Shown piece after piece: positions 1 through 64,000 of a DNA stretch of 64,000 bases. The notes beneath the pieces were generated by a model. It was not told the origin of the DNA and did no database searches. It saw only the letters and a program-made list of their open reading frames with translations. Every line of letters begins with the position of its first letter. Within the stretch, counting starts at the first letter, position 1. The position numbers and the translations under genes were made by a program. The DNA comes from an uncultured Gammaproteobacteria bacterium (GTDB lineage Bacteria; Pseudomonadota; Gammaproteobacteria; CAWCPV01): the NCBI GenBank assembly GCA_963797555.1, contig CAWCPV010000003.1, positions 288,001-352,000 on the forward strand, in the 5' to 3' direction.

Positions 1-2
1 AG

Positions 3-122
3 GCGCAGGGTGTAGACCATCTGCTCTGTGCCCTTGGCGCCGGCGCGCTTCCCACAGACCTGGTACGCGCAGCCATGAGGACTATCGCAGAGCAGGTCAT
101 GCCGCGGTTCCAGCAAGATTGA
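3..122 (+). CDS. 3' end of probable LLM-class flavin-dependent oxidoreductase (partial)
   Basis: Frame reads AQGVDHLLCALGAGALPTDLVRAAMRTIAEQVMPRFQQD*, like luciferase-like monooxygenase C-termini (..EVMP.F). Confidence 0.5.
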   Translation, partial: AQGVDHLLCALGAGALPTDLVRAAMRTIAEQVMPRFQQD

Positions 123-476
123 GAGCTTGTGAGAAATCGCCGCGAGCGGCCCGAGAGCAAGGCGCACGCAGCGCAGCGACGAGACATATCCAGTCGATGG
201 GCGACGAGCGACCGAATGAGGATAGCCATTTCGGCACGTCCGGGGGACGCCCCGAAGGGGTGGCGTACAGGGAGGTACGCCATGACCGCCGCTCAACGCC
301 GCTATCCGGACGCACAGCAGATTGATTCACAGGCTCTCTGCTTTCCATGCCGCAACGGCCCAAGGGTCGGGCCGTCCGTCTCTCGGGCTGAAGCTGATAT
401 CATGAGTTCTTGTCCCGACGAGGCATCGCGTCAGCGTGCGGGCGCGCGCCCCTCGCGGCGTCGGGAGCGCAACGAT

Positions 477-893
477 ATGCGGCCCTGGAAGACAACACGC
501 CTGAAACCCGATGTCATGGGGAGCGTCCTTCAGCTCTACGACTCACGGGTCGGTGCCATCCATGTCGACAGCTTCGCGGTGAGGGTCCGGTTCTCCTTCG
601 CGTACATCGCCCGCTCCGCGCAACGCCGCCGGAGCGGCGGGGGTCTCTGGGCCCAGGAGGCGGAGATGATTTTCCCCGGCGGTGCCGTGGGGATGCCGCT
701 GCCGCCGCTGCCCAATACCATAGCGGACGGATTCGTCGAGGTGGGCGGCGTCCAGCACGATACTATCCGCCTTCCATTCAAATGCAGGGGCCGGGGTTCG
801 CTGTGGCTGAAATTCGTCGATGCCTCCACGCTGAGCGTGAGCGGACTCGCACCCGGCATCGAGCTTTTGGGCAACGCCGTACGCATCGAATAG
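477..893 (+). CDS. hypothetical protein
   Basis: Protein-like C-terminal part of ORF 129..893 starting MRPWKTT. Confidence 0.45.
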   Translation: MRPWKTTRLKPDVMGSVLQLYDSRVGAIHVDSFAVRVRFSFAYIARSAQRRRSGGGLWAQEAEMIFPGGAVGMPLPPLPNTIADGFVEVGGVQHDTIRLPFKCRGRGSLWLKFVDASTLSVSGLAPGIELLGNAVRIE

Positions 894-1108
894 GCGGCGG
901 AGAGTCCGGCATCGTCGGCAACGGCTTCATCTCGCCGATCGGCGACCAGGCACGGGAGCATCACAGGATCGCCGTGTTCTGACGGCCCGCACCCACCGTA
1001 TATGGGGCACCCCTCCCAGAATGCGCATATCCGGCGCGCGGCGCGGCTCAGGGTCTACACCCAGCCGGCTGGACAAATGGCATCCGGAGCGCGTATACGA
1101 GCCCGGAG

Positions 1109-2045
1109 ATGAGGGTCCTGGTCACCGGCAGCGCGTCTCGACTGGCAAGGGTACTGCTGCCGCTGCTGTGCGCCGAGGAGCGCATCAGCCATATCATCGG
1201 CGTGGATCTTCGAGCCAGCGGCTTCGTCCACCGACGGTTCTCGGAGCATCATCTCGAACGTCCGTGCGTCCGTGCTGCACCGGCTCTTCACCGGGGTCGA
1301 TGCGCTTATCCACATGGCCTTCATCGTCATGCGTGGGGAGCTGGGTAGGCACCGGCGGGATCGCTTGTTGATGCACAGCATCAACGTGAACGGCAGTATC
1401 AACGTGTTCCGTGCCGCCATGGCGGAGGCCGTGCCGCACGTGATTCACGTCTCCAGCGCAGCGGTCTACGGAGCCTGGCCGGACAACCCGACGCATCTGG
1501 ATGAAGCACGCCCGCTGCGCGCGATGAGCGGCTTCGCCTATGCCGAAGACAAGGTCACCGTAGAAGCGTGGCTCGACCAGTACCAGCAGGCGGCGGGGGC
1601 CCCCCGGGTGACGCGCCTGCGCCCCCACGCCATCCTCGGCCCCCATTGCCAGCCCTTGCTCAGATTCCTGCTCCGTCAGCCCTTCTATCCACGCCTACCA
1701 GACCCGCAGCCCGTGACCCAATGCGTCTGGGAGGACGACGTCGCGCGCGCCATTGTCCAGGGACTCTTCAGTAATGCGAGCGGCAGCTTCAACTTAGCCG
1801 CGGAACCGGCCATGTCGTTCCGTGCGATGCAGCAGTTCCGACACCGGCGCGCCTTTCCCCTACCCTTCCCCTTGGTACGGGCGCTCCAGCGCGCCCTGTG
1901 GCATGTCGCCGGCGTCGGCGGTGAGCCGGGCTGGCTGCAGGCTCTGCCGCATTCTTTGGCCCTCGATTGCCGGCGGGCTCACCAGTATCTCGGCTGGCGG
2001 CCTCAAGCCTCCGTCTACGACTGTCTGCGGCAGCTCCCGCGCTGA
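1109..2045 (+). CDS. NAD-dependent epimerase/dehydratase (extended SDR), frameshift near 1260
   Basis: MRVLVTG Rossmann start; INVNGS, HVSSAAVYG and YAEDK (YxxxK) motifs split over two frames. Confidence 0.85.
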
Positions 2046-2065
2046 TCCGCGTCCTCTAGCCAACC

Positions 2066-2710
2066 AAGGGAGACCCCCCGGCTTTGCCGGGGTGGCAGTA
2101 GGGGTTTGACATTTTAGGGAGTCCATTGAGGAGACTCCGAATCGTGAGCCGCCAAGCACACGAAACGGAGAACCGCGATGGACGAGTATGAGAGCCTAAG
2201 CCACACGAAGTGGGAGTGCAAATACCATGTGGTATTCATTCCCAAGTGTCGCAGGAGAACGCTGTACGAGCAGCTGAGGCAGCACCTGGGGGAAGTGTTC
2301 CGCAGGTTGGCTGCGCAGAAGGAGAGTCGCATTGAGGAAGGGCACCTGATGCCCGATCACGTGCACATGCTGATCGCGATCCCGCCGAAGCACGCGGTGT
2401 CGCAGGTGATCGGATACCTCAAGGGTAAGAGTGCGATCCACTTAGCGCTACTTAGCGCGGGTGTAGGGTGAGCGAAAGCGCAACGTTGTCGGGCAGTTAC
2501 TTCTGGGCCAGGGGGTACTAGGAAGCCGTGATCCGGGAATACATCCGACACCAAGAGGAAAAGGACAAGCGCCTCGACCAGATGAACCTTTGGCGCTGAC
2601 CGGCCACCGTTACGGTGGCCTATGAACGTCGGGGCCGCGTGAGCGACCCCGGTTAGCTGCTTTGAGCGGCTCACATATCGAAAGCCCCCGGCTTTGCCGG
2701 GGGATTGTTA
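2066..2710 (+). mobile_element. tnpA: IS200/IS605-family element with degenerate tnpA (2178..2599)
   Basis: KYHVVFIPK and HUH motif DHVHML; hairpin cccccggctttgccggggg at both ends. Confidence 0.9.
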
Positions 2711-2745
2711 CTCGGGAGGGCTCTCGCGGCGATGCTTGCCAGGCC

Positions 2746-4149
2746 ATGACGAAGGCAATAAGCTACCCGCAAATCCTGAGGTATCTCCTTCGTTGCTCCG
2801 CGTCCGAAGCCTCATCTGGCTCCTGCTCGTGTTCTGCCCCCTTTGGGGAGCAGACCAGAGCGCGCCCCACGTTGTGCTCTTGCACGTCCAAGGCGCCATC
2901 GGCCCGGCCACCGCCGACTATGTGGTACGGGGCCTGAAGACGGCAGCGGAGCATCGGGCAGGATTGGCGATCATCGAAATGGATACGCCGGGCGGGCTCG
3001 ATTCGGCCATGCGCCAGATCATCCAGGCGATATTGGGCTCGCCGATCCCAGTGGCGGGCTTCGTGGCGCCTTCCGGCGCCCGCGCAGCCAGTGCCGGCAC
3101 CTATATTCTCTATGCGTGCCACATCGCCGGCATGGCGCCAGGTACGAACCTCGGAGCGGCAACGCCGATCGAGCTGGGCACCCCGTTGCCGGAAACACCG
3201 CAGAAGGCCGGCCGCGGCGAGGAGCCGAAAAAGTCCGACGAAACAGGCGGGGACGCGAAGACCCGCAAGCTGGTGCAACGATGCGGTCGCCTACATCCGC
3301 AGCCTCGCGGAGTTGCGGCATCGCAACGCAGATTGGGCGGAGAAGGCGGTGCGCGAAGCGGCCAGCCTATCGGCCCAGGAAGCTTTGAAGCTCAACGTCA
3401 TCGATCTCATGGCAACGGACATCGCAGATCTGTTGGGCGCAGTCGATGGCCGGGAGGTCGATGTGCTCGGCAGGATCGTCTCTCTGAAGACCCGCGGTAT
3501 CTTGGTCGAACGCGTGGAGCCGGATTGGCGCAGTCAGTTGCTGGCAGTGATTACCGACCCCAATATCGCCTACGTCTTGATGATCATCGGGATCTACGGC
3601 CTGATCTTCGAGTTCGCGAACCCAGGCTTCGTTCTGCCGGGCGTGGCGGGCGCGATCTGCCTGCTCCTCGCCCTCTATGCCTTCCAGGTGCTACCAGTCA
3701 ACTATGCGGGCCTCGGCCTCATCCTGCTAGGACTCGCGTTCATGGTCGCGGAGGCGTTCATGCCTAGCTTCGGAGCGCTGGGCGTCGGAGGCGTGATCGC
3801 GTTCATCGTGGGCTCGATCATGCTCATGGACACCGGCGCGCCAGGCTACCGCATCCACTGGGAGCTGATCGCCGGGCTGGGGCTGGGAAGCGCGATCTTC
3901 CTGATCGGCGCGGTGACCTTAGCGCTGCGCGCCCGCAGCCGCCCCGTGGTCAGCGGCCGCGAGGCCCTGATAGACGCCCCCGGGGAAGCCTTGGGGGACT
4001 TCGAAGGCGAGGGCCGGATCCGCCTTCGCGGCGAGACCTGGCTCGCCCGTGCCCGCGTCCCGATAAAGCGCGGCCAGAAGGTCCGTGTTGTCCGCAAGGA
4101 GGACCTGATACTCATCGTCGAGCCGGAGGCACCTGAGGAGGGCCCGTGA
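2746..4149 (+). CDS. nfeD: NfeD-family membrane serine protease (long form), frameshifted; start uncertain
   Basis: MDTPGGL, AASAG, GTNLGAA motifs; TM region and C-terminal OB fold (GETWLAR); adjacent to a stomatin gene. Confidence 0.9.
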
Positions 4150-4150
4150 C

Positions 4151-4907
4151 ATGAACGCCATCTATGTGACCCTGGGCATCATCCTGGCGGCGGTATTCGC
4201 CTCCGTCCGTATACTCTGGGAATATGAGCGCGGCGTGGTCTTTCTATTGGGGCGCTTCTGGAAGGTGAAGGGCCCCGGCCTGATCCTGGTCATTCCCATC
4301 CTGCAACGCATCGTGCGCGTCGACCTGCGTACCATGGTGCTCGATGTCCCCACTCAGAGACGTCATCTCCCGCGACAACGTCTCGGTCAAGGTGAACGCG
4401 GTGATTTACTACCGCGTGATAGACCCCGAACGGGCCATCATCCAAGTCGAGGATTTCAATATGGCGACCAGCCAGTTGGCGCAGACGACTTTGCGCTCGG
4501 TCTTGGGTCAGCACGAGCTGGACGAGATGCTGGCGGAACGGGACCGGCTCAACGTCGACATCCAGGCGATCCTCGACAAGCAGACCGACGCCTGGGGCAT
4601 CAAAGTCGCGAATGTCGAGATCAAGCACGTCGATCTGGACGAGAGCATGATCCGCGCCATTGCCAGGCAAGCGGAGGCCGAGCGCGAACGCCGCGCCAAG
4701 GTCATCAACGCCGAGGGCGAGTTCCAGGCCGCGGCGAAGATGCTGGAGGCGGCGCGCATCCTCGCACAGGAGCCTGTCGCGATACAGTTGCGCTATCTGC
4801 ACACCCTGACCGACATCGCCACCGAGCGGAACTCGACCATCGCGTTCCCGATCCCCATCGATCTCCTGGCCCCGCTGTTGAAGTCCGCGGAGAGCAAACG
4901 CGGCTAA
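4151..4907 (+). CDS. SPFH/stomatin (slipin) family protein, frameshift near 4355
   Basis: [55 protein letters not shown]. Confidence 0.93.
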
Positions 4908-4932
4908 AGGGACGTTTTGCAGTCACACGGCC

Positions 4933-5667
4933 ATGCCCGACTCACGGCAACCCACCTCCGCCTCGTTGGAGCGTAAGCGTCCGAAACCGATCTCGCCGCT
5001 TGAGATCAAGGGCAGCGTGTTCACTCTCGGAGTGCTGCACCTTCTGGTGAGCGACCTGGACGCCATCGCCGGCGAACTAACCGCCAAGCTCAAAATGAGC
5101 CCGCGGTTCTTCCGCCATGCGCCGCTCGTCATCGACCTGCAAGCGCTGCCGGAATCCGCGGAGCCGGTCGACTTCGACGCCTTGGTGCGCCTGCTGCGAT
5201 CGCACGATCTGGTCCCGGTCGGAGTGCGCAACGCCGCCCCCCAGCAGCAGGAGGCAGCGTTGGCGGTCGGTCTGGGGGTTCTGCAGGGGGGGCGACCAGA
5301 ACGGGAACGCCGTGAAACCGAGGCCGCGGCGCCCTCGCATACGCCGACCAAGCTCATCACTCAGCCGGTGCGCTCGGGTCAACAGATCTATGCGCAGGCC
5401 GGGGACCTGATCGTCCTCGCACCCGTCAGCCCTGGCGCGGAGCTGCTTGCAGATGGTCATATCCACGTTTATGCACCGCTACGCGGACGAGCGCTGGCGG
5501 GTATCCAGGGCGACACCAGCGCACGCATCTTCTGCCAATGCCTGGAAGCGGAACTGATCTCGGTCGCGGGCCACTACCGGGTCATCGAGGATCTGGACGC
5601 AGCCGTGCGCGGCAGGCCGGTGCAGGCATACCTGGAGGGCGAGCGCCTCACCATCAAGGGACTCTAG
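4933..5667 (+). CDS. minC: septum site-determining protein MinC
   Basis: VRSGQQIYA..GDLIV..VSPGAELLADGHIHVY..LRGRALAG; upstream of minD. Confidence 0.95.
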   Translation: MPDSRQPTSASLERKRPKPISPLEIKGSVFTLGVLHLLVSDLDAIAGELTAKLKMSPRFFRHAPLVIDLQALPESAEPVDFDALVRLLRSHDLVPVGVRNAAPQQQEAALAVGLGVLQGGRPERERRETEAAAPSHTPTKLITQPVRSGQQIYAQAGDLIVLAPVSPGAELLADGHIHVYAPLRGRALAGIQGDTSARIFCQCLEAELISVAGHYRVIEDLDAAVRGRPVQAYLEGERLTIKGL

Positions 5668-5721
5668 GGCACGGACGGGAACTCTTTACAATCTGGCCAA
5701 CTTTTCCGGGGCAGGGACGAT

Positions 5722-6546
5722 ATGTCGGAGAACTCACTAGCAAAGATCATCGTAGTCACCTCTGGCAAAGGCGGCGTGGGCAAGACCACTACCGCCGCGA
5801 GCTTCGGGGCAGGGCTCGCTCAGAGGGCCTTCAGAACGGTCGTGATAGACTTCGATGTCGGGCTGCGCAACCTCGACCTGATCATGGGCTGCGAGCGCCG
5901 CGTGGTCTACGACTTCGTCAACGTCATCAACAACGAAGCCACCCTCAAGCAGGCGCTCATCAAGGACAAGCGGGTGGATGGCCTGTTCATCCTTCCGGCC
6001 TCTCAGACTCGCGACAAGGAGGCATTGACCCAGGAGGGCGTCGAGAGAGTCCTGACCGAGCTACAGCAGAACTTCGACTACATCATCTGCGATTCACCGG
6101 CTGGCATCGAACGCGGCGCATTGATGGCCATGTACTTTGCGGATCAGGCGCTGGTCGTGACCAACCCGGAGGTGTCCTCCGTACGGGATTCGGATCGTAT
6201 CCTCGGTATCCTGGCCGCCAAGTCGCGCCGTGCCGAACGGGGCGACACCCCCATAAAGGAGCACCTGGTACTGACCCGTTATGCCCCGGAGCGGGTCACC
6301 CGGGGAGAGATGCTGAGCGTGGAAGATGTCAACGAGATCCTGGCCATCCCGGTCCTCGGAGTGATCCCGGAATCGCAGACTGTTCTCTCCGCCTCCAACG
6401 CTGGCGTGCCTGTGATACTCGAGGACAAGAGCGAAGCCGCACAAGCGTATTCCGACACAGTTGCCCGCTTTCTAGGGGAAGACCGACCCCACCGCTTCCT
6501 GCGGGAAGAGAAGAAGGGTTTCCTCCGACGCTTCTTTGGGAGCTGA
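5722..6546 (+). CDS. minD: septum site-determining ATPase MinD
   Basis: SGKGGVGKTT, DFDVGLRNLDLIMG, DSPAGIE, C-terminal KKGFLRRFFG helix. Confidence 0.98.
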   Translation: MSENSLAKIIVVTSGKGGVGKTTTAASFGAGLAQRAFRTVVIDFDVGLRNLDLIMGCERRVVYDFVNVINNEATLKQALIKDKRVDGLFILPASQTRDKEALTQEGVERVLTELQQNFDYIICDSPAGIERGALMAMYFADQALVVTNPEVSSVRDSDRILGILAAKSRRAERGDTPIKEHLVLTRYAPERVTRGEMLSVEDVNEILAIPVLGVIPESQTVLSASNAGVPVILEDKSEAAQAYSDTVARFLGEDRPHRFLREEKKGFLRRFFGS

Positions 6547-6549
6547 GTC

Positions 6550-6820
6550 ATGAGCCTTCTCAACTACTTTCGCACGGCGAGCAGGAGAAACACGGCTGCG
6601 GTCGCCAAGGAGCGCCTGCAGATTATCGTCGCCCACGAGCGCGCCTACCGCAACGCACCCCATTACCTCCCAATCCTGCAAAAGGGGACTGCTGGACGTC
6701 ATCGGCAAGTACGTCAGAGTGCAGGACGACCACGTGCGGATCAACCTCGAGCGAGAGGGCGACTACGAGATCTTGGAGCTGAACATCACCTTGCCCGACG
6801 ACCCATCTGCTAGGCGTTAG
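6550..6820 (+). CDS. minE: topological specificity factor MinE, frameshift near 6685
   Basis: [17 protein letters not shown] in one frame, [18 protein letters not shown] in the next. Confidence 0.92.
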
Positions 6821-6849
6821 TGAGGTCCGTCTTACTCAGGCACGGGCAC

Positions 6850-7065
6850 CCCGGCGAGGCGCGCCGGGGACATGTCGATGCACACGACGGTGATTCTCTC
6901 CGGCGTGTCGCCGTGGACGCGCAGATCCTCGGCAAACTGCCCAACGGTCCCTTGATCCCGCCCGTCACAGCCATAGAGCACCCGAGCGGCCTCGAGGTCA
7001 TGGAACAGGCTGATGTAGCGCTGGCCGCGCCGGCCGGCCGTCTCGTCAATGCCGACCAAGCGCAC
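6850..7065 (-). pseudogene. ISL3-family transposase fragment
   Basis: GIDETA.RRGQRYISLF..VCIDMSPA motifs. Confidence 0.8.
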
Positions 7066-7696
7066 CGCGCTAAAGTCCGCTCACCTGGCATCCGAAGCCA
7101 GGACACGGGTCATTGCTGCCGATTGCCCGACGCGGACCCGCGGACAACCACGAGCAGAAGGAGTGTGCCCAATAATATGGGCATCGGCACCCTCCGGCAA
7201 ATCGTACGGCGCTTCGGTCATAAGCGAGAACGGGCGCATGTTTTCGGGTGATTGAGGTTCTGGCGATTTGAAATCGGCCCGCGGAATTCGCCTGGCTGAT
7301 CGTCGCCGGACTTGTCAGCAGACAGAGCTTGAACACGAACCGCGGCAGGACAAGTCGCTTTCGCACCGTCGAGACTCAATGAGTGGTCCGGTCAGCAGTA
7401 CACGCTGCGTCCGGATGTCTGGCCAATCGAGGAAACGCGGCCTGGCACGCGCCCACAACGGCTTGACGCCCCGATCCCAAGGCTCTAACGGCGATCGAGG
7501 CTACCACCGGTTTCTCACCTCGGCGTTTCGTGCCTTCCATTGCTCGTCATCTGTGCTAATGTTTGGTAAGCTTACGCCGGACATCCAAACGGGGTCCGGC
7601 CCCAAAGTCATACCCGCGGTATTGGCTGCTTCCGCGCTCGTGCGACGGCGTTAGCGGTTAAGCATTGTAGGGACCGCACCAGAAGAGGAGAGACCC

Positions 7697-8251
7697 ATGA
7701 CTTCGTCCAACCGGTATGCTCTGACAGCAGATCAGGTCCGTCGGGCCGCACGTGGGCCGTTTGCCGTTTCGATATTCTTGGCAGTCCTGCTGGGCATCTC
7801 AGCCCCAACCCGGGCGAACGATAACCCGGCTCTGTGGAAACGGGAGGTCAAAGCCCGCTACGACGTGTTGCTTGAGGATGTCAAATCCGCGTTGGAGGCA
7901 TACCAGTTCACGATTGTATCCGAGCAGGATCTGGCAAAGGCGTTGGCCAAGAACCGGCACGTTTTCGGCGAGGGCAAGTGGAACACCATTGGGTTTCAGG
8001 AAGCCACCGTCGTGAATTTCTGTTCCCTGGTCTTTAACCAACAGGTGTTCAACCTGAACATGGATTATTCGATCCTGTGTCCGTTTAAAGTGGTCCTGTA
8101 CTCCATGGAGAAGAGCCCTGATTCGGTGACGATCATAATGGTCCGGCCAACGTATCTTCTCGCGCACTTCCCAGATCCGAGCGCTAAGGAAGTCGCCAAG
8201 AGGATCGAAGACCGCATCGTCGCGGCCCTTACCGAGGCGCTCCCCCACTGA
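7697..8251 (+). CDS. exported DUF302-domain protein
   Basis: Signal peptide; NFCS..ILCPFKVVLY..RPT pattern; RBS gaggag. Confidence 0.7.
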   Translation: MTSSNRYALTADQVRRAARGPFAVSIFLAVLLGISAPTRANDNPALWKREVKARYDVLLEDVKSALEAYQFTIVSEQDLAKALAKNRHVFGEGKWNTIGFQEATVVNFCSLVFNQQVFNLNMDYSILCPFKVVLYSMEKSPDSVTIIMVRPTYLLAHFPDPSAKEVAKRIEDRIVAALTEALPH

Positions 8252-8714
8252 CATTGACCTGTGGAAGAGGCTCGACGGGCGCGGCCCGCGGCGCGAACGT
8301 GCCTAGCCGCTAGCGCCGCACGGCCGGGCGTTCGCGCGTAGATGGGCCGGATATGCCGGTCATCCCTCGGCACCACGCGGAACATCAGGTGTCTGGTTTG
8401 GAGACGCAAGACCGGGTTTGCATCGCCGCCCCGACAGACGGCGCGGAGCTCGGCGCAGCCGCCACGGCCTGCGGTCACGTTGAGATGGTTGAGACGTGTG
8501 GGGCGCGTGATCATCCAGGGCGGGGGCGACGCTGGTCATGCCGACGACGGTCCTGGTGGCAGAGTCGGGCGGTAGCATTCGGGGATCGCGGTCAGCACAC
8601 GGAGGCGGAACGCGACCACTTGAAAAACATGTCGAGACTATGATAATTCCTTGCAGGACCCAGGCGATGAGCAGCAAGCCATGCCTGGTCCCATCAACCC
8701 CAACAGGAGGAACC

Positions 8715-9272
8715 ATGACAGCGACAGCTATCACCGAAGAGATGATCTTCCAGTGCTTTGCCGCCGCCCAGCAGTCGGACGATCCTGCGAAGACTGCCGA
8801 GTCCTTTATAGACGTTGAGGAGTATGAGAATCAGGTCATGTACCCGGAGTTTGCCCGATGGGCCGCGAAGGCGGGGCACCCGCAACTGGCGAAGCTCTTC
8901 CGTAAGGTGGCGGGCGAGGAGAAGCTCCACGCCGTGTGGCTGAGAGCGTTGTACGACGAGGTCGGGGTCCCCCCTCGGGGTGAAGACACACAGCGCGCCG
9001 TCGATGCCCTGCGTACGATCCAGGCGAACTGCGACGCCCTCGTCGCCATGAACCCGGAAGGCGTAGTGGAGAAAGCGTTGGCGGTAGCCATTCGAGTGGA
9101 GGAGCGGGAATACAGGGACATTTACCCGCGCTTTCGCGACCAGGCGCGGGCGTCGAACGACACCCGGGCGGCCGAGGTCTACCAAAAGGTGATCGACTCG
9201 GAACGCCAACATGCCCAGTGGTACCGGGCCGCATTGCGGGACTTCCAGCAGCGCGCGGGTGTTGCTGCCTGA
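8715..9272 (+). CDS. rubrerythrin/erythrin-like di-iron ferritin-fold protein without rubredoxin domain
   Basis: Duplicated E..E..YP.F...A...E..HA motifs; RBS aggagg. Confidence 0.8.
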   Translation: MTATAITEEMIFQCFAAAQQSDDPAKTAESFIDVEEYENQVMYPEFARWAAKAGHPQLAKLFRKVAGEEKLHAVWLRALYDEVGVPPRGEDTQRAVDALRTIQANCDALVAMNPEGVVEKALAVAIRVEEREYRDIYPRFRDQARASNDTRAAEVYQKVIDSERQHAQWYRAALRDFQQRAGVAA

Positions 9273-9283
9273 TCCCGTAGTCC

Positions 9284-10138
9284 TTGACAGATAAGGTCGC
9301 ATTTCCGGCGCCGGCGAGGTGGTGGCAGGCACTGACCCCTGCCATCTACCTCGTTTCTGTCCTGCCCGGAGTCGGTGTCTGGCAACTTCTACGTCCCACC
9401 GGAGACGCCCTGGGGTCGCTCGGAGCGGCCACGGTCGCCGTGGTGCTCGTGCAGCACGCCATTAACGTCTTGAACGACGTGTCCGACTGGCGCCTAGGCG
9501 CGGACGCAGAAAAACGGAACTCCTGGGTCCGCGTCCACGATGAGGATCTCGTCGTGGCCACACGTCATGGGTGGCTGAGCTTCCTAGCGGGCAGCCTGCT
9601 CGGACTCGCCACGCTGGCTCGGGGTGAGCGCTTGTGGATTCTCGCCGTCGCTTTGCCTCTGGTGGGCCTCGGGTATCTCTACAACTCGGGAAGGAGACCT
9701 TTGTCCTATACCCGGCTGGGAGAATGGGTGACCGGCCTGTGCTACGGGCCGGGCGTCTTCGGCTGTCTCTGGCTCGTGGTCCATCAGGACATCGAGATCT
9801 CGACCCTTTTCGGTTGCGCAGCCTTCGGCTGTCTCGCCGTCGGTCTCCTGCTCTCCCATCAACCCCCGCAGATCTCCACAGACCGTCAGGCCGGCAAACA
9901 TTCCTTCGCCGCGCGGTACGGAGCGGTCCGGACGTATCAAACCGCCCGGCTTCTTTTTCTGAGCTTTCTGACCACATGGGGAATGGCGCTGGGGCAGCAA
10001 CAACCGCACCGAGTGACGTTCGCGTTCTATATCACCCTCTCATGTCTGGTATTCTCCGGGACTTACGTCAAGGAACTCGGCCCGAAGTATCTGCTGCTTT
10101 CATCGACCGGCCTGTTCGCGGTCCAAGCCTTGGGGTAG
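9284..10138 (+). CDS. UbiA/MenA-family prenyltransferase
   Basis: NVLNDVSDWRLGAD, GYLYN..PLSYTRLGE, DRQAGKHS motifs; multiple TM helices. Confidence 0.8.
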   Translation: MTDKVAFPAPARWWQALTPAIYLVSVLPGVGVWQLLRPTGDALGSLGAATVAVVLVQHAINVLNDVSDWRLGADAEKRNSWVRVHDEDLVVATRHGWLSFLAGSLLGLATLARGERLWILAVALPLVGLGYLYNSGRRPLSYTRLGEWVTGLCYGPGVFGCLWLVVHQDIEISTLFGCAAFGCLAVGLLLSHQPPQISTDRQAGKHSFAARYGAVRTYQTARLLFLSFLTTWGMALGQQQPHRVTFAFYITLSCLVFSGTYVKELGPKYLLLSSTGLFAVQALG

Positions 10139-10362
10139 TTGCGGTCATCGCAGCGGGTTTGGAAGGACTGCGAGACAACCGCAGAGCATGTCCCTGAACA
10201 AGCGATAGGCCCTGACACTGCGCTTACAGGAGGCATCCGCGCGTACCTGCACAGACACACCGCACCCGCAGCTTCGTAGGCATGTCCGGGCTGAACCACC
10301 TGTTCACGCGAGGAGGTGCGGGCCTCGCCCATGGCGGCCACGGCCAGTCCGAGACGCAGCCA

Positions 10363-10797
10363 TCACCGCAACGGAATTTCCCGGCGCGCACGCTGCATAA
10401 AGGCCTGCAGAATGTGTCCGGCCATGTGATCGAACAATGGCACGGCGACGAACTCCAACGTTCTAGAAGCGAACCGGTAGTTGATGTTCAAGGCCAACTC
10501 GCAGCCGCCGCCGGTGTCGGTAAACCGCCAGTCTATCTCGAGGGACTTGAACATGCCTTCTCGGGAGCACACAACGATGCGTTTCGGCCGCTCCAGTCGC
10601 GCCTCGGAGACGAAGCGGTCGCGGAAGCCGCCCACGGTGATCGTCTGCTCCACCGCAAGGCAGTTGCCCTCGCGGCTTAGAATGCGAGCGCCGGCCCATC
10701 CCGGAACGAATTCAGGATACCGCTCAATGTCGGCCACGAGATCGAAAACAGGCTCCCTCCTATAGGGCAACCACGCGCTGTCTCGACGGCTGGCCAT
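10363..10797 (-). CDS. Coq10/RatA START-domain protein
   Basis: LPY..VFDLVADIERYPEFVP ... AFMQRA. Confidence 0.88.
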   Translation of the reverse strand: MASRRDSAWLPYRREPVFDLVADIERYPEFVPGWAGARILSREGNCLAVEQTITVGGFRDRFVSEARLERPKRIVVCSREGMFKSLEIDWRFTDTGGGCELALNINYRFASRTLEFVAVPLFDHMAGHILQAFMQRARREIPLR

Positions 10798-11514
10798 CGT
10801 CGCCTACGAGCCGCTCAGCACCTGGCGATCGGCCCGTACGAGTTATAGGGCAGGGACAGGAGCGGACTTGCTGGGCATTCGCAAAGCTCAGGACGGGTGG
10901 AAGGCTCCCACCACCGCATCCGTACCTCATCGCCTGGCGATTCTTCCCGCGAGAGAACCGGATCGCCGGTCACCGTCCGGCGGGGCGGGAACACGCTCGT
11001 CAGGCCCCGCCGAGGACGCTCTGAGGCACTCCCACGCGAGGTCCAAGAGAACGACCGTCGCCAAAGAGGTCGTTGGAACCGGGACTGGTGATGCCCGTCG
11101 CCTGCCGAGCAGACCCGGGATTCAGACCGTTCTTGCAGTGAACCGTCAGCCCGAACATGCACTCTCTCGCTTGCCACAAAGGATTCAGGCATAGTGAATC
11201 TCGCCTCCTTCGACCAGGTGTCGCCTCGTAGTTGTTTGCGCCTCCGAGGGGTATAGGGTACCAGCGGCCTCTCAACCTCCATAATCATAAACCCCGGACC
11301 CGGGCAGATTCAGCACGACGCCAGATTATCGGTTCTTGGAGCCTCCGGCATTCTCGGCACCGGCTGGAACCGGTCGAGTACCATCTACTTATGGTTCATC
11401 CGGCAAGGATGGTTCATGGGGAGTGGGTTGAGTGTTGGGGAGTCGTCGCCAGGGTGTGGATTCTCTGTCTGGGTTGGAGTCCGGACCGAGGAGGCAACCA
11501 TGGACCTTGCCAGC

Positions 11515-11632
11515 GAGTACCACCAACCAGACCAAGGTGCTCCAGCGTCAAGCCTGTGGCTTTCGGGACAGGGAGTACTTCAAGCTCCGGCTGATGTTCA
11601 TCCACCAGGCCACCCCCTCACTCGCCGGATGA
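11515..11632 (+). pseudogene. ISL3-family transposase C-terminal fragment
   Basis: N.TKVLQRQACGFRDREYFKLR. Confidence 0.7.
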
Positions 11633-11792
11633 ACCACTTATTTCTCATTGGACTGGCGACGTAGGTAACGAACCAAGGGGGCCCTATTTCTCCACACTTC
11701 CCGGTGGGTTGACAACCGGACCCGAAGCGTCGACACTTTGGTTCGGGCAGTACCCTTGTTTGTAAGACATGTGTGGAAGGAGAGAAAACCCG

Positions 11793-12110
11793 ATGAAGAA
11801 AGCTCTCGTCACCGCGATCGCCGGGGTGGTTCCGTTCGTGTTAGCGGCTTCGGCTTTCGCGGTTCCGCCCGGCCAGACCGTTGAGTTCACCCCAGAGGGA
11901 GCCGGCAAGGTGATCTTCGATGGCAAGATCCATGCTGCGAAGGGAGCCACGTGCGCTGATTGCCATCCCGGCCTGTTCCCCATGAAGAAGGGTGGCGCTA
12001 CGCTTTCCATGAAGGACATGGAAGCGGGCAAGGGCTGTGGCGCATGCCACAATGGCACCAAAGCCTTCGGCGTGAAGGATGCGGTTAGCTGCAACAAGTG
12101 CCACAAGTAG
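11793..12110 (+). CDS. periplasmic triheme c7-type cytochrome
   Basis: Signal peptide; CADCH, CGACH and CNKCH heme motifs; GKVIFDGKIH. Confidence 0.88.
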   Translation: MKKALVTAIAGVVPFVLAASAFAVPPGQTVEFTPEGAGKVIFDGKIHAAKGATCADCHPGLFPMKKGGATLSMKDMEAGKGCGACHNGTKAFGVKDAVSCNKCHK

Positions 12111-12269
12111 CGGCCTGTCATTATCCACGGTAGAAAGAGTTCGCCGTGGCGTCGGTACGGTTGTGGCGTCGGCGACAGGTTCAAATCCTTGCCTGTGCGA
12201 TGGATGTGCAGTATGACCGTCCAATTCCGGACGCCATCCGTGAGCCGACGTGCCGACTACCAAGCCAGG

Positions 12270-12550
12270 CGCTGGACAACGCCTTCATCGAGCGACTTTG
12301 GCACACGGTCAAGTACGAGGATATCTATACTGCGCGACTACCAGAGCGTCCCCGCGCTCGACCGGGCTTGACAGACTACTTTCGCCTCTACAACCATGTG
12401 CGTCCGTGCAGTGCCCTCGGGGGGGGGACTCCCGCTGAGGTCCACTGGGCATCTCTACCAATCTACCAACCCCTCACTGAGGAAACTCACAACCGCTCTC
12501 ACCCCCTTACGTATCCGGCCCTGATCCCTGTCCAGCAATTGGGGTCCACG
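12270..12550 (+). pseudogene. IS3-family transposase C-terminal fragment
   Basis: DNAFIERLWHTVKYEDIY..YN.VRP.SALGG.TPAEV. Confidence 0.8.
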
Positions 12551-12962
12551 TCAGTCCGTTTGATGGAACAACGGCTCCACGCTGCTTGTGGCAGGACTGC
12601 CGACAACGACAAGCCGAAACCTGCGAGTGCGCCTTGATGGCACTATCCCGGTTGTGTCTGCAGCACCACAAGTCGCTGACGAGGAAATCGTGGGCCTTGC
12701 CCTCCCCGATTCCCGCCAGCAACAAATTCTCTCGGCCCTGCAAGTCAAACTCGCCGCTCCTTAGCTCCTTGTAGCCAGGCGAAACGCCCGATCTGCCCAG
12801 CGAAAGTCCTTTATTTCGTTAAGGGGGGGTGGTCAAATTAGCTCCTCTTGCATCAATATATTGGGTCCCTGGACACGTCAGGGGACGACGTGGCAGGGTA
12901 AGCGCAACTTCGGGAGTTTAGGTGCTGAAACGCCCGCGCAACGCCACCCGGAGGGACCGCGC

Positions 12963-13985
12963 ATGACCATCTTGAGTCGCTGGACAAGAGAACTCGCTAA
13001 ACTGCGTCCGCACGATGCACAGGCACTCGCCACCGAGGCCATGCTGCTGCGCGCAGGGCTGCGGGCTGGTGCGGAGGCCGTCGAAGACGTGCGCGAGTTC
13101 GCCGAGGCGAGACCGCTGATGGACTTCGCCGGGGCGCTGCTGGTGCGGCACGGCGTGAAAGACGTCGAGAGCTTGTCGGCGAACCAGGTCTTGAACCGCG
13201 CCCTGGAGGTCGGCCTGACCGCCACCTTGGAGGCCGCCAGCCGCCACGCAGTGCTGATGGGCTACGACGTGGCCCCGCAAACCCACGCGTGTTGGGTGGG
13301 CAACACAGGGGTCAAGGACTTCAACGCGCAGGAGCTTGGCGACGTTGGGACGCTCTCCGGCGACTTCGAGCAAACGGCGGTACAGACCTTTAAAAAAATC
13401 GTCCAGATCGGACGCGCCGCGATGCTGAACGACGACGTTGCACCGTTCCTGCGCACCAGCAACAGCTTCGGCATAAGCGCTCGGATCGCCGAGGCGGACG
13501 TGGCATATGCCACGCTGGAGGCCGACTCCACGCTGAACGACGGGTTGGCCACATTCCACACCACGCACGGTAACCTGATGGACGCGGCTCCCCCGACGGT
13601 CACATCCTTGACGGCGGCCGTCGCGGCCCTGCGCTCGCAGGTAGACGATCAGGGCCGGGCCATCAACCTGACGCCCAGCTTCGTCGTTGTTCCCGTGAGC
13701 GTCGAGATCGGAGCGCGGCAAGCCGTCATCTCGATTTACGGCTCGGGCGACCCTGACGCGCCGCGCGTGCTGGCCGAGCCGCGGTTGACCGCGAACTGGT
13801 ATCTCACCTGCGCGCAGACGGAGCGGCCGGCGCTCCACCTGATCGCCCGGTCCGCCTCGCGCGGGCCGTCGGTCAGCATCGGCCGAATCCCGAATTTCGA
13901 CGGGGAAGCGGCGAAATGCGTTTGGGCTTTCGCCGCCGCCGTACTGTCCTGGCGCGGCGCGGTCAAGACTCCGTTGCCGTCATAG
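12963..13985 (+). CDS. phage major capsid protein homolog (Mu gpT / capsid domain of ClpP-capsid fusions), orphan
   Basis: MLNDD..F, VYATL..DG..FHTTHGNL, AALRSQ..G..INLTP.FVVVP motifs; similar to capsid at 42942. Confidence 0.7.
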   Translation: MTILSRWTRELAKLRPHDAQALATEAMLLRAGLRAGAEAVEDVREFAEARPLMDFAGALLVRHGVKDVESLSANQVLNRALEVGLTATLEAASRHAVLMGYDVAPQTHACWVGNTGVKDFNAQELGDVGTLSGDFEQTAVQTFKKIVQIGRAAMLNDDVAPFLRTSNSFGISARIAEADVAYATLEADSTLNDGLATFHTTHGNLMDAAPPTVTSLTAAVAALRSQVDDQGRAINLTPSFVVVPVSVEIGARQAVISIYGSGDPDAPRVLAEPRLTANWYLTCAQTERPALHLIARSASRGPSVSIGRIPNFDGEAAKCVWAFAAAVLSWRGAVKTPLPS

Positions 13986-14136
13986 AGCACAGGCGCACTG
14001 CCACCTGCCTTTGCGTTCATCGCTTTCGGTTCGCCCGATTGAAAGGCCGGGTACTCTTTACCAGGTGAAACGTGGACGGGTCTGCACGGTTCTATCGTCG
14101 CACCACAACACCGGAGGAAGCGGTCGATACAGCACA

Positions 14137-15222
14137 CTAGTGTAGTGCTTCATTCTGTTTAGAACTTAAACGTGCGTTGGCGCGGATGACCTTCTGCAGG
14201 ATGTCCTTAGCCTTGGCGGTCCAGATGAAGGGTTTGGGATTGGCGTTGTGGGCATCGACATAGCGGTTGATGGCATGGATCAACTCGGGGACGCTTCGAA
14301 ACACGCCACGGCGCAACCGATCCACAGTCAGGTCGCGGAAGAATCGCTCGACCATGTTCAACCAGGATGCTGAGGTGGGCGTGAAATGGATGTGGAAACG
14401 CGGGTGTTTTCCCAGCCATTTCTGAACGTTGGGATGTTTGTGGGTGGCGTAGTTGTCGCAGACCAAGTGCAGTTCCTTGTCCTTGGGCGTCTCGCGGTCG
14501 ATTTGGCGCAGGAAGGTGAGCCACTCCGTGTGGCGATGGTGCGGCTCGCAGCGGGCAATCACGGAACCCTCCAAGGTGTTCAGGGCAGCAAACAGTGTCG
14601 TGGTGCCATGGCGCTTGTAGTCATGGGTCATGGTCGCAGCCCGCCCCTTCTTCAGCGGCAGGCCAGGTTGGGTACGATCCAGCGCCTGAACCTGACTCTT
14701 CTCGTCGCAGCACAACACCAAAGCATGCTCCGGGGGGGACAGATACAGCCCGACGATGTCCTCCAACTTCTCGGTGAATTTCGGGTCGCGCGATACCTTG
14801 AAGGATTCGACACGATGCGGCTTCAGCCCATGGGCATGCCACACGCGCAGCACCGTGGTGTCGCTCACTCCCATTTCCTTAGCCAGGGTCCGCGTACTCC
14901 ACTGTGTCGCTGCTAAGGGCTGGGTCTGAGTCGTGCGTCGCACGATCTCGGCGGCATCCACCTTGGGCTGACGACCTCCGCGCGGCAGGTCACACTCGAT
15001 GGCCGCCAGCCCGCCTTGCGCATAGCGCTCCCGCCAACGCCCAACCTGCACACGCCCAATCTTGAGTTCCGCCGCGATGGCCTTGTTCTCCATGCCCACC
15101 GCCGCCAACAGCACAATGCGCGCTCGGCGGGCCAGCCTCACACTCGTGGTGTTCGAACGCGACACACGCCTCAGGCTCCGCTGTTCTTCCGCGCTCAGTC
15201 GGACCATCGGGGCTACTCGCAT
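14137..15222 (-). CDS. IS630-family transposase
   Basis: DEKSQVQALDR, DNYATHK, SWLNMVERFF. Confidence 0.95.
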   Translation of the reverse strand: MRVAPMVRLSAEEQRSLRRVSRSNTTSVRLARRARIVLLAAVGMENKAIAAELKIGRVQVGRWRERYAQGGLAAIECDLPRGGRQPKVDAAEIVRRTTQTQPLAATQWSTRTLAKEMGVSDTTVLRVWHAHGLKPHRVESFKVSRDPKFTEKLEDIVGLYLSPPEHALVLCCDEKSQVQALDRTQPGLPLKKGRAATMTHDYKRHGTTTLFAALNTLEGSVIARCEPHHRHTEWLTFLRQIDRETPKDKELHLVCDNYATHKHPNVQKWLGKHPRFHIHFTPTSASWLNMVERFFRDLTVDRLRRGVFRSVPELIHAINRYVDAHNANPKPFIWTAKAKDILQKVIRANARLSSKQNEALH

Positions 15223-15303
15223 CAGTGCTCTCCTGTCTTGGCTTCATAGCCCTGGACAGCGATAGATCATATATGTTCCGTTAATTACCAAGCACTACAC
15301 TAG
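14137..15303 (-). mobile_element. IS630-family element, apparently intact
   Basis: Terminal IRs ctagtgtagtgctt / aagcactacactag including CTAG. Confidence 0.92.
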
Positions 15304-16126
15304 TAGGCTGTCGAAGGTCGAAGAGCGCGAGGCCACAGCGACCTTGCAGCGACTCGCAGAGTCCCCCAACGCTGTCAGCGCCATCCGTCAACGCTGCCTC
15401 GCCTGCGCGAGGTCACCATCGGCCGTGTGGATCTGTCGGTTCGGGTAGGAAAAAATCGCCGCTCATAGGGAAGATGTCGATGGAGTATTAGCAGAGCCTG
15501 ATATAGTGCTGACGGACTCAGAAGGTGGAAAGCGTGTTGCTGGTGTACGCCCTTGCCCACAACCTGATGCGCACTGCCTTCTTGCGCCTGCGGAAAGCCA
15601 GCCAACCCGATAACGGCACCGCCCGCCCCGGCGCGCGGGCCTCGGAAGGATCCATCGCGCCGCTTCGATGATCTGGGTTTCGGTGCTCCAGGGCCTTTCT
15701 GAACCCGCTGCTCGCGTTCTTGGGCCGCTCGCGAGTGGGCACAAAAAGCCCGCTCGCGCTGGGAGCTTGCTGGCGGGTCGTCTTGAAGCTCTTGGCACGG
15801 TGCTTCGACCTGCACAGGGGCTTCTTGGAGAGCGTTCTCCAGGGTCGGTTGGGACAGAAACTTGCCCTGCACCACCCTAACGATCATTGCGTCTGGCGCC
15901 ACCCCAGAGGATGAAAGAAGCTGTGGGGTGGGAGACGGCGGGAAGAGGTCGCGCAAGTTTTTGGCGGCTCGACCCCGCAACCTAACGTGACCCGCCGGAC
16001 CGACTCGTACCCCGGATTGCTTCCCTACAGAGCGCACGTTAAACAGGCCGTCTGTCTGACGTCAATTACTCTGTCCGGTTGACGACAACTAGAATGGCCG
16101 CTCTGTAGTGTAGGCGGTAGTTGTCG

Positions 16127-16891
16127 TCAGCTCTTGTTCGATACCTCCTGGTTGCGGGTTGCTTGGCGCTTTCGGTAGCTCTGCCCGTTGAGTTCGATGA
16201 TGTGGGCATGGTGGACGAGCCGGTCGATGGCGGCGACGGCCATCATGTTGTCGGGGAAGATCGCATCCCACTCGCTGAAGGGGTGGTTGCTGGTGATCAG
16301 GAGACTGCCGCTCTCGTAGCGGTGGGCGATGAGCTCGAAGAGCACGGAGCTTTCCATCTCGGTGCGCTTGACGTAGCCGATGTCATCGAGGACGAGCAGC
16401 GGGTACTTGTCGAGCTTGGCGAGCGCATCGCTGAGCCTGAGGGCCTGTTTGGCGGTTTGAAGCTCCTGGACGAGGCTGGTTGCCGAGGCGAAACGCACCC
16501 GCACCCCTTGGCTGATGAGCCCGTGCCCAATGGCTGCGGCGAGATGGGTTTTGCCGACGCCGGAGGGCCCGAAGAGCAGGAGGTTGTCGGTGCGCTCGAC
16601 CCAGGTGGCATCCTCGGCGAGCTGCACAATCTGCTGGCGGTTCAGCCCGGCGCTGGCCGTGAAGTCGAAGTGCTGGAGCGTCTTGCCCGCGGGCAGGCGG
16701 GCATCGTTGAGGTGGCGCTCCAGGCGCCGCCGCTCGCGTTCGGCGAGCTCGTGCTCGCAGAGCGCGGCGAGATAGTCGGCGAGGCTCCAGTGGTGCTCGA
16801 GGGCCCGGGTTTGCAGCGGTTGATACAGCCGTGCCATGGTCGGCAGGCGCAGCTCCCTGAGCAGCAGGGGCAAGGTGGCGGCGTTAGCCAT
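16127..16891 (-). CDS. istB: IS21 helper ATPase IstB
   Basis: GPSGVGKTHLA, LLVLDDIGY, ITSN, DRLVHH. Confidence 0.95.
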   Translation of the reverse strand: MANAATLPLLLRELRLPTMARLYQPLQTRALEHHWSLADYLAALCEHELAERERRRLERHLNDARLPAGKTLQHFDFTASAGLNRQQIVQLAEDATWVERTDNLLLFGPSGVGKTHLAAAIGHGLISQGVRVRFASATSLVQELQTAKQALRLSDALAKLDKYPLLVLDDIGYVKRTEMESSVLFELIAHRYESGSLLITSNHPFSEWDAIFPDNMMAVAAIDRLVHHAHIIELNGQSYRKRQATRNQEVSNKS

Positions 16892-18413
16892 GGCACACCT
16901 CCTCGGCGGCACTGCGGTGGGTGGCGGGCAGGAGCGCGTCATAGTCGGCCAGCGGGTGCTGAGCAGTGGCGCCGAGAGGGAGCGTCGCGGGGGCTGGCGG
17001 TGCGAAGCGTTGTTGCAGGGCGCTGAGCGTGGGCGATAGGCCTCGCTCCAGGGCGGCCAGCCAGTGGGTCCCCAGGGCCTCCTGGCACTCGTGCTCGGCG
17101 GCGAGCTTGAGTGCGCCGACCATGCGCTTGCAGGCGTCGGCGGGCGCAAGGGTAGCGTCCAGATGCTGCCAGATACGCTGATAGGTGGCATCCGGAAGCA
17201 GGGCGTCGCGGTACTGGAGCCGATAGAAGGCGCGGGGCTTCTTCACCAGCCATCCCACGAGATGGCGATAGTCGATGCGGCTCGCCCGGCGCTTGCCCGG
17301 GGCCGGGTAGACCCGCGGGAGGATGAGCAGGGCCTCGGTGCCGAGGAACAGCTCCAGGCGGGCGTCATAGAGGTGCACCCGCAGGCGCTCGCCGATGAGC
17401 CGCGCGGGGACCGAGTAGACCACCAAGCGCACGGTGATGGTGCTGGCGGTGGTGACCTTCACCCACAGCTCGGTGTAGTCGGCCGCGAAGGTCACCGGCA
17501 GGGGCCGCAGATGGGGGCGCTCGGCCTCGATGGCGGTGGCGTTACGCCGGTTGACGGCGGCGGTGACGGTGTCGAGAAAGTCCTGGTAGGACGCCACCGA
17601 GGGGAACTCGGCACTGCCCCGGGCCAGAAGGCGCTGCACGATACGGCGCTTCAAATGCCCGTGGGGTGACTCGATGCTGCCGTTCTCGTGGCAGGCCCCG
17701 GGGTTGTTGCGCGTCGGCCTCATCCCATAATGGGCGCAGAGCGCCGCGTAGCGCGCCGCAAGGTCGTGCTGGGCCTCAGCCGAGAGGTTCTTGAACGCCG
17801 CCGAGAGGCTGTCAGTGCGGTGCTCGGCCGGTGCACCGCCCAGGCGCAGCAGCGCCTGGCTGAGCCCCTCGGCGAGCGCCGTGAAGCTCTCCCCGCCCAG
17901 CACCACCCGCACCGTGCACCAGCCGCTGTAGGCCAGGCGGAAATGGTAGAGGCGGTGGGCGAGCGGCTCGCCGGCGATGGTGACGGTGACGTCCTTGAGC
18001 ACGGTGAAATCCGACAAACCCCGCAGTCCCGGGACCTGCTGCTGTGGGAACATCACCTCCTTCTCGGGTCCATGCGCCGCCCGCCAGGCCTTCACCCGGC
18101 GCTGCAAGGTGCGCAATAGCTTGTCCGGGTACTGGCCCGGATGGCGCTCCTGGAGCCCTTCCAAGAGCGTCAGCGCGTGCAGTGCCGGGGTGTGCTCAAG
18201 CAGTGGGACCAGCTCGCTGTCCCACACGGTGTCAAAGGGGTCGCGGCGCGTTCGATACCGCCGCGCGCCCCGCGGTGCTCGACGCTCGTCCCGCTCGTCA
18301 AGACGGCGCGCCGTGCGCTCCGAGAAACCCGCCTTGGCGGCGGCGGTTACTTGGTTCTTACCTGCGGTTCTCTGTGACATATAGACCTTGACCTGTTGCG
18401 GTGTGACGGCCAT
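16884..18413 (-). CDS. istA: IS21 transposase IstA
   Basis: LRTLQRRV..W, SDFT, HRTDSLSAA, HENGSIES. Confidence 0.95.
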   Translation of the reverse strand: MAVTPQQVKVYMSQRTAGKNQVTAAAKAGFSERTARRLDERDERRAPRGARRYRTRRDPFDTVWDSELVPLLEHTPALHALTLLEGLQERHPGQYPDKLLRTLQRRVKAWRAAHGPEKEVMFPQQQVPGLRGLSDFTVLKDVTVTIAGEPLAHRLYHFRLAYSGWCTVRVVLGGESFTALAEGLSQALLRLGGAPAEHRTDSLSAAFKNLSAEAQHDLAARYAALCAHYGMRPTRNNPGACHENGSIESPHGHLKRRIVQRLLARGSAEFPSVASYQDFLDTVTAAVNRRNATAIEAERPHLRPLPVTFAADYTELWVKVTTASTITVRLVVYSVPARLIGERLRVHLYDARLELFLGTEALLILPRVYPAPGKRRASRIDYRHLVGWLVKKPRAFYRLQYRDALLPDATYQRIWQHLDATLAPADACKRMVGALKLAAEHECQEALGTHWLAALERGLSPTLSALQQRFAPPAPATLPLGATAQHPLADYDALLPATHRSAAEEVCHG

Positions 18414-18599
18414 CCCTCCCCCCGAAGCATCGGATGTCAGAACGCCGCCAGTGTGGCCGATCAACCGGACAAAGTAGTTGTCGCCAACCGGTCAACGTAA
18501 TTGTCGCTCTATAGCCGTCGGCGGCTTGCCGCCTTCAGGCTCACTCGGTCCGGCACCCGCCGTCTCCCATCTCTTGAGTGTATTGCGACGGGAGACGAC

Positions 18600-19787
18600 A
18601 TGGAACTGGTAGCGATCTTCAAGCGTGTCATCGGTCTGGATGTGCATCAGGGGCAAGTGACCGCCTGTGCCATCCTTGAGGAGGCCGACGGCCAAGTCTA
18701 CATCGAGCAACGCCAATTCGGTGCCTTCAAGAAAGACCGCCGGGCGCTCGCGGAGTGGTGCGCGGGATTTCGCCCGGAGGAGGTGGTCATGGAGAGCACC
18801 GGCATTTACTGGAAAAGTCCTTACGCAGCCCTAGAGGCGCACGGCATCCAAGCCAAGGTGGTCAACGCCCGCCACGTCAAGCAGGTCCCGGGACGCAAGA
18901 CCGACATCGGCGATGCCCAGTGGCTGGCCATGTTGGCTCGCGCCGCTCTGTTGCGCGCCTCCTTCGTGCCGAAGGCCAAACTGCGCGAGCTGCGCCTGAT
19001 CGCCCGGCAGCGACAGAAGCTCGTGGGCTTGGCTGCCTCGGAGAAGAACCGGCTGCACAAGGTGCTCACCGATGGTGGCATCCGCCTGGGGGTGGTGGTG
19101 AGCGATATCCACGGCCAGTCGGCCCGTGCCATGCTGAAAGCCCTCATCCAGGGGGCTGCTGCCCACGAGGTCCTCCCCCTGGCCAGCCGCCGGCTGAAGG
19201 CGAGCCGCGAGGAGCTGCTCGATGCCCTGCAGGGGGACCTGACCGAGTCTCATCGCTTCGTCCTCGATGAATTGATGCGCCACATCGAGGAGCTCGAAGC
19301 CCGCATCGCCCGCTTCGATGCTCGCTTGCTCGAAGGCCTGAAGGAGGAGGCCAACAGCCTGCTGTTGTTGCAGACCCTACCAGGGGTCAATGTCATCGGT
19401 GCCGCCATGCTGCTGGTGGAAATCGGTAGCGACATGAGCGCCTTCGGTCATGCCGAGCGGCTCGCTTCCTGGGTGGGTATCTGCCCCGGCAACCACGAGT
19501 CGGCCGGCAAGCGCCAATCGGGGCGCACCCGCAAGGGCAACCCCTATGTGCGTCGTCTGCTGTGCGAGTTCGCCCATGCCGCAAGCCGTACCCGCTTGCG
19601 CCGCGGCCGCAAACGAGCCATCATCGCTCTGGCCCACAAGATGTTGCGTATCATCTTCTGCATGCTCTCGCGCGGCCAACACTACCGGGATTCGGCCACT
19701 GACTATGAAGCCCTATTTGTGAAACGCAACGCCCCACGCTGGATCAAGGCCCTCAGCCGCTACGGCTTCCTGCCAGCCGCCGCCTGA
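18600..19787 (+). CDS. IS110-family DEDD recombinase (possible short C-terminal deletion)
   Basis: GLDVH, MESTGIYW, KTDIGDAQWLA, ESAGK. Confidence 0.95.
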   Translation: MELVAIFKRVIGLDVHQGQVTACAILEEADGQVYIEQRQFGAFKKDRRALAEWCAGFRPEEVVMESTGIYWKSPYAALEAHGIQAKVVNARHVKQVPGRKTDIGDAQWLAMLARAALLRASFVPKAKLRELRLIARQRQKLVGLAASEKNRLHKVLTDGGIRLGVVVSDIHGQSARAMLKALIQGAAAHEVLPLASRRLKASREELLDALQGDLTESHRFVLDELMRHIEELEARIARFDARLLEGLKEEANSLLLLQTLPGVNVIGAAMLLVEIGSDMSAFGHAERLASWVGICPGNHESAGKRQSGRTRKGNPYVRRLLCEFAHAASRTRLRRGRKRAIIALAHKMLRIIFCMLSRGQHYRDSATDYEALFVKRNAPRWIKALSRYGFLPAAA

Positions 19788-19861
19788 ACCCTTCACCCCC
19801 TCCTCCTATGGCCCTCATCGGCCAGGCTCCGTCACGCCCAAAAACCGGCTTCTTTCACGTT

Positions 19862-20095
19862 AAAGTCCGCCAAACTGTGGTAGTTCACCGCCACCCCACC
19901 GCACAGCAGCGGTAGGCATCATGCTGTTGGCACAGGCGCTCGAGCGTCCGCGCACTGCCCCCTCCACGGTCGCACACAGCCACAGCGCCATCAGGATCGC
20001 AGGGGCAATCGGCGGGCGTCCCGCCCCGCTCTCCACAGACCGGATCCCCTGATACAGGGGCGATAGATCGATTCCCTCTACGAACGCCCAAACCC
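19862..20095 (-). pseudogene. IS1182-family transposase N-terminal fragment
   Basis: VWAFVEGIDLSPLY..GRPP..P.ILMALWL..SARTLERLC..VNYH.LADF. Confidence 0.7.
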
Positions 20096-20099
20096 CTGC

Positions 20100-20190
20100 G
20101 CCGTTGTCGGTCACCAAGAGCGGGGGCTTCGCCAGGGGTCCGTGCAGCCGCTCCGCCTCGGCGCGGGCGCTATCGAGCGCGGCGGCGACC
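20100..20190 (-). pseudogene. IS3-family fragment
   Basis: Near reverse complement of about 34752-34842. Confidence 0.7.
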
Positions 20191-20285
20191 CGGCTGCCTA
20201 TCTTCGACCCTGCCTCTGCTCGGCGGGAATTCTTCAGAAATTTTACCGACGCTCAGCCAATCCTCCTGTAAGTCCTTGTCCTGTT

Positions 20286-20335
20286 TGGCGTCCCCAACGG
20301 GATTCGAACCCGTGTTGCAGCCTTGAAAGGGCTGT
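20286..20335 (-). repeat. att site: duplicated 3' 50 bp of tRNA-Glu
   Basis: Matches 28988-29037. Confidence 0.95.
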
Positions 20336-20471
20336 CTGACGTCCGCAGCCGTCCGTCGCTGTCCACGTAACCCATTCTCCCGCTTGCTTTCCTGTCCATG
20401 CTCGTCCATACTCGTCCGTAGGGTTCCACCCTGGGGTATTACGGAAGATTACGGAAGCGAGGGTTACCGCC

Positions 20472-21712
20472 ATGCCAAGAATCGCACGGGACGCGCGCAT
20501 CGAGACACGGGACGCCCGGACCCGGCTGAAGGTCCGCAAGGAGCCGTACTGGCGACAGATTCACTTCGGGCTGTCGGTCGGGTACTACCGGGGCGCTCAC
20601 GCAGCCGCCTGGGTAGTGCGTCGCAGGGTAGACAGCCGCTATGCCTTCGAGACCTTGGGCGCCGCAGACGACCACCAGGACGCCAACGGTCTGGACGTCC
20701 TGAGCTACGCCCAAGCCTGCCGCAAGGCCATGGAGCTGGCCGATCAGGCCGTGACCGCGCCGGTCGAGCGCGGCTACACCGTGGCCGATGCCTGTCGGGA
20801 CTATCTGCTGTGGTTCAGGGCGCACCGCAAGAGCTACCGGGACACGGAGCGCACCGTCAACGCGCACATCCTGCCCGCCCTGGGGGCGCAAGGTAGCGAA
20901 CCTGACGACGGTGGATCTGCGCCGCTGGCACCAAGAGCTTGCGGAGGCCCCGGTCAGGCGCCGCGGCAAGCTGGTCCCTGCGGACCCCACCGATACCGAC
21001 GCGACGCGGGCCAGGAAGGCCACGGCGAACCGAATCCTGACCGTGCTGAAGGCCACGTTGAACATGGCCTACCGCGAGGGGAAGGCATCGACAGACGAAG
21101 CCTGGGATTGCGTGCGCCCGTTCCGTGCGGTCGAGGAGCCGAAGGTCCGCTATCTGACCGCGGCCGAAGCCGAAGCGGCTGATCAACGCCTGCCTGCCAG
21201 ACTTCCGGGATTTAGTGGTCGGTGCGCTGCTCACCGGCTGCCGGTACGGGGAGCTCTGCCGGCTGAAGGTCGGAGATTGTGACCGGGACGCGGGCACGAT
21301 CAGGGTCTCGGAGAGCAAAGCCGGGAAGGCCCGCCATGTGCCGCTGACCGACGAAGGCCAAGCGCTGTTCGAACGGATGGCGGCCGGCCGGCGCGGGACC
21401 GCTCCCGTGTTCGTGCGTCCCGACGGGGAGCCCTGGGGCCAGTCGCACCAAGTCCGGCCCATCCGGGAGGCGAGCCGGCGAGCCGGAATAGACCCGCCCG
21501 TGTCGTTCCACATCATCCGCCACACCTATGGGTCTCTGCTCGCCATGCGGGGCACGCCACTGGACGTGATCGCCGCGGCCCTGGGGCACAGCGACACGCG
21601 CATGACTTCCCGCCACTACGCCCACCTGCAGCCGTCCTATGTGGCGCAGACCATCCGGGCGAACCTGCCGAGCTTCGGGGTTCGGCCTGGGAACGTGCGG
21701 CGCATCGGGTGA
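20472..21712 (+). CDS. int: tyrosine integrase (frameshifted)
   Basis: TGCRYGEL, SKAGKARHVPL, HIIRH, LGH, RHY catalytic motifs; next to att. Confidence 0.92.
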
Positions 21713-21717
21713 GCGCC

Positions 21718-22266
21718 ATGGAGCAATTCAGCCGATGGTGCCGACATGTCGGAGGGAAGCCCGACGGCTACGCCCGCCTGTATGAGTTCGCCAAAGCCAT
21801 GGAGCGAGGCGAGACGCCTCGCCCCGAGCTGTTGCGCGAGCTGGCGGACGTGTTCAATCGGATTCTTGGATGACCAAGACCCGGCGCGCGCCCTGGGGCT
21901 GAAGAAACGCCAAGGACGCCGGATCACCATTCAGTCGTTGGACCGTGCGATTCTATCGCAGAGGGCGTCGTCTGGCTGCGCCTGGGAGGCTGCCCACTGG
22001 AAGCGAACGACCCTCGGCGCGTCGGAGCCTTCGCTGAAGTCGCTAAGCTTGCGAACAAAGCAGAGGCGACAGTGCGCGCGCAGTATGCCAGGCATCGCCG
22101 CAGCGCCATCCTCGAAGTGAAGATGAAACTTCTTACCGTGCTGGCCGTCGATCGGATGCACGGCAAAGACCCGAACCCCGACGTTTTGTCCTTGCTGGAG
22201 AAGCTGCCGCAGCCTTTTGCGCTCGTGACGGCTGATGTTCTCGCCTGGCTCTCTTATCAGAACTAA
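21718..22266 (+). CDS. hypothetical protein (frameshifted), possible regulator
   Basis: ATG directly after int; same position as 58159 ORF in element C. Confidence 0.4.
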
Positions 22267-22376
22267 GCCGCCAAGTACACCCCCAAGAAATCACCGTCGA
22301 TTTGTTGAGGGTTAGCATTCGCTGATCCGCGTGGTGAAATTGCTCCTTCGCCTATCCGCGCACGGAGTAAGACACC

Positions 22377-22631
22377 ATGTCCAAGAAGGATTCGCCCCGC
22401 CCCACGGGCACAGACCCGGCCGCCTACGGCTCCTTGACGGCGTTCTTTGCCGCACACGGCCTGTCTAGGTCGAAGGGCTATGAGCTGGTCCGCGCGGGCT
22501 TCGGCCCGCAGACCACGCGGATCGGGAACAAGCAAGTCGTGTTCGCGGAGCAGGCCGTTGAGTGGCGCGCGCGCTTGGCGAAGATCGGGACCATCCCAGC
22601 AGAATCGAAATACAGGCGGGCAGTCAGATGA
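22377..22631 (+). CDS. AlpA/excisionase-like HTH protein
   Basis: SLTAFFAAHGLSRSKGYELV..G.GP.TTRIG....EW pattern. Confidence 0.7.
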   Translation: MSKKDSPRPTGTDPAAYGSLTAFFAAHGLSRSKGYELVRAGFGPQTTRIGNKQVVFAEQAVEWRARLAKIGTIPAESKYRRAVR

Positions 22632-22770
22632 CGGCCGCCCCAGCAGGCCCCGGCGGGCCCCAGACAAGCCGAAGCCCTGCGAGGGACAGGGCTTCGGAGG
22701 AGGGCACAGACCAGACGAGACGACAGAATAACACATCCCTGGCCGCGCGTAGCTCCCCTCGGGAGGTGCC

Positions 22771-24141
22771 ATGGCAGGCCTAGCCGAGCGCGCAAAGAAG
22801 CTGGACGAGCGCATGGAGCGCGCGGAGGCCAGGGCAGACGCAGCGAACGCTGCACGCGAGCGGCGCAGGGCGAACGGCGCCCCACCCGGCGCGGAAAACC
22901 GATCTGCCGATCAGACCTCTCGCATCAAGGAAACCCTCGAAGGCATCCGCACCGGCAACGACCTGCGCGGGATGGAACTCTCCCCGGTCACTTGGGCTGT
23001 CGAGAGGCTGATCCCCGCTGGGGTGACCATCTTGGGCGGAAAACCGAAAGCGAAGAAGAGCTGGATGATGCTGGGCATTGCCATTGCCGTGGCGTGTGGC
23101 GGGAAGGCGCTCGGGAGCATCGACGTGGACCCTGCGGACGTGCTCTATCTGAGTCTGGAGGACGGGAAGCGGCGCTTGAAGCGTCGGGTGGACATCCTGG
23201 AGCGCAGGGCGGACTTGTCGAGGCTGCACTACGCGACTCAGTGGCCGCGGCTGCACGAGGGCGGCACCGAGGCGCTTGAAGCATGGCTCCGGTCCCATTC
23301 GGAGACCCGACTGGTCATCATCGACACCCTCGCCAAGGTACGCCCGCCAGGGAAGCAGAACGAGACCCTGTACACCAACGACTACATCGTGGGCGAGCTG
23401 CTGATTGGTCTCGCCACCCGCTTCGACGTGGCCATCGTGCTCATACACCACTGCCGCAAGCTGGACGCGGAGGACCCGATCGACCTCATCAGTGGATCTC
23501 TCGGGCTCACGGGCGGTGTTGACGGCTACATGGTGCTGAAGCGGGCGGTCGGTGAGCGTGATCTGGCCTTCCTCACCGTGGTCGGGCGCGACTTGGACGA
23601 GGATCAAGAGCTGGCCGTCAAGTGGCATCAGCCAACCGCCACGTGGCACATGCAGGCCGGCAACGCTGAGCGCTACAAGCTATCTCATGAGCAGCGCGCC
23701 GTCATCGAGGCCCTGTCCGAGCATGGGCCTATGCACACCAAGGATCTGGCCGAACGGCTGCACCCTGGCACGAAGATCAGCGACACCGAGCAGTCGAGGG
23801 AGTACAAGAGCACCGCTAAGCTGTGCAGCAAGTTGGCCGCCAAGGACATGATCCATCGGCGGCACTATGACAAGAAGTGGGACGTTACCAATACACAAAC
23901 ACCGGTAGTAGTAGTAGAAGAAGAAGAAGTAGTAGAAGCGGTAGAAGCGGTAGAAGTGACAGGTAAGGGTACCGACTTCTACCGGTGTGAGGGGGCTTCT
24001 ACCGGTACTTCTACCGGTTACGAGAACTCTAATATACGTTCTGCCGCAACGCCTGCACGGGAAACTTCTACCGCTTCTACCGGTACTACCGCGCGCGCGC
24101 GCGAACCTGGCGATGATGACGACCTAGAGGAGCAACCATGA
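22771..24141 (+). CDS. RepA-like (AAA_25, SF4) helicase
   Basis: GKPKAKKS Walker A variant, VLYLSLED, LVIIDTL, LIHHCRK, ISGS; C-terminal wHTH. Confidence 0.85.
   Translation: MAGLAERAKKLDERMERAEARADAANAARERRRANGAPPGAENRSADQTSRIKETLEGIRTGNDLRGMELSPVTWAVERLIPAGVTILGGKPKAKKSWMMLGIAIAVACGGKALGSIDVDPADVLYLSLEDGKRRLKRRVDILERRADLSRLHYATQWPRLHEGGTEALEAWLRSHSETRLVIIDTLAKVRPPGKQNETLYTNDYIVGELLIGLATRFDVAIVLIHHCRKLDAEDPIDLISGSLGLTGGVDGYMVLKRAVGERDLAFLTVVGRDLDEDQELAVKWHQPTATWHMQAGNAERYKLSHEQRAVIEALSEHGPMHTKDLAERLHPGTKISDTEQSREYKSTAKLCSKLAAKDMIHRRHYDKKWDVTNTQTPVVVVEEEEVVEAVEAVEVTGKGTDFYRCEGASTGTSTGYENSNIRSAATPARETSTASTGTTARAREPGDDDDLEEQP
23904..24090. repeat. inverted arrays of GTAGAAG/CTTCTAC, putative replication origin of A
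   Basis: Several gtagaag followed by several cttctacc(gg) inside the helicase 3' end. Confidence 0.65.
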
Positions 24142-24692
24142 ACGACATCCCGGTACGGCTACCCTACGGCGGAACGCATTGGGACCCGACCATCCCGCGC
24201 GGCGTGCTGGATGGTTTCATCCGGGCTCGGCATCCCGCGAAGCACTACTACGGGGCGCTCTGGATACCGCCCGGGTTTACCTCTACAGAGCGGTTCAAGA
24301 ACTGGGCCATCGCGATGAGGGAGCGGGCATCCTGGCAGCGCGTGGTGAGCTTCATGGATGCCACCGGGCTACGCCCGAGCGAGGCTTACCGTCGCGTGTT
24401 CCCTCCCCACGGGTTGATGTGGCATCCATACTTCGACCATACGCTGATCTGGCGCGATGACGGCGGGTATATCGTCACGACTGAGCCCTATGGCGAGTGT
24501 GCCCACAACGACCCCGAGGGTACGGCATTCTGGGCAAGAGAACACGGCTGGCAGTGCGTCGCTGCTCCCGAGTGGGGGATGTGGAGACCACCGGAGACGC
24601 ACTTGTGGATACTTTCGCCGCCACGCGTCGGGGCGGACGTGGAAAAGGTCATCCGGCGACTGACGGTTCAACACGAGGGCAAGAGGGTATGA
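24138..24692 (+). CDS. hypothetical accessory protein
   Basis: Overlapping start/stop with helicase, RBS gaggag, Trp-rich with FDH..TEPY. Confidence 0.65.
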   Translation: MNDIPVRLPYGGTHWDPTIPRGVLDGFIRARHPAKHYYGALWIPPGFTSTERFKNWAIAMRERASWQRVVSFMDATGLRPSEAYRRVFPPHGLMWHPYFDHTLIWRDDGGYIVTTEPYGECAHNDPEGTAFWAREHGWQCVAAPEWGMWRPPETHLWILSPPRVGADVEKVIRRLTVQHEGKRV

Positions 24693-24956
24693 GCACCACC
24701 TACCACCTTCACCCGCTGGCCGACGCAGGCGCAGATCGCGGGGTGGTTGCGGGTGAGCCGAGCAACTATCGAAAATTGGGTGACAACCAATGATAAAGTT
24801 GTCATTGGTTGTCACCAGTCCAACTCGCCCGAGCGCATGCGCGGACGCTCTGGTCCCGGACCGAGTCGAGGCTCTGTGGAAGGTGGATGTGTCTGAAGCT
24901 TCAGGCATATGAGAATATTATCAAACGCTTCAGAACGTTGTGGCCCAACGTTTCAC

Positions 24957-25040
24957 GGGTCCTCCCTGGCCTCCTCCTCTGCGGTCCAACGGGCCTGCGG
25001 GATTTAGCTAGCGTAACGCCTCCCTAGAGGATTCCTTCCC
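24957..25040 (+). other. putative lambda-like cos packaging site (A)
   Basis: GGGTCCT (identical to lambda cosQ) ... gcgggatttagcta; conserved in B and C; directly before terS. Confidence 0.6.
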
Positions 25041-25046
25041 TACCCA

Positions 25047-25547
25047 ATGGGCATCAACGTCAACAAAAAACAGTTGGCCGAGATCTTCGGATTGAGTCAG
25101 AGGACCTTGACCGAGCTGCAACGCGCAGGATTGCCCATCGAGGAGCGCGGCGCCCGCGGCCGGCCGCCATGTGTACGATACAGCCGCGGTCCACGCGTGG
25201 CTCCTGCGGCCGCGAGTCCGTGAAGCATCGCGCCAACGGCGATGGGCGCCCGCTGGACCTGGACCAAGAGCGCGCCAAGCTCGCAGCCGCTGATCGCGCA
25301 TTGAAGGAACAAACCTTGCGCGAGAGGTCGGGCGAGCTGATTGACGCTTCCTGGGTGCGTACTACCGCTCGCACGCTCTGCGCAACCGCCCGCGAGCGGT
25401 TCGAGGTCCTGCCAGACCGCCTGGCTGCAATTCTCGCGGCCGAGAGCGACGAACGGCGGGATTTACGATCTGATGGCGAACGAGATCCGCGCGGTGCTGG
25501 CCGAGTTTGCCGAAGGTTCGATCGAGAAGTTTGGCGAAGTAAGGTAA
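25047..25547 (+). CDS. Nu1-like terminase small subunit (frameshifted)
   Basis: VNKKQLAEIFGLSQRTL..GLP, DQERAKL..AD..L..GELID pattern of lambda gpNu1. Confidence 0.75.
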
Positions 25548-25649
25548 TTCCACAGGAGACGAAAATGCACAAGCCACCCGATGACTTCACCCAGAGCCAG
25601 AGCCCGCGTTTGCTGATGCAGCGCGCCGTGGTTTCACTCCCGACCCGGT

Positions 25650-25873
25650 ATCGCCGCCACGGCTGTCCTTGTTGGCGCCGCCTGTGGACCGAGATCGAGC
25701 CGCACCTGAAGAAAGGCGGACATTCCTGCCGCGTTCACGTGCGAGTTCACGCGCACCGAGGCCGAGTTGGCCGCCCGGATCAGCTCGCCTTGCTGGCGGG
25801 CATCGGTCAACGTCGAGGCCGGCGCCCAGGCCGCACCGAGGCCGCCAACGGCAAGCCCGATACCGCGAGCGTA
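25650..25873 (+). CDS. conserved small satellite ORF (frameshifted; bounds approximate)
   Basis: LWTEIEPHLKK..EAELAARIS homologous to 41982 and 63416. Confidence 0.55.
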
Positions 25874-26166
25874 ATACGGGTGTGCCGAGCATTCAGCCAC
25901 CACGCATTCGAAACCTCCCGCCGGCGTGAGGTTGTGCTCCAGGATTTCTCTGCTTGTCCTCCTTGCTGAGCTTCGCTCGTCCGCGCATGCGCTCGGGCGA
26001 GTTGGACTGGTGGTAACCTTTACCAGAGCTGGTATTGGTTACCAGCTAATTCGCTACGGTCTGCTGGCTCACCCGCAACCACCCCGCTCGGGCGAGTTGG
26101 GCTGGTGGTAACCAATGACAACTTTATCATTGGTTACCACCCAAACCTCCGGGCGGTACTAGCGCC

Positions 26167-26740
26167 ATGAGCCGCGAACGCCTCGCCCAAGCTGCTGACG
26201 CTGGCCGAGAGACACGATCCGGCGTTGCACGCGTGGTTCCGTGACTCGCTGGCACGGTGGAAGTGCGGGTCTACCCCTGGAGACCGCCCTGGAGCTGGCA
26301 GGCCCGGGCGCTCGTCGGCTTCGGGATTCCGCCATCCGCGCCTGGCCGAGCTGCTGGACCCGGACGGCCGAGTACTCGCGATGGCACGTCGCTGGGCTTG
26401 TGATGCGTGCGCTCGCCAGGAAGCACACCAGCGGGGAGATTGGCGCCGCGGTCCAAGCTATTCTGGCATTGGGGTGCGTGGTTCCGGGGCGCCGCCGAGT
26501 GTGGAGCCTCCTGGAAGGCAGACAGGGCGGGATGCTGCTGAAGGAGGAGGAGCGCAGACAGGGCGGAGACGGGAAGTGCGCGGTTGCCGGCAACGTTGCC
26601 GGAACCGTCGAATCCTACGCCCGTGCTCTCGAGGAGGAGGAGCGCAGACAGTTGGCGAACGGACTGACAAACTTCCGCCAATATTGGCGGAAGTCTCACC
26701 CTACGCCCGTGCTCTCGAGGAGCTCGCGTTCTTTGCAATT
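26167..26740 (+). CDS. conserved pre-capsid satellite ORF (frameshifted; end approximate)
   Basis: MSRERL..LAERHDPALHAWFRDSLARW..RDSAIR homologous to 42295 and 63692. Confidence 0.6.
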
Positions 26741-26808
26741 CTCGCCATCGCAATTGCAAAACGACTCTGTTTCGATAGAGCCTCAGAATTTATCGCGAGG
26801 CGCAGATA

Positions 26809-27885
26809 ATGCAGAAGAACGATAAGCCAGATTGACACGCCCGATTCCATTCTCGCCGCGAGCGACGTTCGAGCCGCGATGGGCGATTGGCTCGCGCTTC
26901 GCGCGGGCCTTCTGCGCGCTGATGATGCGGACCCGATAGCCGGTGGAGCTGACTGGATCCGCTCGCACCGGCCACGCTCGCGGATGTTGCTTGCCATCTG
27001 GCGCGGCCGGGGCAGTGGCGTCACCGCTCACGAGGCGGCCCGAGAGTTTCACGGCACCGATTTTACCGATTCGTTGAGCGTCGGATTGTCCCAAGTGGCA
27101 GGCATCGCGTATTCGCGGCAGGCCGCGGAGAATTCGCAAATCTGCAAAGACGTTACGGTCCCGAATCTCCAACCCGTCGCGTTTCCTGTTTTGGACGTTG
27201 GCGAACTCAGCGAAACGCCGAATGCGGGTGGTCCCGTGCAATTCGCGACCACGTTTGCGAGCGATGGCGTATTTGGAAGCAGCGAATGTTTTCTCTGCGC
27301 GTTTCCTGATTCCGCGCAGACTTGCTCGTAAACGACAACGCTGGCATTGTCGCGCTGGCCGTTGCTCAGTTATCTGGGCATGCTGCTGCGTCTCGAGGCC
27401 CAGGCCATCGCTGCAATTCTCGCGAGCCAACGCGAACTTGGGCGATGGCGCGCGCATTGATCGGCATCGGAAAACACCGCGAGCGGTGGGATCACGAGCG
27501 TAACGGGTCTTGCTGCTGCCGCTGGGAAGCTGCGTACGCGGAGCACGTCGGGCGGAAACGTTGCGAACGTGAAGGCGCGCTTCTTGGCTCGTTGCTGGCG
27601 ATGCGGAGTTTGCCGCGTTGACGACCCTTGGCGGTATCATCCGGGCGGCACACCGCGGATCGATGTGGTCACGAATGCGTGGCTACCGGCTGCGACAGCT
27701 TCGTACCTTTTAGCATCTCCAGATGACGCGCCCACTTTCATTCGGCTCGGGCTGACTTCTCCACCGAAGCCAAGCGTGATCCGACGCCGAGCGCCTCCGG
27801 TTTCGACGGATTGGCGTATGTCGTCGAGCACGTTTTCGGAGTTGCGGCTGTTTCTCGGGATGGACTTGTGAAGATAACGGCGTGA
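26809..27885 (+). CDS. major capsid homolog of A (several frameshifts)
   Basis: Nucleotide-colinear with the intact capsid gene 42942..44012. Confidence 0.75.
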
Positions 27886-28329
27886 ACGCTATTCAGGTTA
27901 AACCCGTCGTCCGCCAATTCGTAAATGCTGGCATTTGCCGACGCTGCGCCTCGCAGCTCGCCAAAGCTCTTCGCGTCGAGCCACCCGGCGCGCTGTCGGT
28001 CACGATTTGCGCGCGGCGCGGGATGAGCTTTGATCGCAAGCCGCAATTCATCCGGCGACTTGGTTTTCGAGCCGATCGAGGCGGGCGATGTGTTCGCGAA
28101 TGTGGGGACCTGGAACGCTGCAATGAGCCGCGATTCCTGGATCATGATGCGCCTGCGACCCGACGGCTCTCTGACCTTCTTCCGTTCGTGTCTTTCGGCA
28201 GAGGAAGGCGCGGCGATGGCTTCTCGCGATTCGACGCTGCGCCTGATGACCCGCCGGCAGGCCCTGGAGGCGGAGCTGGGTCAGGAGCGCACGATGGTCA
28301 CCGGGCGCATCGGCCGCCGCCGCAGATAA
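27882..28329 (+). CDS. two small conserved post-capsid ORFs (CxxC protein; 28123..28329)
   Basis: GICRRCA and DSTL.LM.R motifs shared with 44018 and 44287. Confidence 0.55.
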
Positions 28330-28987
28330 GCCCACCGGCCGCGCCCGATTGGGAACGTCGGGCCGGGATTGCCGCTCCGGTCGAGGCCCGCTCAACCTCG
28401 CCACGCGGCGCTGAGCAGTGCCCTGGCCTCGAGCCTCGTCACCTCGGGGCTGGATTGTTTCACCTCTCCTCCATTCGCCCCGGCTTCGTGCTGGGGTATT
28501 TTTTTGGCCGCCATCCAGTGGCGCAGGGGTGGAGCCACCCAGGACTTAACTTCCTTAATTGTCTATGTAGGCCTGTGGGACTTTTGGTGGGACTTTTTGA
28601 AGTCCCAGCAACGCGCTTAGTGCGGCAACGCTATTGCCGTTGCTGGGACACGCGGGACTTTTGCGGTCCTAGGACTTGTCCCAGGTAGGTAGTCCCATGT
28701 ATCAACAAGCCTTCGGAATGCGCCGGCGAGGTTTACCAACTTTTGGAGTGTACACACTGTTTTTGAGTAAATCCCGACTGAGTGTCTGCTGACTCACCCC
28801 CTGCCGCTCTGCCGCCCGACGCCCCGAGGAAGGCCCCTCTCGCGTCGCTGGAGGCGAGATCGCACCGGCCCCCTTGCCAGGATACCCACCCCGCCCTTGA
28901 CGGCCGGTCGGGCGCCCATGCCCCGGTCGGAATTTTACGGATATTTTACGGAAGCCTCGCTAGCGATCCTGTAAGTCCTTGTTTGTT

Positions 28988-29063
28988 TGGCGTCCCCAAC
29001 GGGATTCGAACCCGTGTTGCAGCCTTGAAAGGGCTGTGTCCTGGGCCTCTAGACGATGGGGAC
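28988..29063 (-). tRNA. tRNA-Glu(TTC)
   Basis: 76-nt cloverleaf, anticodon arm cagcc-ctttcaa-ggctg, GTTCGAATC, CCA. Confidence 0.97.
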
Positions 29064-29115
29064 CTGGATACGTATTGGAACTGAGTGGCGGTTTCGGCAG
29101 AAACGCCGATGGGGT

Positions 29116-29191
<76 letters not shown>

Positions 29192-29233
29192 GCAACGATA
29201 GGGCGGAAACTCTACGCCACGCCCATTCTAGTG

Positions 29234-30647
29234 TCAAGCGGAGGCGTGCAAGCGCACATAATCCATTGCCTGGGTAATGCGTTGTACGGCTTTGTCCCGA
29301 CCGACTAGGCAGGTCGTCACGTCGATAGGGGGAGACACGGCTCGACCCGCCAAGGCCACTCGTAGCGGCTGCGCCAGTTTGCCCACCTTAATCCCGCAAG
29401 CATCAGCCACCGCCTGCACGACTTCGTGAATGGCGGCCGCGTTCCATCGCTCGAGTCCCGCGAGCCTTTCACGCAGCATACCCAGAGGCAACGTCACATC
29501 ACGCGTCAGGTGCTTGGCCGCGTCTTTGGCATCGTAGCCCCGGAAGTCCGTGTATATGAAGGCACTGTTGGCTGCCATCTCGACTAGAGTCTTAGCGCGT
29601 TCCCTCTGCGCCAGGACGACGTTCCAGCAGATCGGGCCCGTCCGCGGGGTCGATTCCCAGTCGACCCATATGCCATGCCAGATGCCGAGCCACATGGGCA
29701 GCATCACTCGATTTCAGGTAATGTTGGTTGAGCCAGAGCAGCTTGCCGGGGTTAAAGATAGCAGGGGAGCGGTGGATGTCCTTAAGATCGAAACGTTCTA
29801 TCATCTCGCCCACGGAGAACACTTCCTGGTCTCCGTAGGACCAACCCAGGCGCACCAAGTAGTTCAGCAGCGCTTCGGGCAGATGGCCGTCCTCGCGGTA
29901 CTGCATCACGCTCACCGCGCCGTGGCGCTTAGAGAGACGCTTGGCGTCCTCGCCCAGAATCATGGGGATGTGCGCGTGAACGGGAATGGGTGCGCTCAGC
30001 GCCTTCAAGATATTTATTTGGCGAGGAGTATTGTTGAGGTGATCGTCCCCGCGTACGACGTGCGTAACACCCATGTCCCAATCGTCCACTACCACCGCGA
30101 AGTTGTAGGTGGGCGTGCCGTCCGAGCGCGCGAGCACGAGGTCGTCCAGCTCGCTGTTCTGGAACAGCACCTTGCCCTTGACTAAGTCATCGACGACCAC
30201 ATGTCCATCCATGGGCGTCTTGAAGCGGACGACGGGCTCGACGCCAGGCGGCGGGAACCCGGTGCGTGCGCGGCACCGGCCGTCATAGCGCGGCTTTTCC
30301 CTACGCGCGAGCTGCGTTGCGCGCATCGTATCGAGATCCTCCTTGGTGCAGTAACAACGGTACGCCCTGCCCTCCTCCAGCAGCCGGTCGACGACCTCCC
30401 GGTAACGCTCCAGACGCTGGATCTGGAAGTACGGCCCTTCGTCGTAATCCAGTCCGAGCCACGCCATCCCTTCCAAGATGGCATTGGCGGACTCCGGCGT
30501 CGAACGCCCCACATCCGTATCTTCGATACGCAGCACGAATGTGCCGCCGTGTTTCCGTGCGTAGAGCCAGGAATAGAGCGCCGTGCGGGCGCCACCGATA
30601 TGAAGGTAGCCAGTCGGACTGGGTGCGAAGCGGGTACGAACGGACAT
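29234..30647 (-). CDS. gltX: glutamate--tRNA ligase (frameshift near 29620)
   Basis: [29 protein letters not shown]; followed by tRNA-Ala and tRNA-Glu. Confidence 0.96.
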
Positions 30648-30884
30648 GGCGGTTGATGGCTCCGGGCGAAAAATGGATGTTACCAGTGGGCCCGCGATCA
30701 AGGAACTAGTACTCCATCAATCTGATACATTCGAATAGAGGCGCTTCAACTTGATACGCGCATCGTCTGTGGTAAAGCGCCAATCGACCGGCTTGGTGGA
30801 TTGGTTGCGCGCTTTCGTCCAGGCGTCGACTTCGGAGGTGACGGTTGCGATATCCGGGAGTCGTCGGTTCAGACACTGACGAGG

Positions 30885-32715
30885 TTAACTCACCCCCGGC
30901 AAAGCCGGGGGCCTATTGGGTGAGCGCCTCAAAGGCGCCATAACACCGCGAGCCGCCCAAGGCGGCTGGACCCACGTCCCCAGCGTCAGCTGATCGTAGC
31001 GCTCGTCCTCTTGCTCTTGGTTGCGGATGTAGGCCCTCACCGTCGCCTCATCTAGGCCCACCGTGGACACAAAGTACCTGCGCGCCCAGAAGTTCTCTCC
31101 GGTGAAGTTCCGCTGCCTGCCTGCGAACCTCCGGGCGATCTGGACGGCGCTCTTGCCTTCGATTCCTTGTGCCCTGCCAACTCGTGGACCATCTGTCGAG
31201 ATATAGTCAAGTCTGGTGTATGAGCATGGGCTGAATCAGGCGGCGATCCGGTTGGCTTCCGCAGCTTCCACACGCACTCCATCTTTGAATTTCACTCCGG
31301 CAATGACCTCGGCCAAGCGTTCGAAGCCCCTGAGTCGACGCCAGCGTTTGGCCGCGCTCTGGCCGAGCTTGTAGACCATCGCCAGGAAGCTCTGGCGTGA
31401 CACGCAACCCCGGGTCTTGTCGGTGCGAAGCCGTACTGTGGCGAAGGTCGACTCGATGGGGTTGGTGGTGCGGATGTGCTGCCAATGCACGGCTGGAAAG
31501 TCGTAGAAGGCAAGCAGTTGCTCGCGGTCCTTCTCCAGGCACTGTGCCGCCTTGGGATACTTGTCACGGTGGGTGTCGAGGAACGCCTCAAAGGCCTTCT
31601 GCGCCTGGTGGCGGCTTTCAGCCATCCAGAATCTCGTGAAGAGCGCTCTTGGCCTTCGGCTGGAGACTCTTGGGGAGCTTGTTCAGCACGTTAGCCTCTT
31701 GTGCACCCAACAGCGCTGATGGCGTGTTTGGCCGTAGACTTTGGTGAGCGCCTTCCACAAGCCCAAAGCGCCATCGCCGACGGCGAGTTCGGGACCGACC
31801 TTCAGCCCCTGGTGCTTGAGCCGCGTCAGGACCTCCAGCCAGCTCTGCTCCGACTCCCGGAAGCCGTCCTCGATGGCCACGAACTCCTTGGTGCCCTGTT
31901 CGGTCACTCCGACGATGACGAGCAGGCATTCGCGCGCCTGTTCCCCACGCACATTGAAGTACACCCCATCGGCCCACCAATACACGTAGCGCTTGCCTGA
32001 GGGGTCCCGGCGTGCCCAGCGCTGGTGCTCCTCTTCCCATTGACGTTTCAGCCGGCTGAGGGTCGAAGGCGACAGCCCCTCGGCCTGCTCGCCTAGCAAT
32101 GAAGCCAACGCCTCCTGAAAATCGCCCGTGGAGACTCCCTTCAAATACAGCCAAGGCAGCAACTCCTCCAAGCTCCTGGTGCGCCGCACCGGGAGTGGAA
32201 CCGAATGCCTGACCCACTGCGGTCTCGCACCCTGGGCACCTTCACCGCGACCGGCCCCACACCCGTCCGGATCTCACGCTCTGGCAGGTAGCCGTTTCGC
32301 ACCACAGCCGCCCGGCCATCCAACGACTTCACGCCCTGGAACTGCCCCAGGAATTCGGTCAGCTCCGCTTCCACCGCCTGCGCAATCAGTTGCCGCGCTC
32401 CCGTTCTCAGAAGTTCGGTCAGCAGGTCGCTCGTCTCGCCCTCTGGCACTCTGCCGTCCATCGGTCTATCGTTATCCATCGGCGTATCCTCCACGGCTGG
32501 CTTGTGTCTCTGGTCCCTTCACATTCCAGCCGGATACGCCGCCTCACTCAAACCCCGTACACCAGATTCGAGCATAGCTCCCATCTGGCGCTGCACCAGA
32601 CTTTGGTAGTCTTTCATCGTGAATCCCCTTCTCTTGGCGGAGATTGGAGATCCACAACGACCGTCGCATAGGTCAAACCTCGGTGAGTCCCCCGGCAAAG
32701 CCGGGGGCTTACCTC
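30885..32715 (-). mobile_element. degenerate IS200 element interrupted by IS256
   Basis: Hairpin ends cccccggcaaagccggggg; WARRYFVSTVG..YIRNQ. Confidence 0.8.
31198..32580 (-). mobile_element. IS256-family element, transposase frameshifted
   Basis: RNGY, YWWADGV, QRCWVHK, IRTTNPIES; IRs gag..tctggtgta; near-identical 9-bp flanks ccatctgtc/ccatctggc. Confidence 0.9.
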
Positions 32716-33032
32716 ATTGAGTTAACACACTGAATTCGCATTCGGCCATGTTGAGCCAGCTACCGTGCTTCGGCGTATATAGACGAATTCCAGCTTCTCC
32801 AATAGTGCGCGCGCCACAGCCGGTGCAAAGGTCTTGTACAACGAAGCGCCGGTGTGCGTATTCAGATTGTCCATGACCAATGTGATGCGCTGGGCTTCGG
32901 GATAGTCCTCTTGTACCAACCGCCGAACCCCCTCGGTAGTTGTCAAGATAGTTGTCGTGTTGAGTTACGCTGCTTTGGTCAGTGGACGGTCCACCTGGGG
33001 ACGGTCCGTTTGGGGGTTAAGCCCATCCCATT

Positions 33033-34172
33033 ACACACAACTCAAAGGACCTGAGCCTCACGGGCGTAGTGCAGTCCTGCGGCGAAGTCCATGACGCGCT
33101 GCAGCCCTTGCCAGAGGGTCTTCACGCCGGGCTCGCCGTCGGCCTTGCGCCCCAGGAAGCCGCCGAGCCTGGCGATGAGGCGCACCACCTCGTTGAGGTG
33201 GGGTGGCTTCTTCGGTAAGCGTTTCTTGTTCAAGAGGAAGGCCGCCTGCCATTCGCTGCGATCGAACAGAAGCTCCGCATCCAGCTCCGGACAGGTGCGC
33301 CCCAGGCGCATGAGGCGGGCGATGAGCCAGGCGACCACCATGAATAGCGCCAACGCCCGTTCCAGGCATTCGAGGCTGCTGAGCTGCAGGGCCTCCACCC
33401 GGCAGACGTTCTTCAGCACGTGGAAGAAGAGGTTTATCTCCCAGCGGGCGCGATACCAGTCGATGAACTCCGCCCTCGGGCAGCGCACGGTTGTGCTGAG
33501 AGCGGACCAACCCGTCGGCTGGCTGCCCCAGGTCGCGCGCTTTGACCATCAGGGCTATGATGTCGGCCTCCCGGTCAGCCACATACACCAGTCGGGTGTC
33601 CGGAAGTTCGGACGCCCGCTCGGTAATCCGCTCATAGCCTTCCACCCAGCGGGTACTTTCCAGAACACCTCCCCGACGGCCTTCGGCGTCCTTCGGCTCG
33701 CGCGCCCACATCCACGCATCCAGCATGCCCAACGGCTCGCGCGTGAGCGTCACCGCGTAAGTCGAGTGCACATACATGCCCCGTTGGGCCTCATAGCTCA
33801 ATGGCCCCAAGCCGGCATGTCCTGTCCGTTGAAATCAACCTCCGTGGTATCTTGGATGCACAGCACGATTTCGTGCTCCCGCATCCGTGCCGCAGAACAC
33901 CGCCAGTGCGGCTCCAGGAGGTCACGCCAGTCCATCTCCTCTTGGGCAAAAACCGGTATACCCCCTGGGTCTCCGGCCAGCCCCACACGCTCCTGGAATG
34001 CTCGCCGTCGGCTTCTCCGCCAGCCACTCAGCAAGCAACACCGCTCGCTTGTCCAGCCGCTTGTCACCCAGGTTGATACCCTTGAACTCCTCTGCCGCCC
34101 AGCTCATCCCTACACCCTCCATTTTGTAGCATTGTGTCAGGATGTTACACGAGTGTACTCAAGTTGTGTGTA
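33033..34172 (-). pseudogene. IS4-family (IS50-like) transposase, degenerate
   Basis: LGDKRL..R, IQDTT, VADREAD, Y..RW.I..F..LK, LGGFLGRKADGEPG. Confidence 0.88.
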
Positions 34173-34191
34173 ATGGGATGGGTTAAGCCAC

Positions 34192-35306
34192 TGTATAGCT
34201 CCGATTTCTCTGGACACGAGGGGAAGTGATACTTGAGGTGTCATGCAGAGAAGATTGGAGATGGCCAAGAAGTCCGCGTTGAGCCCTGCAGGGCATTCGC
34301 AGCTTGTGTTGCGGCTGTTGAGCAAGGAAGAGTCGGCGGCCCAGATCGCGCGCCGGGCTGGGGTGTCGGAGCAGAGCCTGTAGCGCTGGCGTGATGAGTT
34401 TCTGAGCGCCGGCAAACAGGCGCTGGCCGGACGGGATGCCGACCGGGAGCAGGCATTACAAGCACATTGCGGTGGTGGCGCGTCGCCAGGGTTTGGCAGT
34501 GAGCAACAAGGTGGTCTACCGGGTGTTCAAGGCCGCCGGGCTGTTGCAAAAGCGCCGGGTACGCGAAGCGGCACTGTATCAGGCGGCGCGTCTGTTCGAG
34601 CTGCTGCCCTCCAAGCCGAACGAGCTGTGGCAGGCCGATGTCACTTATCTGCACATCCCGGGACACGGGTGGTGGTACGCGGTCACCGTCATCGACTACT
34701 ACTCGCGTTACCTGCTTGCCTGTCACTTCACGGCCAGCTACAGCGCGCCGGAGGTCGCCGCCGCCCTCGATAGCGCCCGCGCCGAAGCCGAGCGGCTGCA
34801 CGGACCCCTGGCGAAGCCCCCGTTCTTGGTGACCGACAACGGCTCAAGCTTCCTCGCCCGGCACTTCCAACGGCACATCGACGGGCACTACACCCATGTG
34901 CGCATCCAATACCGCACCCCGACCCAGCTCGGGCTGCTGGAGCGCTTTCATCAGACGCTCAAGACCCGAGGAGGTTACTGGAACCTCTACCAAAGCCCAG
35001 GCGAGGCACGAGCCTCTTTGGAGCGGTTCCGAAGCCGCTACAACGAGGTGCGACCCCACTGGGCGTTGCTCCCCGTGGGCGGGGGTGACCCGTTCACTCC
35101 GGCCGATGTCTATGTCCAGGGGCAAGCAAAGTCCAGCTCCCAAAGTGGCAAGGCTGGGCGAAAGCGGCCAGAGAGAAGCTCAAGCAGATGGCCGAAGGCG
35201 CTCACCTGCCCCTCGGGGCTGAGGCCTCGGAAGCGGTCTCCTGATACCGGTGAGTACTCTCACAAAATCAGGTCGGACGTGTCCAGTTGATTTCGGAGCC
35301 AAGACA
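34192..35306 (+). mobile_element. IS3-family element, degenerate
   Basis: TG..CA IRs (gctccga..ctggacacg); WQADVTY, TDNGS, ERFHQTLK. Confidence 0.85.
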
Positions 35307-35362
35307 GGGTGGTCTGAAGGAAGACCGAGCGTAAGTGACGGTGCAAAAACAAGTAAAACATT

Positions 35363-36626
35363 TTATGAAAATGATCCGCTGGGATCCACCACATAGTTCC
35401 ACTGTCCGAGAACTTCATCGTGGCGAATAAATTTGTCTTTAATAGCGTGGAATGTATCGGAGCACTTCCGCCCCAGTGCGTAGCTTGTGTCGAGAATACG
35501 GGCGGTAACCCGCAAGCCAGTTTTGGTATGGGTACGCTCTACGGTTTCCAGTGCGGTCTGGGGTGAGTCCAGGATGACGCCGCGCCAGGATCGCTCGACG
35601 TGGCTGAACAAGCGGTGCTCAATGGGATTCCACTTGGTAAGTATAAGGCGGGTAGTGCGCGATACGCAGGCGACGCCCCAAGCGCTTGGCGAGCGCCACG
35701 AGGTCTTCCTTGAAGCGATGGGAGCGCGCGGCGTTGGCGCCGCCGGCGTCGCAGAGCAACAGGATCTCCTCAGCCTCGGGGCAATGGGCGCGGCGGTCCT
35801 CCTCCCACGCCAGTGCGATGGCCTCGCAGACGAACGCACTGGTTTCCCGCGAGGTGCCCAGCGTCAGGAAGCCGACGTTGGCGAAGTAGTCGTAAACGCC
35901 ATGGGGCACCAACAGACCGCTGGCCAGGTGACGAAAATCGTGATCGTACACGTACTGCTCGGCGCTTCTGTAGCATTGCCCACGCCGATACCGGGCGCCG
36001 AGCAGCTCCTTCTTCTTGGTATCGGCAGACAGCACCGGGATGCCCCGGCGCCGGGCCAAACGAGGCAACGCATCGATATAACGAAACTGTTGGTCGCGCT
36101 CGCGCGGGTCGACCTGTCCGGTGATCAACTCCTTGCGCAGGGAACGACGCCGATAGCCGGCCCGCTCCAAAAGTTGCGCCGCCGTGTTGCGGCCGATCTC
36201 GTAGCCACGTTGGAGCAGTTCCTGCGCCAGTTCCAGCGGTTTCAGATCCGTCCAACGTACCGTCTCGTCGGTCGGACTGCCGGCGCTGTGGGCTTCAAGA
36301 ATGTCGCCGACCGTCGCCTCCAGCCCCGCGTGGCGTTCGGTGATCTTCGGTCGACCACCGCCTGGCCGCCGGATGCGCTTGGCATCGCCACTGGGACGCC
36401 CCGGGTGTTCGGGATCGTCGTTGCGCATCTCCTCCAACTCGCGAATCCCGGTGTAGATCGTGCACCGGCTCATGCCCAAGACCCGCGACACGTAGGCGAT
36501 GCCGCCGAAACCGATCTTCAACGCCTCAAGCGCCGCGTAGCGCCGCCGATGGTCCTCCGGCAACGAACGGCAATAGAGCCTCATGAATTCTTCGTGCGAC
36601 GCTTCATAACCGGGAAACTCGTTCAT
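35363..36626 (-). pseudogene. ISAzo13-family transposase (frameshifted)
   Basis: RIRRPGGGR, DTKKKE, CDAGGAN, HYPPY..KWNPIEHRLFS. Confidence 0.88.
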
Positions 36627-36842
36627 GGCGTTACCCACGGACTGGGCTAAGCAGACATCATGTTTGCATCAATATTGTTCCCGTTCAAGCAACTATCGGC
36701 CCAGGTCCAGACTCTACACCACGAAAGCTGGATAACTTGTTAGTGAACCGTTCCTAAAGATGCGAGCCGACCTACCCGAGTTTGCCCCGTCTCCTGACAC
36801 GGACCCGTCGTGTACTGGGGCTGGAATGGCTGAACACGTTGC

Positions 36843-36896
36843 GGGAGTTGGTGGGCGATGCTGGGTTCGAACCAGCGACCCCTGCCGTGTGAAGGC
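36843..36896 (-). repeat. att site: duplicated 3' part of tRNA-Val
   Basis: Matches 46659-46712. Confidence 0.95.
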
Positions 36897-37352
36897 GTTT
36901 TTGACCCACTGCAAGACTAAGGCCGTCGCTACTGTGGCAACGGACATTAGTAGACGCTTGTGCACCAAAGTAGCCCGAAATATATTCAACTTGCACTTAC
37001 ATAGCACTTACGGTTGGGACGCTGCCGTTGCACTTACTGCGCGGGCGCGGCTGGTGAGGCCAGTTGACGCGAGGAAAAATTGCCGTCAACATGGGAACGC
37101 GACTGTGCTATGACCCCCGCACGGATGGCGGGGCGAGTCAGCGTCGGGTTTCGCGCGTCATCGAGCGCGCTAACTTGTCAGCGCACCTGACAACTTTTTG
37201 GCCGCCCGTTAGAGACTGAGTACGTTCAGCCAGGGCCTAGATTCTCTCCCGGGCGGGGGATTCAGGCACTGGTGCGTCCGTCTTTGAAGGACCCATAAGC
37301 CGATCCTCTTCGCCCTGGGGGATCGGCTTTTCGCGTTTTGAGGGTCTAACCA

Positions 37353-37580
37353 ATGGGCGATCGTTCGCTTTCCCGCCGCGGGATGACTTCCGTCGAGGCG
37401 GCCGAATATCTCTCTGTCAGTGATTCCTTTTTGCGGCGCTCGCGTTGCGAAGGCGACCGCGAAGGCCGCGCGGCCGGGCCACCTTGGTCCAAGATCGGCC
37501 GACGCATCATCTACGCGATAGCCAGACCTGGACAGCGTGGTTGGCTCGCACCGCCGCACCAGTCCCACCAAGGCTGCCTG
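37353..37580 (+). CDS. AlpA/HTH_17 excisionase-like protein (frameshifted; end approximate)
   Basis: EAAEYLSVS...GPPWSKIGRRIIY. Confidence 0.75.
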
Positions 37581-37726
37581 ACCATGGCCGCCGATCGCCG
37601 CTACACCCCGCCTCCACCGCAGGCAGACCGCCGCCGCCCTGGACCGCCACCGGAGCGGCCCCGGCACCGCTCCGAACGGTTGCCGCGCGTGCCGACACCG
37701 GCGCTGAAGAAGAAAGGGCGCATGTC

Positions 37727-38014
37727 ATGAGCGCCACCAGGAGCGCTCGGGGCGACCCCGGGCCCCAGAACGACGACGGCCCCGAGGCTGGGCACCTCGA
37801 GGCCGCGGAGCAGACAACACCGACGCCTCAGGATACCACAACTTGCGCCGCGTGCGAACGCCCGGCCGCCCCAGGGCGCATCCTCTGCGCGCAGCACCAG
37901 CGCGATCTCACCCGCCTTCCATGGCGCTGCTCAGTCTGCGGTGAGCCCAACGACGGCCGCGAGAGCGGGCTGTGCTTGCGGCACCTACGCGAAGTCAGTG
38001 GGTGGCCGACATGA
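37727..38014 (+). CDS. small Cys-rich protein
   Basis: CAAC..LCAQH..CSVC..LCLRH; homolog at about 58980-59150. Confidence 0.55.
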   Translation: MSATRSARGDPGPQNDDGPEAGHLEAAEQTTPTPQDTTTCAACERPAAPGRILCAQHQRDLTRLPWRCSVCGEPNDGRESGLCLRHLREVSGWPT

Positions 38015-39934
38015 GCAAATCCCTATATGAACGCGGCCTGGAGCTGGACCGTGCGGAGGCCAAGGTCGACGCTGCCCGCAAACGCCGTGAGCGGCGCAAG
38101 GCCAACGGGGCGGGCGAGGCCCCGGCGACCGACGCGGATGGCAGGCCGGTTATTCACTGGGTGGGTGGTGCGCTTGAACAAGCGGTGTCCGCTGCCGAGG
38201 CCGCCATCCTGGCCGACGGAGGGGAGGCCATCTACCAACGCGCGGGATCATTGGTGCGCGTGGTACGGCTGCCGTCCGGCACCGTTCGAGGATTCAAGCG
38301 CCCCGATGGCACGCTGGGCATCCTGCCCGTGGAAGCCGGCTATCTCACGGAGCGGTTCAGTGTGGCCGCTAGTTGGGTACGCTGGGACGACAGGACGATC
38401 GATGGGTGGAAGCGGATCGCCCCCCCGCCCAAGCGGCGAATACCTACCTGGCTCGGAGCGGGAAGTGGAGCGTGCCAGCACTCACGGGGCTGGTCGCGAC
38501 ACCCACGCTGCGCCCGGATGGAAGCCTGCTGAGCCTCCCTGGGTACGACGAGGCGACCGGGCTGCTGTACGTGCCGGGAGGACTCGTATGTCCTTCGATA
38601 CCCGATCATCCGACCTATGAGGACGCGCGAGCCGCGATCGAGGTACTGCGCGAGCCGTTGGCGGGCTTCCCGTTTGCCGACACGCAAGCCATAGCGTCGT
38701 ACTGTCCGCAATCCTCACGGCGCTCTGCCGCCATGCGCTGCGCTCGGCACCGCTGCTCGGCTTCGATGCGACCGTCATGGGGAGCGGCAAGACTCTTCTG
38801 GCCGACGTGGTGGCGATGATAGCCACCGGCCGCCGAGCTGTCATCATGGCGCACTCGCCCCAACCCGAAGAGGAACGTAAGCGCCTGCTCTCTGTGCTGT
38901 TGGATGGCGCGCCGCTGGTGGTGGTCGACAACATCGGGGCGACGTGGACATCCGACGCGCTGTCCGCAGTTCTGACCGCGGAGACCTTCAAGGATCGCGT
39001 GTTGGGGGCGAACCGCATGGTAGAGGCACCTACGGCGGTTACCTGGCTCGCGACGGGGAACAACCTGACGTTTGCCGGAGACCTGGCAACGCGCGTGTTG
39101 GTGGCTCGCATCGAGCCTCAGTGTGAGCGCCCCGAGGAGCGTCGGTTCGAGCGCGATCTCTATGACTGGATACCACGGCACCGGGGAATCCCGGTGGCCG
39201 CCGCACTGACCATCCTGCGCGCATACCAGGAGTCGGGCAGGCCAGACATGAAGGTGAAGCCATACGGACGCTTCGAGGACTGGTCGTCATGGATTCGATC
39301 GGCGCTCGTGTGGCTCGGGGAAGCGGACCCTTGCGATACACGCGGCAGTATCGAGGACGCTGATCCGGTGCGATCTCAATTGCGGGATCTGCTAGGCGCC
39401 TGGCATGAGCGTTATGGCACTTCCGCGGAGACGATAGCGCGCGCCATCGATGGCGGAGGAGACCCACTGCGTGCAGCAATGTATGCGATTGCCGGAGAGC
39501 GCAACGACATCAACACGCGAAAGCTCGGGCGTTGGATGCTGCGGCACAAGGGGCGCATTGTCGACGGCAAGAGCTTTGGCCAGCACCGGAGCGGGCACGC
39601 GGCGCGATGGGCTGTCGTGGTGACTCAAAAAGAAGGTAGCGGTTATTGCTCTAAATGCGGTTACCCCCATAGGGTGGATCAAAATTGTCAAAACAACACA
39701 GATAGTGTGGATAATAAAGAGACCGACAATTCTGGGGGGGTGAGTGGGGCAAACCGCAAACATACCAGTAACCGCAGACCCGAGACCCGCCAACCCGGCT
39801 CCGGCGACCACCTCGTGCGCTGCGCCGATTGCTCGCGTTACCGTTGGGCAGAGCGTTGCGGCGCCGGGCTGTACTCGGGCGATCCGTTGAAGCCTAGGGA
39901 CTGTCCCGAGTTCGAGGTGCGATCAGGCACATGA
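38011..39934 (+). CDS. primase-associated P-loop ATPase/helicase (frameshifted)
   Basis: TPTLRPDGS..GYD, GSGKTLLA, VVDNI, ATGNN, GDLATR. Confidence 0.75.
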
Positions 39935-39947
39935 TGGAGGTGCAACG

Positions 39948-40367
39948 ATGAAGACGTTTCCAAAGTTCGATGCTGCGAAGCAGGGGTTACCAGCGTGGTT
40001 CGTCTATCAGACCGAGCCGCTGGATTTTTTCTTTGGGTTGTCGAGCCTGGAGCATGCCGCGAAGGACGCGCTTGCGATGGATGATGGCTATGGGCGCGAG
40101 AGATTGATGACCTCGCTGGTGAAGCAGGCCATGGAGGCCGCTTATGTGGTCTCCAAGGCGAAGGGTTCCTATTGGGAAGGAGACATTCGGGCGAGTGAGT
40201 TGTACGTTTTCGGAATACCGGACCCGGAGAACCATGGTGTGCGGCATGGATTCATCTGGAAACAGGACAACAACGGTACGACGTTCATCGTGAGTCCCGT
40301 ACAGATTCCTTGGCTAGAGGATAGCCTGTTGGTGGAGCAGCCACGCACCGGGACAGCCGGCGCATGA
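39948..40367 (+). CDS. hypothetical accessory protein
   Basis: RBS ggagg; WEGDIR..WKQDNNGTTF. Confidence 0.7.
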   Translation: MKTFPKFDAAKQGLPAWFVYQTEPLDFFFGLSSLEHAAKDALAMDDGYGRERLMTSLVKQAMEAAYVVSKAKGSYWEGDIRASELYVFGIPDPENHGVRHGFIWKQDNNGTTFIVSPVQIPWLEDSLLVEQPRTGTAGA

Positions 40368-40392
40368 CGTTCAACACGAGAGGGCAACCGAC

Positions 40393-40872
40393 ATGACGAA
40401 GAAGGACAAGACAGCCGTTCACAAAAAAGCGCGGGATGTGCGAATCGGCGGGCCGATCGCCCCAATGATTGTGGCGCTTGAGTGTGATCCTACGGGGGAC
40501 AATTGGCGCGTTTGCGGTGTGTGCGGCCGGGACATGAAAGACGACTACGGGGTGGTTGCTGAGGCCAAGCGAACGCTCTGGGATGCCGATGATTTTGTGG
40601 TGTGCGAGCATTGCATCAAGGATGGCGATGTGCCGGAGAAGCTCATAAAGCGCGCCAAAGCTCTGGAAGACAAAGCCGCAGATCTGCGAAATCTGGCCGG
40701 CCGAATAGTGGTCCCGAGCTTCGAGGATTGGCAGCGTGCGAATTATCGGCACGACGCCGCGTTCTGCCGAGCGCGCGGGTATCCCGTGGAGACGTTCGAG
40801 GAATGGATCGCGAGGCGGGAGAAGATCAAGGAGGAAAAAGAGCCCGTGGACGATCACACGGGAGCGATGTAG
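40393..40872 (+). CDS. hypothetical protein with two CxxC motifs
   Basis: RBS; CGVC..CEHC, coiled-coil-like segment. Confidence 0.65.
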   Translation: MTKKDKTAVHKKARDVRIGGPIAPMIVALECDPTGDNWRVCGVCGRDMKDDYGVVAEAKRTLWDADDFVVCEHCIKDGDVPEKLIKRAKALEDKAADLRNLAGRIVVPSFEDWQRANYRHDAAFCRARGYPVETFEEWIARREKIKEEKEPVDDHTGAM

Positions 40873-41159
40873 TTCGTGAGTGACAGACCTTCGAGGAGTA
40901 TTGCGAGGGGCGGTGGGAAATGAGCCGAGTTAATGCCAGAGATCGGAGAGGGTTGGAGCACTTGTCTTATCATTCGACAAGTGTTTGTTGCAAAATGTTA
41001 CCAATTGGTAACACTTCTTCATGGTGCCGTGAAGAAGTTAGGAGCGCCAGATTGCCGAAGCGGATGGGACGGTGAGGCACCAAACAGTCATGCGGTCTAC
41101 TGTTACAAATGTAACAGTAGCGGTTCTGACTTATTCTGTGACCAGAGAGATCTTCAAAA

Positions 41160-41240
41160 GGTACTCCCGGCCTTCCCCAATTGCGGCGGCCAAGCCCGCG
41201 GAATCTCGCTAGCGTAACGTCCCCCTAGAGGGTTCCTTCC
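41160..41240 (+). other. putative cos site (B)
   Basis: ggtactcccggcc..gctagcgtaacg..tagagggttccttcc, conserved with A and C. Confidence 0.6.
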
Positions 41241-41798
41241 TTGGGAAAGTTGGTTAATAAGCGAGCATTGGCGGAGATTTTCGACATCAGCGAGCGGACG
41301 ATTACCGGGCTGTTGAAGCTCGGGTTGCCCATCGAGAAGCGCGCTGTTCGAGGCCGTCCGCACGTGTTCGACACGGCGCACGTGGTTGCTTGGTTGATCG
41401 AGCGTGAGGCCGCCAAGCATAAACCCAGCAGCAGCAACGGCGATGGGCGGCGCCTGGATTTGGATCAGGAACGAGCCATGCTCGCAGCCGCTGATCGCGC
41501 GTTGAAGGAACAAACCCTGCGCGCGCGGTCTGGCGAGCTTGTTTCCGCATCCTGGGTGCGGACTTCCGCTCGAGCGCTCTGTGGAACCGTTCGCGAGCGG
41601 TTCGAGGTCCTGCCGGATAGACTGTCTGCAATTCTCGCGGCCGAGAGCGACGAGCGCAAGATTTATGATCTGATGGCACGCGAGATACGCTTTGTGCTAG
41701 GTGAACTCGCTGAGGGTTCGAAAGCTTTCGGAGGTTCCGATGATGTTGAAAAGACTGAGCCCACTATGGACAGCGACGGCGCGGATCGTCCCGCCTGA
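41241..41798 (+). CDS. Nu1-like terminase small subunit
   Basis: VNKRALAEIFDISERTI..GLP..FDTAHVVAW..DQERAML. Confidence 0.8.
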   Translation: MGKLVNKRALAEIFDISERTITGLLKLGLPIEKRAVRGRPHVFDTAHVVAWLIEREAAKHKPSSSNGDGRRLDLDQERAMLAAADRALKEQTLRARSGELVSASWVRTSARALCGTVRERFEVLPDRLSAILAAESDERKIYDLMAREIRFVLGELAEGSKAFGGSDDVEKTEPTMDSDGADRPA

Positions 41799-41981
41799 GC
41801 ACCACGAAAAACTCCGCGCGCTGTTCGAGGTAATGGAAGAGCGCCTTGACGTAGAGTTGGATCTAACCGTCGCTCTCGTCGCAAAACAGGCGATAGCCGA
41901 TACCTTGGACGCTATACGAGCCGGATTCAGCGCGGGATTCGCACCACCACCACCACCGAAACACTGATAGGAGATCGCACC

Positions 41982-42194
41982 ATGCCAAAACTCGAATTAC
42001 TCGCCGAACTGTGGACGTGCATTGCGCCAAGGCTCAAGAAGGCGGACCTGGACGAAGCCCACGCTTCGTTCGTTCGCGTCGAGGCCGAGCTGGCCGCCCG
42101 GCTCTCTGCCCTGTTGGCGGGTGCGGTCAACGTCGAGGCCGGCGCCAAGCCTCCACCGAGGCCACCGACCGCCTCACCGGTTCCGCGAGCGTAA
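41982..42194 (+). CDS. conserved small satellite ORF
   Basis: RBS ggag; homologs in A and C. Confidence 0.65.
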   Translation: MPKLELLAELWTCIAPRLKKADLDEAHASFVRVEAELAARLSALLAGAVNVEAGAKPPPRPPTASPVPRA

Positions 42195-42294
42195 TACGGG
42201 AAGATCCGCGGATGTCGGGCGATGGCCATCAGCATCCGGATCGGTTCCGCCAACGTTGGCGGAACCATCATCCTACGCCCGCGGGACTAGCGCC

Positions 42295-42861
42295 ATGAGC
42301 CGCGATCGCCTCCACCGGCTTCTGACGCTGGCCGAGCGTTCCGATCCGGCGTTGCACGCGTGGTTCCGGGACGCGCTCGCCCGTTGGGAACACGGGCTCG
42401 CCATGGAGCAGGCCCTGGAGCTCCGAGGCGGTTCGGCCAGGGCGCTGCGCGACGCTGGCATCCGGCGCCTGGCTGAGCTGCTGGATTCGGACGGACGGCA
42501 CTCGAGGTGGCATACCGCGGGGCTGGTGGAGCGGGCGCTCGCTCGCCGGCACACCACCGGGGAGATCGGCGTACTGGTGGAGCAGATCATCCGATCGGGT
42601 TGCAGCGTGGTTCCGAAGCGGCGGCAGATCTGGTCCGTCTTGGGGGTGCGCGAGGAGGCGCAGGCGGCAGAGCGGCAGGGGGTGAGTCAGCAGACACTCA
42701 GTCGGGATTTACTCAAAAACAGTGTCATGACTCCAAAAGTTGGTAAACCTCGCCGGGTGAGTCAGCGGACGGTTAGGCGAGATATGGACAAAAACAGTGT
42801 CATGACTCCAAAAGTGTCCAAACCTCGCCAGCGCATCATCTACCAGATCAGCCGGGGCTGA
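42295..42861 (+). CDS. conserved pre-capsid ORF with 2x75-bp tandem repeat in its tail
   Basis: Homologs in A and C; repeat units start at 42680 and 42755. Confidence 0.65.
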   Translation: MSRDRLHRLLTLAERSDPALHAWFRDALARWEHGLAMEQALELRGGSARALRDAGIRRLAELLDSDGRHSRWHTAGLVERALARRHTTGEIGVLVEQIIRSGCSVVPKRRQIWSVLGVREEAQAAERQGVSQQTLSRDLLKNSVMTPKVGKPRRVSQRTVRRDMDKNSVMTPKVSKPRQRIIYQISRG

Positions 42862-42941
42862 GGTTTCGCAATTCTCCCCATCGCGTTTGCAAACCGACCC
42901 TGTTTCAATAGAGCCTCAGAATTTATCGCGAGGCGCCGCCA

Positions 42942-44012
42942 ATGCCCATGCCGAAGAGCACATCCCGGTTAACGAAACCGATCGCATTCTCCCGCGGAGA
43001 CGTTCGAGCCGCGATGGGCGATTGGCTCGCGTTACGCGCAGGACTTGTGCGTGCTGAGGAGGCTGATCCAATAGCGCAGGAGCTGCTAGATCCCCTAGCG
43101 CCTGCGAACCTCGCGGACGTGGCTTGCCACCTGTCAGGCCGCGGCAGTGGCGTCACAGCGCACGAGGCGGCACGAGAGTTTCACAGCACCGATTTTAGCG
43201 ACGCGCTGGCGGTCGGGCTGTCCCAGGTGGCTGGCGTTTCTTATGCTCGGCAGGCCGCTGAACATTCCGTCATCGTCAAGGATCTCACGGTGCCGGATCT
43301 CAGGCCCGTCGCATTCCCTGTCATCGACGTGGGCGAACTCACCGAGACGCCGAATGCTGGCGGACCTATCGAGTTCGCTTCGACATTCGCGAATGATGGC
43401 GTATTTGGCGCCGCCAACGTTTTCTCGGCACGTTTCCTGATTCCGCGCCGTTTGCTCGTCAACGATGACGCTGGCGTTGTCACGTTGGCGGTCGCTCAGC
43501 TATCCGGACATGCTGCTCGTCTCGAGGCCCAGGCCATCGCTGCGATTCTCGCGAGCAACCCGAACTTGGGCGATTCCGCGGCACTGATCGACACCGGAAA
43601 CACCGCGAGCGGCGGCATTGCGAATGCCACGGGATTAGCCGCCGCGGCTGGACTCATGAGGACTCGAGTTACTTCTGGCGGGAATGTCGCGAATGTGCGC
43701 GCGCGCTTCTGGCTGGTTGCTGGCGATGCTGAGTTTGCCGCGCTGACGACCCTTGGCGGTATCTATTCGGGAGGCCCGCTGCGGATCGAGGTGGCCACAA
43801 ATGCGTGGCTTCCGGCTGCGACTGCGAGTTATTTACTGGCGTCTCCAGACGACGCTCCGACATTCGTTCGTTTGGGTTTGACTTCACCACCGAAGCCGAG
43901 CGTAATTCAACGTCGCGCACCGCCCGGTTTCGACGGATTGGCGTATGTGATTGAGCACGTTTTCGGAATTGCGGCTGTTTCTCGGGATGGACTTGTGAAG
44001 GTAACGGCATAA
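42942..44012 (+). CDS. major capsid protein homolog (Mu gpT-like HK97 fold), intact
   Basis: HSTDFSDAL, IPRRLLVNDD.G, A..LE...LASN.NLGD, GLAAA...MR, RFWLV, YL.ASP. Confidence 0.72.
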   Translation: MPMPKSTSRLTKPIAFSRGDVRAAMGDWLALRAGLVRAEEADPIAQELLDPLAPANLADVACHLSGRGSGVTAHEAAREFHSTDFSDALAVGLSQVAGVSYARQAAEHSVIVKDLTVPDLRPVAFPVIDVGELTETPNAGGPIEFASTFANDGVFGAANVFSARFLIPRRLLVNDDAGVVTLAVAQLSGHAARLEAQAIAAILASNPNLGDSAALIDTGNTASGGIANATGLAAAAGLMRTRVTSGGNVANVRARFWLVAGDAEFAALTTLGGIYSGGPLRIEVATNAWLPAATASYLLASPDDAPTFVRLGLTSPPKPSVIQRRAPPGFDGLAYVIEHVFGIAAVSRDGLVKVTA

Positions 44013-44017
44013 CGGAC

Positions 44018-44290
44018 ATGAGCAGTTTGACACGAGTTCAAGCCCTAGCCGCTGCTCGGAGTTTCCAGCGCCATTCCGGGATTTGCCGACGCTGCGCCAC
44101 TGCGGTGGCTGCCGAGCTTCGCGATTCTGCTCCCGGTATCCCGGCGATTGCCGTTTGCGAATCCGGCGCGGTTGTGGTGGGATTGTTCGCGATGTTGACC
44201 GTCGACGGGGCGTTGCTCGTGCAGCCCTTGGACGTGACCGAGCTGCCGCCCGACACGACGTTCTGCCCGGCGCCGGAGCGCGTTCAATGA
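44018..44290 (+). CDS. small CxxC protein
   Basis: Coupled to capsid gene; homolog in A. Confidence 0.6.
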   Translation: MSSLTRVQALAAARSFQRHSGICRRCATAVAAELRDSAPGIPAIAVCESGAVVVGLFAMLTVDGALLVQPLDVTELPPDTTFCPAPERVQ

Positions 44291-44490
44291 ACCGCTGGGT
44301 TTTATGTCGTCGCACCAACGGCGCCCTGCGGCTGGTGCGCGAGGTCACAGAGTCGGAAGGACGAGCAATGGCCGCCGCTGACTCCACCTTGACCTTGATG
44401 CCCAGGGATGAGGCGATCGCTCTCTGGCTGTCTAAGCCGCGGTCCCAGGCCACCGGGAAGATTGCGGACGTGCCCGGCCGCCGCCGCTGA
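44287..44490 (+). CDS. small conserved ORF
   Basis: ATGA overlap; homolog 28123..28329. Confidence 0.6.
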   Translation: MNRWVLCRRTNGALRLVREVTESEGRAMAAADSTLTLMPRDEAIALWLSKPRSQATGKIADVPGRRR

Positions 44491-44829
44491 GCTGATTTTG
44501 CAGCACCCCGATCGGGACTCGTCCCCCCGATCGGGCTCACCTCTCCTGCATTTGCCCCGGCTAAGGTCGGGGCTTTTTTTGGGCGGTCGCCGCCATCGGG
44601 GAGCTACTCGGGGTGGACGTGCGGCAGGGGGAGCGGACGGACCTGGGTGGCACTGTCCCGCGCGCGGGACAGTTACCGCGGCAGACCGCATCGAAGTAAC
44701 CGCGCCATCATCGGGGAGCTGCTCGGGTTGGACGCCGTGCGCGGCAAACATACAGACCCAACATTGCGCGGCTGTGCAATGATACCGCCGAGCCACCGCC
44801 CGAACGATAAAACTTCACGGCGCCGTGAA

Positions 44830-45152
44830 GGCAGACCCCTCGCGCGCGGAAGCCACACCCCCTTGCTTAGTACAAAGCAAGGGGTCAACGGCAGACCCCT
44901 CGCGCGCGCGGAGCCACCTTCTGACCGTCCACCCGCGAAGCCTTGCGCTGGGCAGACCCCTCGCGCGCGCGGAGCCACCCTTTCAGGCCAGACTGCGGAC
45001 GGACGGCGAAAAGCAGACCCCTCGCGCGCGCGGAGCCACCCCAGCCATCCTTCCTCGACCAACTCCCGCGGAGGCAGGCGCGCGCGGAGCCACCCTTCCC
45101 ACAGGGTGCCGCTGCTCCGGTAGGTGAGCAGACCCCTCGCGCGCGCTAGCAC
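44830..45152 (-). CRISPR. orphan type I-E-like CRISPR mini-array: 6 repeats, 5 spacers
   Basis: 28-nt repeat GGCAGACCCCTCGCGCGCGCGGAGCCAC at 44830, 44890, 44951, 45012, 45073 (7-nt deletion), 45127 (degenerate); five unique 33-nt spacers; AT-rich region on the right. Confidence 0.85.
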
Positions 45153-45214
45153 AAACATGCCATAATGATTGTCCTTGGTTTTTACTTTTACCGGACAGAG
45201 CGGAGAAGGGACTA

Positions 45215-45721
45215 ATGGCACATGCCGCGGCTGGCGTCGAGGCCACCATACGGGGATTTGGGAGCACACTGCACGGGGTCATGCATGCTCCTAACCTTGC
45301 CCTCTTGCGGAGCGTCGACCAGACTGTCGACAGTCTGGCGCGCGAGCAAGAGATAGTCGCTGGATTCGAGCAGATTGCCCGCGGAGCGCTGCAAGCGCTC
45401 AAGGATTGCCGGCCAAAGCGGGCGATCGACCTGGATGGCACGTTGTGCGAGCAGTTGTTGTCAGGCGAGACCGCCATGAAGGCCCGGATTGACGAGTGTC
45501 AGAAGAAAAGGCAAGCGGCGTTTGATGACCCGATGCTTCGCGGTGCGCATGAAAGTGCGGTTGTGTCGGAGTACGACCGCTCGATCGCCTTATGGCGCGG
45601 CCTTCACAATGCGACCGTCGAACTACGCTGGGCTGTGATGGAGTCTGATGCGGACATGGAAGCACCTGTGTCCGAAGAAGCTGAATCGTTGGAAGGCCTT
45701 ATCTCGTCTCTGAAGGCGTAA
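45215..45721 (+). CDS. putative antitoxin
   Basis: Directly upstream of RelE-like gene; acidic tail ESLEGLISSLKA resembling RelB-type antitoxin tails. Confidence 0.55.
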   Translation: MAHAAAGVEATIRGFGSTLHGVMHAPNLALLRSVDQTVDSLAREQEIVAGFEQIARGALQALKDCRPKRAIDLDGTLCEQLLSGETAMKARIDECQKKRQAAFDDPMLRGAHESAVVSEYDRSIALWRGLHNATVELRWAVMESDADMEAPVSEEAESLEGLISSLKA

Positions 45722-45727
45722 AGGTGC

Positions 45728-45997
45728 ATGGCCAAAACCCTAGGGGTCAAAGGGTTTAAGCCGTTACCGCGGTTCAAGCGACTCTTCAGGAAACTGGATC
45801 CAAGCGTTCAACAGCAGGTTAAAGATACGCTTGCTGACCTTCAGAAGAACCCCATCCCACCAGGGCGTAGAGTCAAGAAGATGGAGGGACACAAGGATGT
45901 GTGGGAGGCGAGGGTCAACGACAATTTTAGGCTGACCTTCAAGATAGAGGGGGATACTGCAATCCTTCGGAACGTCGGCACCCACGATATTTTGTAA
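45728..45997 (+). CDS. RelE/ParE-family toxin
   Basis: 89 aa basic; FKRLFRKL..KKMEG..WEARVN..FRLTF..LRNVGTHDIL. Confidence 0.8.
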   Translation: MAKTLGVKGFKPLPRFKRLFRKLDPSVQQQVKDTLADLQKNPIPPGRRVKKMEGHKDVWEARVNDNFRLTFKIEGDTAILRNVGTHDIL

Positions 45998-46146
45998 CAC
46001 CCATTCTGTAACACCGGCGTCGGTAGGCGCCGGGCTATTGGGACGCGGCACCGCCCCCACGATGGCGGGCGCAGGCGTCACAGGACGCCCCAGGCGTCGC
46101 GATCTCGGCCGACTCCATAGGGTGGTATCTCCCCCGGAAGCGCGGC

Positions 46147-46497
46147 TCACTGGTCCAGCTCGACCGCCTCGAATTTAATCCAGAACTCCCGCGTGTCGCC
46201 CTTCAGCCTCACCTGCATGAGGCCGGAGAACATCGCCGTGTCCACCTCATAGACCTGCTGGCCGTCCTTGAACACGATGCACCGGCCCGCCACGACCGCG
46301 ACCGTCAGCAGCTTCTTGAACGCCTCTAGGTCGTGATCACTCGCGAGCCGACCGAGCTTGTCATAGAGATCCCGGTCGACGCAGCCGACGTGCGAATCCC
46401 CCTTGATGTGGCCAGTCAGGGACGCCTGCACAGGCGCGATGCTCAGCAGCAGCCCGAACATCATCCCTAGGCATAGTGCGCCTTCTCTTTTGGTCAT
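46147..46497 (-). CDS. small secreted hypothetical protein
   Basis: Signal peptide, two Cys in mature part. Confidence 0.6.
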   Translation of the reverse strand: MTKREGALCLGMMFGLLLSIAPVQASLTGHIKGDSHVGCVDRDLYDKLGRLASDHDLEAFKKLLTVAVVAGRCIVFKDGQQVYEVDTAMFSGLMQVRLKGDTREFWIKFEAVELDQ

Positions 46498-46664
46498 AAG
46501 CCACCCTACCCTGACCCCGCCCCCGCGCGGGGTTTTTGTGCCTGCCGACGCATCGTAACAGCACCGTAACGCGTTACGGGTAACGGTCGGTTGCGATGCA
46601 CTTACAGAGCACTTACGCCTGACCGTCGGCTTTTTCTCACCCTTGCCGAGACCCTTCTGGGAGT

Positions 46665-46739
46665 TGGTGGGCGATGCTGGGTTCGAACCAGCGACCCCTG
46701 CCGTGTGAAGGCAGTGCTCTCCCGCTGAGCTAATCGCCC
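46665..46739 (-). tRNA. tRNA-Val(CAC)
   Basis: GGGCGATTAGCTCAG..ctgcc-ttcacac-ggcag..GTTCGAACC..ACCA. Confidence 0.96.
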
Positions 46740-46793
46740 GCTGCGGAACAGTGTAAGGATACCCCGCAGCATCGTCAACGTGCCGCGAATGTG

Positions 46794-48691
46794 TGTAGCG
46801 CCAAAGTCGTAATGTCCCCTTTGACCAAAGTCGTAATGTCCCCTTTTGGTACTCGAAGGGGGACGTATGGAAGAAGGGGTGATCACGATGAGCCGGCGAG
46901 AGTTGGAGCGACTTGAGGTGATGCAGCGGGTGGCGGGCAGGCGGATCAAACAGGGCGATGCGGCCCGCATGCTGGGGCTATCGGTTCGGCAGGTGAAGCG
47001 CCTAGTGTGTGCGTACCGGCAGGACGGGGCAGCGGGCTTGGTGAGCAAGCGCCGGGGTCGCCGGTCCCATCAGCGCATCCCGGAGGCGGAGAAGGCGCGT
47101 TGTCTTGCCATCGTCCAGTCTCAGTACCCCGACTTCGGCCCAACGCTTGGGGCTGAGTATCTGGCCCAGGCGCACGGGTTTCCCTACTCGGTGGAGACCC
47201 TGCGCGGCTGGATGTCTGAGGCCGGGCTGTGGCAACGAGGCCAAGCCAAGGCGAGCCGTCCCCATCCCCCGCGTGAGCAACGCCCTCGGCTGGGCGAGCT
47301 GATCCAGATCGAGGGCAGCCCGCACGACTGGTTCGAGGGCCGGGGGCCGCGCGTGAGCCTCATCGGCTTCATCGACGATGCCACCAGCCGGGTGATGGCC
47401 GCCCGCTTCGCACCGGTGGAGTCGAGCCGGGCTTACCTCAGTGTGCTCGCGGCGTATGTGCGCCGTCATGGGTGCCCAGTGGCCTTCTATAGCGCGCCGC
47501 CACTCCATCTTCACCAAACACGACCCGCAAGACCCCGAGCCCACCCAGTTCGAGCGCGCGCTGGGGAGCCTCGACATCGCCTCCATCCAGGCCCTCTCCC
47601 CGCAGGCCAAGGGGCGGGTGGAGCGGCTGTTCCAGACCCTTCAGGACCGCCTGGTCAAAGCACTGCGGATGGCACACATCCAGGACATCGACGCCGCCAA
47701 CGTCTTGCTCGACACTTACCTCGAGCGGCACAACGCGCGCTTCGCCGTCGCGCCCGCACCCCCGCAGGATACCCACCGGCCCTGGAGCGGCTCGGTCGCC
47801 GAGCTCTCCCACCTCTGCTCGCTGCAGCACGCGCGCACCCTCTCCAAGAACCTGGTGGTCAGCTTCAGGGGTCAGCGTTACATCCTCCAGACCCCGGCCC
47901 ACGCCCCGCGCTATGGCCTGCGGGGACGGCGCATCACCGTATGCGAGCACCCCGACGGCACCATCGAACTGCTCAACGGCACCGAGGTCCTGCCGTACAG
48001 AGTCTTCGATGAGCGCCGCGACGGGCCTGCCGACCGCAGCGTCGATGACAAGACGCTCAACCAACGGGTCGACCAGGCCATCGCCCGCCTCGCCCCGAGA
48101 ACGCCCCGGAAGCCCCCGGCAGATCACCCTTGGCGGCGACCCTTGCACCCCCATCCCAGACCAACCGCCACCAGCAAGAACTGCCCCTAACTCCCTGAGG
48201 TAAGCCCCCGGCTTTGCCGGGGGACTCACCGAGGTTTGACCTATACGACGGTCGTCGTGAATCTCCAATCTCCGCCAAGAGAAGGAGACGCACGATGAAA
48301 GAGTAGCAGAGTCTGAGCCACACGAAGTGGGACTGTAAGTACCATGTGATATTCATCCCGAAAGCGCAGGAAGAAGCGGATCTTCGGGGCGCTGCGCCGC
48401 CACCTGGGACAGATCTTCCACGAGTTGGCGGGCCACAAGGTGTCCACAGTCGGCTTGGATGAGGCGATGGTGAGGGCCTACATCCGGAACCAAGACCAAC
48501 AGGACGAGCGATACGAGATCAGCTAACGCTGGGGACATAGGTCCAGCCGCCTTGGGCGGCTCCCGGTGTTATGGCGCCTTTGAGGCGCTCACCCAATAAG
48601 CCCCCGGCTTCGCCGGGGGTGAGTTAACTCTCGCCTCAAGGGGACATCTCTACTTTGCAGAAAAAGGGGACATTTCTACTTTGGGTTGACA
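46794..48691 (+). mobile_element. IS1202-family (ISNCY) element; transposase 46867..48190 frameshifted
   Basis: TGT..ACA ends with repeated aaagt..aatgtcccc motifs; 15-bp target duplication cgtgccgcgaatgtg; GELIQIEGS.HDW, QAKGRVER.F.TLQDRL. Confidence 0.88.
48193..48628 (+). mobile_element. internally deleted IS200 derivative (MITE-like), copy 1
   Basis: Both hairpin ends present; tnpA lacks the HUH segment. Confidence 0.85.
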
Positions 48692-48769
48692 CGTGCCGCG
48701 AATGTGGCTCTAGCACGCTCTGTGTGGAATGGTACGCTGCTGGGCACTCCGAGCGAGGGAGGAACCAGC

Positions 48770-48955
48770 CCACTGACCTGTTCACTGCGGCACTCGGACA
48801 CCAAGCACCCTTGGCGGTGCGGGACATCCGCTTCGAGCCGGAGCAGGGGGAGATTCACTTCGAGCTCACCTGCCTGGCCAAACGCCTGCCCTGCCCGGTA
48901 TGCGGGCAGTCGGAGCAACCGATTCACGCTCGTCAGGAGCGCACTTGGCAGCAAG
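48770..48955 (+). pseudogene. ISL3 transposase N-terminal fragment
   Basis: LFTAALG..CPVCG..H...ERTW. Confidence 0.7.
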
Positions 48956-49304
48956 TTGGTGGTGCCGAAATTAACACCGTTCTTGGGCGGTGAGCTGTTG
49001 GGATCGGAACAGGGGTCGGCCTTTGCATCCGCGAACACCGTGAAGGCAAAAACGGTATCCGAGTCCCACGTCTGGGCCGCTTGCTGGAGGGCCGCAGTAA
49101 AGGTCGCTCCGCGGAGCTCGCCACTGACGTGGTAGACGGATCCGGCCAGGCGGCTGCTTCGTAAACGCACGCGCCCCGGGCCGAGGTGCGGGAGAACAGC
49201 AGCGCCAACGCAAGGCTCATCGCGAACGCCCGTGTCATTCGCTCTAAGTCCCTCCTACTACTTGCGGCGTAGACCCAACACTCGTGTCACCGGCCGCCAT
49301 TTCG

Positions 49305-50550
49305 GTCAGAGCAATGCCAGCCGGGCGTTCATGTCGAGGTCGAATCGCCCATAGGGGTTGACGTGCTCCCAGATCAACGGTGTTCGGCGTAGTCGCGCGG
49401 CGTCAGCTTCCCCTGCCAGGGCGGCTGCGCAAGCACCTTCTGGATCATCAGCGTGTTGATGTAAACGATACAGTTCTGAATCAGGTGCAGCCCGAGCATG
49501 CTGATTTCGTGGTCCTCACGCCGGTTGCTGACCATCTCGCCGCGACGGGCGAAGAACACAAAGTCGGTAGCCCCGTTCCATTGTTCGACCACGTTCAGCC
49601 CCTCGTTAATCTCGCGGCGCAACGCTTCGGAATGCAGGTACTGGCACAGGAAGATCGTCTTGATCGCCTTCCCCAGCTCGGCGAGCGCCTTGTAGGTCGG
49701 GTGCTGCACGTTCTTCTTGGTGAAGCGCCGCAGGAGTGCCTCGGTTTCTGCCGTGCCCAGGCGCAAGGCGGTCGTGTACTTGATCATCTGGTCGTACTGG
49801 TGATGCACCAGCGCCCAGTCGATGGGTCGGGTCAGAATCTGTTGCAGATTCGCATGAGCGTCCGCCTTGCCGGTCTCCGGACGGTACAGCTTCTGTGAGT
49901 GGATCGCCTTCAGCCGTGGTAACAGCTGGAAGCCGAGAAGCCGGCAGAAGGCGGACGCGACCGTGCTCTGACCGTGGGAATCAACGTACTGGCGGTCCAC
50001 TTCCATTTCGGTGCAGTGATGGGCCACGCCTTCGATCATCGACGCCACTTCCGATGACGACGGCGACTTGAGCTGGGAGTGGATACACAGCGAGTTGCGC
50101 TCGACGTGCCAGTAGATCATGACGCCGCGCCCGCCGTAGCGGACATGCCACTGGGTGGTGAGGTTCTGATCCCATGCGCGGAAGTGCTTGGAATCGGAGG
50201 CGCAGGCGGTCGTGCCGCTGCCCCAGATCGCGGGGTTGCGGGCACGCAGCGTGCCGTCGGCAACGATGGCGATCGCCCGGCGCAGCGCATCGACGCCGAC
50301 GTAGCGCCGCCGCACGTAGGCCAAATCCTTGGCCGTCGCACCGGAATCCAGGCTCACCATGCGCTGCAAGCCGGCATTGGTCCGATCCCATGCAGGCACA
50401 ACAACAGGCGGGGCTGCAGCACCGAACGGTCCAGCGCTTCGTAGGCAGTCGGACTCTTCAGCACCTCGGTGAAGCCCAGGCGCCGGTCGGTTTCCTTGAC
50501 CCCATCTTCAACAGTCCTCGGGGCATGCCGGCTCGCAAAAGCGGCATGGT
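49305..50550 (-). pseudogene. Tn3-family transposase C-terminal fragment
   Basis: [37 protein letters not shown]. Confidence 0.88.
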
Positions 50551-50553
50551 GAC

Positions 50554-50990
50554 CTCCCTGAGGTAAGCCCCCGGCTTTGCCGAGGGACTCACCGAGGTTT
50601 GACCTATACGACGGTCGTCGTGAATCTCCGATCTCCGCCAAGAGAAGGGGATCCACGATGAAAGAGCACCAGAGTCCGAGCCACACGAAGTGGGACTGTA
50701 AGTACCATGTGGTATTCATCCCGAAGCGCAGGAAGAAGCAGATCTTCGGGACGCTGCGCCGCCACCTGGGACGGATCTTCCACGGGTTAGCGGGCCACAA
50801 GGTGTCCACAGTCGGCTTGGATGAGGCGATGGTGAGGGCCTACATCCGGAACCAAGACCAACAGGACGAGCGATACGAGATCAGCTAACGCTGGGGACAT
50901 AGGTCCAGCCGCCTTGGGCGGCTCCCGGTGTTATGGCGCCTTTGAGGCGCTCACCCAATAAGCCCCCGGCTTCGCCGGGGGTGAGTTAAC
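50554..50990 (+). mobile_element. internally deleted IS200 derivative, copy 2
   Basis: Near-identical to 48193..48628 with the same deletion junction. Confidence 0.85.
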
Positions 50991-51019
50991 TGGCGGGCAG
51001 TTGGAAATCAGCCGAATCA

Positions 51020-51710
51020 TGGTGCCACGGCCGCTCTCGGCAGCGGGTGATCGCCACACTGGGGCGGTTGGATACGCTGCTTGCCTCGGGTGGGCTGGAC
51101 GCTCTGGTGCGCTCGGCGGCGCGCTTCAGTGAGGCGCTGCTGATGCTCGATGCCCATGGTGCAGGCGAGACGCCGGTGGTGAGCTCGGAGCGCGTGGGGC
51201 CGGCGCTCATCTTCGAGCGGCTGTGGGCGCAGACCGGCTGCCAGGCGGTGGTGCAACGGCGCCTGGCGCGGCGGCAGTTCGGCTTTCCCGTGGAGCGGGC
51301 GGTGTTCCTGACGGTGCTGCACCGATTGCTCGCACCGGGCTCGGATCGCGCGGCCGAGCGCTGGCGGGAGCTGTACCGGCTGCCGGGAACCGAAGCGCTC
51401 GAGCTCCACCACCTGTACCGGGCCATGGCCTGGCTGGGGGAGGCGCTGCCGGCGGAGGCGCAGGCCGGGCGCACACCGTTCGCCCCGCGGTGCATCAAGG
51501 ACCTCATCGAGGATGACCTGTTCGCCTACCGCCGCGACCTGTTCACTACCCTGGACTTCTTCGACACCACCTCCTTGTACTTCGAGGGCGCGGGCGGAGA
51601 GAGCCTCGGTCAGTACGGACACAGCAAGGACCACCGGCCGGATCTCAAGCAGATGGTGGTGGGCGCGGTGTTGGACGGAGAAGGCCAGCCGGTGTGCTGC
51701 GAGCTGTGGC
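51020..51710 (+). pseudogene. IS1634-family transposase fragment
   Basis: HHLYRAMAWL, FFDTTSLYFEG, GHSKDHRPDLKQ. Confidence 0.85.
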
Positions 51711-51769
51711 TGCTTCAAGACCCTGTTCGACCAGACCTTGCCGAATGTTGCAAACCGTGCGCGGGGAAC

Positions 51770-51941
51770 ATGAGAATGCCTGCGCCGCTTGCGCATCGGT
51801 CCAGGCCGGTCCATCGGCATCAACCGTCAACAGGACGTTGGCATGTTTGATCCGATAGGCCGCAGCCTTGCCTTTGCTCACCAGCTCCGTGAGCATCGAA
51901 CGCTCCTCCTCCGTGAGACGCACAATGTATTGCTTGTTCAT
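51770..51941 (-). pseudogene. IS630-family N-terminal HTH fragment
   Basis: YIVRLTEEER..KGKAAA..HANVLL..D..GPAWTD. Confidence 0.75.
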
Positions 51942-52024
51942 AAGAGCACCTCCTGACAGACGACATCAAGAAATACTCTCAACACCCGGTGTTTGCAAGA
52001 TTTTATGAAACTTGGGTACTAGTG

Positions 52025-52270
52025 ACGGCTTGCGGTGCATGCCCCGTGCCAGGGCGTGCAGCAGGAAGCGACGCATGAACTCATCGACCGGTGGGCTCAT
52101 GCGAGCGTAGCGGCAACCGCCCTTGGCCCGGTAGTCCTTGAACTTGAAGGTGACCCCTTGCGCATCGAGGGCGAGCAGGCGGCTGTTGGCGATGGCCACG
52201 CGGTGGGTGTAGCGCGACAGGTAGGCGAGCACCGCCTGAGGCCCGGCGAAGGGGCGCTTGGCATAGATCT
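52025..52270 (-). pseudogene. IS91-family transposase fragment
   Basis: LAYLSRYTHRVAIANSRL..KDYR..EFMRRFLLH. Confidence 0.85.
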
Positions 52271-52359
52271 AACCCCACGCGCTGGCGCAGCGCCGCCTTG
52301 AACTCGTTCAGCGGGAGCGCCGCGGCAGAACCGTCACCTCGGGAAAAGAGCCAGAGACG

Positions 52360-52519
52360 GTCGGGATAGAAATGCGTTGCGCGCACAGCCGTAGGGTTCG
52401 GTGGCTCTTCCGCTGGTTTCCCAGCGGCCCTCAGTCCGACCTCCCCTAACTGCCACAGTTCCGCATGCCCCCCTGCGAGCCCGGACAGTGGGATTTCCCC
52501 AGTCCGGTCGGACCTTGAC
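52360..52519 (-). ncRNA. group II intron 3' remnant (domains V-VI)
   Basis: Near copy of 55692-55852, ending tctatcccgac. Confidence 0.75.
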
Positions 52520-52619
52520 TGACTCTTCAACAGTCACTGGCGCAGATTCCTGTTAAGACAGCCACTTATGGCGAGAAGGCTGGCGTGGCACCAGGACACG
52601 GCGCTGCTGAGTGGATGCG

Positions 52620-52990
52620 GGGTTCAGGCTTGAGCGGTATCCTCCAAGCGGCGCACCGTCGGCGGCAGGGCCACGCCGACGGCCTGGAAGACCTTGCCGC
52701 AGGTGGCCTTGGCTTCGGCTCGCAGCCCCCTCTCCTGCCACAGCCGCTCGAAGATGAGCGCCGGTCCCACCCGCTCGCAGGTTACTACCGGCTTCTCGCC
52801 TGCGCCATGGGCATCGAGCACCCGCAGCGCCGCGCCGAAGCGAGCCGCCGAGCACCAGAGAGTCCACCTCACCTGAGGCGAGCAGCGTATCCAACCGCCC
52901 CAGCGTGGCGAACACCCGTTGCCGGCAACGCCCGTCCTCCCAACGGTTCTCGACCACCTGAAGGTACACCCGATTTTGTCGTCAGACAGG
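52620..52990 (-). pseudogene. IS1634-family fragment with internal deletion
   Basis: YLQVVENRWEDG..RQRV.ATLGRLD; similar to 51020 region. Confidence 0.75.
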
Positions 52991-53506
52991 GTGACGTCGG
53001 CCATCATTCGGGTCCGACCGAGCGGAAACTGCCGCAGGCTGCGGGGTATGGGATGTGTTTGGCCGGACGCCGCCGTGTTCGATTTCGGCCGCTGGCGTCT
53101 CAACGAGACGCATCGGCTAGCTCTTCTAAGCGATCGTCCACATCTACTTATTCACGGGGTTCGACAAGCGGATCCGCGTCGCCACCCAGTGGCTTTCGCG
53201 CTATCTCATCTACCAGACTGGCGCGCGGCTAATCACCGGGCCGGAAAGCACCCGCAGTCCGTAGTCGCTGAGCGTTGTGCGGCTGCACGCAAAAGTGTAT
53301 GAACCGTCGGGTATACCGAGCCGCGCCCACCGCGGGCTGCTCGATCCCGTGGCTGCGCGCAAACGGCGGGGCTGCGACGGTGGCGGCGGCTTGATCTGCA
53401 CGTCCCATGGCGTGCACCCTTGAGGAGCCTCCGCGGTGCGTCGCATTTCGCTCCCGACGAACTGGTCAGGGACGCCTTCATCCGCGTGCAGGCCCGCGAC
53501 CGGGTG

Positions 53507-54160
53507 GAGCGCCATCCAGATCGCCCGGAGGTTCGCAGGCCGGCAGCGGAACTTCACCGGAGAGAATTTTTGGGCGCGCGGGTACTTTGTGTCCACGGTC
53601 GGCTTAGATGAGGCGATGGTCAGGGCCTACATCCGGAACCAAGAGCAAGAGGACGAGCGCTACGATCAGCTAACGCTGGGGACATAGGTCCAGCCGCCTT
53701 GGGCGGCTCCCGGTGTTATGGCGCCTTTGAGGCGCTCACCCAATAAGCCCCCGGCTTCGCCGGGGGTGAGTTAACTGGGTCTCGCACCACAGCGCGACTC
53801 ACCGCTCCAGCCCTTTGATATACCCCACGACGTTGGACACCGCATACTTCGGCGGTATGTTCAGGCACATGTGCACGTGATCGGACATCAGGTGGCCTTC
53901 AACCACCTTCGAGTCCTTGTGGCCCGCCAACTCGTGGAAGATCTGTCCCAGGTGGCGGCGCAGCGCCCCGAAGATCCGCTTCTTCCTGCGCTTTCGGGAT
54001 GAATATCACATGGTACTTACAGACCCACTTCGTGTGGCTCAGACTCTGGTACTCTTTCATCGTGCGTCTCCTCCTCTTGGCGGAGATTGGAGATTCACGA
54101 CGACCGTCGTATAGGTCAAACCTCGGTGAGTCCCCCGGCAAAGCCGGGGGCTTACCTCGG
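53507..54160. pseudogene. IS200 halves: 3' half on + (53507-53776), 5' half with DHVHM on - (53810-54160)
   Basis: FWARGYFVSTVG and hairpin ends. Confidence 0.8.
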
Positions 54161-54679
54161 GGAGTTAGCCTGAACCCGCTAGCGCGAGCCGAGGCACAGG
54201 CCCTCGTCTACCGCTTGCCCGAAGCCCTGCCTGACCGGAAAACGCACCTCCGCCTCACGCCCATCGAGTGCCTGAAGCGGCTGGGTCCTCATCCCGTTTC
54301 CGCGGGTGCACCGGTCTTCTCATCGACATGCGGCCGGGCGGGGTCGTCCTGGCGCCGCTCGCCCTGTGTTGCAGTCTTCCGCTGCCGCTTTTCCTCCTTT
54401 TTTTGTTTCTTGGCGAGGTCCCTCTGACGCTTCGCGAACGCGTAGTTTGGTTTGGCCATTTTTTCTCCTATCCAATGGGATTGCGCGGTTAGGGCAAACT
54501 ATGAGAGTCGGTCCTTTTGCCGTGCGCCATTCTCGGCAACGTATAACCATCAGAATGAGGTCGTTGAATAAATCCCCTACTACGGATGAGGTGATAGTGC
54601 TCACCACTACTGTCTGGAATGTTAGTTGAATAGATTAAGTTGGTTATATAATTCCAGAATTTCCGAATTGTGGATCGGA

Positions 54680-55240
54680 ATGCCTTCGACGAGCTGAAGA
54701 ACCCGTGGGGCTGCGGCGGCTTCACCACCCACGCGCCTGCATCGCATCATCAAGAAGCGGCTCGGCATCGGCCCGATCCCGATAGAGTTGGCCCAAGCTG
54801 AGAATCTCGTAATCGGTATTAGTCACCAGCACGGCGTACTCATAGCCGGTGAGGTGCTTGCCGGTCTTTGGATCTGTCTCGATGAATCCCAGCAGTTGCT
54901 GGCCGTTATCGTCCCGTGCAATCAGCACTTCCCCCTGGAGCGGGCGGCGCAACGACGCGCCGAGGCGCCCGCCATCCGCACAAACGCCGACTGCCGTCCT
55001 TGCCTTCCCAGCCTTGACCGGCATCCGTCCAGCCGGCTGACGTAGGGGTGGCCTTCCTCCCACCGGGACCACAGTCCGCCGAGCGTGAGAAATTCGATGC
55101 TGTAACGCCAGTGGCCCCTTCGGCATGGCCGCGCTCTGGATCTCCCAGCGCACCCGCACTCGGCCGCCGCCCGTCTGCACCGCCTCACGCGATGAAACCA
55201 TTTCTTGCGATCTCACCCGCTTCAGTTTCGACTCACCCAA
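54680..55240 (-). pseudogene. IS1380-family transposase fragments, rearranged
   Basis: YEYAVLVTN..YRDRADAE on - strand; FDELKNPWGCGGFTT on + strand. Confidence 0.7.
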
Positions 55241-55389
55241 CGGCTCGCCCGCGTCAATGTCTCGGATACCGCAGTCTGCCTAATTCCCGGGCACACTGCG
55301 CTCGGTCAAGGATAATAGCACGGAGACTCCCTCGCCGTGCGTACCACATCAACAACGCTGCCGCATCCGCGCTGCCAAGGATGACGAGC

Positions 55390-55545
55390 TGCCTCCCGTA
55401 CCAAGCCTTCATCGACGCTGATGTGCCGCGGATCGGTTGCGTTCCATGTGGCAAGACCAGCCAGGCCACAGTGTCATTGGCACGCCCCAAATGCGGTTTC
55501 ACGCAACTGCTGGAGGCGCTGTTGGTGACCTTGTGCAAGGCGTGC
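55390..55545 (+). pseudogene. ISL3 transposase fragment
   Basis: YQAFIDADVPRI.C..CG..ARP..GFT.L.EAL. Confidence 0.7.
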
Positions 55546-55691
55546 CGGTAGACACCATCGCGGACGGTTGGGCGACGACGCCCTGCGCGGGTGCTCGACC
55601 ATGACGACGTGAAGCGTGCAGGCACGACTTGAGCGACGTGCGCACGTTGGTCCTCTCGCCGCGACACCCGCCGCGAGCAGGCTTCTTGTTG

Positions 55692-56584
55692 GTCGGGATA
55701 GAAATACGGCGCGCGCACAGCCGTAGGGTTCGGTGGCAATTCCACTGGTTTCCCAGCGGCCCTCAGTCCGACTCCCCTAACTGCCACGGTCCCTCGTGCC
55801 CCCCTGCGCTCCCGGACGGTGGGATTTCCCCAGTCCGGTTCTGACCTTGACATGGTGGACCCATGGGTCGCCTTCCCGATACGGGTGAAGCTCAAGTGCT
55901 GACCCACCTACGCCCCTCCCCATAGCGGTTTGCTTCCATGGGCGCCCCGTGGTTCCCCGGCCGTACACTGTCCTGGTACTTCCCTGGGGCGGTCAAGTGC
56001 CCAGAGCCCCTTCGCACGCTCAAGGGGTGACCTCTCGCGTCGTGGCGTCTGGCACCACGTCAACGGGCGTTACCCCGCCTTCATCGCTCCTACGGGCTCA
56101 TGCGCCAGTCCTAATCCCTCCGGCCGCCTACGGTCGATGCCTTGGCCAGCCGGTCTTCGCAGGTTGCGGTCAGCCCCTGCTGGGAGGAGGACCTTCCCGA
56201 GTTTATCTCTGTCGATCTTTCCCCGCGTGTCCGGACCCCTACCCCGGCGCCCATCGGGGTGCGCGTGCTCGTTTCTTCCTCCGAGGCGTTGGCCTTCTCC
56301 CTATCAGGAGCGGATTGGCGGTACACATCATCCCGACAGCGACTTCCGTCGGGGGAGCCTTTCGAGGCTGCAGTCATTTCGTAATGTTCAGACCCGCGGG
56401 TTTGCTAGCCACCCTGGTCGCTCCTACCCTCGTGCCTACCGCACGGAGCAGCTGTGACCTCTACCTCCACGCCTATCACGGTTCGTTACCTCCCCGTGCA
56501 GCGGATATGCTAACCGTCCAAACCGAGCAATTGACGGCAAGGGGACTCTCACCCCTCCAAATCGACAGCCTTCTCGGCTGCTCC
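55692..56584 (-). ncRNA. ORF-less group II intron (about 890 nt)
   Basis: Domain V gaaccggactggggaaatcccaccgtccggg, 3' end ..atcccgAC, domain I-like gggtgagagtccc, domain III-like gaaggcggggtaacgccc..gcgaagggg; no RT ORF. Confidence 0.8.
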
Positions 56585-56701
56585 CCTGACCCGCCCCTCA
56601 GTTCCCGTGAGTCCGGTACTTCGAACCGGCTACCTCGGGTTCTCTTTGCCGGTAGCACCGACTTACTCACGCATGCGACGGGATCCTCCGCTTTCCCTTG
56701 T

Positions 56702-56755
56702 GTGCCCGGGGCCGGATTCGAACCGGCACGGCCGAAGCCAGAGGATTTTAAGTCC
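56702..56755 (-). repeat. att site: 3' fragment of tRNA-Leu(TAA)
   Basis: ggac-ttaaaa-tcc, variable arm, GGTTCGAATCC; 5' half absent; next to integrase. Confidence 0.85.
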
Positions 56756-56927
56756 AGAACTCGGCTGCTACACCAGTCTGCACAGAATTACCCGCCACTT
56801 CACGGGACAACGCGTTCCGGGGCATACTACACTTCACGGCACTACCGCAAATTGCACGGTTTTACTGCTCAAACATAGCACCGGCATAGCACCGGATCGG
56901 CCCCGAACACAGAGGATTCTGCATCCT

Positions 56928-58162
56928 ATGCGCGTCAACTTCACCGCTCAGACCATAGCACGCCTAGCACCGCCCGAGCGCGGCCGGGCGTTCCACTACG
57001 ACGCCAAGACGCCAGGGCTCGCGGTCCAGGTAACCGCCGCCGGCACGCGGACCTTCTACGTCTACCGCTGGGTACAAGGCAAGCCCGAGCGGACCCGACT
57101 GGGCACATTCCCCAGCATGACGGTGGAGATCGCCCGAGCCCGGGCCGCGGAGGTGAACGCCATCATCGCCAGGGGTGAGAGCCCGCGGGCCAGGAAGAAG
57201 GACAAGAAGGCTCGCGCGGTCACCTTGGGCCAGGTATTCGAGGACTACCTTACCGCTCACGACCTCAAGCCCGGCACCGTCTACGACTACCGCAAGGTGG
57301 TACGGACGGCGTTTGCCGACTGGCTGGCATTGGCCGGTGACCGACATCACCCGTGACATGATCTCGGCCCGGCACAAGAAGCTTGAGCACACCAAGGCGA
57401 CAGCAAACAAGGCCATGCGCGTCCTTCGGGCGTTGCTCAACTTCGCCAGCGCCAAACTGGAGGACGCCCAAGGACACCCCCTCATCACGGACAACCCCGT
57501 GAAGCGGCTGTCGGCTACCCGCGAATGGTACCGGGTGGAACGCAAGCGCACCCTCATCAAGCCTCACCAGCTTGGTCCGTGGTTCCGGGCCGTGGCATCG
57601 CTCGCCCCAGGGCGCGACACCGGGACCGAGGCCGTGACGCGGGACTATCTGCAGTTCGTCTTGTTCACCGGCCTGAGGAAGGGTGAGGCCGCCCGCCTAG
57701 AGCTGGCCGACGTGGACATCGAAGGCCGGTCCTTCATCATCCGCGACACGAAGAACCGGGATCCCCACGAGCTGCCCATGCCCGAGTTCGTCCTGGAGCT
57801 CCTCGCCCGCAGACGGCAGGCCGCGGACGGATCGGCCTTCGCGTTCCCAGGGGAGCGAGGCGGATGCTTGAGCGACCCGCGGCGCCCGATGGCCGCAGTC
57901 ACCGCGCAGAGCGCGAGTCGCCTTCACGCTCCACGATCTCAGAAGAACCTTCATCACCGTGGCCGAGTCGCTGGACATTCCGGCCTATGCACTCAAGCGA
58001 CTGTTGAACCACAAGCCCGGCGCTGACGTGACGGCCGGCTATATCGTCATGGACACCGAGCGGCTACGCGAGCCCATGGAGCGGATCGCGCGGTATCTGC
58101 TCAAGGCCGCCGGGCTCGAACCGAGCGCGGAGATCGTGGATCTGGCCGAGCGCACCGCGTGA
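56928..58162 (+). CDS. int: P4-like tyrosine integrase with arm-binding domain (frameshifted)
   Basis: D...PGLAV.V..G.RTF, TGLRKGE, TKN, HDLRRT, LLNH..VTAGY. Confidence 0.92.
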
Positions 58163-58584
58163 TCGCTCGACCCGGATCACCTCGCAGCACTCGCCCAGAA
58201 GCACCTCGGGGACGAGGTGGACGGGCCAATAGCCGAGGCCCTGATGCAGCAAGCCGAAGTCCTACAGGGACGCCATGGAGCTGGGGGACATCGAGGAAGC
58301 CGTACAGGCCGCGTTCGTCTGCGGTAAGTTCATTGCCATGCTCGCCCCAGGCCATCGCCACCGATCGGCGCACACGGCACGAAGCCTTCAAGCGGCGCAT
58401 GTGGGTGGACGTGCGGACCTATTGGCTACTGCGCGAGGTAGACGAGAGGATCGGCCGCGGCATGGACATCAGCACCGCCTGTCGGGCCGTCGCCAGACGC
58501 CACGATGGCGTTACCTTCGCCGCGCTGCGCCAAGCCTACCATCGGCGCAAAAAAGTTGTGACACGAGGTAGAGTCACAACTTAG
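58159..58584 (+). CDS. hypothetical protein with C-terminal HTH-like segment (frameshifted)
   Basis: Overlaps int stop; ISTACRAVA..TFAALRQAY. Confidence 0.45.
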   Translation: MIARPGSPRSTRPEAPRGRGGRANSRGPDAASRSPTGTPWSWGTSRKPYRPRSSAVSSLPCSPQAIATDRRTRHEAFKRRMWVDVRTYWLLREVDERIGRGMDISTACRAVARRHDGVTFAALRQAYHRRKKVVTRGRVTT

Positions 58585-58632
58585 CTACTCTCTAAGCTAC
58601 TCGCGTGCCACCAAACTGCACGAGGGAAGCTG

Positions 58633-58848
58633 ATGATGGACCACCGCAAGACCGGCGACCGTTTGACGCGTCGCCAAGCCGCTAGATACCTTGGGCTGAG
58701 CCCGCACACTCTGGAGGTGTGGGGAACGACTGGACGCTACAACCTGCCGTTCATCAAGGTCGGCCGAGTCGTGCAATATCGCATGGCAGACCTTGACGCC
58801 TTCCTGGAGCGCAGAACGAAGCGCTTCGACTCGGGCGAGGCTGCCTGA
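58633..58848 (+). CDS. AlpA/HTH_17 excisionase-like protein
   Basis: LTRRQAARYLGLSPHTLEVW..LPFIKVGR.V.Y..DLDAFL. Confidence 0.88.
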   Translation: MMDHRKTGDRLTRRQAARYLGLSPHTLEVWGTTGRYNLPFIKVGRVVQYRMADLDAFLERRTKRFDSGEAA

Positions 58849-59229
58849 CCATGGCCGCCCCGAGATCGCGGGCAGGCCCCGGGCCCCAGAAACGAGACGC
58901 GGCCCCGGTGGGACGAGCACCGGTGAGGCGCGCAGGGAGAGCACAGACCAGACGAGACCCCGCCAGCATACCACAAAGGCCTGCGTCGCGTGCGAACGCC
59001 CGAGCCGTGCCCGGACGCCTCCTCTGTGCGGAGCACCAGCGTCGCGCTCACCAGGCTTCCGGGACGCTGCAGTGTGTGCGGAGACGCCACAGACCTCGAG
59101 AGCCGACTGTGCCAGCTCCACCTGCGCGAAGTTGGGGATGCCGCGGGATGGGCACCGCAGCGCGGCTGGAGCACAGCTACCACGAGCGAGACGACCACGA
59201 GGACCTGCCACGCTGGCTACAGCATCTGC

Positions 59230-59650
59230 ACGCTGATAGACCGTCTCGAAGGCGTCCGGGAGACCGGGCCCGGGCGCTGGATAGCACGCTGTCCGGCACA
59301 TGAGGACTAAGCTGCCGTCACTGAGCATCCGGGAGACCGCCGATGGCGTGATCTTGCTGCGATGCTTTGCCGGCTGCGACGTTAACGCTGTCGTCGCTGC
59401 CGTCGGGCTGGAGCTGTCCGCATCTCTTCCCGCCGCGACCGGCTAGCACTACCGAGGACCTCTGCCGAGGTCCCAACGCCCGAGCCTCACCCTGCGCGAA
59501 GCCGTCGCGCTCATCCGAGAGTCGACGCTCATCATCGTCATGGCTGCTGGCGAGATCGATGCTGGCCGTGAGATTAGCGCGGCTGACCGCGCCACGGTCC
59601 TGAAGGCTGGCGAGGATATTTTTCGCGTGCTGGGCGAGGTGGAGCCATGA
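59230..59650 (+). CDS. primase zinc-binding (CHC2-like) protein, interrupted
   Basis: W.ARCPAHED..PSLSI...G.ILLRCFAGC..GL. Confidence 0.75.
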
Positions 59651-61142
59651 GCCAGCGCGGCGAGACATTGGCCGACAAGGCGAGGCGGAAGCTGGACGAG
59701 GAGGAGCGGCGAAGGGCGAACGGTGGAGCGGCGGAGGATGCCAGCGGGATCACGGACAGCGACCTTGCGAACGCCTGCCGCCTGGCACGTGACCACGGGC
59801 AGGATCTGCGCTATACGCCCGAATGCGGATGGATGGTTTGGGACGAGCAACGCTGGGCAGCGGATGAAGCTGCCGCCATGCGCAGGGCCAAGGCCGCCGC
59901 CGTCGCCATATTGGACGAGATCAAGCATGCCGGCCCCGGCCAACAAAGCGACCTCTTCAAGTGGGCGCGCCGTTGCAGTCCGCCGAGCGGCTGCGCGCCA
60001 TGTTGTTCCTCGCGCAGATCCGAGTTGGGATCGGTGCCCGGTTCGGCGACTTCGACCGTGATCCGTGGTTGCTCGCCGTCGCGAACGGCACCGTGGATCT
60101 TCGCACTGGCAAGCTGCTGAAGCACCGGCGGAGAAGACCTTGATCGCGAAGCTGTGCCCTGTTGCCTACAGACCCGCAGGCCAAATGCCCGTCATGTGGG
60201 AGGCGTTCCTTCGCCGCGTCATGCCCAGCGACGAGATGATCGCCTACGTTCGTCGCGCCGTAGGGTATTCCTTTGACCGGCACCACCGGAGAGCAGGTTT
60301 TGTTCTTCTGCTACGGGCTTGGCGCGAACGGCAAGACCGTATTCCTGGAGACGGTCCAGGCCCTGCTAGGCGAGTACGGCCGCACCACACCCACCGAGAC
60401 GCTGATGATCAAGCAGGGCGGAAGTAGGGAATCGAAAATGACGTGGCGCGGCTGGCCGGCGCCCGGTTCGTTGCGGCGAATGAGACCGCGGACGGGAAGC
60501 TTCTGAACGAGTCGCGCATCAAGGACTTCACGGGCGGAGAACGCACAGCCCGACCGGTTTTTGAACCGGGAGTTCTTCGAGTTCCGTCCGCTGTTCAAGC
60601 TCTGGCTTCGAGGCAACCACCGCCCGCAGATCCGCGGCACAGACGAGGAGAATCTGGCGCCGCATCCACTTGATCCCCTTCGAGGTGCGCATCCCCCGAG
60701 TCGGATCGGGACCCCGAGCTGATCGACAAGCTCGCGGCCGAGCTGCCGGGCATCCTCGCTTGGGCCATCGAGGGCTGCCGGCTCTGGCAAACCGCCGGTG
60801 CTTCAGCCACCGGCGTGCGTGCGAGCGGCGACCACGGAATACCGGCGCGAGATAGAATCTATTGGGCGAGTTCCTGGAGGAGCGGTGCGTCTGCGGCCCG
60901 GACAAGCGATGCGTGGCTGGGGGATCTGTACGCCGCGTATCGGGAGTGGTGCGAGACCGCCGGACAACACCCTGTCAGTCAGATGCGGTTTGGAACCGCC
61001 ATCGCAGAGCGTGGCTTCAAGCGGGACAAGGACCGGCGCGGACGGAAAGATCTACGTCGGGATCGGCATTCTCTCGGGTGAGGAAACCCCCATGGCGGCG
61101 GTGAGGACCCCACCCCTGATGACGGACACGACGGACAGTTAA
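59647..61142 (+). CDS. P4/D5-family SF3 primase-helicase (several frameshifts)
   Basis: [48 protein letters not shown]. Confidence 0.88.
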
Positions 61143-61499
61143 GACCACTTTTTCCGGATCCCCCTTATTCGAGCGACGTTGTAAAGCAGAACCCCGATAA
61201 AGTGGTCAAACCGTAGGTCGTGTCCGTGCGTTGAGAAATGAGTGACCCGGCTCAGATGACCACCTCGCGCGCTGTAGGGATTGCTCTAACTACGTTGGGA
61301 CAGCACGCTGTCGGGCGGAGGAGTACAGCGGCCGGCCGGACGAGCTGAAGGATTGTGCGAGCTTCGATGACCGCGGACCATCGCGGACCGACCTGAGGGA
61401 CGAGGCATGACCAACGCCCTGACTCCACCGCCCGATCTCGCGGTCGTCATCGAGCGCTTGTTCCGTGGCGTCAACCGAGAGCGCATCGCCCCGAGAGCT

Positions 61500-62365
61500 G
61501 CTCCGCATCGTCCACCAGCTGCGGGACTACTGGCCGCTTGACGGTGAGTCAAGTCTATTACCAAGCCGTCGCGCAGCGGTTGCTTGTGAACCGTCTGAGC
61601 CGAGTACAAGCGGGTATCGATGCTCCTAACTATACTGCGCCGTGAGGACGTTTTGCCTTGGCGCGCCATCGAAGACCGAACCCGGCGCACCATCGACAAG
61701 CGCGGTGTGCCCGACCTGCAAGCGTTCGTGGAAGAGCAAATGGAGGATTTCATGGATTGGCGTTACTACCATCGCTGCCTCGTGCGGGATCAGGAAGTGT
61801 ACGTCGAGGTGGCCACGGAAAAGGATGCTCTGGCGCGGATCTTCGAGGAAGCGGTATGGCCTTATTGCGTGCGGCTCAACATCGTACGCGGTCAGGTTTC
61901 CGCTACGATGGTGCATGACATGGGCGAGCGCTTCGGGCGCGCAGTCATGAATGGGCCAGACGCCGATACTGCTCTACTTCGGGGATTTGGACGCTTCCGG
62001 GGTTTGCATCCCGCGCGCCTTGCGCGATAACCTGGAAGAGCACCACAGCGTTTCGGTAGATCTGCGCCGGCGTTGCGCTGACGCCGCAACAAGTGATCGA
62101 GCACGCGTTGCCAACGTCGATAGAGGCGGCAAAACGCACGGACCCGAACTACAAAGCCTGGGTCAGGGAATACGGCGATCAACAGCCGGTCGAACTGGAC
62201 GCGCTGCATCCTGAACTGATGACGCGGATCATTACCGACGCTCTGGAGAACACACTGGACATGACCACCATGGACGAGCAGCAGAAGATCGAGACCCGTG
62301 AGCGCGACATCCTGCGGACCATGCGGCGTAGCGTCGAGGACTTCCTTGGAGGCGCGGTTCCCTGA
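61500..62365 (+). CDS. Topo VI-A/Spo11-like TOPRIM protein (frameshifted; start uncertain)
   Basis: VEVATEKDAL, RG..S, LYFGDLDASG, ALT..Q, VELDAL. Confidence 0.7.
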
Positions 62366-62727
62366 GGTGTTCCGTTATGGGTACTAGTACCAACATGCCC
62401 CACCGGACACAAAAAAGGTCCGCGTGCGGACCTTTTCCACTGACGCAGCACAATCCTGGGTTGGTGCGTGGTCAAAAAAAAAGATCCGCATGCGGATCTT
62501 TTTCCACCATCCCAACGCGCCGCAGAGTTCCGCCGCCAGACTGATGGCCAGGGCGTGGAAGGCTTGGTGTGCAGGGATGCGAGTGTTGCGCTGGGCACGC
62601 AAATTGCCCGAATATTCGGGCAATTTCGGCCTTCCCCTCTGCTCCCCCTGCACATCGCCAGACTGATGGCCATCGCCAAGCACCCGCGGCTCGCAGATCG
62701 GAACTCATGGTTCCGATTTGCCGCAAA

Positions 62728-62810
62728 GGTACTCCCAGCCCTCCCCAATTACGGCACCCAAGCCGGCAAAGAATGCCTAGCGTAACGCCTTCAATAGGAC
62801 TTCATTCCCA
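62728..62810 (+). other. putative cos site (C)
   Basis: ggtactcccagccctccccaattacgg..ctagcgtaacgcc conserved with A and B. Confidence 0.6.
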
Positions 62811-63270
62811 ATGACCACCACCGGCAAATTCGTGACCCGCTCCGAGCTGGCCAAGATTTTTGGTGTGACCGAGCGCACGATTAGCGCCTGGGGACAGGAT
62901 GAATCGTTCCCTGTAACGCGGATCGGCGCCATCAAGAAACGACTGCAATTCGACACCAAGGAGGTCATCGACTGGTACGTGCAACGTGAGGTGGCAAAGC
63001 TCAGGCCGAACGGTAAATTATTAGACCCGGAGAACGAGCGGGCTTTGTTGTGGCGCGCCCAACGGCTTTACAACGAGAGGCGCACGGAGGACATTAACGC
63101 TGAGGTTGCCAGGCGCACCAGTTCGGCCATATTCACGGCTGCGCGAGTCGCCCGAGACCATTAGAAAACTTACCGTTTCGTGTCTCTGCGGAGTTGCTTG
63201 GCAAGACCTCTCGGGAGATCGAGGATAGACTCATATCGGAGATTCACACGCTTTGTCCGAGCTGGTAGGG
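62811..63270 (+). CDS. Nu1-like terminase small subunit (frameshifted; end approximate)
   Basis: VTRSELAKIFGVTERTISAW..FP..FDTKEVIDWY..ERALL. Confidence 0.75.
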
Positions 63271-63415
63271 CGCGGCCGCTCGAATGAAGCATTACCCACC
63301 ACCACCACAAGGAGACCAGCAGATGTCAGCATAGAGACGGTTCTGACTTCAGAGCCCGAGCTTCGTGTAGGGATGGCGCGCGCGGATTCACTGCGATCGG
63401 ATATCGCCGCCGCGG

Positions 63416-64000
63416 GTGACCTTGCTGCGTTCGTTGTGGATCGAGATTGAGCCGCACGTGCGCAAGGCTGATATTCCTGCCGTGTTTGCGGCGTTTCAGG
63501 TCAGCCGAGGGCGAGTTGGCCGAGCGGATCTCAGCTCGTTGCTGGCGACGCCACGAACGCGGCCATCGGCGCCAAGCCTCCGCGAGGCCGCCGACGGCCT
63601 CACCGATACGCGATGTAGGTAGGGTGAGACTGCCGCCAATGTTGGCGCCAGATCGTCTGTGCCTGCTTGTTGCGCTCCTCCTTCTTCAGCAATGAGCCGC
63701 CAGCGCCTCGCCAGCTGGCTGAAACGCTGGCCGAGCGACACGATCTGGCGCTCGGGGAGTGGCTTCGTGAGTCGCTTGGCACGGTGCTGAAGGCGGGTGC
63801 TGACCTTGGATGTCGCGCGCTGGATCTGTCGTAGGATCTGCGCGCTCGTGCGGCTTCGGGACAGTGCACATCAGTCGCCTTGGCCGAGATCCGGTGGACC
63901 CGACCGGCGCGAGTTCGACGTGGGCTGTCGCCGGCATGGTCGTCGGCCGACTCTGCGATCGCCGTTCGAGCAGTCGGTGACGTTGGTGCAGGCCGTTTCT
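63416..64000 (+). CDS. conserved small ORF and start of the pre-capsid ORF (63692), both frameshifted
   Basis: LWIEIEPHVRKAD; MSRQRL..LAERHD..WLRESL. Confidence 0.55.

Follow-up and report, generated by a model that had tools for sequence, protein, structure and literature searches.

A probable family of PICI-type phage satellites, largely with broken genes, in tRNA genes of a proteobacterial genome

Elements A, B and C, three islands of 8.7, 9.8 and 9.4 kb, probably belong with two further members (D and E) of the same genome to one family of proteobacterial PICI-type phage satellites. The find is real but ordinary, a known kind of PICI with most genes broken in this assembly. Each island is flanked by repeats of 54-61 bp that copy the 3'-ends of tRNA-Glu, tRNA-Val and tRNA-Leu, respectively (Table 1; coordinates refer to the window, i.e. 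the whole 64,000-nucleotide stretch analysed, outside which lies the right third of element C). Element D is located at tRNA-Arg and is longer solely through IS insertions, while element E, at tRNA-Lys, comprises 9.5 kb with a 46-bp repeat. The late module is 73-81% identical between A and B at the DNA level, C sharing shorter stretches (blastn), and is ordered as follows: a block of ~95 nucleotides, a Nu1-family TerS, a 70-residue ORF, a 143-residue ORF, an HK97-fold capsid homolog and a 90-residue ORF. Att repeats, DNA similarity and family matches bear out the first-pass annotation, which had placed three elements with common late genes at these tRNA genes. The replication module varies from copy to copy, A and E carrying PrimPol-AAA_25, B and C a zinc-finger primase-helicase and D DUF3987.

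Table 1. Features of elements A, B and C, in window positions
Feature	Position	Strand	Evidence or remark
A attL	20282..20335	.	54-bp exact copy of tRNA-Glu 3' part; k-mer match to 28984-29037
A integrase, split over three frames	20472..21712	+	ORFs 20472-21182, 20788-21282, 21215-21712; coding-frame profile 0>1>2
A small HTH ORF, weakly AlpA-like	22377..22631	+	PF05930 E=0.005 at 22452-22559, below cut-off
A replication helicase (AAA_25)	22771..24141	+	PF13481 1.2e-24; without the Prim-Pol half present in E
A 184-aa conserved ORF, no assigned function	24138..24692	+	94-99% identical copy in E (tblastn)
A conserved block 5' of terS; may be a cos site or a late promoter	24947..25046	+	nhmmer 7.6e-19
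A TerS (Nu1 family), frameshifted, frames 0/2/0	25047..25535	+	tblastn pieces vs E and B TerS; partial PF07471, 28.9 bits
A remnants of small Pro-rich ORF and 143-aa ORF, several frames	25747..26525	+	tblastn vs B and D proteins
A capsid homolog, pseudogene as assembled	26852..27882	+	~ten 1-nt indels, in-frame stops; profile match 3.1e-80 with 1 TGA and 1 TAA inside
A attR in tRNA-Glu	28984..29063	-	repeat 28984-29037
tRNA-Glu (A)	28988-29063	-	
B attL	36843..36896	.	copy of tRNA-Val 3' part (repeat search)
B primase/helicase, broken over frames 1/0/2	37972..39934	+	frame profile; last ORF 38777-39934, C-terminal 385 aa
B conserved block 5' of terS	41146..41240	+	nhmmer 3e-25
B TerS, intact, 185 aa, Nu1 family	41241..41798	+	PF07471 Phage_Nu1 3.9e-9; phrog_57 TerS 5.7e-33 over residues 1-177
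B 70-aa ORF, Pro-rich C-terminus	41982..42194	+	kept in D, A, C; translations, A/B/C DNA similarity
B 143-aa family ORF, all-alpha, function unassigned	42295..42861	+	kept in D, E, L028; 75-nt tandem duplication at 3' end
B capsid homolog, intact, 356 aa	42942..44012	+	PF25209 Phage_capsid_4 1.3e-14; helical N-terminal ~110 aa, then HK97 fold
B 90-aa conserved ORF 3' of capsid gene	44018..44290	+	64% identical in D; fragments in A, C
B accessory pair, 168-aa ORF and 89-aa RelE/HigB-like ORF	45215..45997	+	below Pfam cut-offs
B attR in tRNA-Val	46659..46739	-	repeat 46659-46712
tRNA-Val (B)	46665-46739	-	
C attL	56695..56755	.	61-bp copy of tRNA-Leu 3' part
C integrase, split over frames	56928..57909	+	tblastn pieces; frame profile; partial PF00589 match 57628-57909
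C primase/helicase remnants, B-related	58851..61374	+	blastn B vs C; tblastn 61246-61374; frame profile
C conserved block 5' of terS	62711..62810	+	nhmmer 7.2e-21
C TerS ORF, 117 aa, lacking the C-terminal third	62811..63164	+	52% identical to E TerS residues 2-114; PF07471 30.8 bits
C 143-aa family remnant	63727..64000	+	90-aa remnants past window end
C capsid, broken	64133-65179	+	beyond window end
C attR	66121-66181	.	past window end, with tRNA-Leu (66121-66210)
tRNA-Leu(taa) (C)	66128-66210 (window-equivalent)	-	beyond window; read from genome

When all six frames of the three elements were scanned, their 124 ORFs of at least 90 residues matched 29 PHROG families. The 25 listed comprise integrase, primase/helicase, TerS, capsid and excisionase/HTH families, and none of portal, TerL, tail or lysis, in agreement with the earlier statement that A and B have no recognisable portal, large terminase and tail genes. 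GpA TerL returns no match anywhere in the genome, in which no helper phage is present, and the Nu1 matches of the genome are confined to the elements (4 of 4). The proposed search for syntenic elements elsewhere found islands of like gene order in other genomes: L038 (integrase, primase, HTH, 149-residue ORF, ClpP-MCP fusion), L037 (integrase, AAA_25, DUF1441-like ORF, 157-residue ORF, 619-residue MCP protein) and, both beside tRNA-Pro, L030 (integrase, P4-type primase, SSB, MCP) and L028 (integrase, 143-aa family ORF, MCP, TerS-like ORF). An IS-rich genome with broken genes, some of them in each of A, B and C, might suggest ordinary lambdoid prophages reduced by gene deletion, a reading made very improbable by four observations: the five islands keep one compact order and, flanked by exact att repeats, measure 8.7-9.8 kb (D being longer by its IS); each possesses a plasmid/P4-type primase-replicase instead of phage replication genes; the PHROG families listed for A, B and C include no remnant of the missing phage functions; and intact islands of the same layout exist in other genomes. 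These results support islands of the satellite type, not prophages; the islands bring along a TerS and a stand-alone HK97-fold capsid homolog.

The early genes are unequally preserved. In element A, only the final piece of the integrase returns a Pfam hit (PF00589, 3.8e-27; 21224-21631), whereas no integrase domain is reported in element B at E<=0.01. The AlpA-type regulator is weakly detected, with the hit in A and one phrog_66 match among the 124 ORFs. The element A helicase shares 40% identity with residues 374-677 of the 761-residue PrimPol-AAA_25 protein of element E, and the primase/helicase of element B matches phrog_29234 (5.2e-63, profile positions 566-861 of 887). The 184-residue ORF of A has no Pfam or PHROG match; a 64-bp insertion, accompanied by a 10-bp duplication, interrupts its counterpart in E. 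In element C, the integrase, capsid and 90-residue genes are split and the TerS ORF is cut to 117 residues. Element B combines an intact TerS and capsid with a missing integrase and a primase gene that is split among three frames. The first-pass annotation overlooked that most copies are broken. A and C are not intact, their integrase, TerS and capsid genes being frameshifted: as assembled, A and C are dead and B is unable to integrate or replicate alone. An intact integrase, primase and TerS are kept together in element E only.

Since frameshifts also affect host genes, decay is not separable from assembly error. That the frameshifts are assembly errors, the elements being intact and active in the living organism, is nonetheless unlikely. 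The element A capsid protein does read well in each successive frame, insertions accounting for 8 of 10 single-base indels, a pattern that suits consensus errors as well as decay, and the completeness of the genome is just 84.6%. However, the frameshifts are strongly clumped (none in six RND pump genes of ~3 kb, at least ten pieces in another), the capsid and TerS genes of B are intact, as are many host genes, A and C contain in-frame stops, the integrase is wholly missing from B, and the insertion in the element E 184-residue gene is not of an error type. IS elements and broken genes abound in the genome as a whole, and 5 of its ~12 RND pump loci are split.

The AlphaFold2 model of the element B capsid homolog (pLDDT 91.6) resembles HK97-fold capsids in Foldseek (probability 1.0), which confirms the fold assumed at first. 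The accompanying label "gpT-like" corresponds to a weak secondary Pfam match in relatives and is not kept. The protease-capsid families phrog_133 and phrog_4523 are matched at their C-terminal halves. In true lambdoid prophages, PF25209 forms the capsid portion of a protease-capsid fusion protein, and the fusion gene neighbors those of a GpA terminase and a lambda-type portal; one such prophage (L040) encodes a TerS-like protein, GpA, a lambda portal, an S78 protease-MCP fusion, gpZ and a tail tube protein. This neighborhood makes the lambdoid helper of the first-pass annotation likely. A tblastn search of 50,697 phage records with the capsid profile returned no match, hence no sequenced phage is near enough to be named as helper. 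The stand-alone form is a large family, with 2443 clusters at E<=1e-3, the 150 listed spanning 206-419 residues.

This abundance, together with a capsid homolog that is full length and displays all HK97 elements, could point to a class between PICI and cf-PICI, in which the island protein builds a whole small shell and only portal, TerL and tail are taken from the helper; in relatives, the shell protein would be the whole protease-capsid fusion, as L038 and L037 carry a protease-MCP or long MCP in islands with integrase, replication and TerS genes and show no TerL or portal among the 10 ORFs scanned. We consider this improbable, as the available text of PMC10085698 already describes capsid and serine-protease/decoration genes in published PICIs, and that of PMC6092414 reports the capsid homolog of the E. 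coli island EcCICFT073 to be dispensable for transfer.

The non-coding ~95-nucleotide block directly 5' of terS occurs in all five family members (nhmmer), with no further copy elsewhere in the genome and none in the phage or island loci fetched; no consensus fold was obtained for it. Pattern scans of viral_contigs and genome_contigs returned chance-like matches plus L052, whose matches are those of the L028 island, so that both count as one. The cos-like identity given to the block in the first-pass annotation thus gains no support. Against the PDB, the TerS of element B hits lambda-type TerS DNA-binding domains (6.6e-8 to 5e-6) and RppC at just 0.3. Among the small ORFs, the 143-aa family protein of B (pLDDT 68) returned no fold match, its Atlas look-alikes being unnamed phage and proteobacterial clusters; the 90-residue ORF has no family or Atlas match, and the accessory pair has no PADLOC match.

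For such PICI-type satellites, we propose that each island entered the 3'-end of its tRNA gene by means of a tyrosine integrase, and that a lambdoid helper would supply the GpA-type large terminase, portal, protease-capsid fusion and tail. The satellite TerS would bind the satellite's own recognition site, probably inside the conserved block, and recruit the helper TerL, leading to packaging of satellite DNA. The stand-alone capsid homolog may have been copied from the capsid half of the helper fusion, with a shortened helical N-terminus. Its most likely role is to join the capsid protein of the helper in assembly, or to disturb it, and so to favor satellite-sized heads as does Ccm of SaPIbov5. 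This role is not safe by analogy, since deleting the capsid or decoration homolog of EcCICFT073 causes no phenotype according to the available text of PMC6092414. With most of its copies broken, the family is perhaps no longer functional in its present host.

The PICI core set, as given in the available part of PMC10085698, consists of an integrase, an alpA/merR/stl regulator, a primase-replicase, a capsid morphogenesis gene and terS. Judged by this published set, all five core functions of the SatelliteFinder PICI model are found across the present family, the regulator weakly, and the elements essentially fit an existing satellite model instead of forming the undescribed lineage with a new strategy first suggested. 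The premise that E. coli PICIs use only a TerS-like redirector was too narrow, since some Gram-negative PICIs carry terS homologs, as stated in the accessible portion of PMC6092414. The present family resembles these PICIs and the SatelliteFinder model also in having no tail, holin, portal or connector genes among the families listed. The cf-PICIs share an own HK97-fold capsid protein and TerS with the present family but, as far as the accessible part of bioRxiv 10.1101/2022.09.08.507074 goes, additionally carry genes for portal, TerL, protease and head-tail connectors; the families listed for A, B and C include none of these.

The closest resemblance in gene order concerns the EcCICFT073-type PICIs of E. 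coli (Fillol-Salom et al. 2018, PMC6092414; 2019, PMC6739421; available parts). RefSeq annotation and Pfam analysis of EcCICFT073 (NC_004431 1377930-1388654) report an integrase, AlpA, primase, SSB, capsid homolog, decoration protein and Rpp. As in the present islands, ~10-11 kb harbor an integrase, an AlpA-type regulator, a primase(-SSB) and a late block with a stand-alone capsid homolog of ~350 residues, a small ORF after it and a Nu1-like wHTH packaging-specificity protein, without portal, TerL or tail genes, and the capsid copy corresponds to the capsid family of the helper. However, the capsid families differ, being lambda gpE (PF03864) and gpD (PF02924) in EcCICFT073 and PF25209 here (hhalign probability 0.06); the present capsid profile has no match in CFT073, an empty result of little weight. 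Rpp (144 residues) binds the helper TerS and is encoded after the capsid gene beside its own cos, whereas here a near full-length Nu1-family TerS is encoded 5' of the capsid gene beside a candidate block. The present host, moreover, would be of a distant gammaproteobacterial lineage, with most copies broken.

SaPIbov5 is a cos-type satellite, as the present family would be. In the available text of Carpena et al. 2016 (PMC5052747), it has a Gram-positive host and uses the helper's TerS instead of its own, and the size redirection that we infer here has been demonstrated experimentally for its Ccm. The likeness is one of size and layout: Ccm comprises 355 residues, with a helical N-terminus shorter than the helper's and an HK97 fold at residues 83-355, and the element B homolog 356, with helices at 18-109 and the Pfam match at 82-354.

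The 3' part of each of the three tRNA genes associated with elements A, B and C has a direct copy 8.7-9.8 kb leftward, and these att repeats bound three islands, listed in the table below. ARAGORN and Rfam report tRNA-Glu, tRNA-Val and a tRNA-Ala in the window, and the tRNA-Leu gene, located in the genome sequence, lies just beyond the window end. The late-module DNA is 73-81% identical between A (24993-27881) and B (41194-44008), and element C has shorter stretches of similarity with both. The sharing of late genes that the first-pass annotation described for the tRNA-linked elements is real, far beyond chance, and its anatomy of the elements is largely right. Its count of three elements stands in that all three are bounded by att repeats, but the tRNA-Leu sits past the window end and the family has more than three members. 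Indeed, tblastn searches of the whole host genome (G000) with the B and A proteins report two more islands, D and E. Element E lies after tRNA-Lys on contig C4, with its 46-bp att repeat at a distance of 9.5 kb. It encodes an integrase of 406 aa and a Prim-Pol/AAA_25 protein of 761 aa, both intact, together with a YoeB toxin, a 174-aa Nu1-family small terminase (TerS) and an ORF of the 143-aa family, one of the small conserved late-module ORFs. Element D, after tRNA-Arg on contig C6, comprises an integrase, a DUF3987 primase-helicase, a DUF4326 protein, TerS and a 143-aa ORF, and at its late end a Tn5-type IS is inserted ahead of a 359-aa capsid homolog and a 90-aa ORF. Att repeats at tRNA 3' ends are demonstrated for A, B, C and E. 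The genome holds five or more copies, which occupy five different tRNA genes and have swapped replication modules; a single 46-kb stretch contains three of them. The window (G000:C3:288001-352000) belongs to an assembly of 5.35 Mb (~63% G+C, 20 contigs, 84.6% complete), and no other genome of its order is present among the 199,900 species of the collection searched. The host lineage of the satellite family is an unusual one.

Islands of the family in the host genome and capsid-bearing loci from other genomes (window or window-equivalent positions for A to C, locus positions otherwise; int, integrase gene)
Feature	tRNA gene	attL	attR	Direct repeat	Length	Position in locus	Content
Element A	tRNA-Glu, 28988-29063(-)	20282-20335	28984-29037	54 bp	8.7 kb		
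Element B	tRNA-Val, 46665-46739(-)	36843-36896	46659-46712	54 bp	9.8 kb		
Element C	tRNA-Leu, 66128-66210	56695-56755	66121-66181	61 bp	9.4 kb		
L028	tRNA-Pro						int, 143-aa-family ORF, capsid homolog, TerS-like ORF
L030	tRNA-Pro						int, P4-type primase, SSB, 460-aa capsid homolog
L038						4686-12877	int, primase, HTH protein, 149-aa ORF, 647-aa ClpP-capsid fusion
L037						5029-13060	int, AAA_25, DUF1441-like ORF, 157-aa ORF, 619-aa capsid protein
L040							true lambdoid head module: TerS-like ORF, GpA terminase, lambda-family portal, S78 protease-capsid fusion, gpZ, tail tube

In element B, ORF 41241-41798 is assigned to the Nu1-family small terminases by PF07471 (3.9e-9) and by phrog_57 (5.7e-33, residues 1-177), and its N-terminus aligns with solved lambda-type TerS DNA-binding domains (6.6e-8 to 5e-6). 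A TerS matching PF07471 or phrog_57 is also found in E and C and is partial in A, and the D TerS is 42% identical to that of B. Identification of the element B protein as Rpp (RppA/B/C, about 144-153 aa) was rejected, since RppC returns only E=0.3 and the phrog_57 TerS family is covered nearly end to end. The packaging protein of element B is a genuine TerS homolog. A non-coding block of ~95 nt, ending at the terS start, is common to all five islands. It has no consensus secondary structure, nhmmer reports no further copy in the host genome, and none is present in the phage and island loci fetched; the first part of the block recurs 5' of the TerS-like gene in L028. Pattern scans return a single match in viral_contigs (L042, devoid of homology) and 13 in genome_contigs, where family genes occur only at L052 and the others are chance-like; L052 gives the same island matches as L028, and the pair is counted once. 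The block may be a packaging site (cos or cosB-like) or a late promoter. Two small ORFs separate the TerS and capsid genes: one of 70 aa, whose tail is proline-rich, and the all-alpha member of the 143-aa family, which B, D, E and L028 share. A conserved 90-aa ORF comes after the capsid gene. None of the three has Pfam, PHROG, PDB-fold or named Atlas relatives, the 90-aa ORF giving no lead in Pfam, PHROG or Atlas. For the 143-aa ORF, the AlphaFold2 model has a pLDDT of 68, Foldseek returns nothing from the PDB at E<=0.001, and the homologous-protein search returns the query alone. Any role of the conserved block and of these three ORFs is putative. At the 3' end of the 143-aa-family gene of B, a 75-nt unit is tandemly duplicated (window 42680-42829), so that an HTH-like peptide is encoded twice; a 94-nt copy of this region, 96% identical, lies inverted at 28723-28816 near the right end of A, and the genome holds no copies of the unit besides these two.

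Regarding the 356-aa capsid homolog of element B (42942-44012), PF25209 (Phage_capsid_4) matches residues 82-354, and two protease-capsid fusion families of 644-668 positions, PHROGs 133 and 4523, align with the protein in their C-terminal halves. Foldseek pairs its AlphaFold2 model (pLDDT 91.6, 36-sequence alignment), at a probability of 1.0, with phage major capsid proteins of BFVD and, in the PDB, with HK97-fold capsids as well as encapsulins. The HK97 fold, on which the first-pass annotation had made its satellite reading depend, is thus present in the predicted structure, and the first ~110 residues are helical, resembling a short delta or scaffold domain. Encapsulins are HK97-fold shell proteins encoded beside cargo genes and without packaging genes; this identity was rejected, as the gene belongs by its matches to phage capsid families and is preceded by TerS on an island that carries integrase and primase. 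PF25209 is detected in B and D, the gene is broken in A and C, and E is devoid of it. A tblastn search of 50,697 phage records reports no match to the capsid homolog, and the homologous-protein search returns the query alone. A 374-aa PF25209 homolog (9e-18), more distant from those of A-D, lies at window 12861-13985, stranded between IS fragments (rve_3, 12146-12637; DDE_3, 14137-15222(-)) with no tRNA or TerS nearby, and a second orphan, a partial capsid with a 90-aa homolog, lies at G000:C14:474123-474858.

The integrase is intact in E, present in D, split in A and C, and absent in B. The signal for an AlpA-type regulator is weak, with PF05930 reported below cut-off (E=0.005) at 22452-22559 in element A only, and phrog_66 (excisionase/transcriptional regulator) is matched by one of the 124 ORFs of A, B and C. 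The replication modules differ from copy to copy: E has Prim-Pol and AAA_25, A has AAA_25, B has phrog_29234/DNA polymerase-primase, and D has DUF3987. Such replication-module mosaicism is typical of satellites. These 124 ORFs (>=90 aa, six frames) match 29 PHROG families; the 25 listed are integrase, primase/helicase, TerS, capsid and excisionase/HTH families, with no portal, large terminase, tail, lysis/holin or head-tail connector among them. The earlier statement that A and B have no portal, large terminase, protease or tail genes agrees with this, none being among the families listed for the three islands. The cf-PICI type, which has its own portal, large terminase, protease and head-tail adaptor/connector, was rejected, as none of these is among the families listed and the genome has no GpA_ATPase. 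Because the G000 genome holds no GpA-type large terminase and its Nu1 matches are confined to these islands, there is no cognate helper in its assembled part. The Nu1 TerS and the PF25209 capsid homolog both mirror one phage kind, on which basis the helper would probably be a lambdoid phage like that of L040.

Most copies are broken as assembled. In element A, the integrase is spread over three frames and TerS over frames 0/2/0, and the capsid gene is disrupted by in-frame stops and about ten single-base indels, every frame piece still being good capsid sequence. Element C has a TerS ORF that ends at 117 aa, and its genes for the integrase, the 143-aa-family protein, the capsid homolog and the 90-aa protein are all split. 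Element B has intact TerS, 143-aa ORF, capsid homolog and 90-aa ORF, a split primase and no integrase domain. In element E (locus L002, G000:C4:824001-837000, about 5960-6090), an insertion of 64 bp, flanked by a direct duplication of 10 bp, breaks up a conserved 184-aa gene. Host genes of the window also look split over frames, namely the NfeD-like and Band 7 genes at 2694-4149 and 4151-5667. Local assembly errors may be the source of the split island and host genes. Breakage is clumped across the RND pump loci, unlike a uniform error process: the genome has about 12 such loci, six of them unbroken, three cut in two, one truncated, one in six pieces and one in at least 11. This clumping argues for real pseudogenes, and pseudogenes may have formed widely in this IS-rich genome.

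Searched against 1.84 billion cluster representatives, a profile built from the two intact capsid homologs matches 2443 clusters at E<=1e-3 (565 at 1e-10 and 64 at 1e-30), and the 150 listed of these 2443 are 206-419 aa long. In a sample of the class, 12 of the 400 scored genomes have matches at E<=1e-8, a tally that includes G000 and two genomes flagged as unpublished and used only here (G295, G307), one further genome being unscored. The loci taken from nine matching genomes comprise four integrase-bearing islands, one prophage (L040) and four loci on short or cut contigs, left unclassified. The search for syntenic elements proposed at first pass is thereby answered by four islands of the same design (L028, L030, L037 and L038). 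Neither TerL nor portal is found among the ten ORFs scanned in L037 and L038.

Inside element B, a CRISPR-like mini-array at window 44827-45153 contains a partly palindromic repeat of 28 nt in five or six copies, with a 60-61 nt period and unique spacers. The repeat has no other occurrence in the assembly, and the array matches no Rfam CRISPR family at the gathering threshold. One of its 'spacers' (45095-45124) matches four other genome sites at 93-96%. The host also has several cas1 loci and at least six larger CRISPR arrays; a 28-nt/61-nt array on contig C9 shares the period. PADLOC returns no hits for ten accessory ORFs. Elsewhere in the window, the repeated segments 48191-48631, 50554-50993 and 53589-53778 are 92-100% identical, with a frame that presumably resembles the C-terminus of IS200/IS605-type transposases, and a 150-nt repeat forms a pair at 52359-52508 and 55691-55839.

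The model PICI EcCICFT073 lies in NC_004431 at about 1377930-1388654; two other CFT073 regions were rejected as candidates for it, being ordinary lambdoid prophages. Its annotated order is integrase, HTH regulator, primase, SSB, PerC, 351-aa major capsid protein, 111-aa decoration protein, and ORFs of 137, 144 and 93 aa, of which we take the 144-aa one, by length alone, to be Rpp. The capsid and decoration proteins of this island are lambda gpE (PF03864) and gpD (PF02924), respectively. The gpE copy and the capsid homolog described here are unrelated by profile (hhalign probability 0.06), and our capsid profile has no match in E. coli CFT073, an empty answer that means little for this search. 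In the published account, EcCICFT073 encodes the capsid protein c1499 and the head decoration protein c1500, deletion of either giving no phenotype, PmCI172 has a capsid homolog, and some Gram-negative PICIs carry terS homologs (PMC6092414). The Rpp of E. coli PICIs is described as binding the helper TerS (PMC6739421), whereas the family here encodes a TerS homolog itself. The best parallel in function to the 356-aa protein is Ccm of SaPIbov5, described as an HK97-fold capsid homolog of 355 aa whose N-terminus is short and helical and which redirects the size of the capsid (PMC5052747); by this analogy the protein here might have a comparable role.

In the component list published for PICIs, the core comprises integrase, alpA/merR/stl, primase-replicase, a capsid morphogenesis gene (commoner in Proteobacteria) and terS, and the model forbids tails, holins, portal and connectors (PMC10085698). 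Compared by that list, integrase with att repeats, primase-replicase, capsid homolog and terS are present in the family taken as a whole, and no tail, holin, portal or connector is among the families listed for A, B and C. Since this design matches the published one, the islands belong to a known kind; the undescribed satellite lineage first suspected is not borne out as far as the published list goes, and the finding opens no new mechanism. A joint reading that goes further seems to us rather unlikely as a whole. The islands would form a separate PICI branch matched to lambdoid phages that make their capsid as a protease-scaffold-capsid fusion; relatives such as L038 would keep the whole fusion, and the lineage here would have cut it back to the capsid half, keeping a helical N-terminus that is short, to make a subunit that determines size or forms the shell. 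The Nu1-type TerS and the block would provide their own packaging address, all together would form a graded series from classic to capsid-forming PICIs, and B would add a mini-CRISPR array borrowing host Cas proteins against rivals. Islands A-E provide a compact example of satellite mosaicism and decay. Through them the PICI design, with its own TerS and a copy of a helper capsid protein, reaches a gammaproteobacterial lineage with no other member of its order in the collection searched. It also reaches a second capsid family, PF25209, which supports the view that PICI capsid copies come from whichever helper group is exploited. Compared with model PICIs, the family differs in its capsid family, in a true Nu1-type TerS in place of Rpp, in its copy number at different tRNAs, and in its decay.

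Follow-up and report, generated by a model that had tools for sequence, protein, structure and literature searches.

Does a satellite-like element that brings no Cas protein of its own carry guides for the CRISPR effector of the cell in which it resides? This question is raised by a short repeat array on an integrated element within the window, that is, the whole 64,000-nt stretch of gammaproteobacterial DNA analysed here. A preliminary description had taken the array for a CRISPR mini-array on a satellite that makes use of a host or helper Cascade. The identity of the carrier, the make-up of the array, its occurrence elsewhere and the targets of its spacers all bear on the answer.

The carrier, element B (36843-46727, 9.9 kb), is bounded by tRNA-Val att repeats. 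Its features outside the repeats and spacers are the following:

36843-36911, unstranded: left att of B, a duplicate of the 3' part of tRNA-Val that forms a direct repeat of 69 nt with 46659-46727 (90% identity)
38777-39934, plus strand: primase/polymerase-like replication protein, C-terminal part (phrog_29234, E = 5e-63)
41241-41798, plus strand: small terminase subunit (Pfam Phage_Nu1, E = 3.9e-9; phrog_57, E = 5.7e-33)
42942-44012, plus strand: intact major capsid protein (Phage_capsid_4, E = 1.3e-14), its frame without stops
44018-44490, plus strand: two small conserved satellite genes (frames of 90 and 135 aa) at the end of the late operon
44554-44580, plus strand: intrinsic terminator-like site that closes the packaging (late) operon, convergent with the array
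45155-45214, minus strand: A+T-rich leader-like stretch
45215-45997, plus strand: two-gene toxin-antitoxin-like module (168 aa and an 89-aa RelE/ParE-like toxin)
46659-46739, minus strand: right att of B, overlapping the intact tRNA-Val gene 46665-46739

With att repeats at 36843-36911 and 46659-46727 and both a small terminase and a capsid gene between them, the preliminary description is borne out as far as an att-bounded, satellite-like element is concerned. Among the traits of phage satellites (PICI-like), B has the size of about 10 kb and the att site at a tRNA; the integrase and the replication module are lacking. The match to phrog_29234 covers only positions 566-861 of the 887 in the profile, and neither a six-frame Pfam search nor tblastn with the integrases of sister elements recovered an integrase in B. 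Integrase matches are present in the sisters A, E3, C6 and C4. Since B has no integrase and retains only the C-terminal part of the primase, it is a defective element. No portal, large terminase or tail gene appeared among the ORFs scanned, several of which belong to no family. The two small genes behind the capsid gene have homologues in sister elements on contigs C3 and C6. Relatives of the B capsid protein were absent from the viral contig collection and from phage records, and matches of 25-28% identity occurred in only 3 of 249 scored genomes of the same class. The lineage lacks close sequenced relatives.

The reported lack of cas genes holds for the element ORFs scanned, in which Pfam, NCBIfam, PHROGs and PADLOC gave no convincing match, and the contig of the window has no match to Cas1, Cas7e or Cas6e. 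PADLOC matches of element ORFs to Cas10, WYL and Csx3 (12.7-13.8 bits, E 0.006-0.02) were dismissed as noise.

The array in element B is a genuine CRISPR-type array. It consists of six repeat units and five spacers on the minus strand (44830-45154), and a sixth 33-nt unit with a vestigial seventh repeat extends it to 44769. From the leader side to the trailer, its parts are:

45127-45154, minus strand: R1, leader-proximal repeat with a degenerate 5' part, 21/28 identical to the consensus
45094-45126, minus strand: spacer 1, 33 nt, the sole spacer with matches (a transposase gene family)
45073-45093, minus strand: R2, a 21-nt repeat in which a 7-nt internal deletion removes the 3' half of the hairpin; unit of 54 instead of 61 nt
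45040-45072, minus strand: spacer 2, 33 nt, no match above shuffles in the genome
45012-45039, minus strand: R3, intact repeat with one mismatch to the consensus, at the last base
44979-45011, minus strand: spacer 3, 33 nt, between intact repeats, no match in the genome
44951-44978, minus strand: R4, exact match to the consensus
44918-44950, minus strand: spacer 4, 33 nt, between intact repeats, no match in the genome
44890-44917, minus strand: R5, exact match to the consensus
44857-44889, minus strand: spacer 5, 33 nt, predicted to form a perfect 10-bp hairpin (-18.5 kcal/mol, z = -4.4)
44830-44856, minus strand: R6, variant repeat of 27 nt carrying an indel and a substitution; the repeat model scores it at 38.6 bits
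44797-44829, minus strand: trailer spacer, the sixth unit of 33 nt; its homologue is the last spacer in the array of sister element E3
44769-44796, minus strand: vestigial seventh repeat, matching the consensus in its first 7 nt only

The start-to-start spacings from R1 to R6 are 61, 54, 61, 61 and 61 nt, the single shorter value being the effect of the deletion in R2. Because the period of 61 nt is not divisible by three, the repeats are not a coding repeat. All copies are direct and share a single orientation, and the 28-nt consensus is matched three times in the window at up to 3 mismatches, compared with no match in 100 dinucleotide-preserving shuffles. The five spacers are exactly 33 nt long and mutually unrelated, as had been described; among all six 33-nt units, pairwise identity does not exceed 12/33. 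The earlier count of six repeat units was also correct, but not the uniform length of 28 nt, given that R2 and R6 measure 21 and 27 nt and R1 is degenerate. The sixth 33-nt unit, the vestigial repeat behind it and a homologous array outside the window had escaped notice.

Only three repeats (R3, R4 and R5) are intact; R1, R2 and R6 make up the damaged half. In R1, 6 of the first 8 positions and the last base deviate from the consensus, and no stable hairpin is predicted for this repeat. Tandem Repeats Finder made no call on the array, as expected with unique spacers, and Rfam returned no CRISPR-DR match at E values of up to 10; in the control, each repeat of the host type I-E array matched CRISPR-DR28, weakly, at 19.8 bits. 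The B repeat is a G+C-rich imperfect palindrome whose predicted minimum-energy fold is no better than that of shuffles (z = +0.7), has a tail of 4 nt and falls outside the I-E register. Set in that register, the repeat would form a stem with one non-pairing position, as read from the sequence by eye. Two of the spacers are perfect hairpins, which is odd for guides; the fold of spacer 5 was equalled by 0 of 200 shuffles.

The array is convergent with the late operon and lies just past the terminator of that operon. Directly after R6, the trailer unit contains a hairpin and T run resembling a terminator (44813-44830, minus strand). The A+T-rich, leader-like stretch seen earlier on the opposite side is confirmed at 45155-45214, with 43% G+C compared with 63% in the window, and just 0.7% of 60-nt windows are equally A+T-rich. 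The same 60 nt are also the entire upstream region of the divergent toxin-antitoxin operon, which starts at 45215, and may perhaps simply be its promoter. No sigma-70 consensus promoter was detected on either strand of this stretch. The toxin-antitoxin module itself is recognized by phrog_1213 (E = 9e-11), with weak HigB/ParE matches below the cutoff; among the sister elements it occurs only in B, and a paralogous pair is located on contig C9. The A+T-rich upstream stretch and the degenerate terminal repeat are signs of polarity in the array, yet the first repeat is damaged too.

E3, a sister satellite just past the end of the window, carries a homologous array of four repeats whose position and orientation agree with those in B. 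It is delimited as follows:

56695-56755, unstranded: left att of E3, a 61-nt perfect direct repeat with C3:354121-354181
G000:C3:353801-354210, beyond the window end: right att of E3, tRNA-Leu and the E3 array

The repeats of B and E3 are identical at the first 8 positions and at 20/28 overall. The trailer units of the two arrays (Sc3 in E3) share 25/33 positions, compared with 8-13 for the other 17 spacer pairs (binomial tail about 8e-8), and 7/7 positions match at the beginning of the repeat behind the trailer unit. Within the shared trailer unit, a paired change keeps the predicted pairs, an anecdotal observation from two sequences only. A trailer common to both arrays combined with different leader-side spacers is what would be expected of polarised CRISPR growth. 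With a capsid protein identity of just 38-40% between B and E3, the array must have been retained over a long time or else exchanged as a module. Three of the four E3 repeats are damaged, Rc0 by the loss of its 5' end and both Rc1 and Rc2 by changes in their 3' portion. For Rc0, the first repeat, a 5-bp stem with a 7-nt tail is predicted. The E3 capsid gene carries stop codons and B has no integrase, so that present activity is doubtful. At the sensitivity used, no array was seen in the sister elements A and C6, which for A agrees with the earlier statement.

Which effector could such an array serve? The host genome contains one complete type I-E locus on contig C9, comprising Cas3, Cse2, Cas7, Cas5, Cas6e and Cas1, with a 548-aa frame without a Pfam match at the expected position of the large subunit. 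The array of this locus is built of 55 exact 28-nt repeats and 54 spacers, 51 of them 33 nt in length. The B array has the same 28/33 geometry, and the 61-nt period had rightly been called typical of type I-E. In global alignment, the B repeat matches the host I-E repeat at 19/28 positions, a value reached by 2 of 2000 shuffles; for the E3 repeat Rc3, the figure is 20/28, reached by 1 of 2000. Overall, the satellite repeats share 19 to 21 of 28 positions with the host I-E repeat. In an earlier semi-global comparison with 200 shuffles, the B repeat resembled none of the six host repeats. Of the 28 positions at which the B repeat is aligned with the I-E repeat, 9 are different, 4 of these among the 7 of the 3' handle. 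The parallel drawn at the outset with virus-borne mini-arrays is weakened here, since the B repeat is identical to no host repeat and those 4 of 7 handle positions deviate from I-E.

The host genome has at least five Cas1 loci as well as six further arrays, and the B repeat is distinct from the repeats of all six. The genome encodes one Cas7e and one Cas6e, with neither Cas6f nor Csf2 detected. The atypical effector offered as an option in the preliminary description thus found no candidate. These counts refer to an assembly of 5.35 Mb that is 84.6% complete.

The suggested search for cas loci and for the same repeat elsewhere in the genome succeeded for the former, with the complete I-E locus on C9, and for the latter led only to B and E3. 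In the own genome, searches for an 18-nt core at up to 2 mismatches, ungapped scans and a covariance model all recovered these two elements only. The full repeat at up to 3 mismatches was present in 0 of 60 same-class relatives. The repeat model gave one weak match (at most 29.3 bits) in each of 5 of 150 same-class genomes and no array. The repeat core had no match in the viral contig collection, in which the E3 core had 1 single match; two matches to a gapped two-repeat pattern in that collection were judged to be due to chance. The core was found at 13 loci in the genome contig collection and at 77 in the metagenome contig collection, each with one match and none with an array. The flanks of the 77 metagenome loci do not extend the repeat, and the best reach 24/28, of which 18 are forced by the pattern.

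Of all the spacers, only spacer 1 could be traced. It is a sense-strand piece of a multicopy gene family of REP-type tyrosine transposases and is 29-31/33 identical to four copies of this Y1, or REP-associated tyrosine transposase, family in the host genome. Further copies of the family reach 26-27/33, overlapping the range of shuffles (best 23-26). From every copy found, spacer 1 differs at two or more positions, including seed positions 4-5 on the PAM-proximal side. The difference at position 4 is synonymous, as expected for a real acquired fragment. At up to 3 mismatches, spacer 1 matched in 2 of 400 same-class genomes, in neither of them perfectly. TT precedes the protospacer in 4/4 close copies, and the flank differs at the single self-match among the host I-E spacers. 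A pyrimidine is the first base in 5 of the 6 B units and in 51 of 54 spacers of the host array, a difference that is not significant (p = 0.11). The comparison of spacers with the host, proposed in the preliminary description, therefore yielded the transposase family for spacer 1 and nothing above shuffles for the others.

Ungapped scans of the genome, element B and the host I-E locus remained within shuffles for every spacer except spacer 1. No B spacer matched the sister satellites above shuffles. No complementarity above shuffles was detected to the host I-E cas locus or to element B, where short seed-only pairing is still possible. The first 23 nt of spacers 3 and 4, searched as exact words, had 0 matches in the viral contig collection. 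With blastn, the whole B array gave only E values of at least 0.1 against phage and plasmid records, and the E3 array only values of at least 0.7 against phage records. Public records cover the viruses of this lineage poorly; in them, none of the spacers had a competitor, phage or plasmid target, and the proposed use against competitors gained no support. Among the host spacers, none was found that targets the satellites.

The reading that we prefer, with a probability of about 0.5, is that of an ancestral I-E-type cargo array for host Cascade in trans that is now frozen and decaying. As judged from the sequences, the array would be carried as cargo, at the end next to the tRNA, by a family of tRNA-integrated, satellite-like elements of about 10 kb with a capsid and a small terminase. 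It would have grown by ordinary polarised spacer acquisition, as suggested by the exact 33-nt spacers and by the sharing of the trailer, but not of the leader-side spacers, with E3. Its guide RNAs would be supplied in trans to the type I-E Cas6e and Cascade of whichever cell houses the satellite. Use of a I-E Cascade in trans is held to be likeliest because the host has a complete I-E locus, the same 28/33 geometry and a related repeat. The loss of the 5' end of R1 would mean that new spacers can no longer be inserted, and R2 without half of its hairpin, together with the missing integrase of B, suggests an array that is eroding today. Processing of crRNAs may still be possible for spacers 3-5 at most.

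The same decay could have another history, in which recombination brought a piece of a former host's chromosomal I-E array into the element, where it never served the satellite and has been degenerating as neutral DNA. The damaged repeats in both arrays, the defects of both carriers, the lack of targets and of a consensus promoter in the searches made, and the absence of the array from A and C6 would all fit. We nevertheless regard this history as unlikely, since homologous arrays occupy the same position and orientation in elements with capsids of 38-40% identity, and the differing leader-side spacers indicate that acquisition continued after the split or transfer. The terminator-like site that closes the array as a unit speaks against a mere fragment as well, as does, anecdotally and from two sequences, the paired change in the trailer. 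It is also conceivable that the repeat hairpins act as an RNA decoy of the Racr type, soaking up Cas6e or Cascade subunits of the host and so shielding the satellite or its helper phage. RNA anti-CRISPRs that mimic repeats are known in phages, as set out in the available parts of PMC10651486 and PMC11656645, the satellite repeats are nearer to the host I-E repeat than chance, and the first E3 repeat is predicted to keep a clean hairpin with its 7-nt tail. Racrs, however, are solitary and close mimics, whereas here the likeness is 19-21/28, the handle deviates, and unique spacers of exactly 33 nt are maintained; with no host spacer found against the satellites, a decoy seems distinctly unlikely. 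Spacer 1 and the adjoining toxin-antitoxin module could instead point to regulatory or redirecting guides, i.e., partly matching crRNA-like RNAs that repress genes or draw Cascade to multicopy sites. Precedents are offered by prophage mini-arrays (10.1101/2023.03.03.530964) and satellite vrRNAs (10.64898/2026.10.15.759431), as far as the available parts of these sources go. Such a role is very unlikely, in view of the lack of complementarity above shuffles to the host I-E cas locus or to element B, the spacer 1 mismatches in the PAM-proximal seed and an array structure that is not that of the VIPR RNAs with their tandem 5-nt units.

Two other explanations would remove the host I-E effector or CRISPR itself from the picture. 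A partner cas locus with identical repeats might be carried by a helper phage or belong to the 15% that the assembly lacks. The idea is worth considering in a host whose Cas1 loci, five or more in number, are accompanied by six other arrays, with none of whose repeats the B repeat agrees. That the repeat is absent elsewhere in 5.35 Mb, that Cas7e and Cas6e were each found once and Cas6f and Csf2 not at all, that the viral, genome and metagenome collections scanned contain no array with the 18- or 19-nt core, and that 150 and 60 same-class genomes hold no array by model or pattern renders such a locus highly improbable. The G+C-rich imperfect palindrome, the two spacers that form perfect hairpins and the contact of spacer 1 with a REP-associated transposase gene are, for their part, reminiscent of REP/BIME-like or other structured repeats. 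An origin outside CRISPR is barely credible for copies that are all direct, with exact and unique 33-nt intervals, restricted to two loci without genome-wide dispersal and identical in geometry to the host I-E array.

Cas-less arrays are already known on viruses, prophages and plasmids, according to the parts available of PMC11656645, 10.1101/2023.03.03.530964 and PMC9071438. The mini-arrays of the Saccharolobus portogloboviruses SPV1 and SPV2, which rely on Cas proteins of the host, as presented in PMC11656645, have one or two spacers and repeats identical to those of the host, and mostly target related viruses. The B array resembles them in its location on a mobile element without cas genes, in its presumable use of the cell's effector and in the different spacers of sister elements. 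It departs from them in having five or six spacers, a repeat that agrees with the host I-E repeat at only 19-21/28 positions, no related-element target found for its spacers and a carrier that is satellite-like and not a virus. With the orphan arrays on plasmids (10.1101/2021.06.04.447074 / PMC9071438, where accessible), it shares the status of Cas-less cargo of a mobile element, while the type of carrier differs. Racr RNA anti-CRISPRs of phages are described, in the portions at hand of PMC10651486 and PMC11656645, as solitary repeat units that closely mimic host repeats. Like these, the B array encodes a repeat-like RNA on a mobile element that is related to the host repeat; unlike these, it keeps regular unique spacers, and its likeness to the host repeat is moderate (19-21/28).

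Regulatory mini-arrays of prophages and CreA-type RNAs have spacers that pair with cas or toxin promoters (10.1101/2023.03.03.530964, in its available part). The degenerate repeats, the toxin-antitoxin neighbour and the one spacer with an imperfect match to host genes are reminiscent of this group, to which the B spacers do not conform in that they have no complementarity above shuffles to the host I-E cas locus or element B. Finally, the solo vrRNAs of VIPR satellites consist of tandem 5-nt GGYNN units and a conserved tail with a non-contiguous code, and are aimed at host REP elements, as far as the accessible text of the bioRxiv report goes (10.64898/2026.10.15.759431). Here, too, a satellite carries guides without proteins, and one guide is directed towards a REP-linked multicopy family of the host; in contrast to the vrRNAs, the B array is a classical 28/33 repeat-spacer array with a period of 61 nt.

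Full-text searching of the literature revealed no report of a natural CRISPR array on a phage satellite, which is no proof of absence. The value of the present case is limited by the decay of both arrays and both carriers and by the lack of a target or consensus promoter in the searches made. That a capsid-encoding satellite family carries Cas-less I-E guide arrays and commandeers the resident Cascade seems, on the whole, quite improbable. If this were true, the guides might be used against helpers or rivals yet to be sequenced, spacer 1 could draw Cascade to the transposase sites of the host, and the arrays would be the CRISPR counterpart of the solo guide RNAs of VIPR satellites. Should the arrays work in trans, satellites would have to be counted among the elements that borrow the CRISPR effectors of their hosts, and the pair formed by B and E3 would be an example of such cargo being kept or traded across a deep divergence of satellites.

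Two sister satellite-like elements of one gammaproteobacterial genome, B and E3, each bear as cargo a CRISPR-type array of I-E geometry without cas genes. The array of B comprises six copies of a G+C-rich repeat (R1 to R6, leader-proximal first) and five unique spacers on the minus strand, from 45154 to 44830. The 28-nt consensus gives three matches at up to three mismatches, against none in 100 shuffles. As the preliminary description stated, all five spacers measure exactly 33 nt, and no pair agrees at more than 12 of 33 positions. The six repeats of 28 nt that it listed are present as units but are not uniform, owing to the loss in R2, the shorter R6 and the degenerate R1. The mini-array is real, yet tidier in that account than in the sequence.

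Features of element B and its array (window coordinates)
36843-36911 and 46659-46727: att repeats, a 69-nt direct repeat; the right copy forms the 3' part of an intact tRNA-Val gene
Plus-strand genes: primase-like protein (C-terminal part), small terminase, intact capsid protein, two small conserved genes
44554-44580: strong terminator at the end of the plus-strand operon
45155-45214: region upstream of R1, 43% G+C against 63% for the window; 0.7% of 60-nt windows are as low
R1, minus strand: leader-proximal, differs at six of the first eight positions
R2, minus strand: 7 nt deleted, corresponding to the 3' half of the hairpin
R3, minus strand: one change from the consensus
R4 and R5, minus strand: identical to the consensus
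R6, minus strand: 27-nt variant
44797-44829, minus strand: sixth 33-nt unit, next after R6, which holds a terminator-like hairpin and T run
Directly past the sixth unit: stump of a seventh repeat, only the first 7 nt kept

The AT-rich, leader-like stretch noted earlier was recovered in the 60 nt of 45155-45214, upstream of R1, where no promoter of sigma-70 consensus type was detected; the same 60 nt form the whole upstream region of a toxin-antitoxin-like operon of two genes that diverges from the array. A two-gene module, pairing a helical protein of 168-171 aa with a RelE/ParE-like one, has two copies in the genome (window 45215-45997 and G000:C9:329024-329834), and its larger partner has no family match. 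At the other end, 143 nt past R6 on the minus strand, the last 8 nt of the repeat recur (44680-44687) ahead of a G+C-rich palindrome (44640-44670), and two copies of a 32-nt sequence, 88% identical and in direct orientation, fall in the same stretch (44588-44619 and 44703-44734). Array units that decayed earlier, or coincidence, may account for these features.

The array lies inside the 9.9-kb att-bounded element and is convergent with its plus-strand operon. Its proposed satellite context is borne out by the att repeats at tRNA-Val, the small terminase and the capsid gene, and, again as described, the ORFs of B gave no credible cas match. Since neither a six-frame Pfam search nor tblastn with the sister integrases found an integrase, B is a defective satellite-like element. 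Among its relatives, element A, also in the window, has two stops in its capsid gene, the capsid of E3 is broken up by stops, the element on contig C6 is apparently intact, and pieces of related elements lie on contigs C4 and C14. The capsid of B is 61% identical to that of A, 49% to that of the C6 element and 38-40% to that of E3. Homology between B and A stops at the capsid stop (44008), and the sequence from there to the att site is B-specific.

At least four capsid-bearing satellite-like elements crowd the 64 kb by tRNA genes (12861-13985, 20000-29200, 36843-46727 and 56695 to the window end); several of their capsid genes carry stop codons, and transposase genes of ISAzo13, IS110, Tn3, DDE_3 and Mu type lie between the elements. 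The Tn3-type transposase region is flanked by long direct repeats (48191-48631, 50554-50993, 53589-53778; up to 268 nt, 95-100% identical). A 279-aa satellite ORF of B contains a 75-nt tandem duplication (42663-42836), of which an inverted copy, 96% identical, lies near the tRNA end of A (28718-28816).

Scanning the sister elements for short-range repeats detected the second array, in E3, which, like that of B, occupies the interval from the late-operon terminator to the att site on the tRNA side.

Features of element E3 and its array
G000:C3:354005-353801 (L112:5802-6006), minus strand: array of four repeat units, about 1.8 kb past the window end
Window 56695-56755 and G000:C3:354121-354181: att repeats, a 61-nt perfect direct repeat; the right copy forms the 3' part of tRNA-Leu
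Repeat 1: six 5' positions replaced by an A run
Repeat 2: divergent 3' end, 53-nt unit
Repeat 3: 1-nt insertion
Repeat 4: clean

The repeats of B and E3 are identical at their first eight positions and at 20 of 28 in all, with the differences chiefly in the last seven. The last E3 spacer agrees with the sixth B unit at 25 of 33 positions, whereas the other 17 spacer pairs share 8-13 (binomial tail about 8e-8), and by this comparison the two units are homologous; the repeat start that follows the shared trailer unit also matches at 7/7 positions. The leader-side spacers are unrelated, contrary to the invariance across related elements that had been named as evidence against a functional array. 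Common trailer units combined with differing leader-side spacers are the pattern of polarised CRISPR acquisition. At the equivalent place in A no array was found, in agreement with the earlier observation, nor was one found in the C6 element.

The genome assembly (20 contigs, 84.6% complete) has Cas1 matches on five contigs and six other arrays. This CRISPR load is unusually heavy, the six arrays representing four repeat types (I-E, I-C-like and two 36-37-nt families), with the mini-arrays extra. A complete type I-E locus on contig C9 (G000:C9:241300-253400) encodes Cas3, Cse2, Cas7, Cas5, Cas6e and Cas1, with a 548-aa frame without Pfam match where the large subunit is expected. Its array contains 55 exact 28-nt repeats, 51 of the 54 spacers are 33 nt long, and the geometry of the mini-array is exactly the same. 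No Cas6f or Csf2 was found in the genome. One spacer of the C9 array matches C3:928510-928543 perfectly, with a second copy about 140 nt away; this is either a self-target or a mobile element resident in the genome.

The type I-E likeness suggested earlier is upheld by the 28/33 geometry and by global alignment to the host I-E repeat (2000 shuffles), in which the B repeat agrees at 19/28 positions, equalled by 2 shuffles, and the E3 repeat Rc3 at 20/28, equalled by 1. Semi-global comparison of the mini-repeat with every host repeat showed no likeness. The E3 tail has most of the host 3' handle, while the B tail keeps only 3/7 positions. The minimum-energy fold of the B repeat is unremarkable (z = +0.7) and outside the I-E register; set in that register, it has one non-pairing stem position, as read from the sequence. 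The first E3 repeat forms a 5-bp stem followed by a tail of 7 nt. In Rfam the mini-repeats have no match, and the host I-E repeats each match CRISPR-DR28 weakly. Taken at sequence level, the mini-repeats appear I-E-like, related to the host's yet clearly distinct. The proposed search of the genome for cas loci and for the same repeat returned the complete C9 locus, but the repeat only in B and E3. It was not found among 60 or 150 same-class genomes, and viral, genome and metagenome collections gave no arrays of it, only single chance matches of its core. This absence is weak evidence because the genome set holds no relative of the organism closer than class level.

Comparison of the spacers with viruses and the host, also proposed earlier, succeeded for spacer 1 of B only, which matches four copies of a gene family at 29-31/33 positions; several further copies (26-27/33) do no better than the best shuffles (23-26). 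The other B and E3 spacers gave nothing above shuffles in the genome, element B, the host I-E locus, or phage or plasmid records, and exact 23-mers of B spacers 3 and 4 are absent from viral contigs. The family matches Pfam Y1_Tnp (E = 6e-13 and 3e-11), and against the NCBIfam model for REP-associated tyrosine transposases one copy scores 80.0 bits (cut-off 80) and another 59.1 bits. Such transposase-like genes, of 232-252 aa, are multicopy (G000:C3:779168, C3:781485, C3:414969, C4:653850 and others), two on C3 being just 2.3 kb apart. Spacer 1 corresponds to the sense strand of the transposase gene, and TT precedes its close copies. In the alignment, the difference at position 4 is synonymous and that at position 11 alters a codon. 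At least two positions differ in each copy recovered, the ones from 2 of 400 further same-class genomes among them, so the source of spacer 1 was another family member. Two other spacers are perfect hairpins, B spacer 5 (44857-44889; 10 bp, z about -4.4) and E3 spacer 1 (L112:5945-5978; 11 bp, z about -4.5), each equalled by 0/200 shuffles; neither is followed by a T run or matches anything searched.

According to the available text of PMC11656645, the mini-arrays of viruses carry one or two spacers, share identical repeats with the host and target related viruses. The B array may work like them; it was not assigned to that group, as its repeat is not identical to the host's and related-virus targets were not found. 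It is not an RNA anti-CRISPR unit. A CreA-type regulator is rejected because searches of the host I-E locus and element B showed no complementarity, and VIPR RNA is ruled out by its different structure. Satellites bear solo VIPR guides against host REP elements, as the accessible part of bioRxiv 10.64898/2026.10.15.759431 describes, and spacer 1 offers a conceptual parallel, no more. The available text of the literature searched contained no report of a natural CRISPR array on a phage satellite.

Type I-E Cas1-Cas2 would have built the array, whose transcripts would be cut by Cas6e and then loaded into Cascade supplied by the cell. Such use of host Cascade in trans is plausible, and weakened by decay. 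Both arrays begin with a repeat that is missing its 5' end, a defect expected to stop new spacers from being inserted, and there are deletions in internal repeats. B no longer has an integrase and retains only half of its primase, and the E3 capsid is broken. Given this decay of first repeats, internal repeats and carriers, we favour, at a probability of about 0.5, an ancestral I-E guide array that acted in trans and is today frozen and eroding, leaving spacers 3-5 usable at most. The same erosion would suit a relic that never served the satellite, set against the polarised spacer pattern; we consider this unlikely. That the repeats act as a decoy for Cas6e or Cascade is doubtful, with I-E likeness on one side and a differing 3' handle and regular unique spacers on the other. 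Regulatory or redirecting guides, for which spacer 1 and the failed complementarity search point in opposite directions, are improbable. A cognate cas locus that escaped notice in an incomplete assembly is very improbable given the absence of the repeat elsewhere in the genome, and a repeat that is not CRISPR at all, for all the two hairpin spacers, is scarcely credible beside the uniform 33-nt spacers.

Because the capsids of B and E3 are so dissimilar, the array has either been long retained or moved between satellites as a module. Under retention or transfer alike, it behaves as cargo and not as random debris, and a family trait, as opposed to an accident, finds its chief new support in the array of the sister element.
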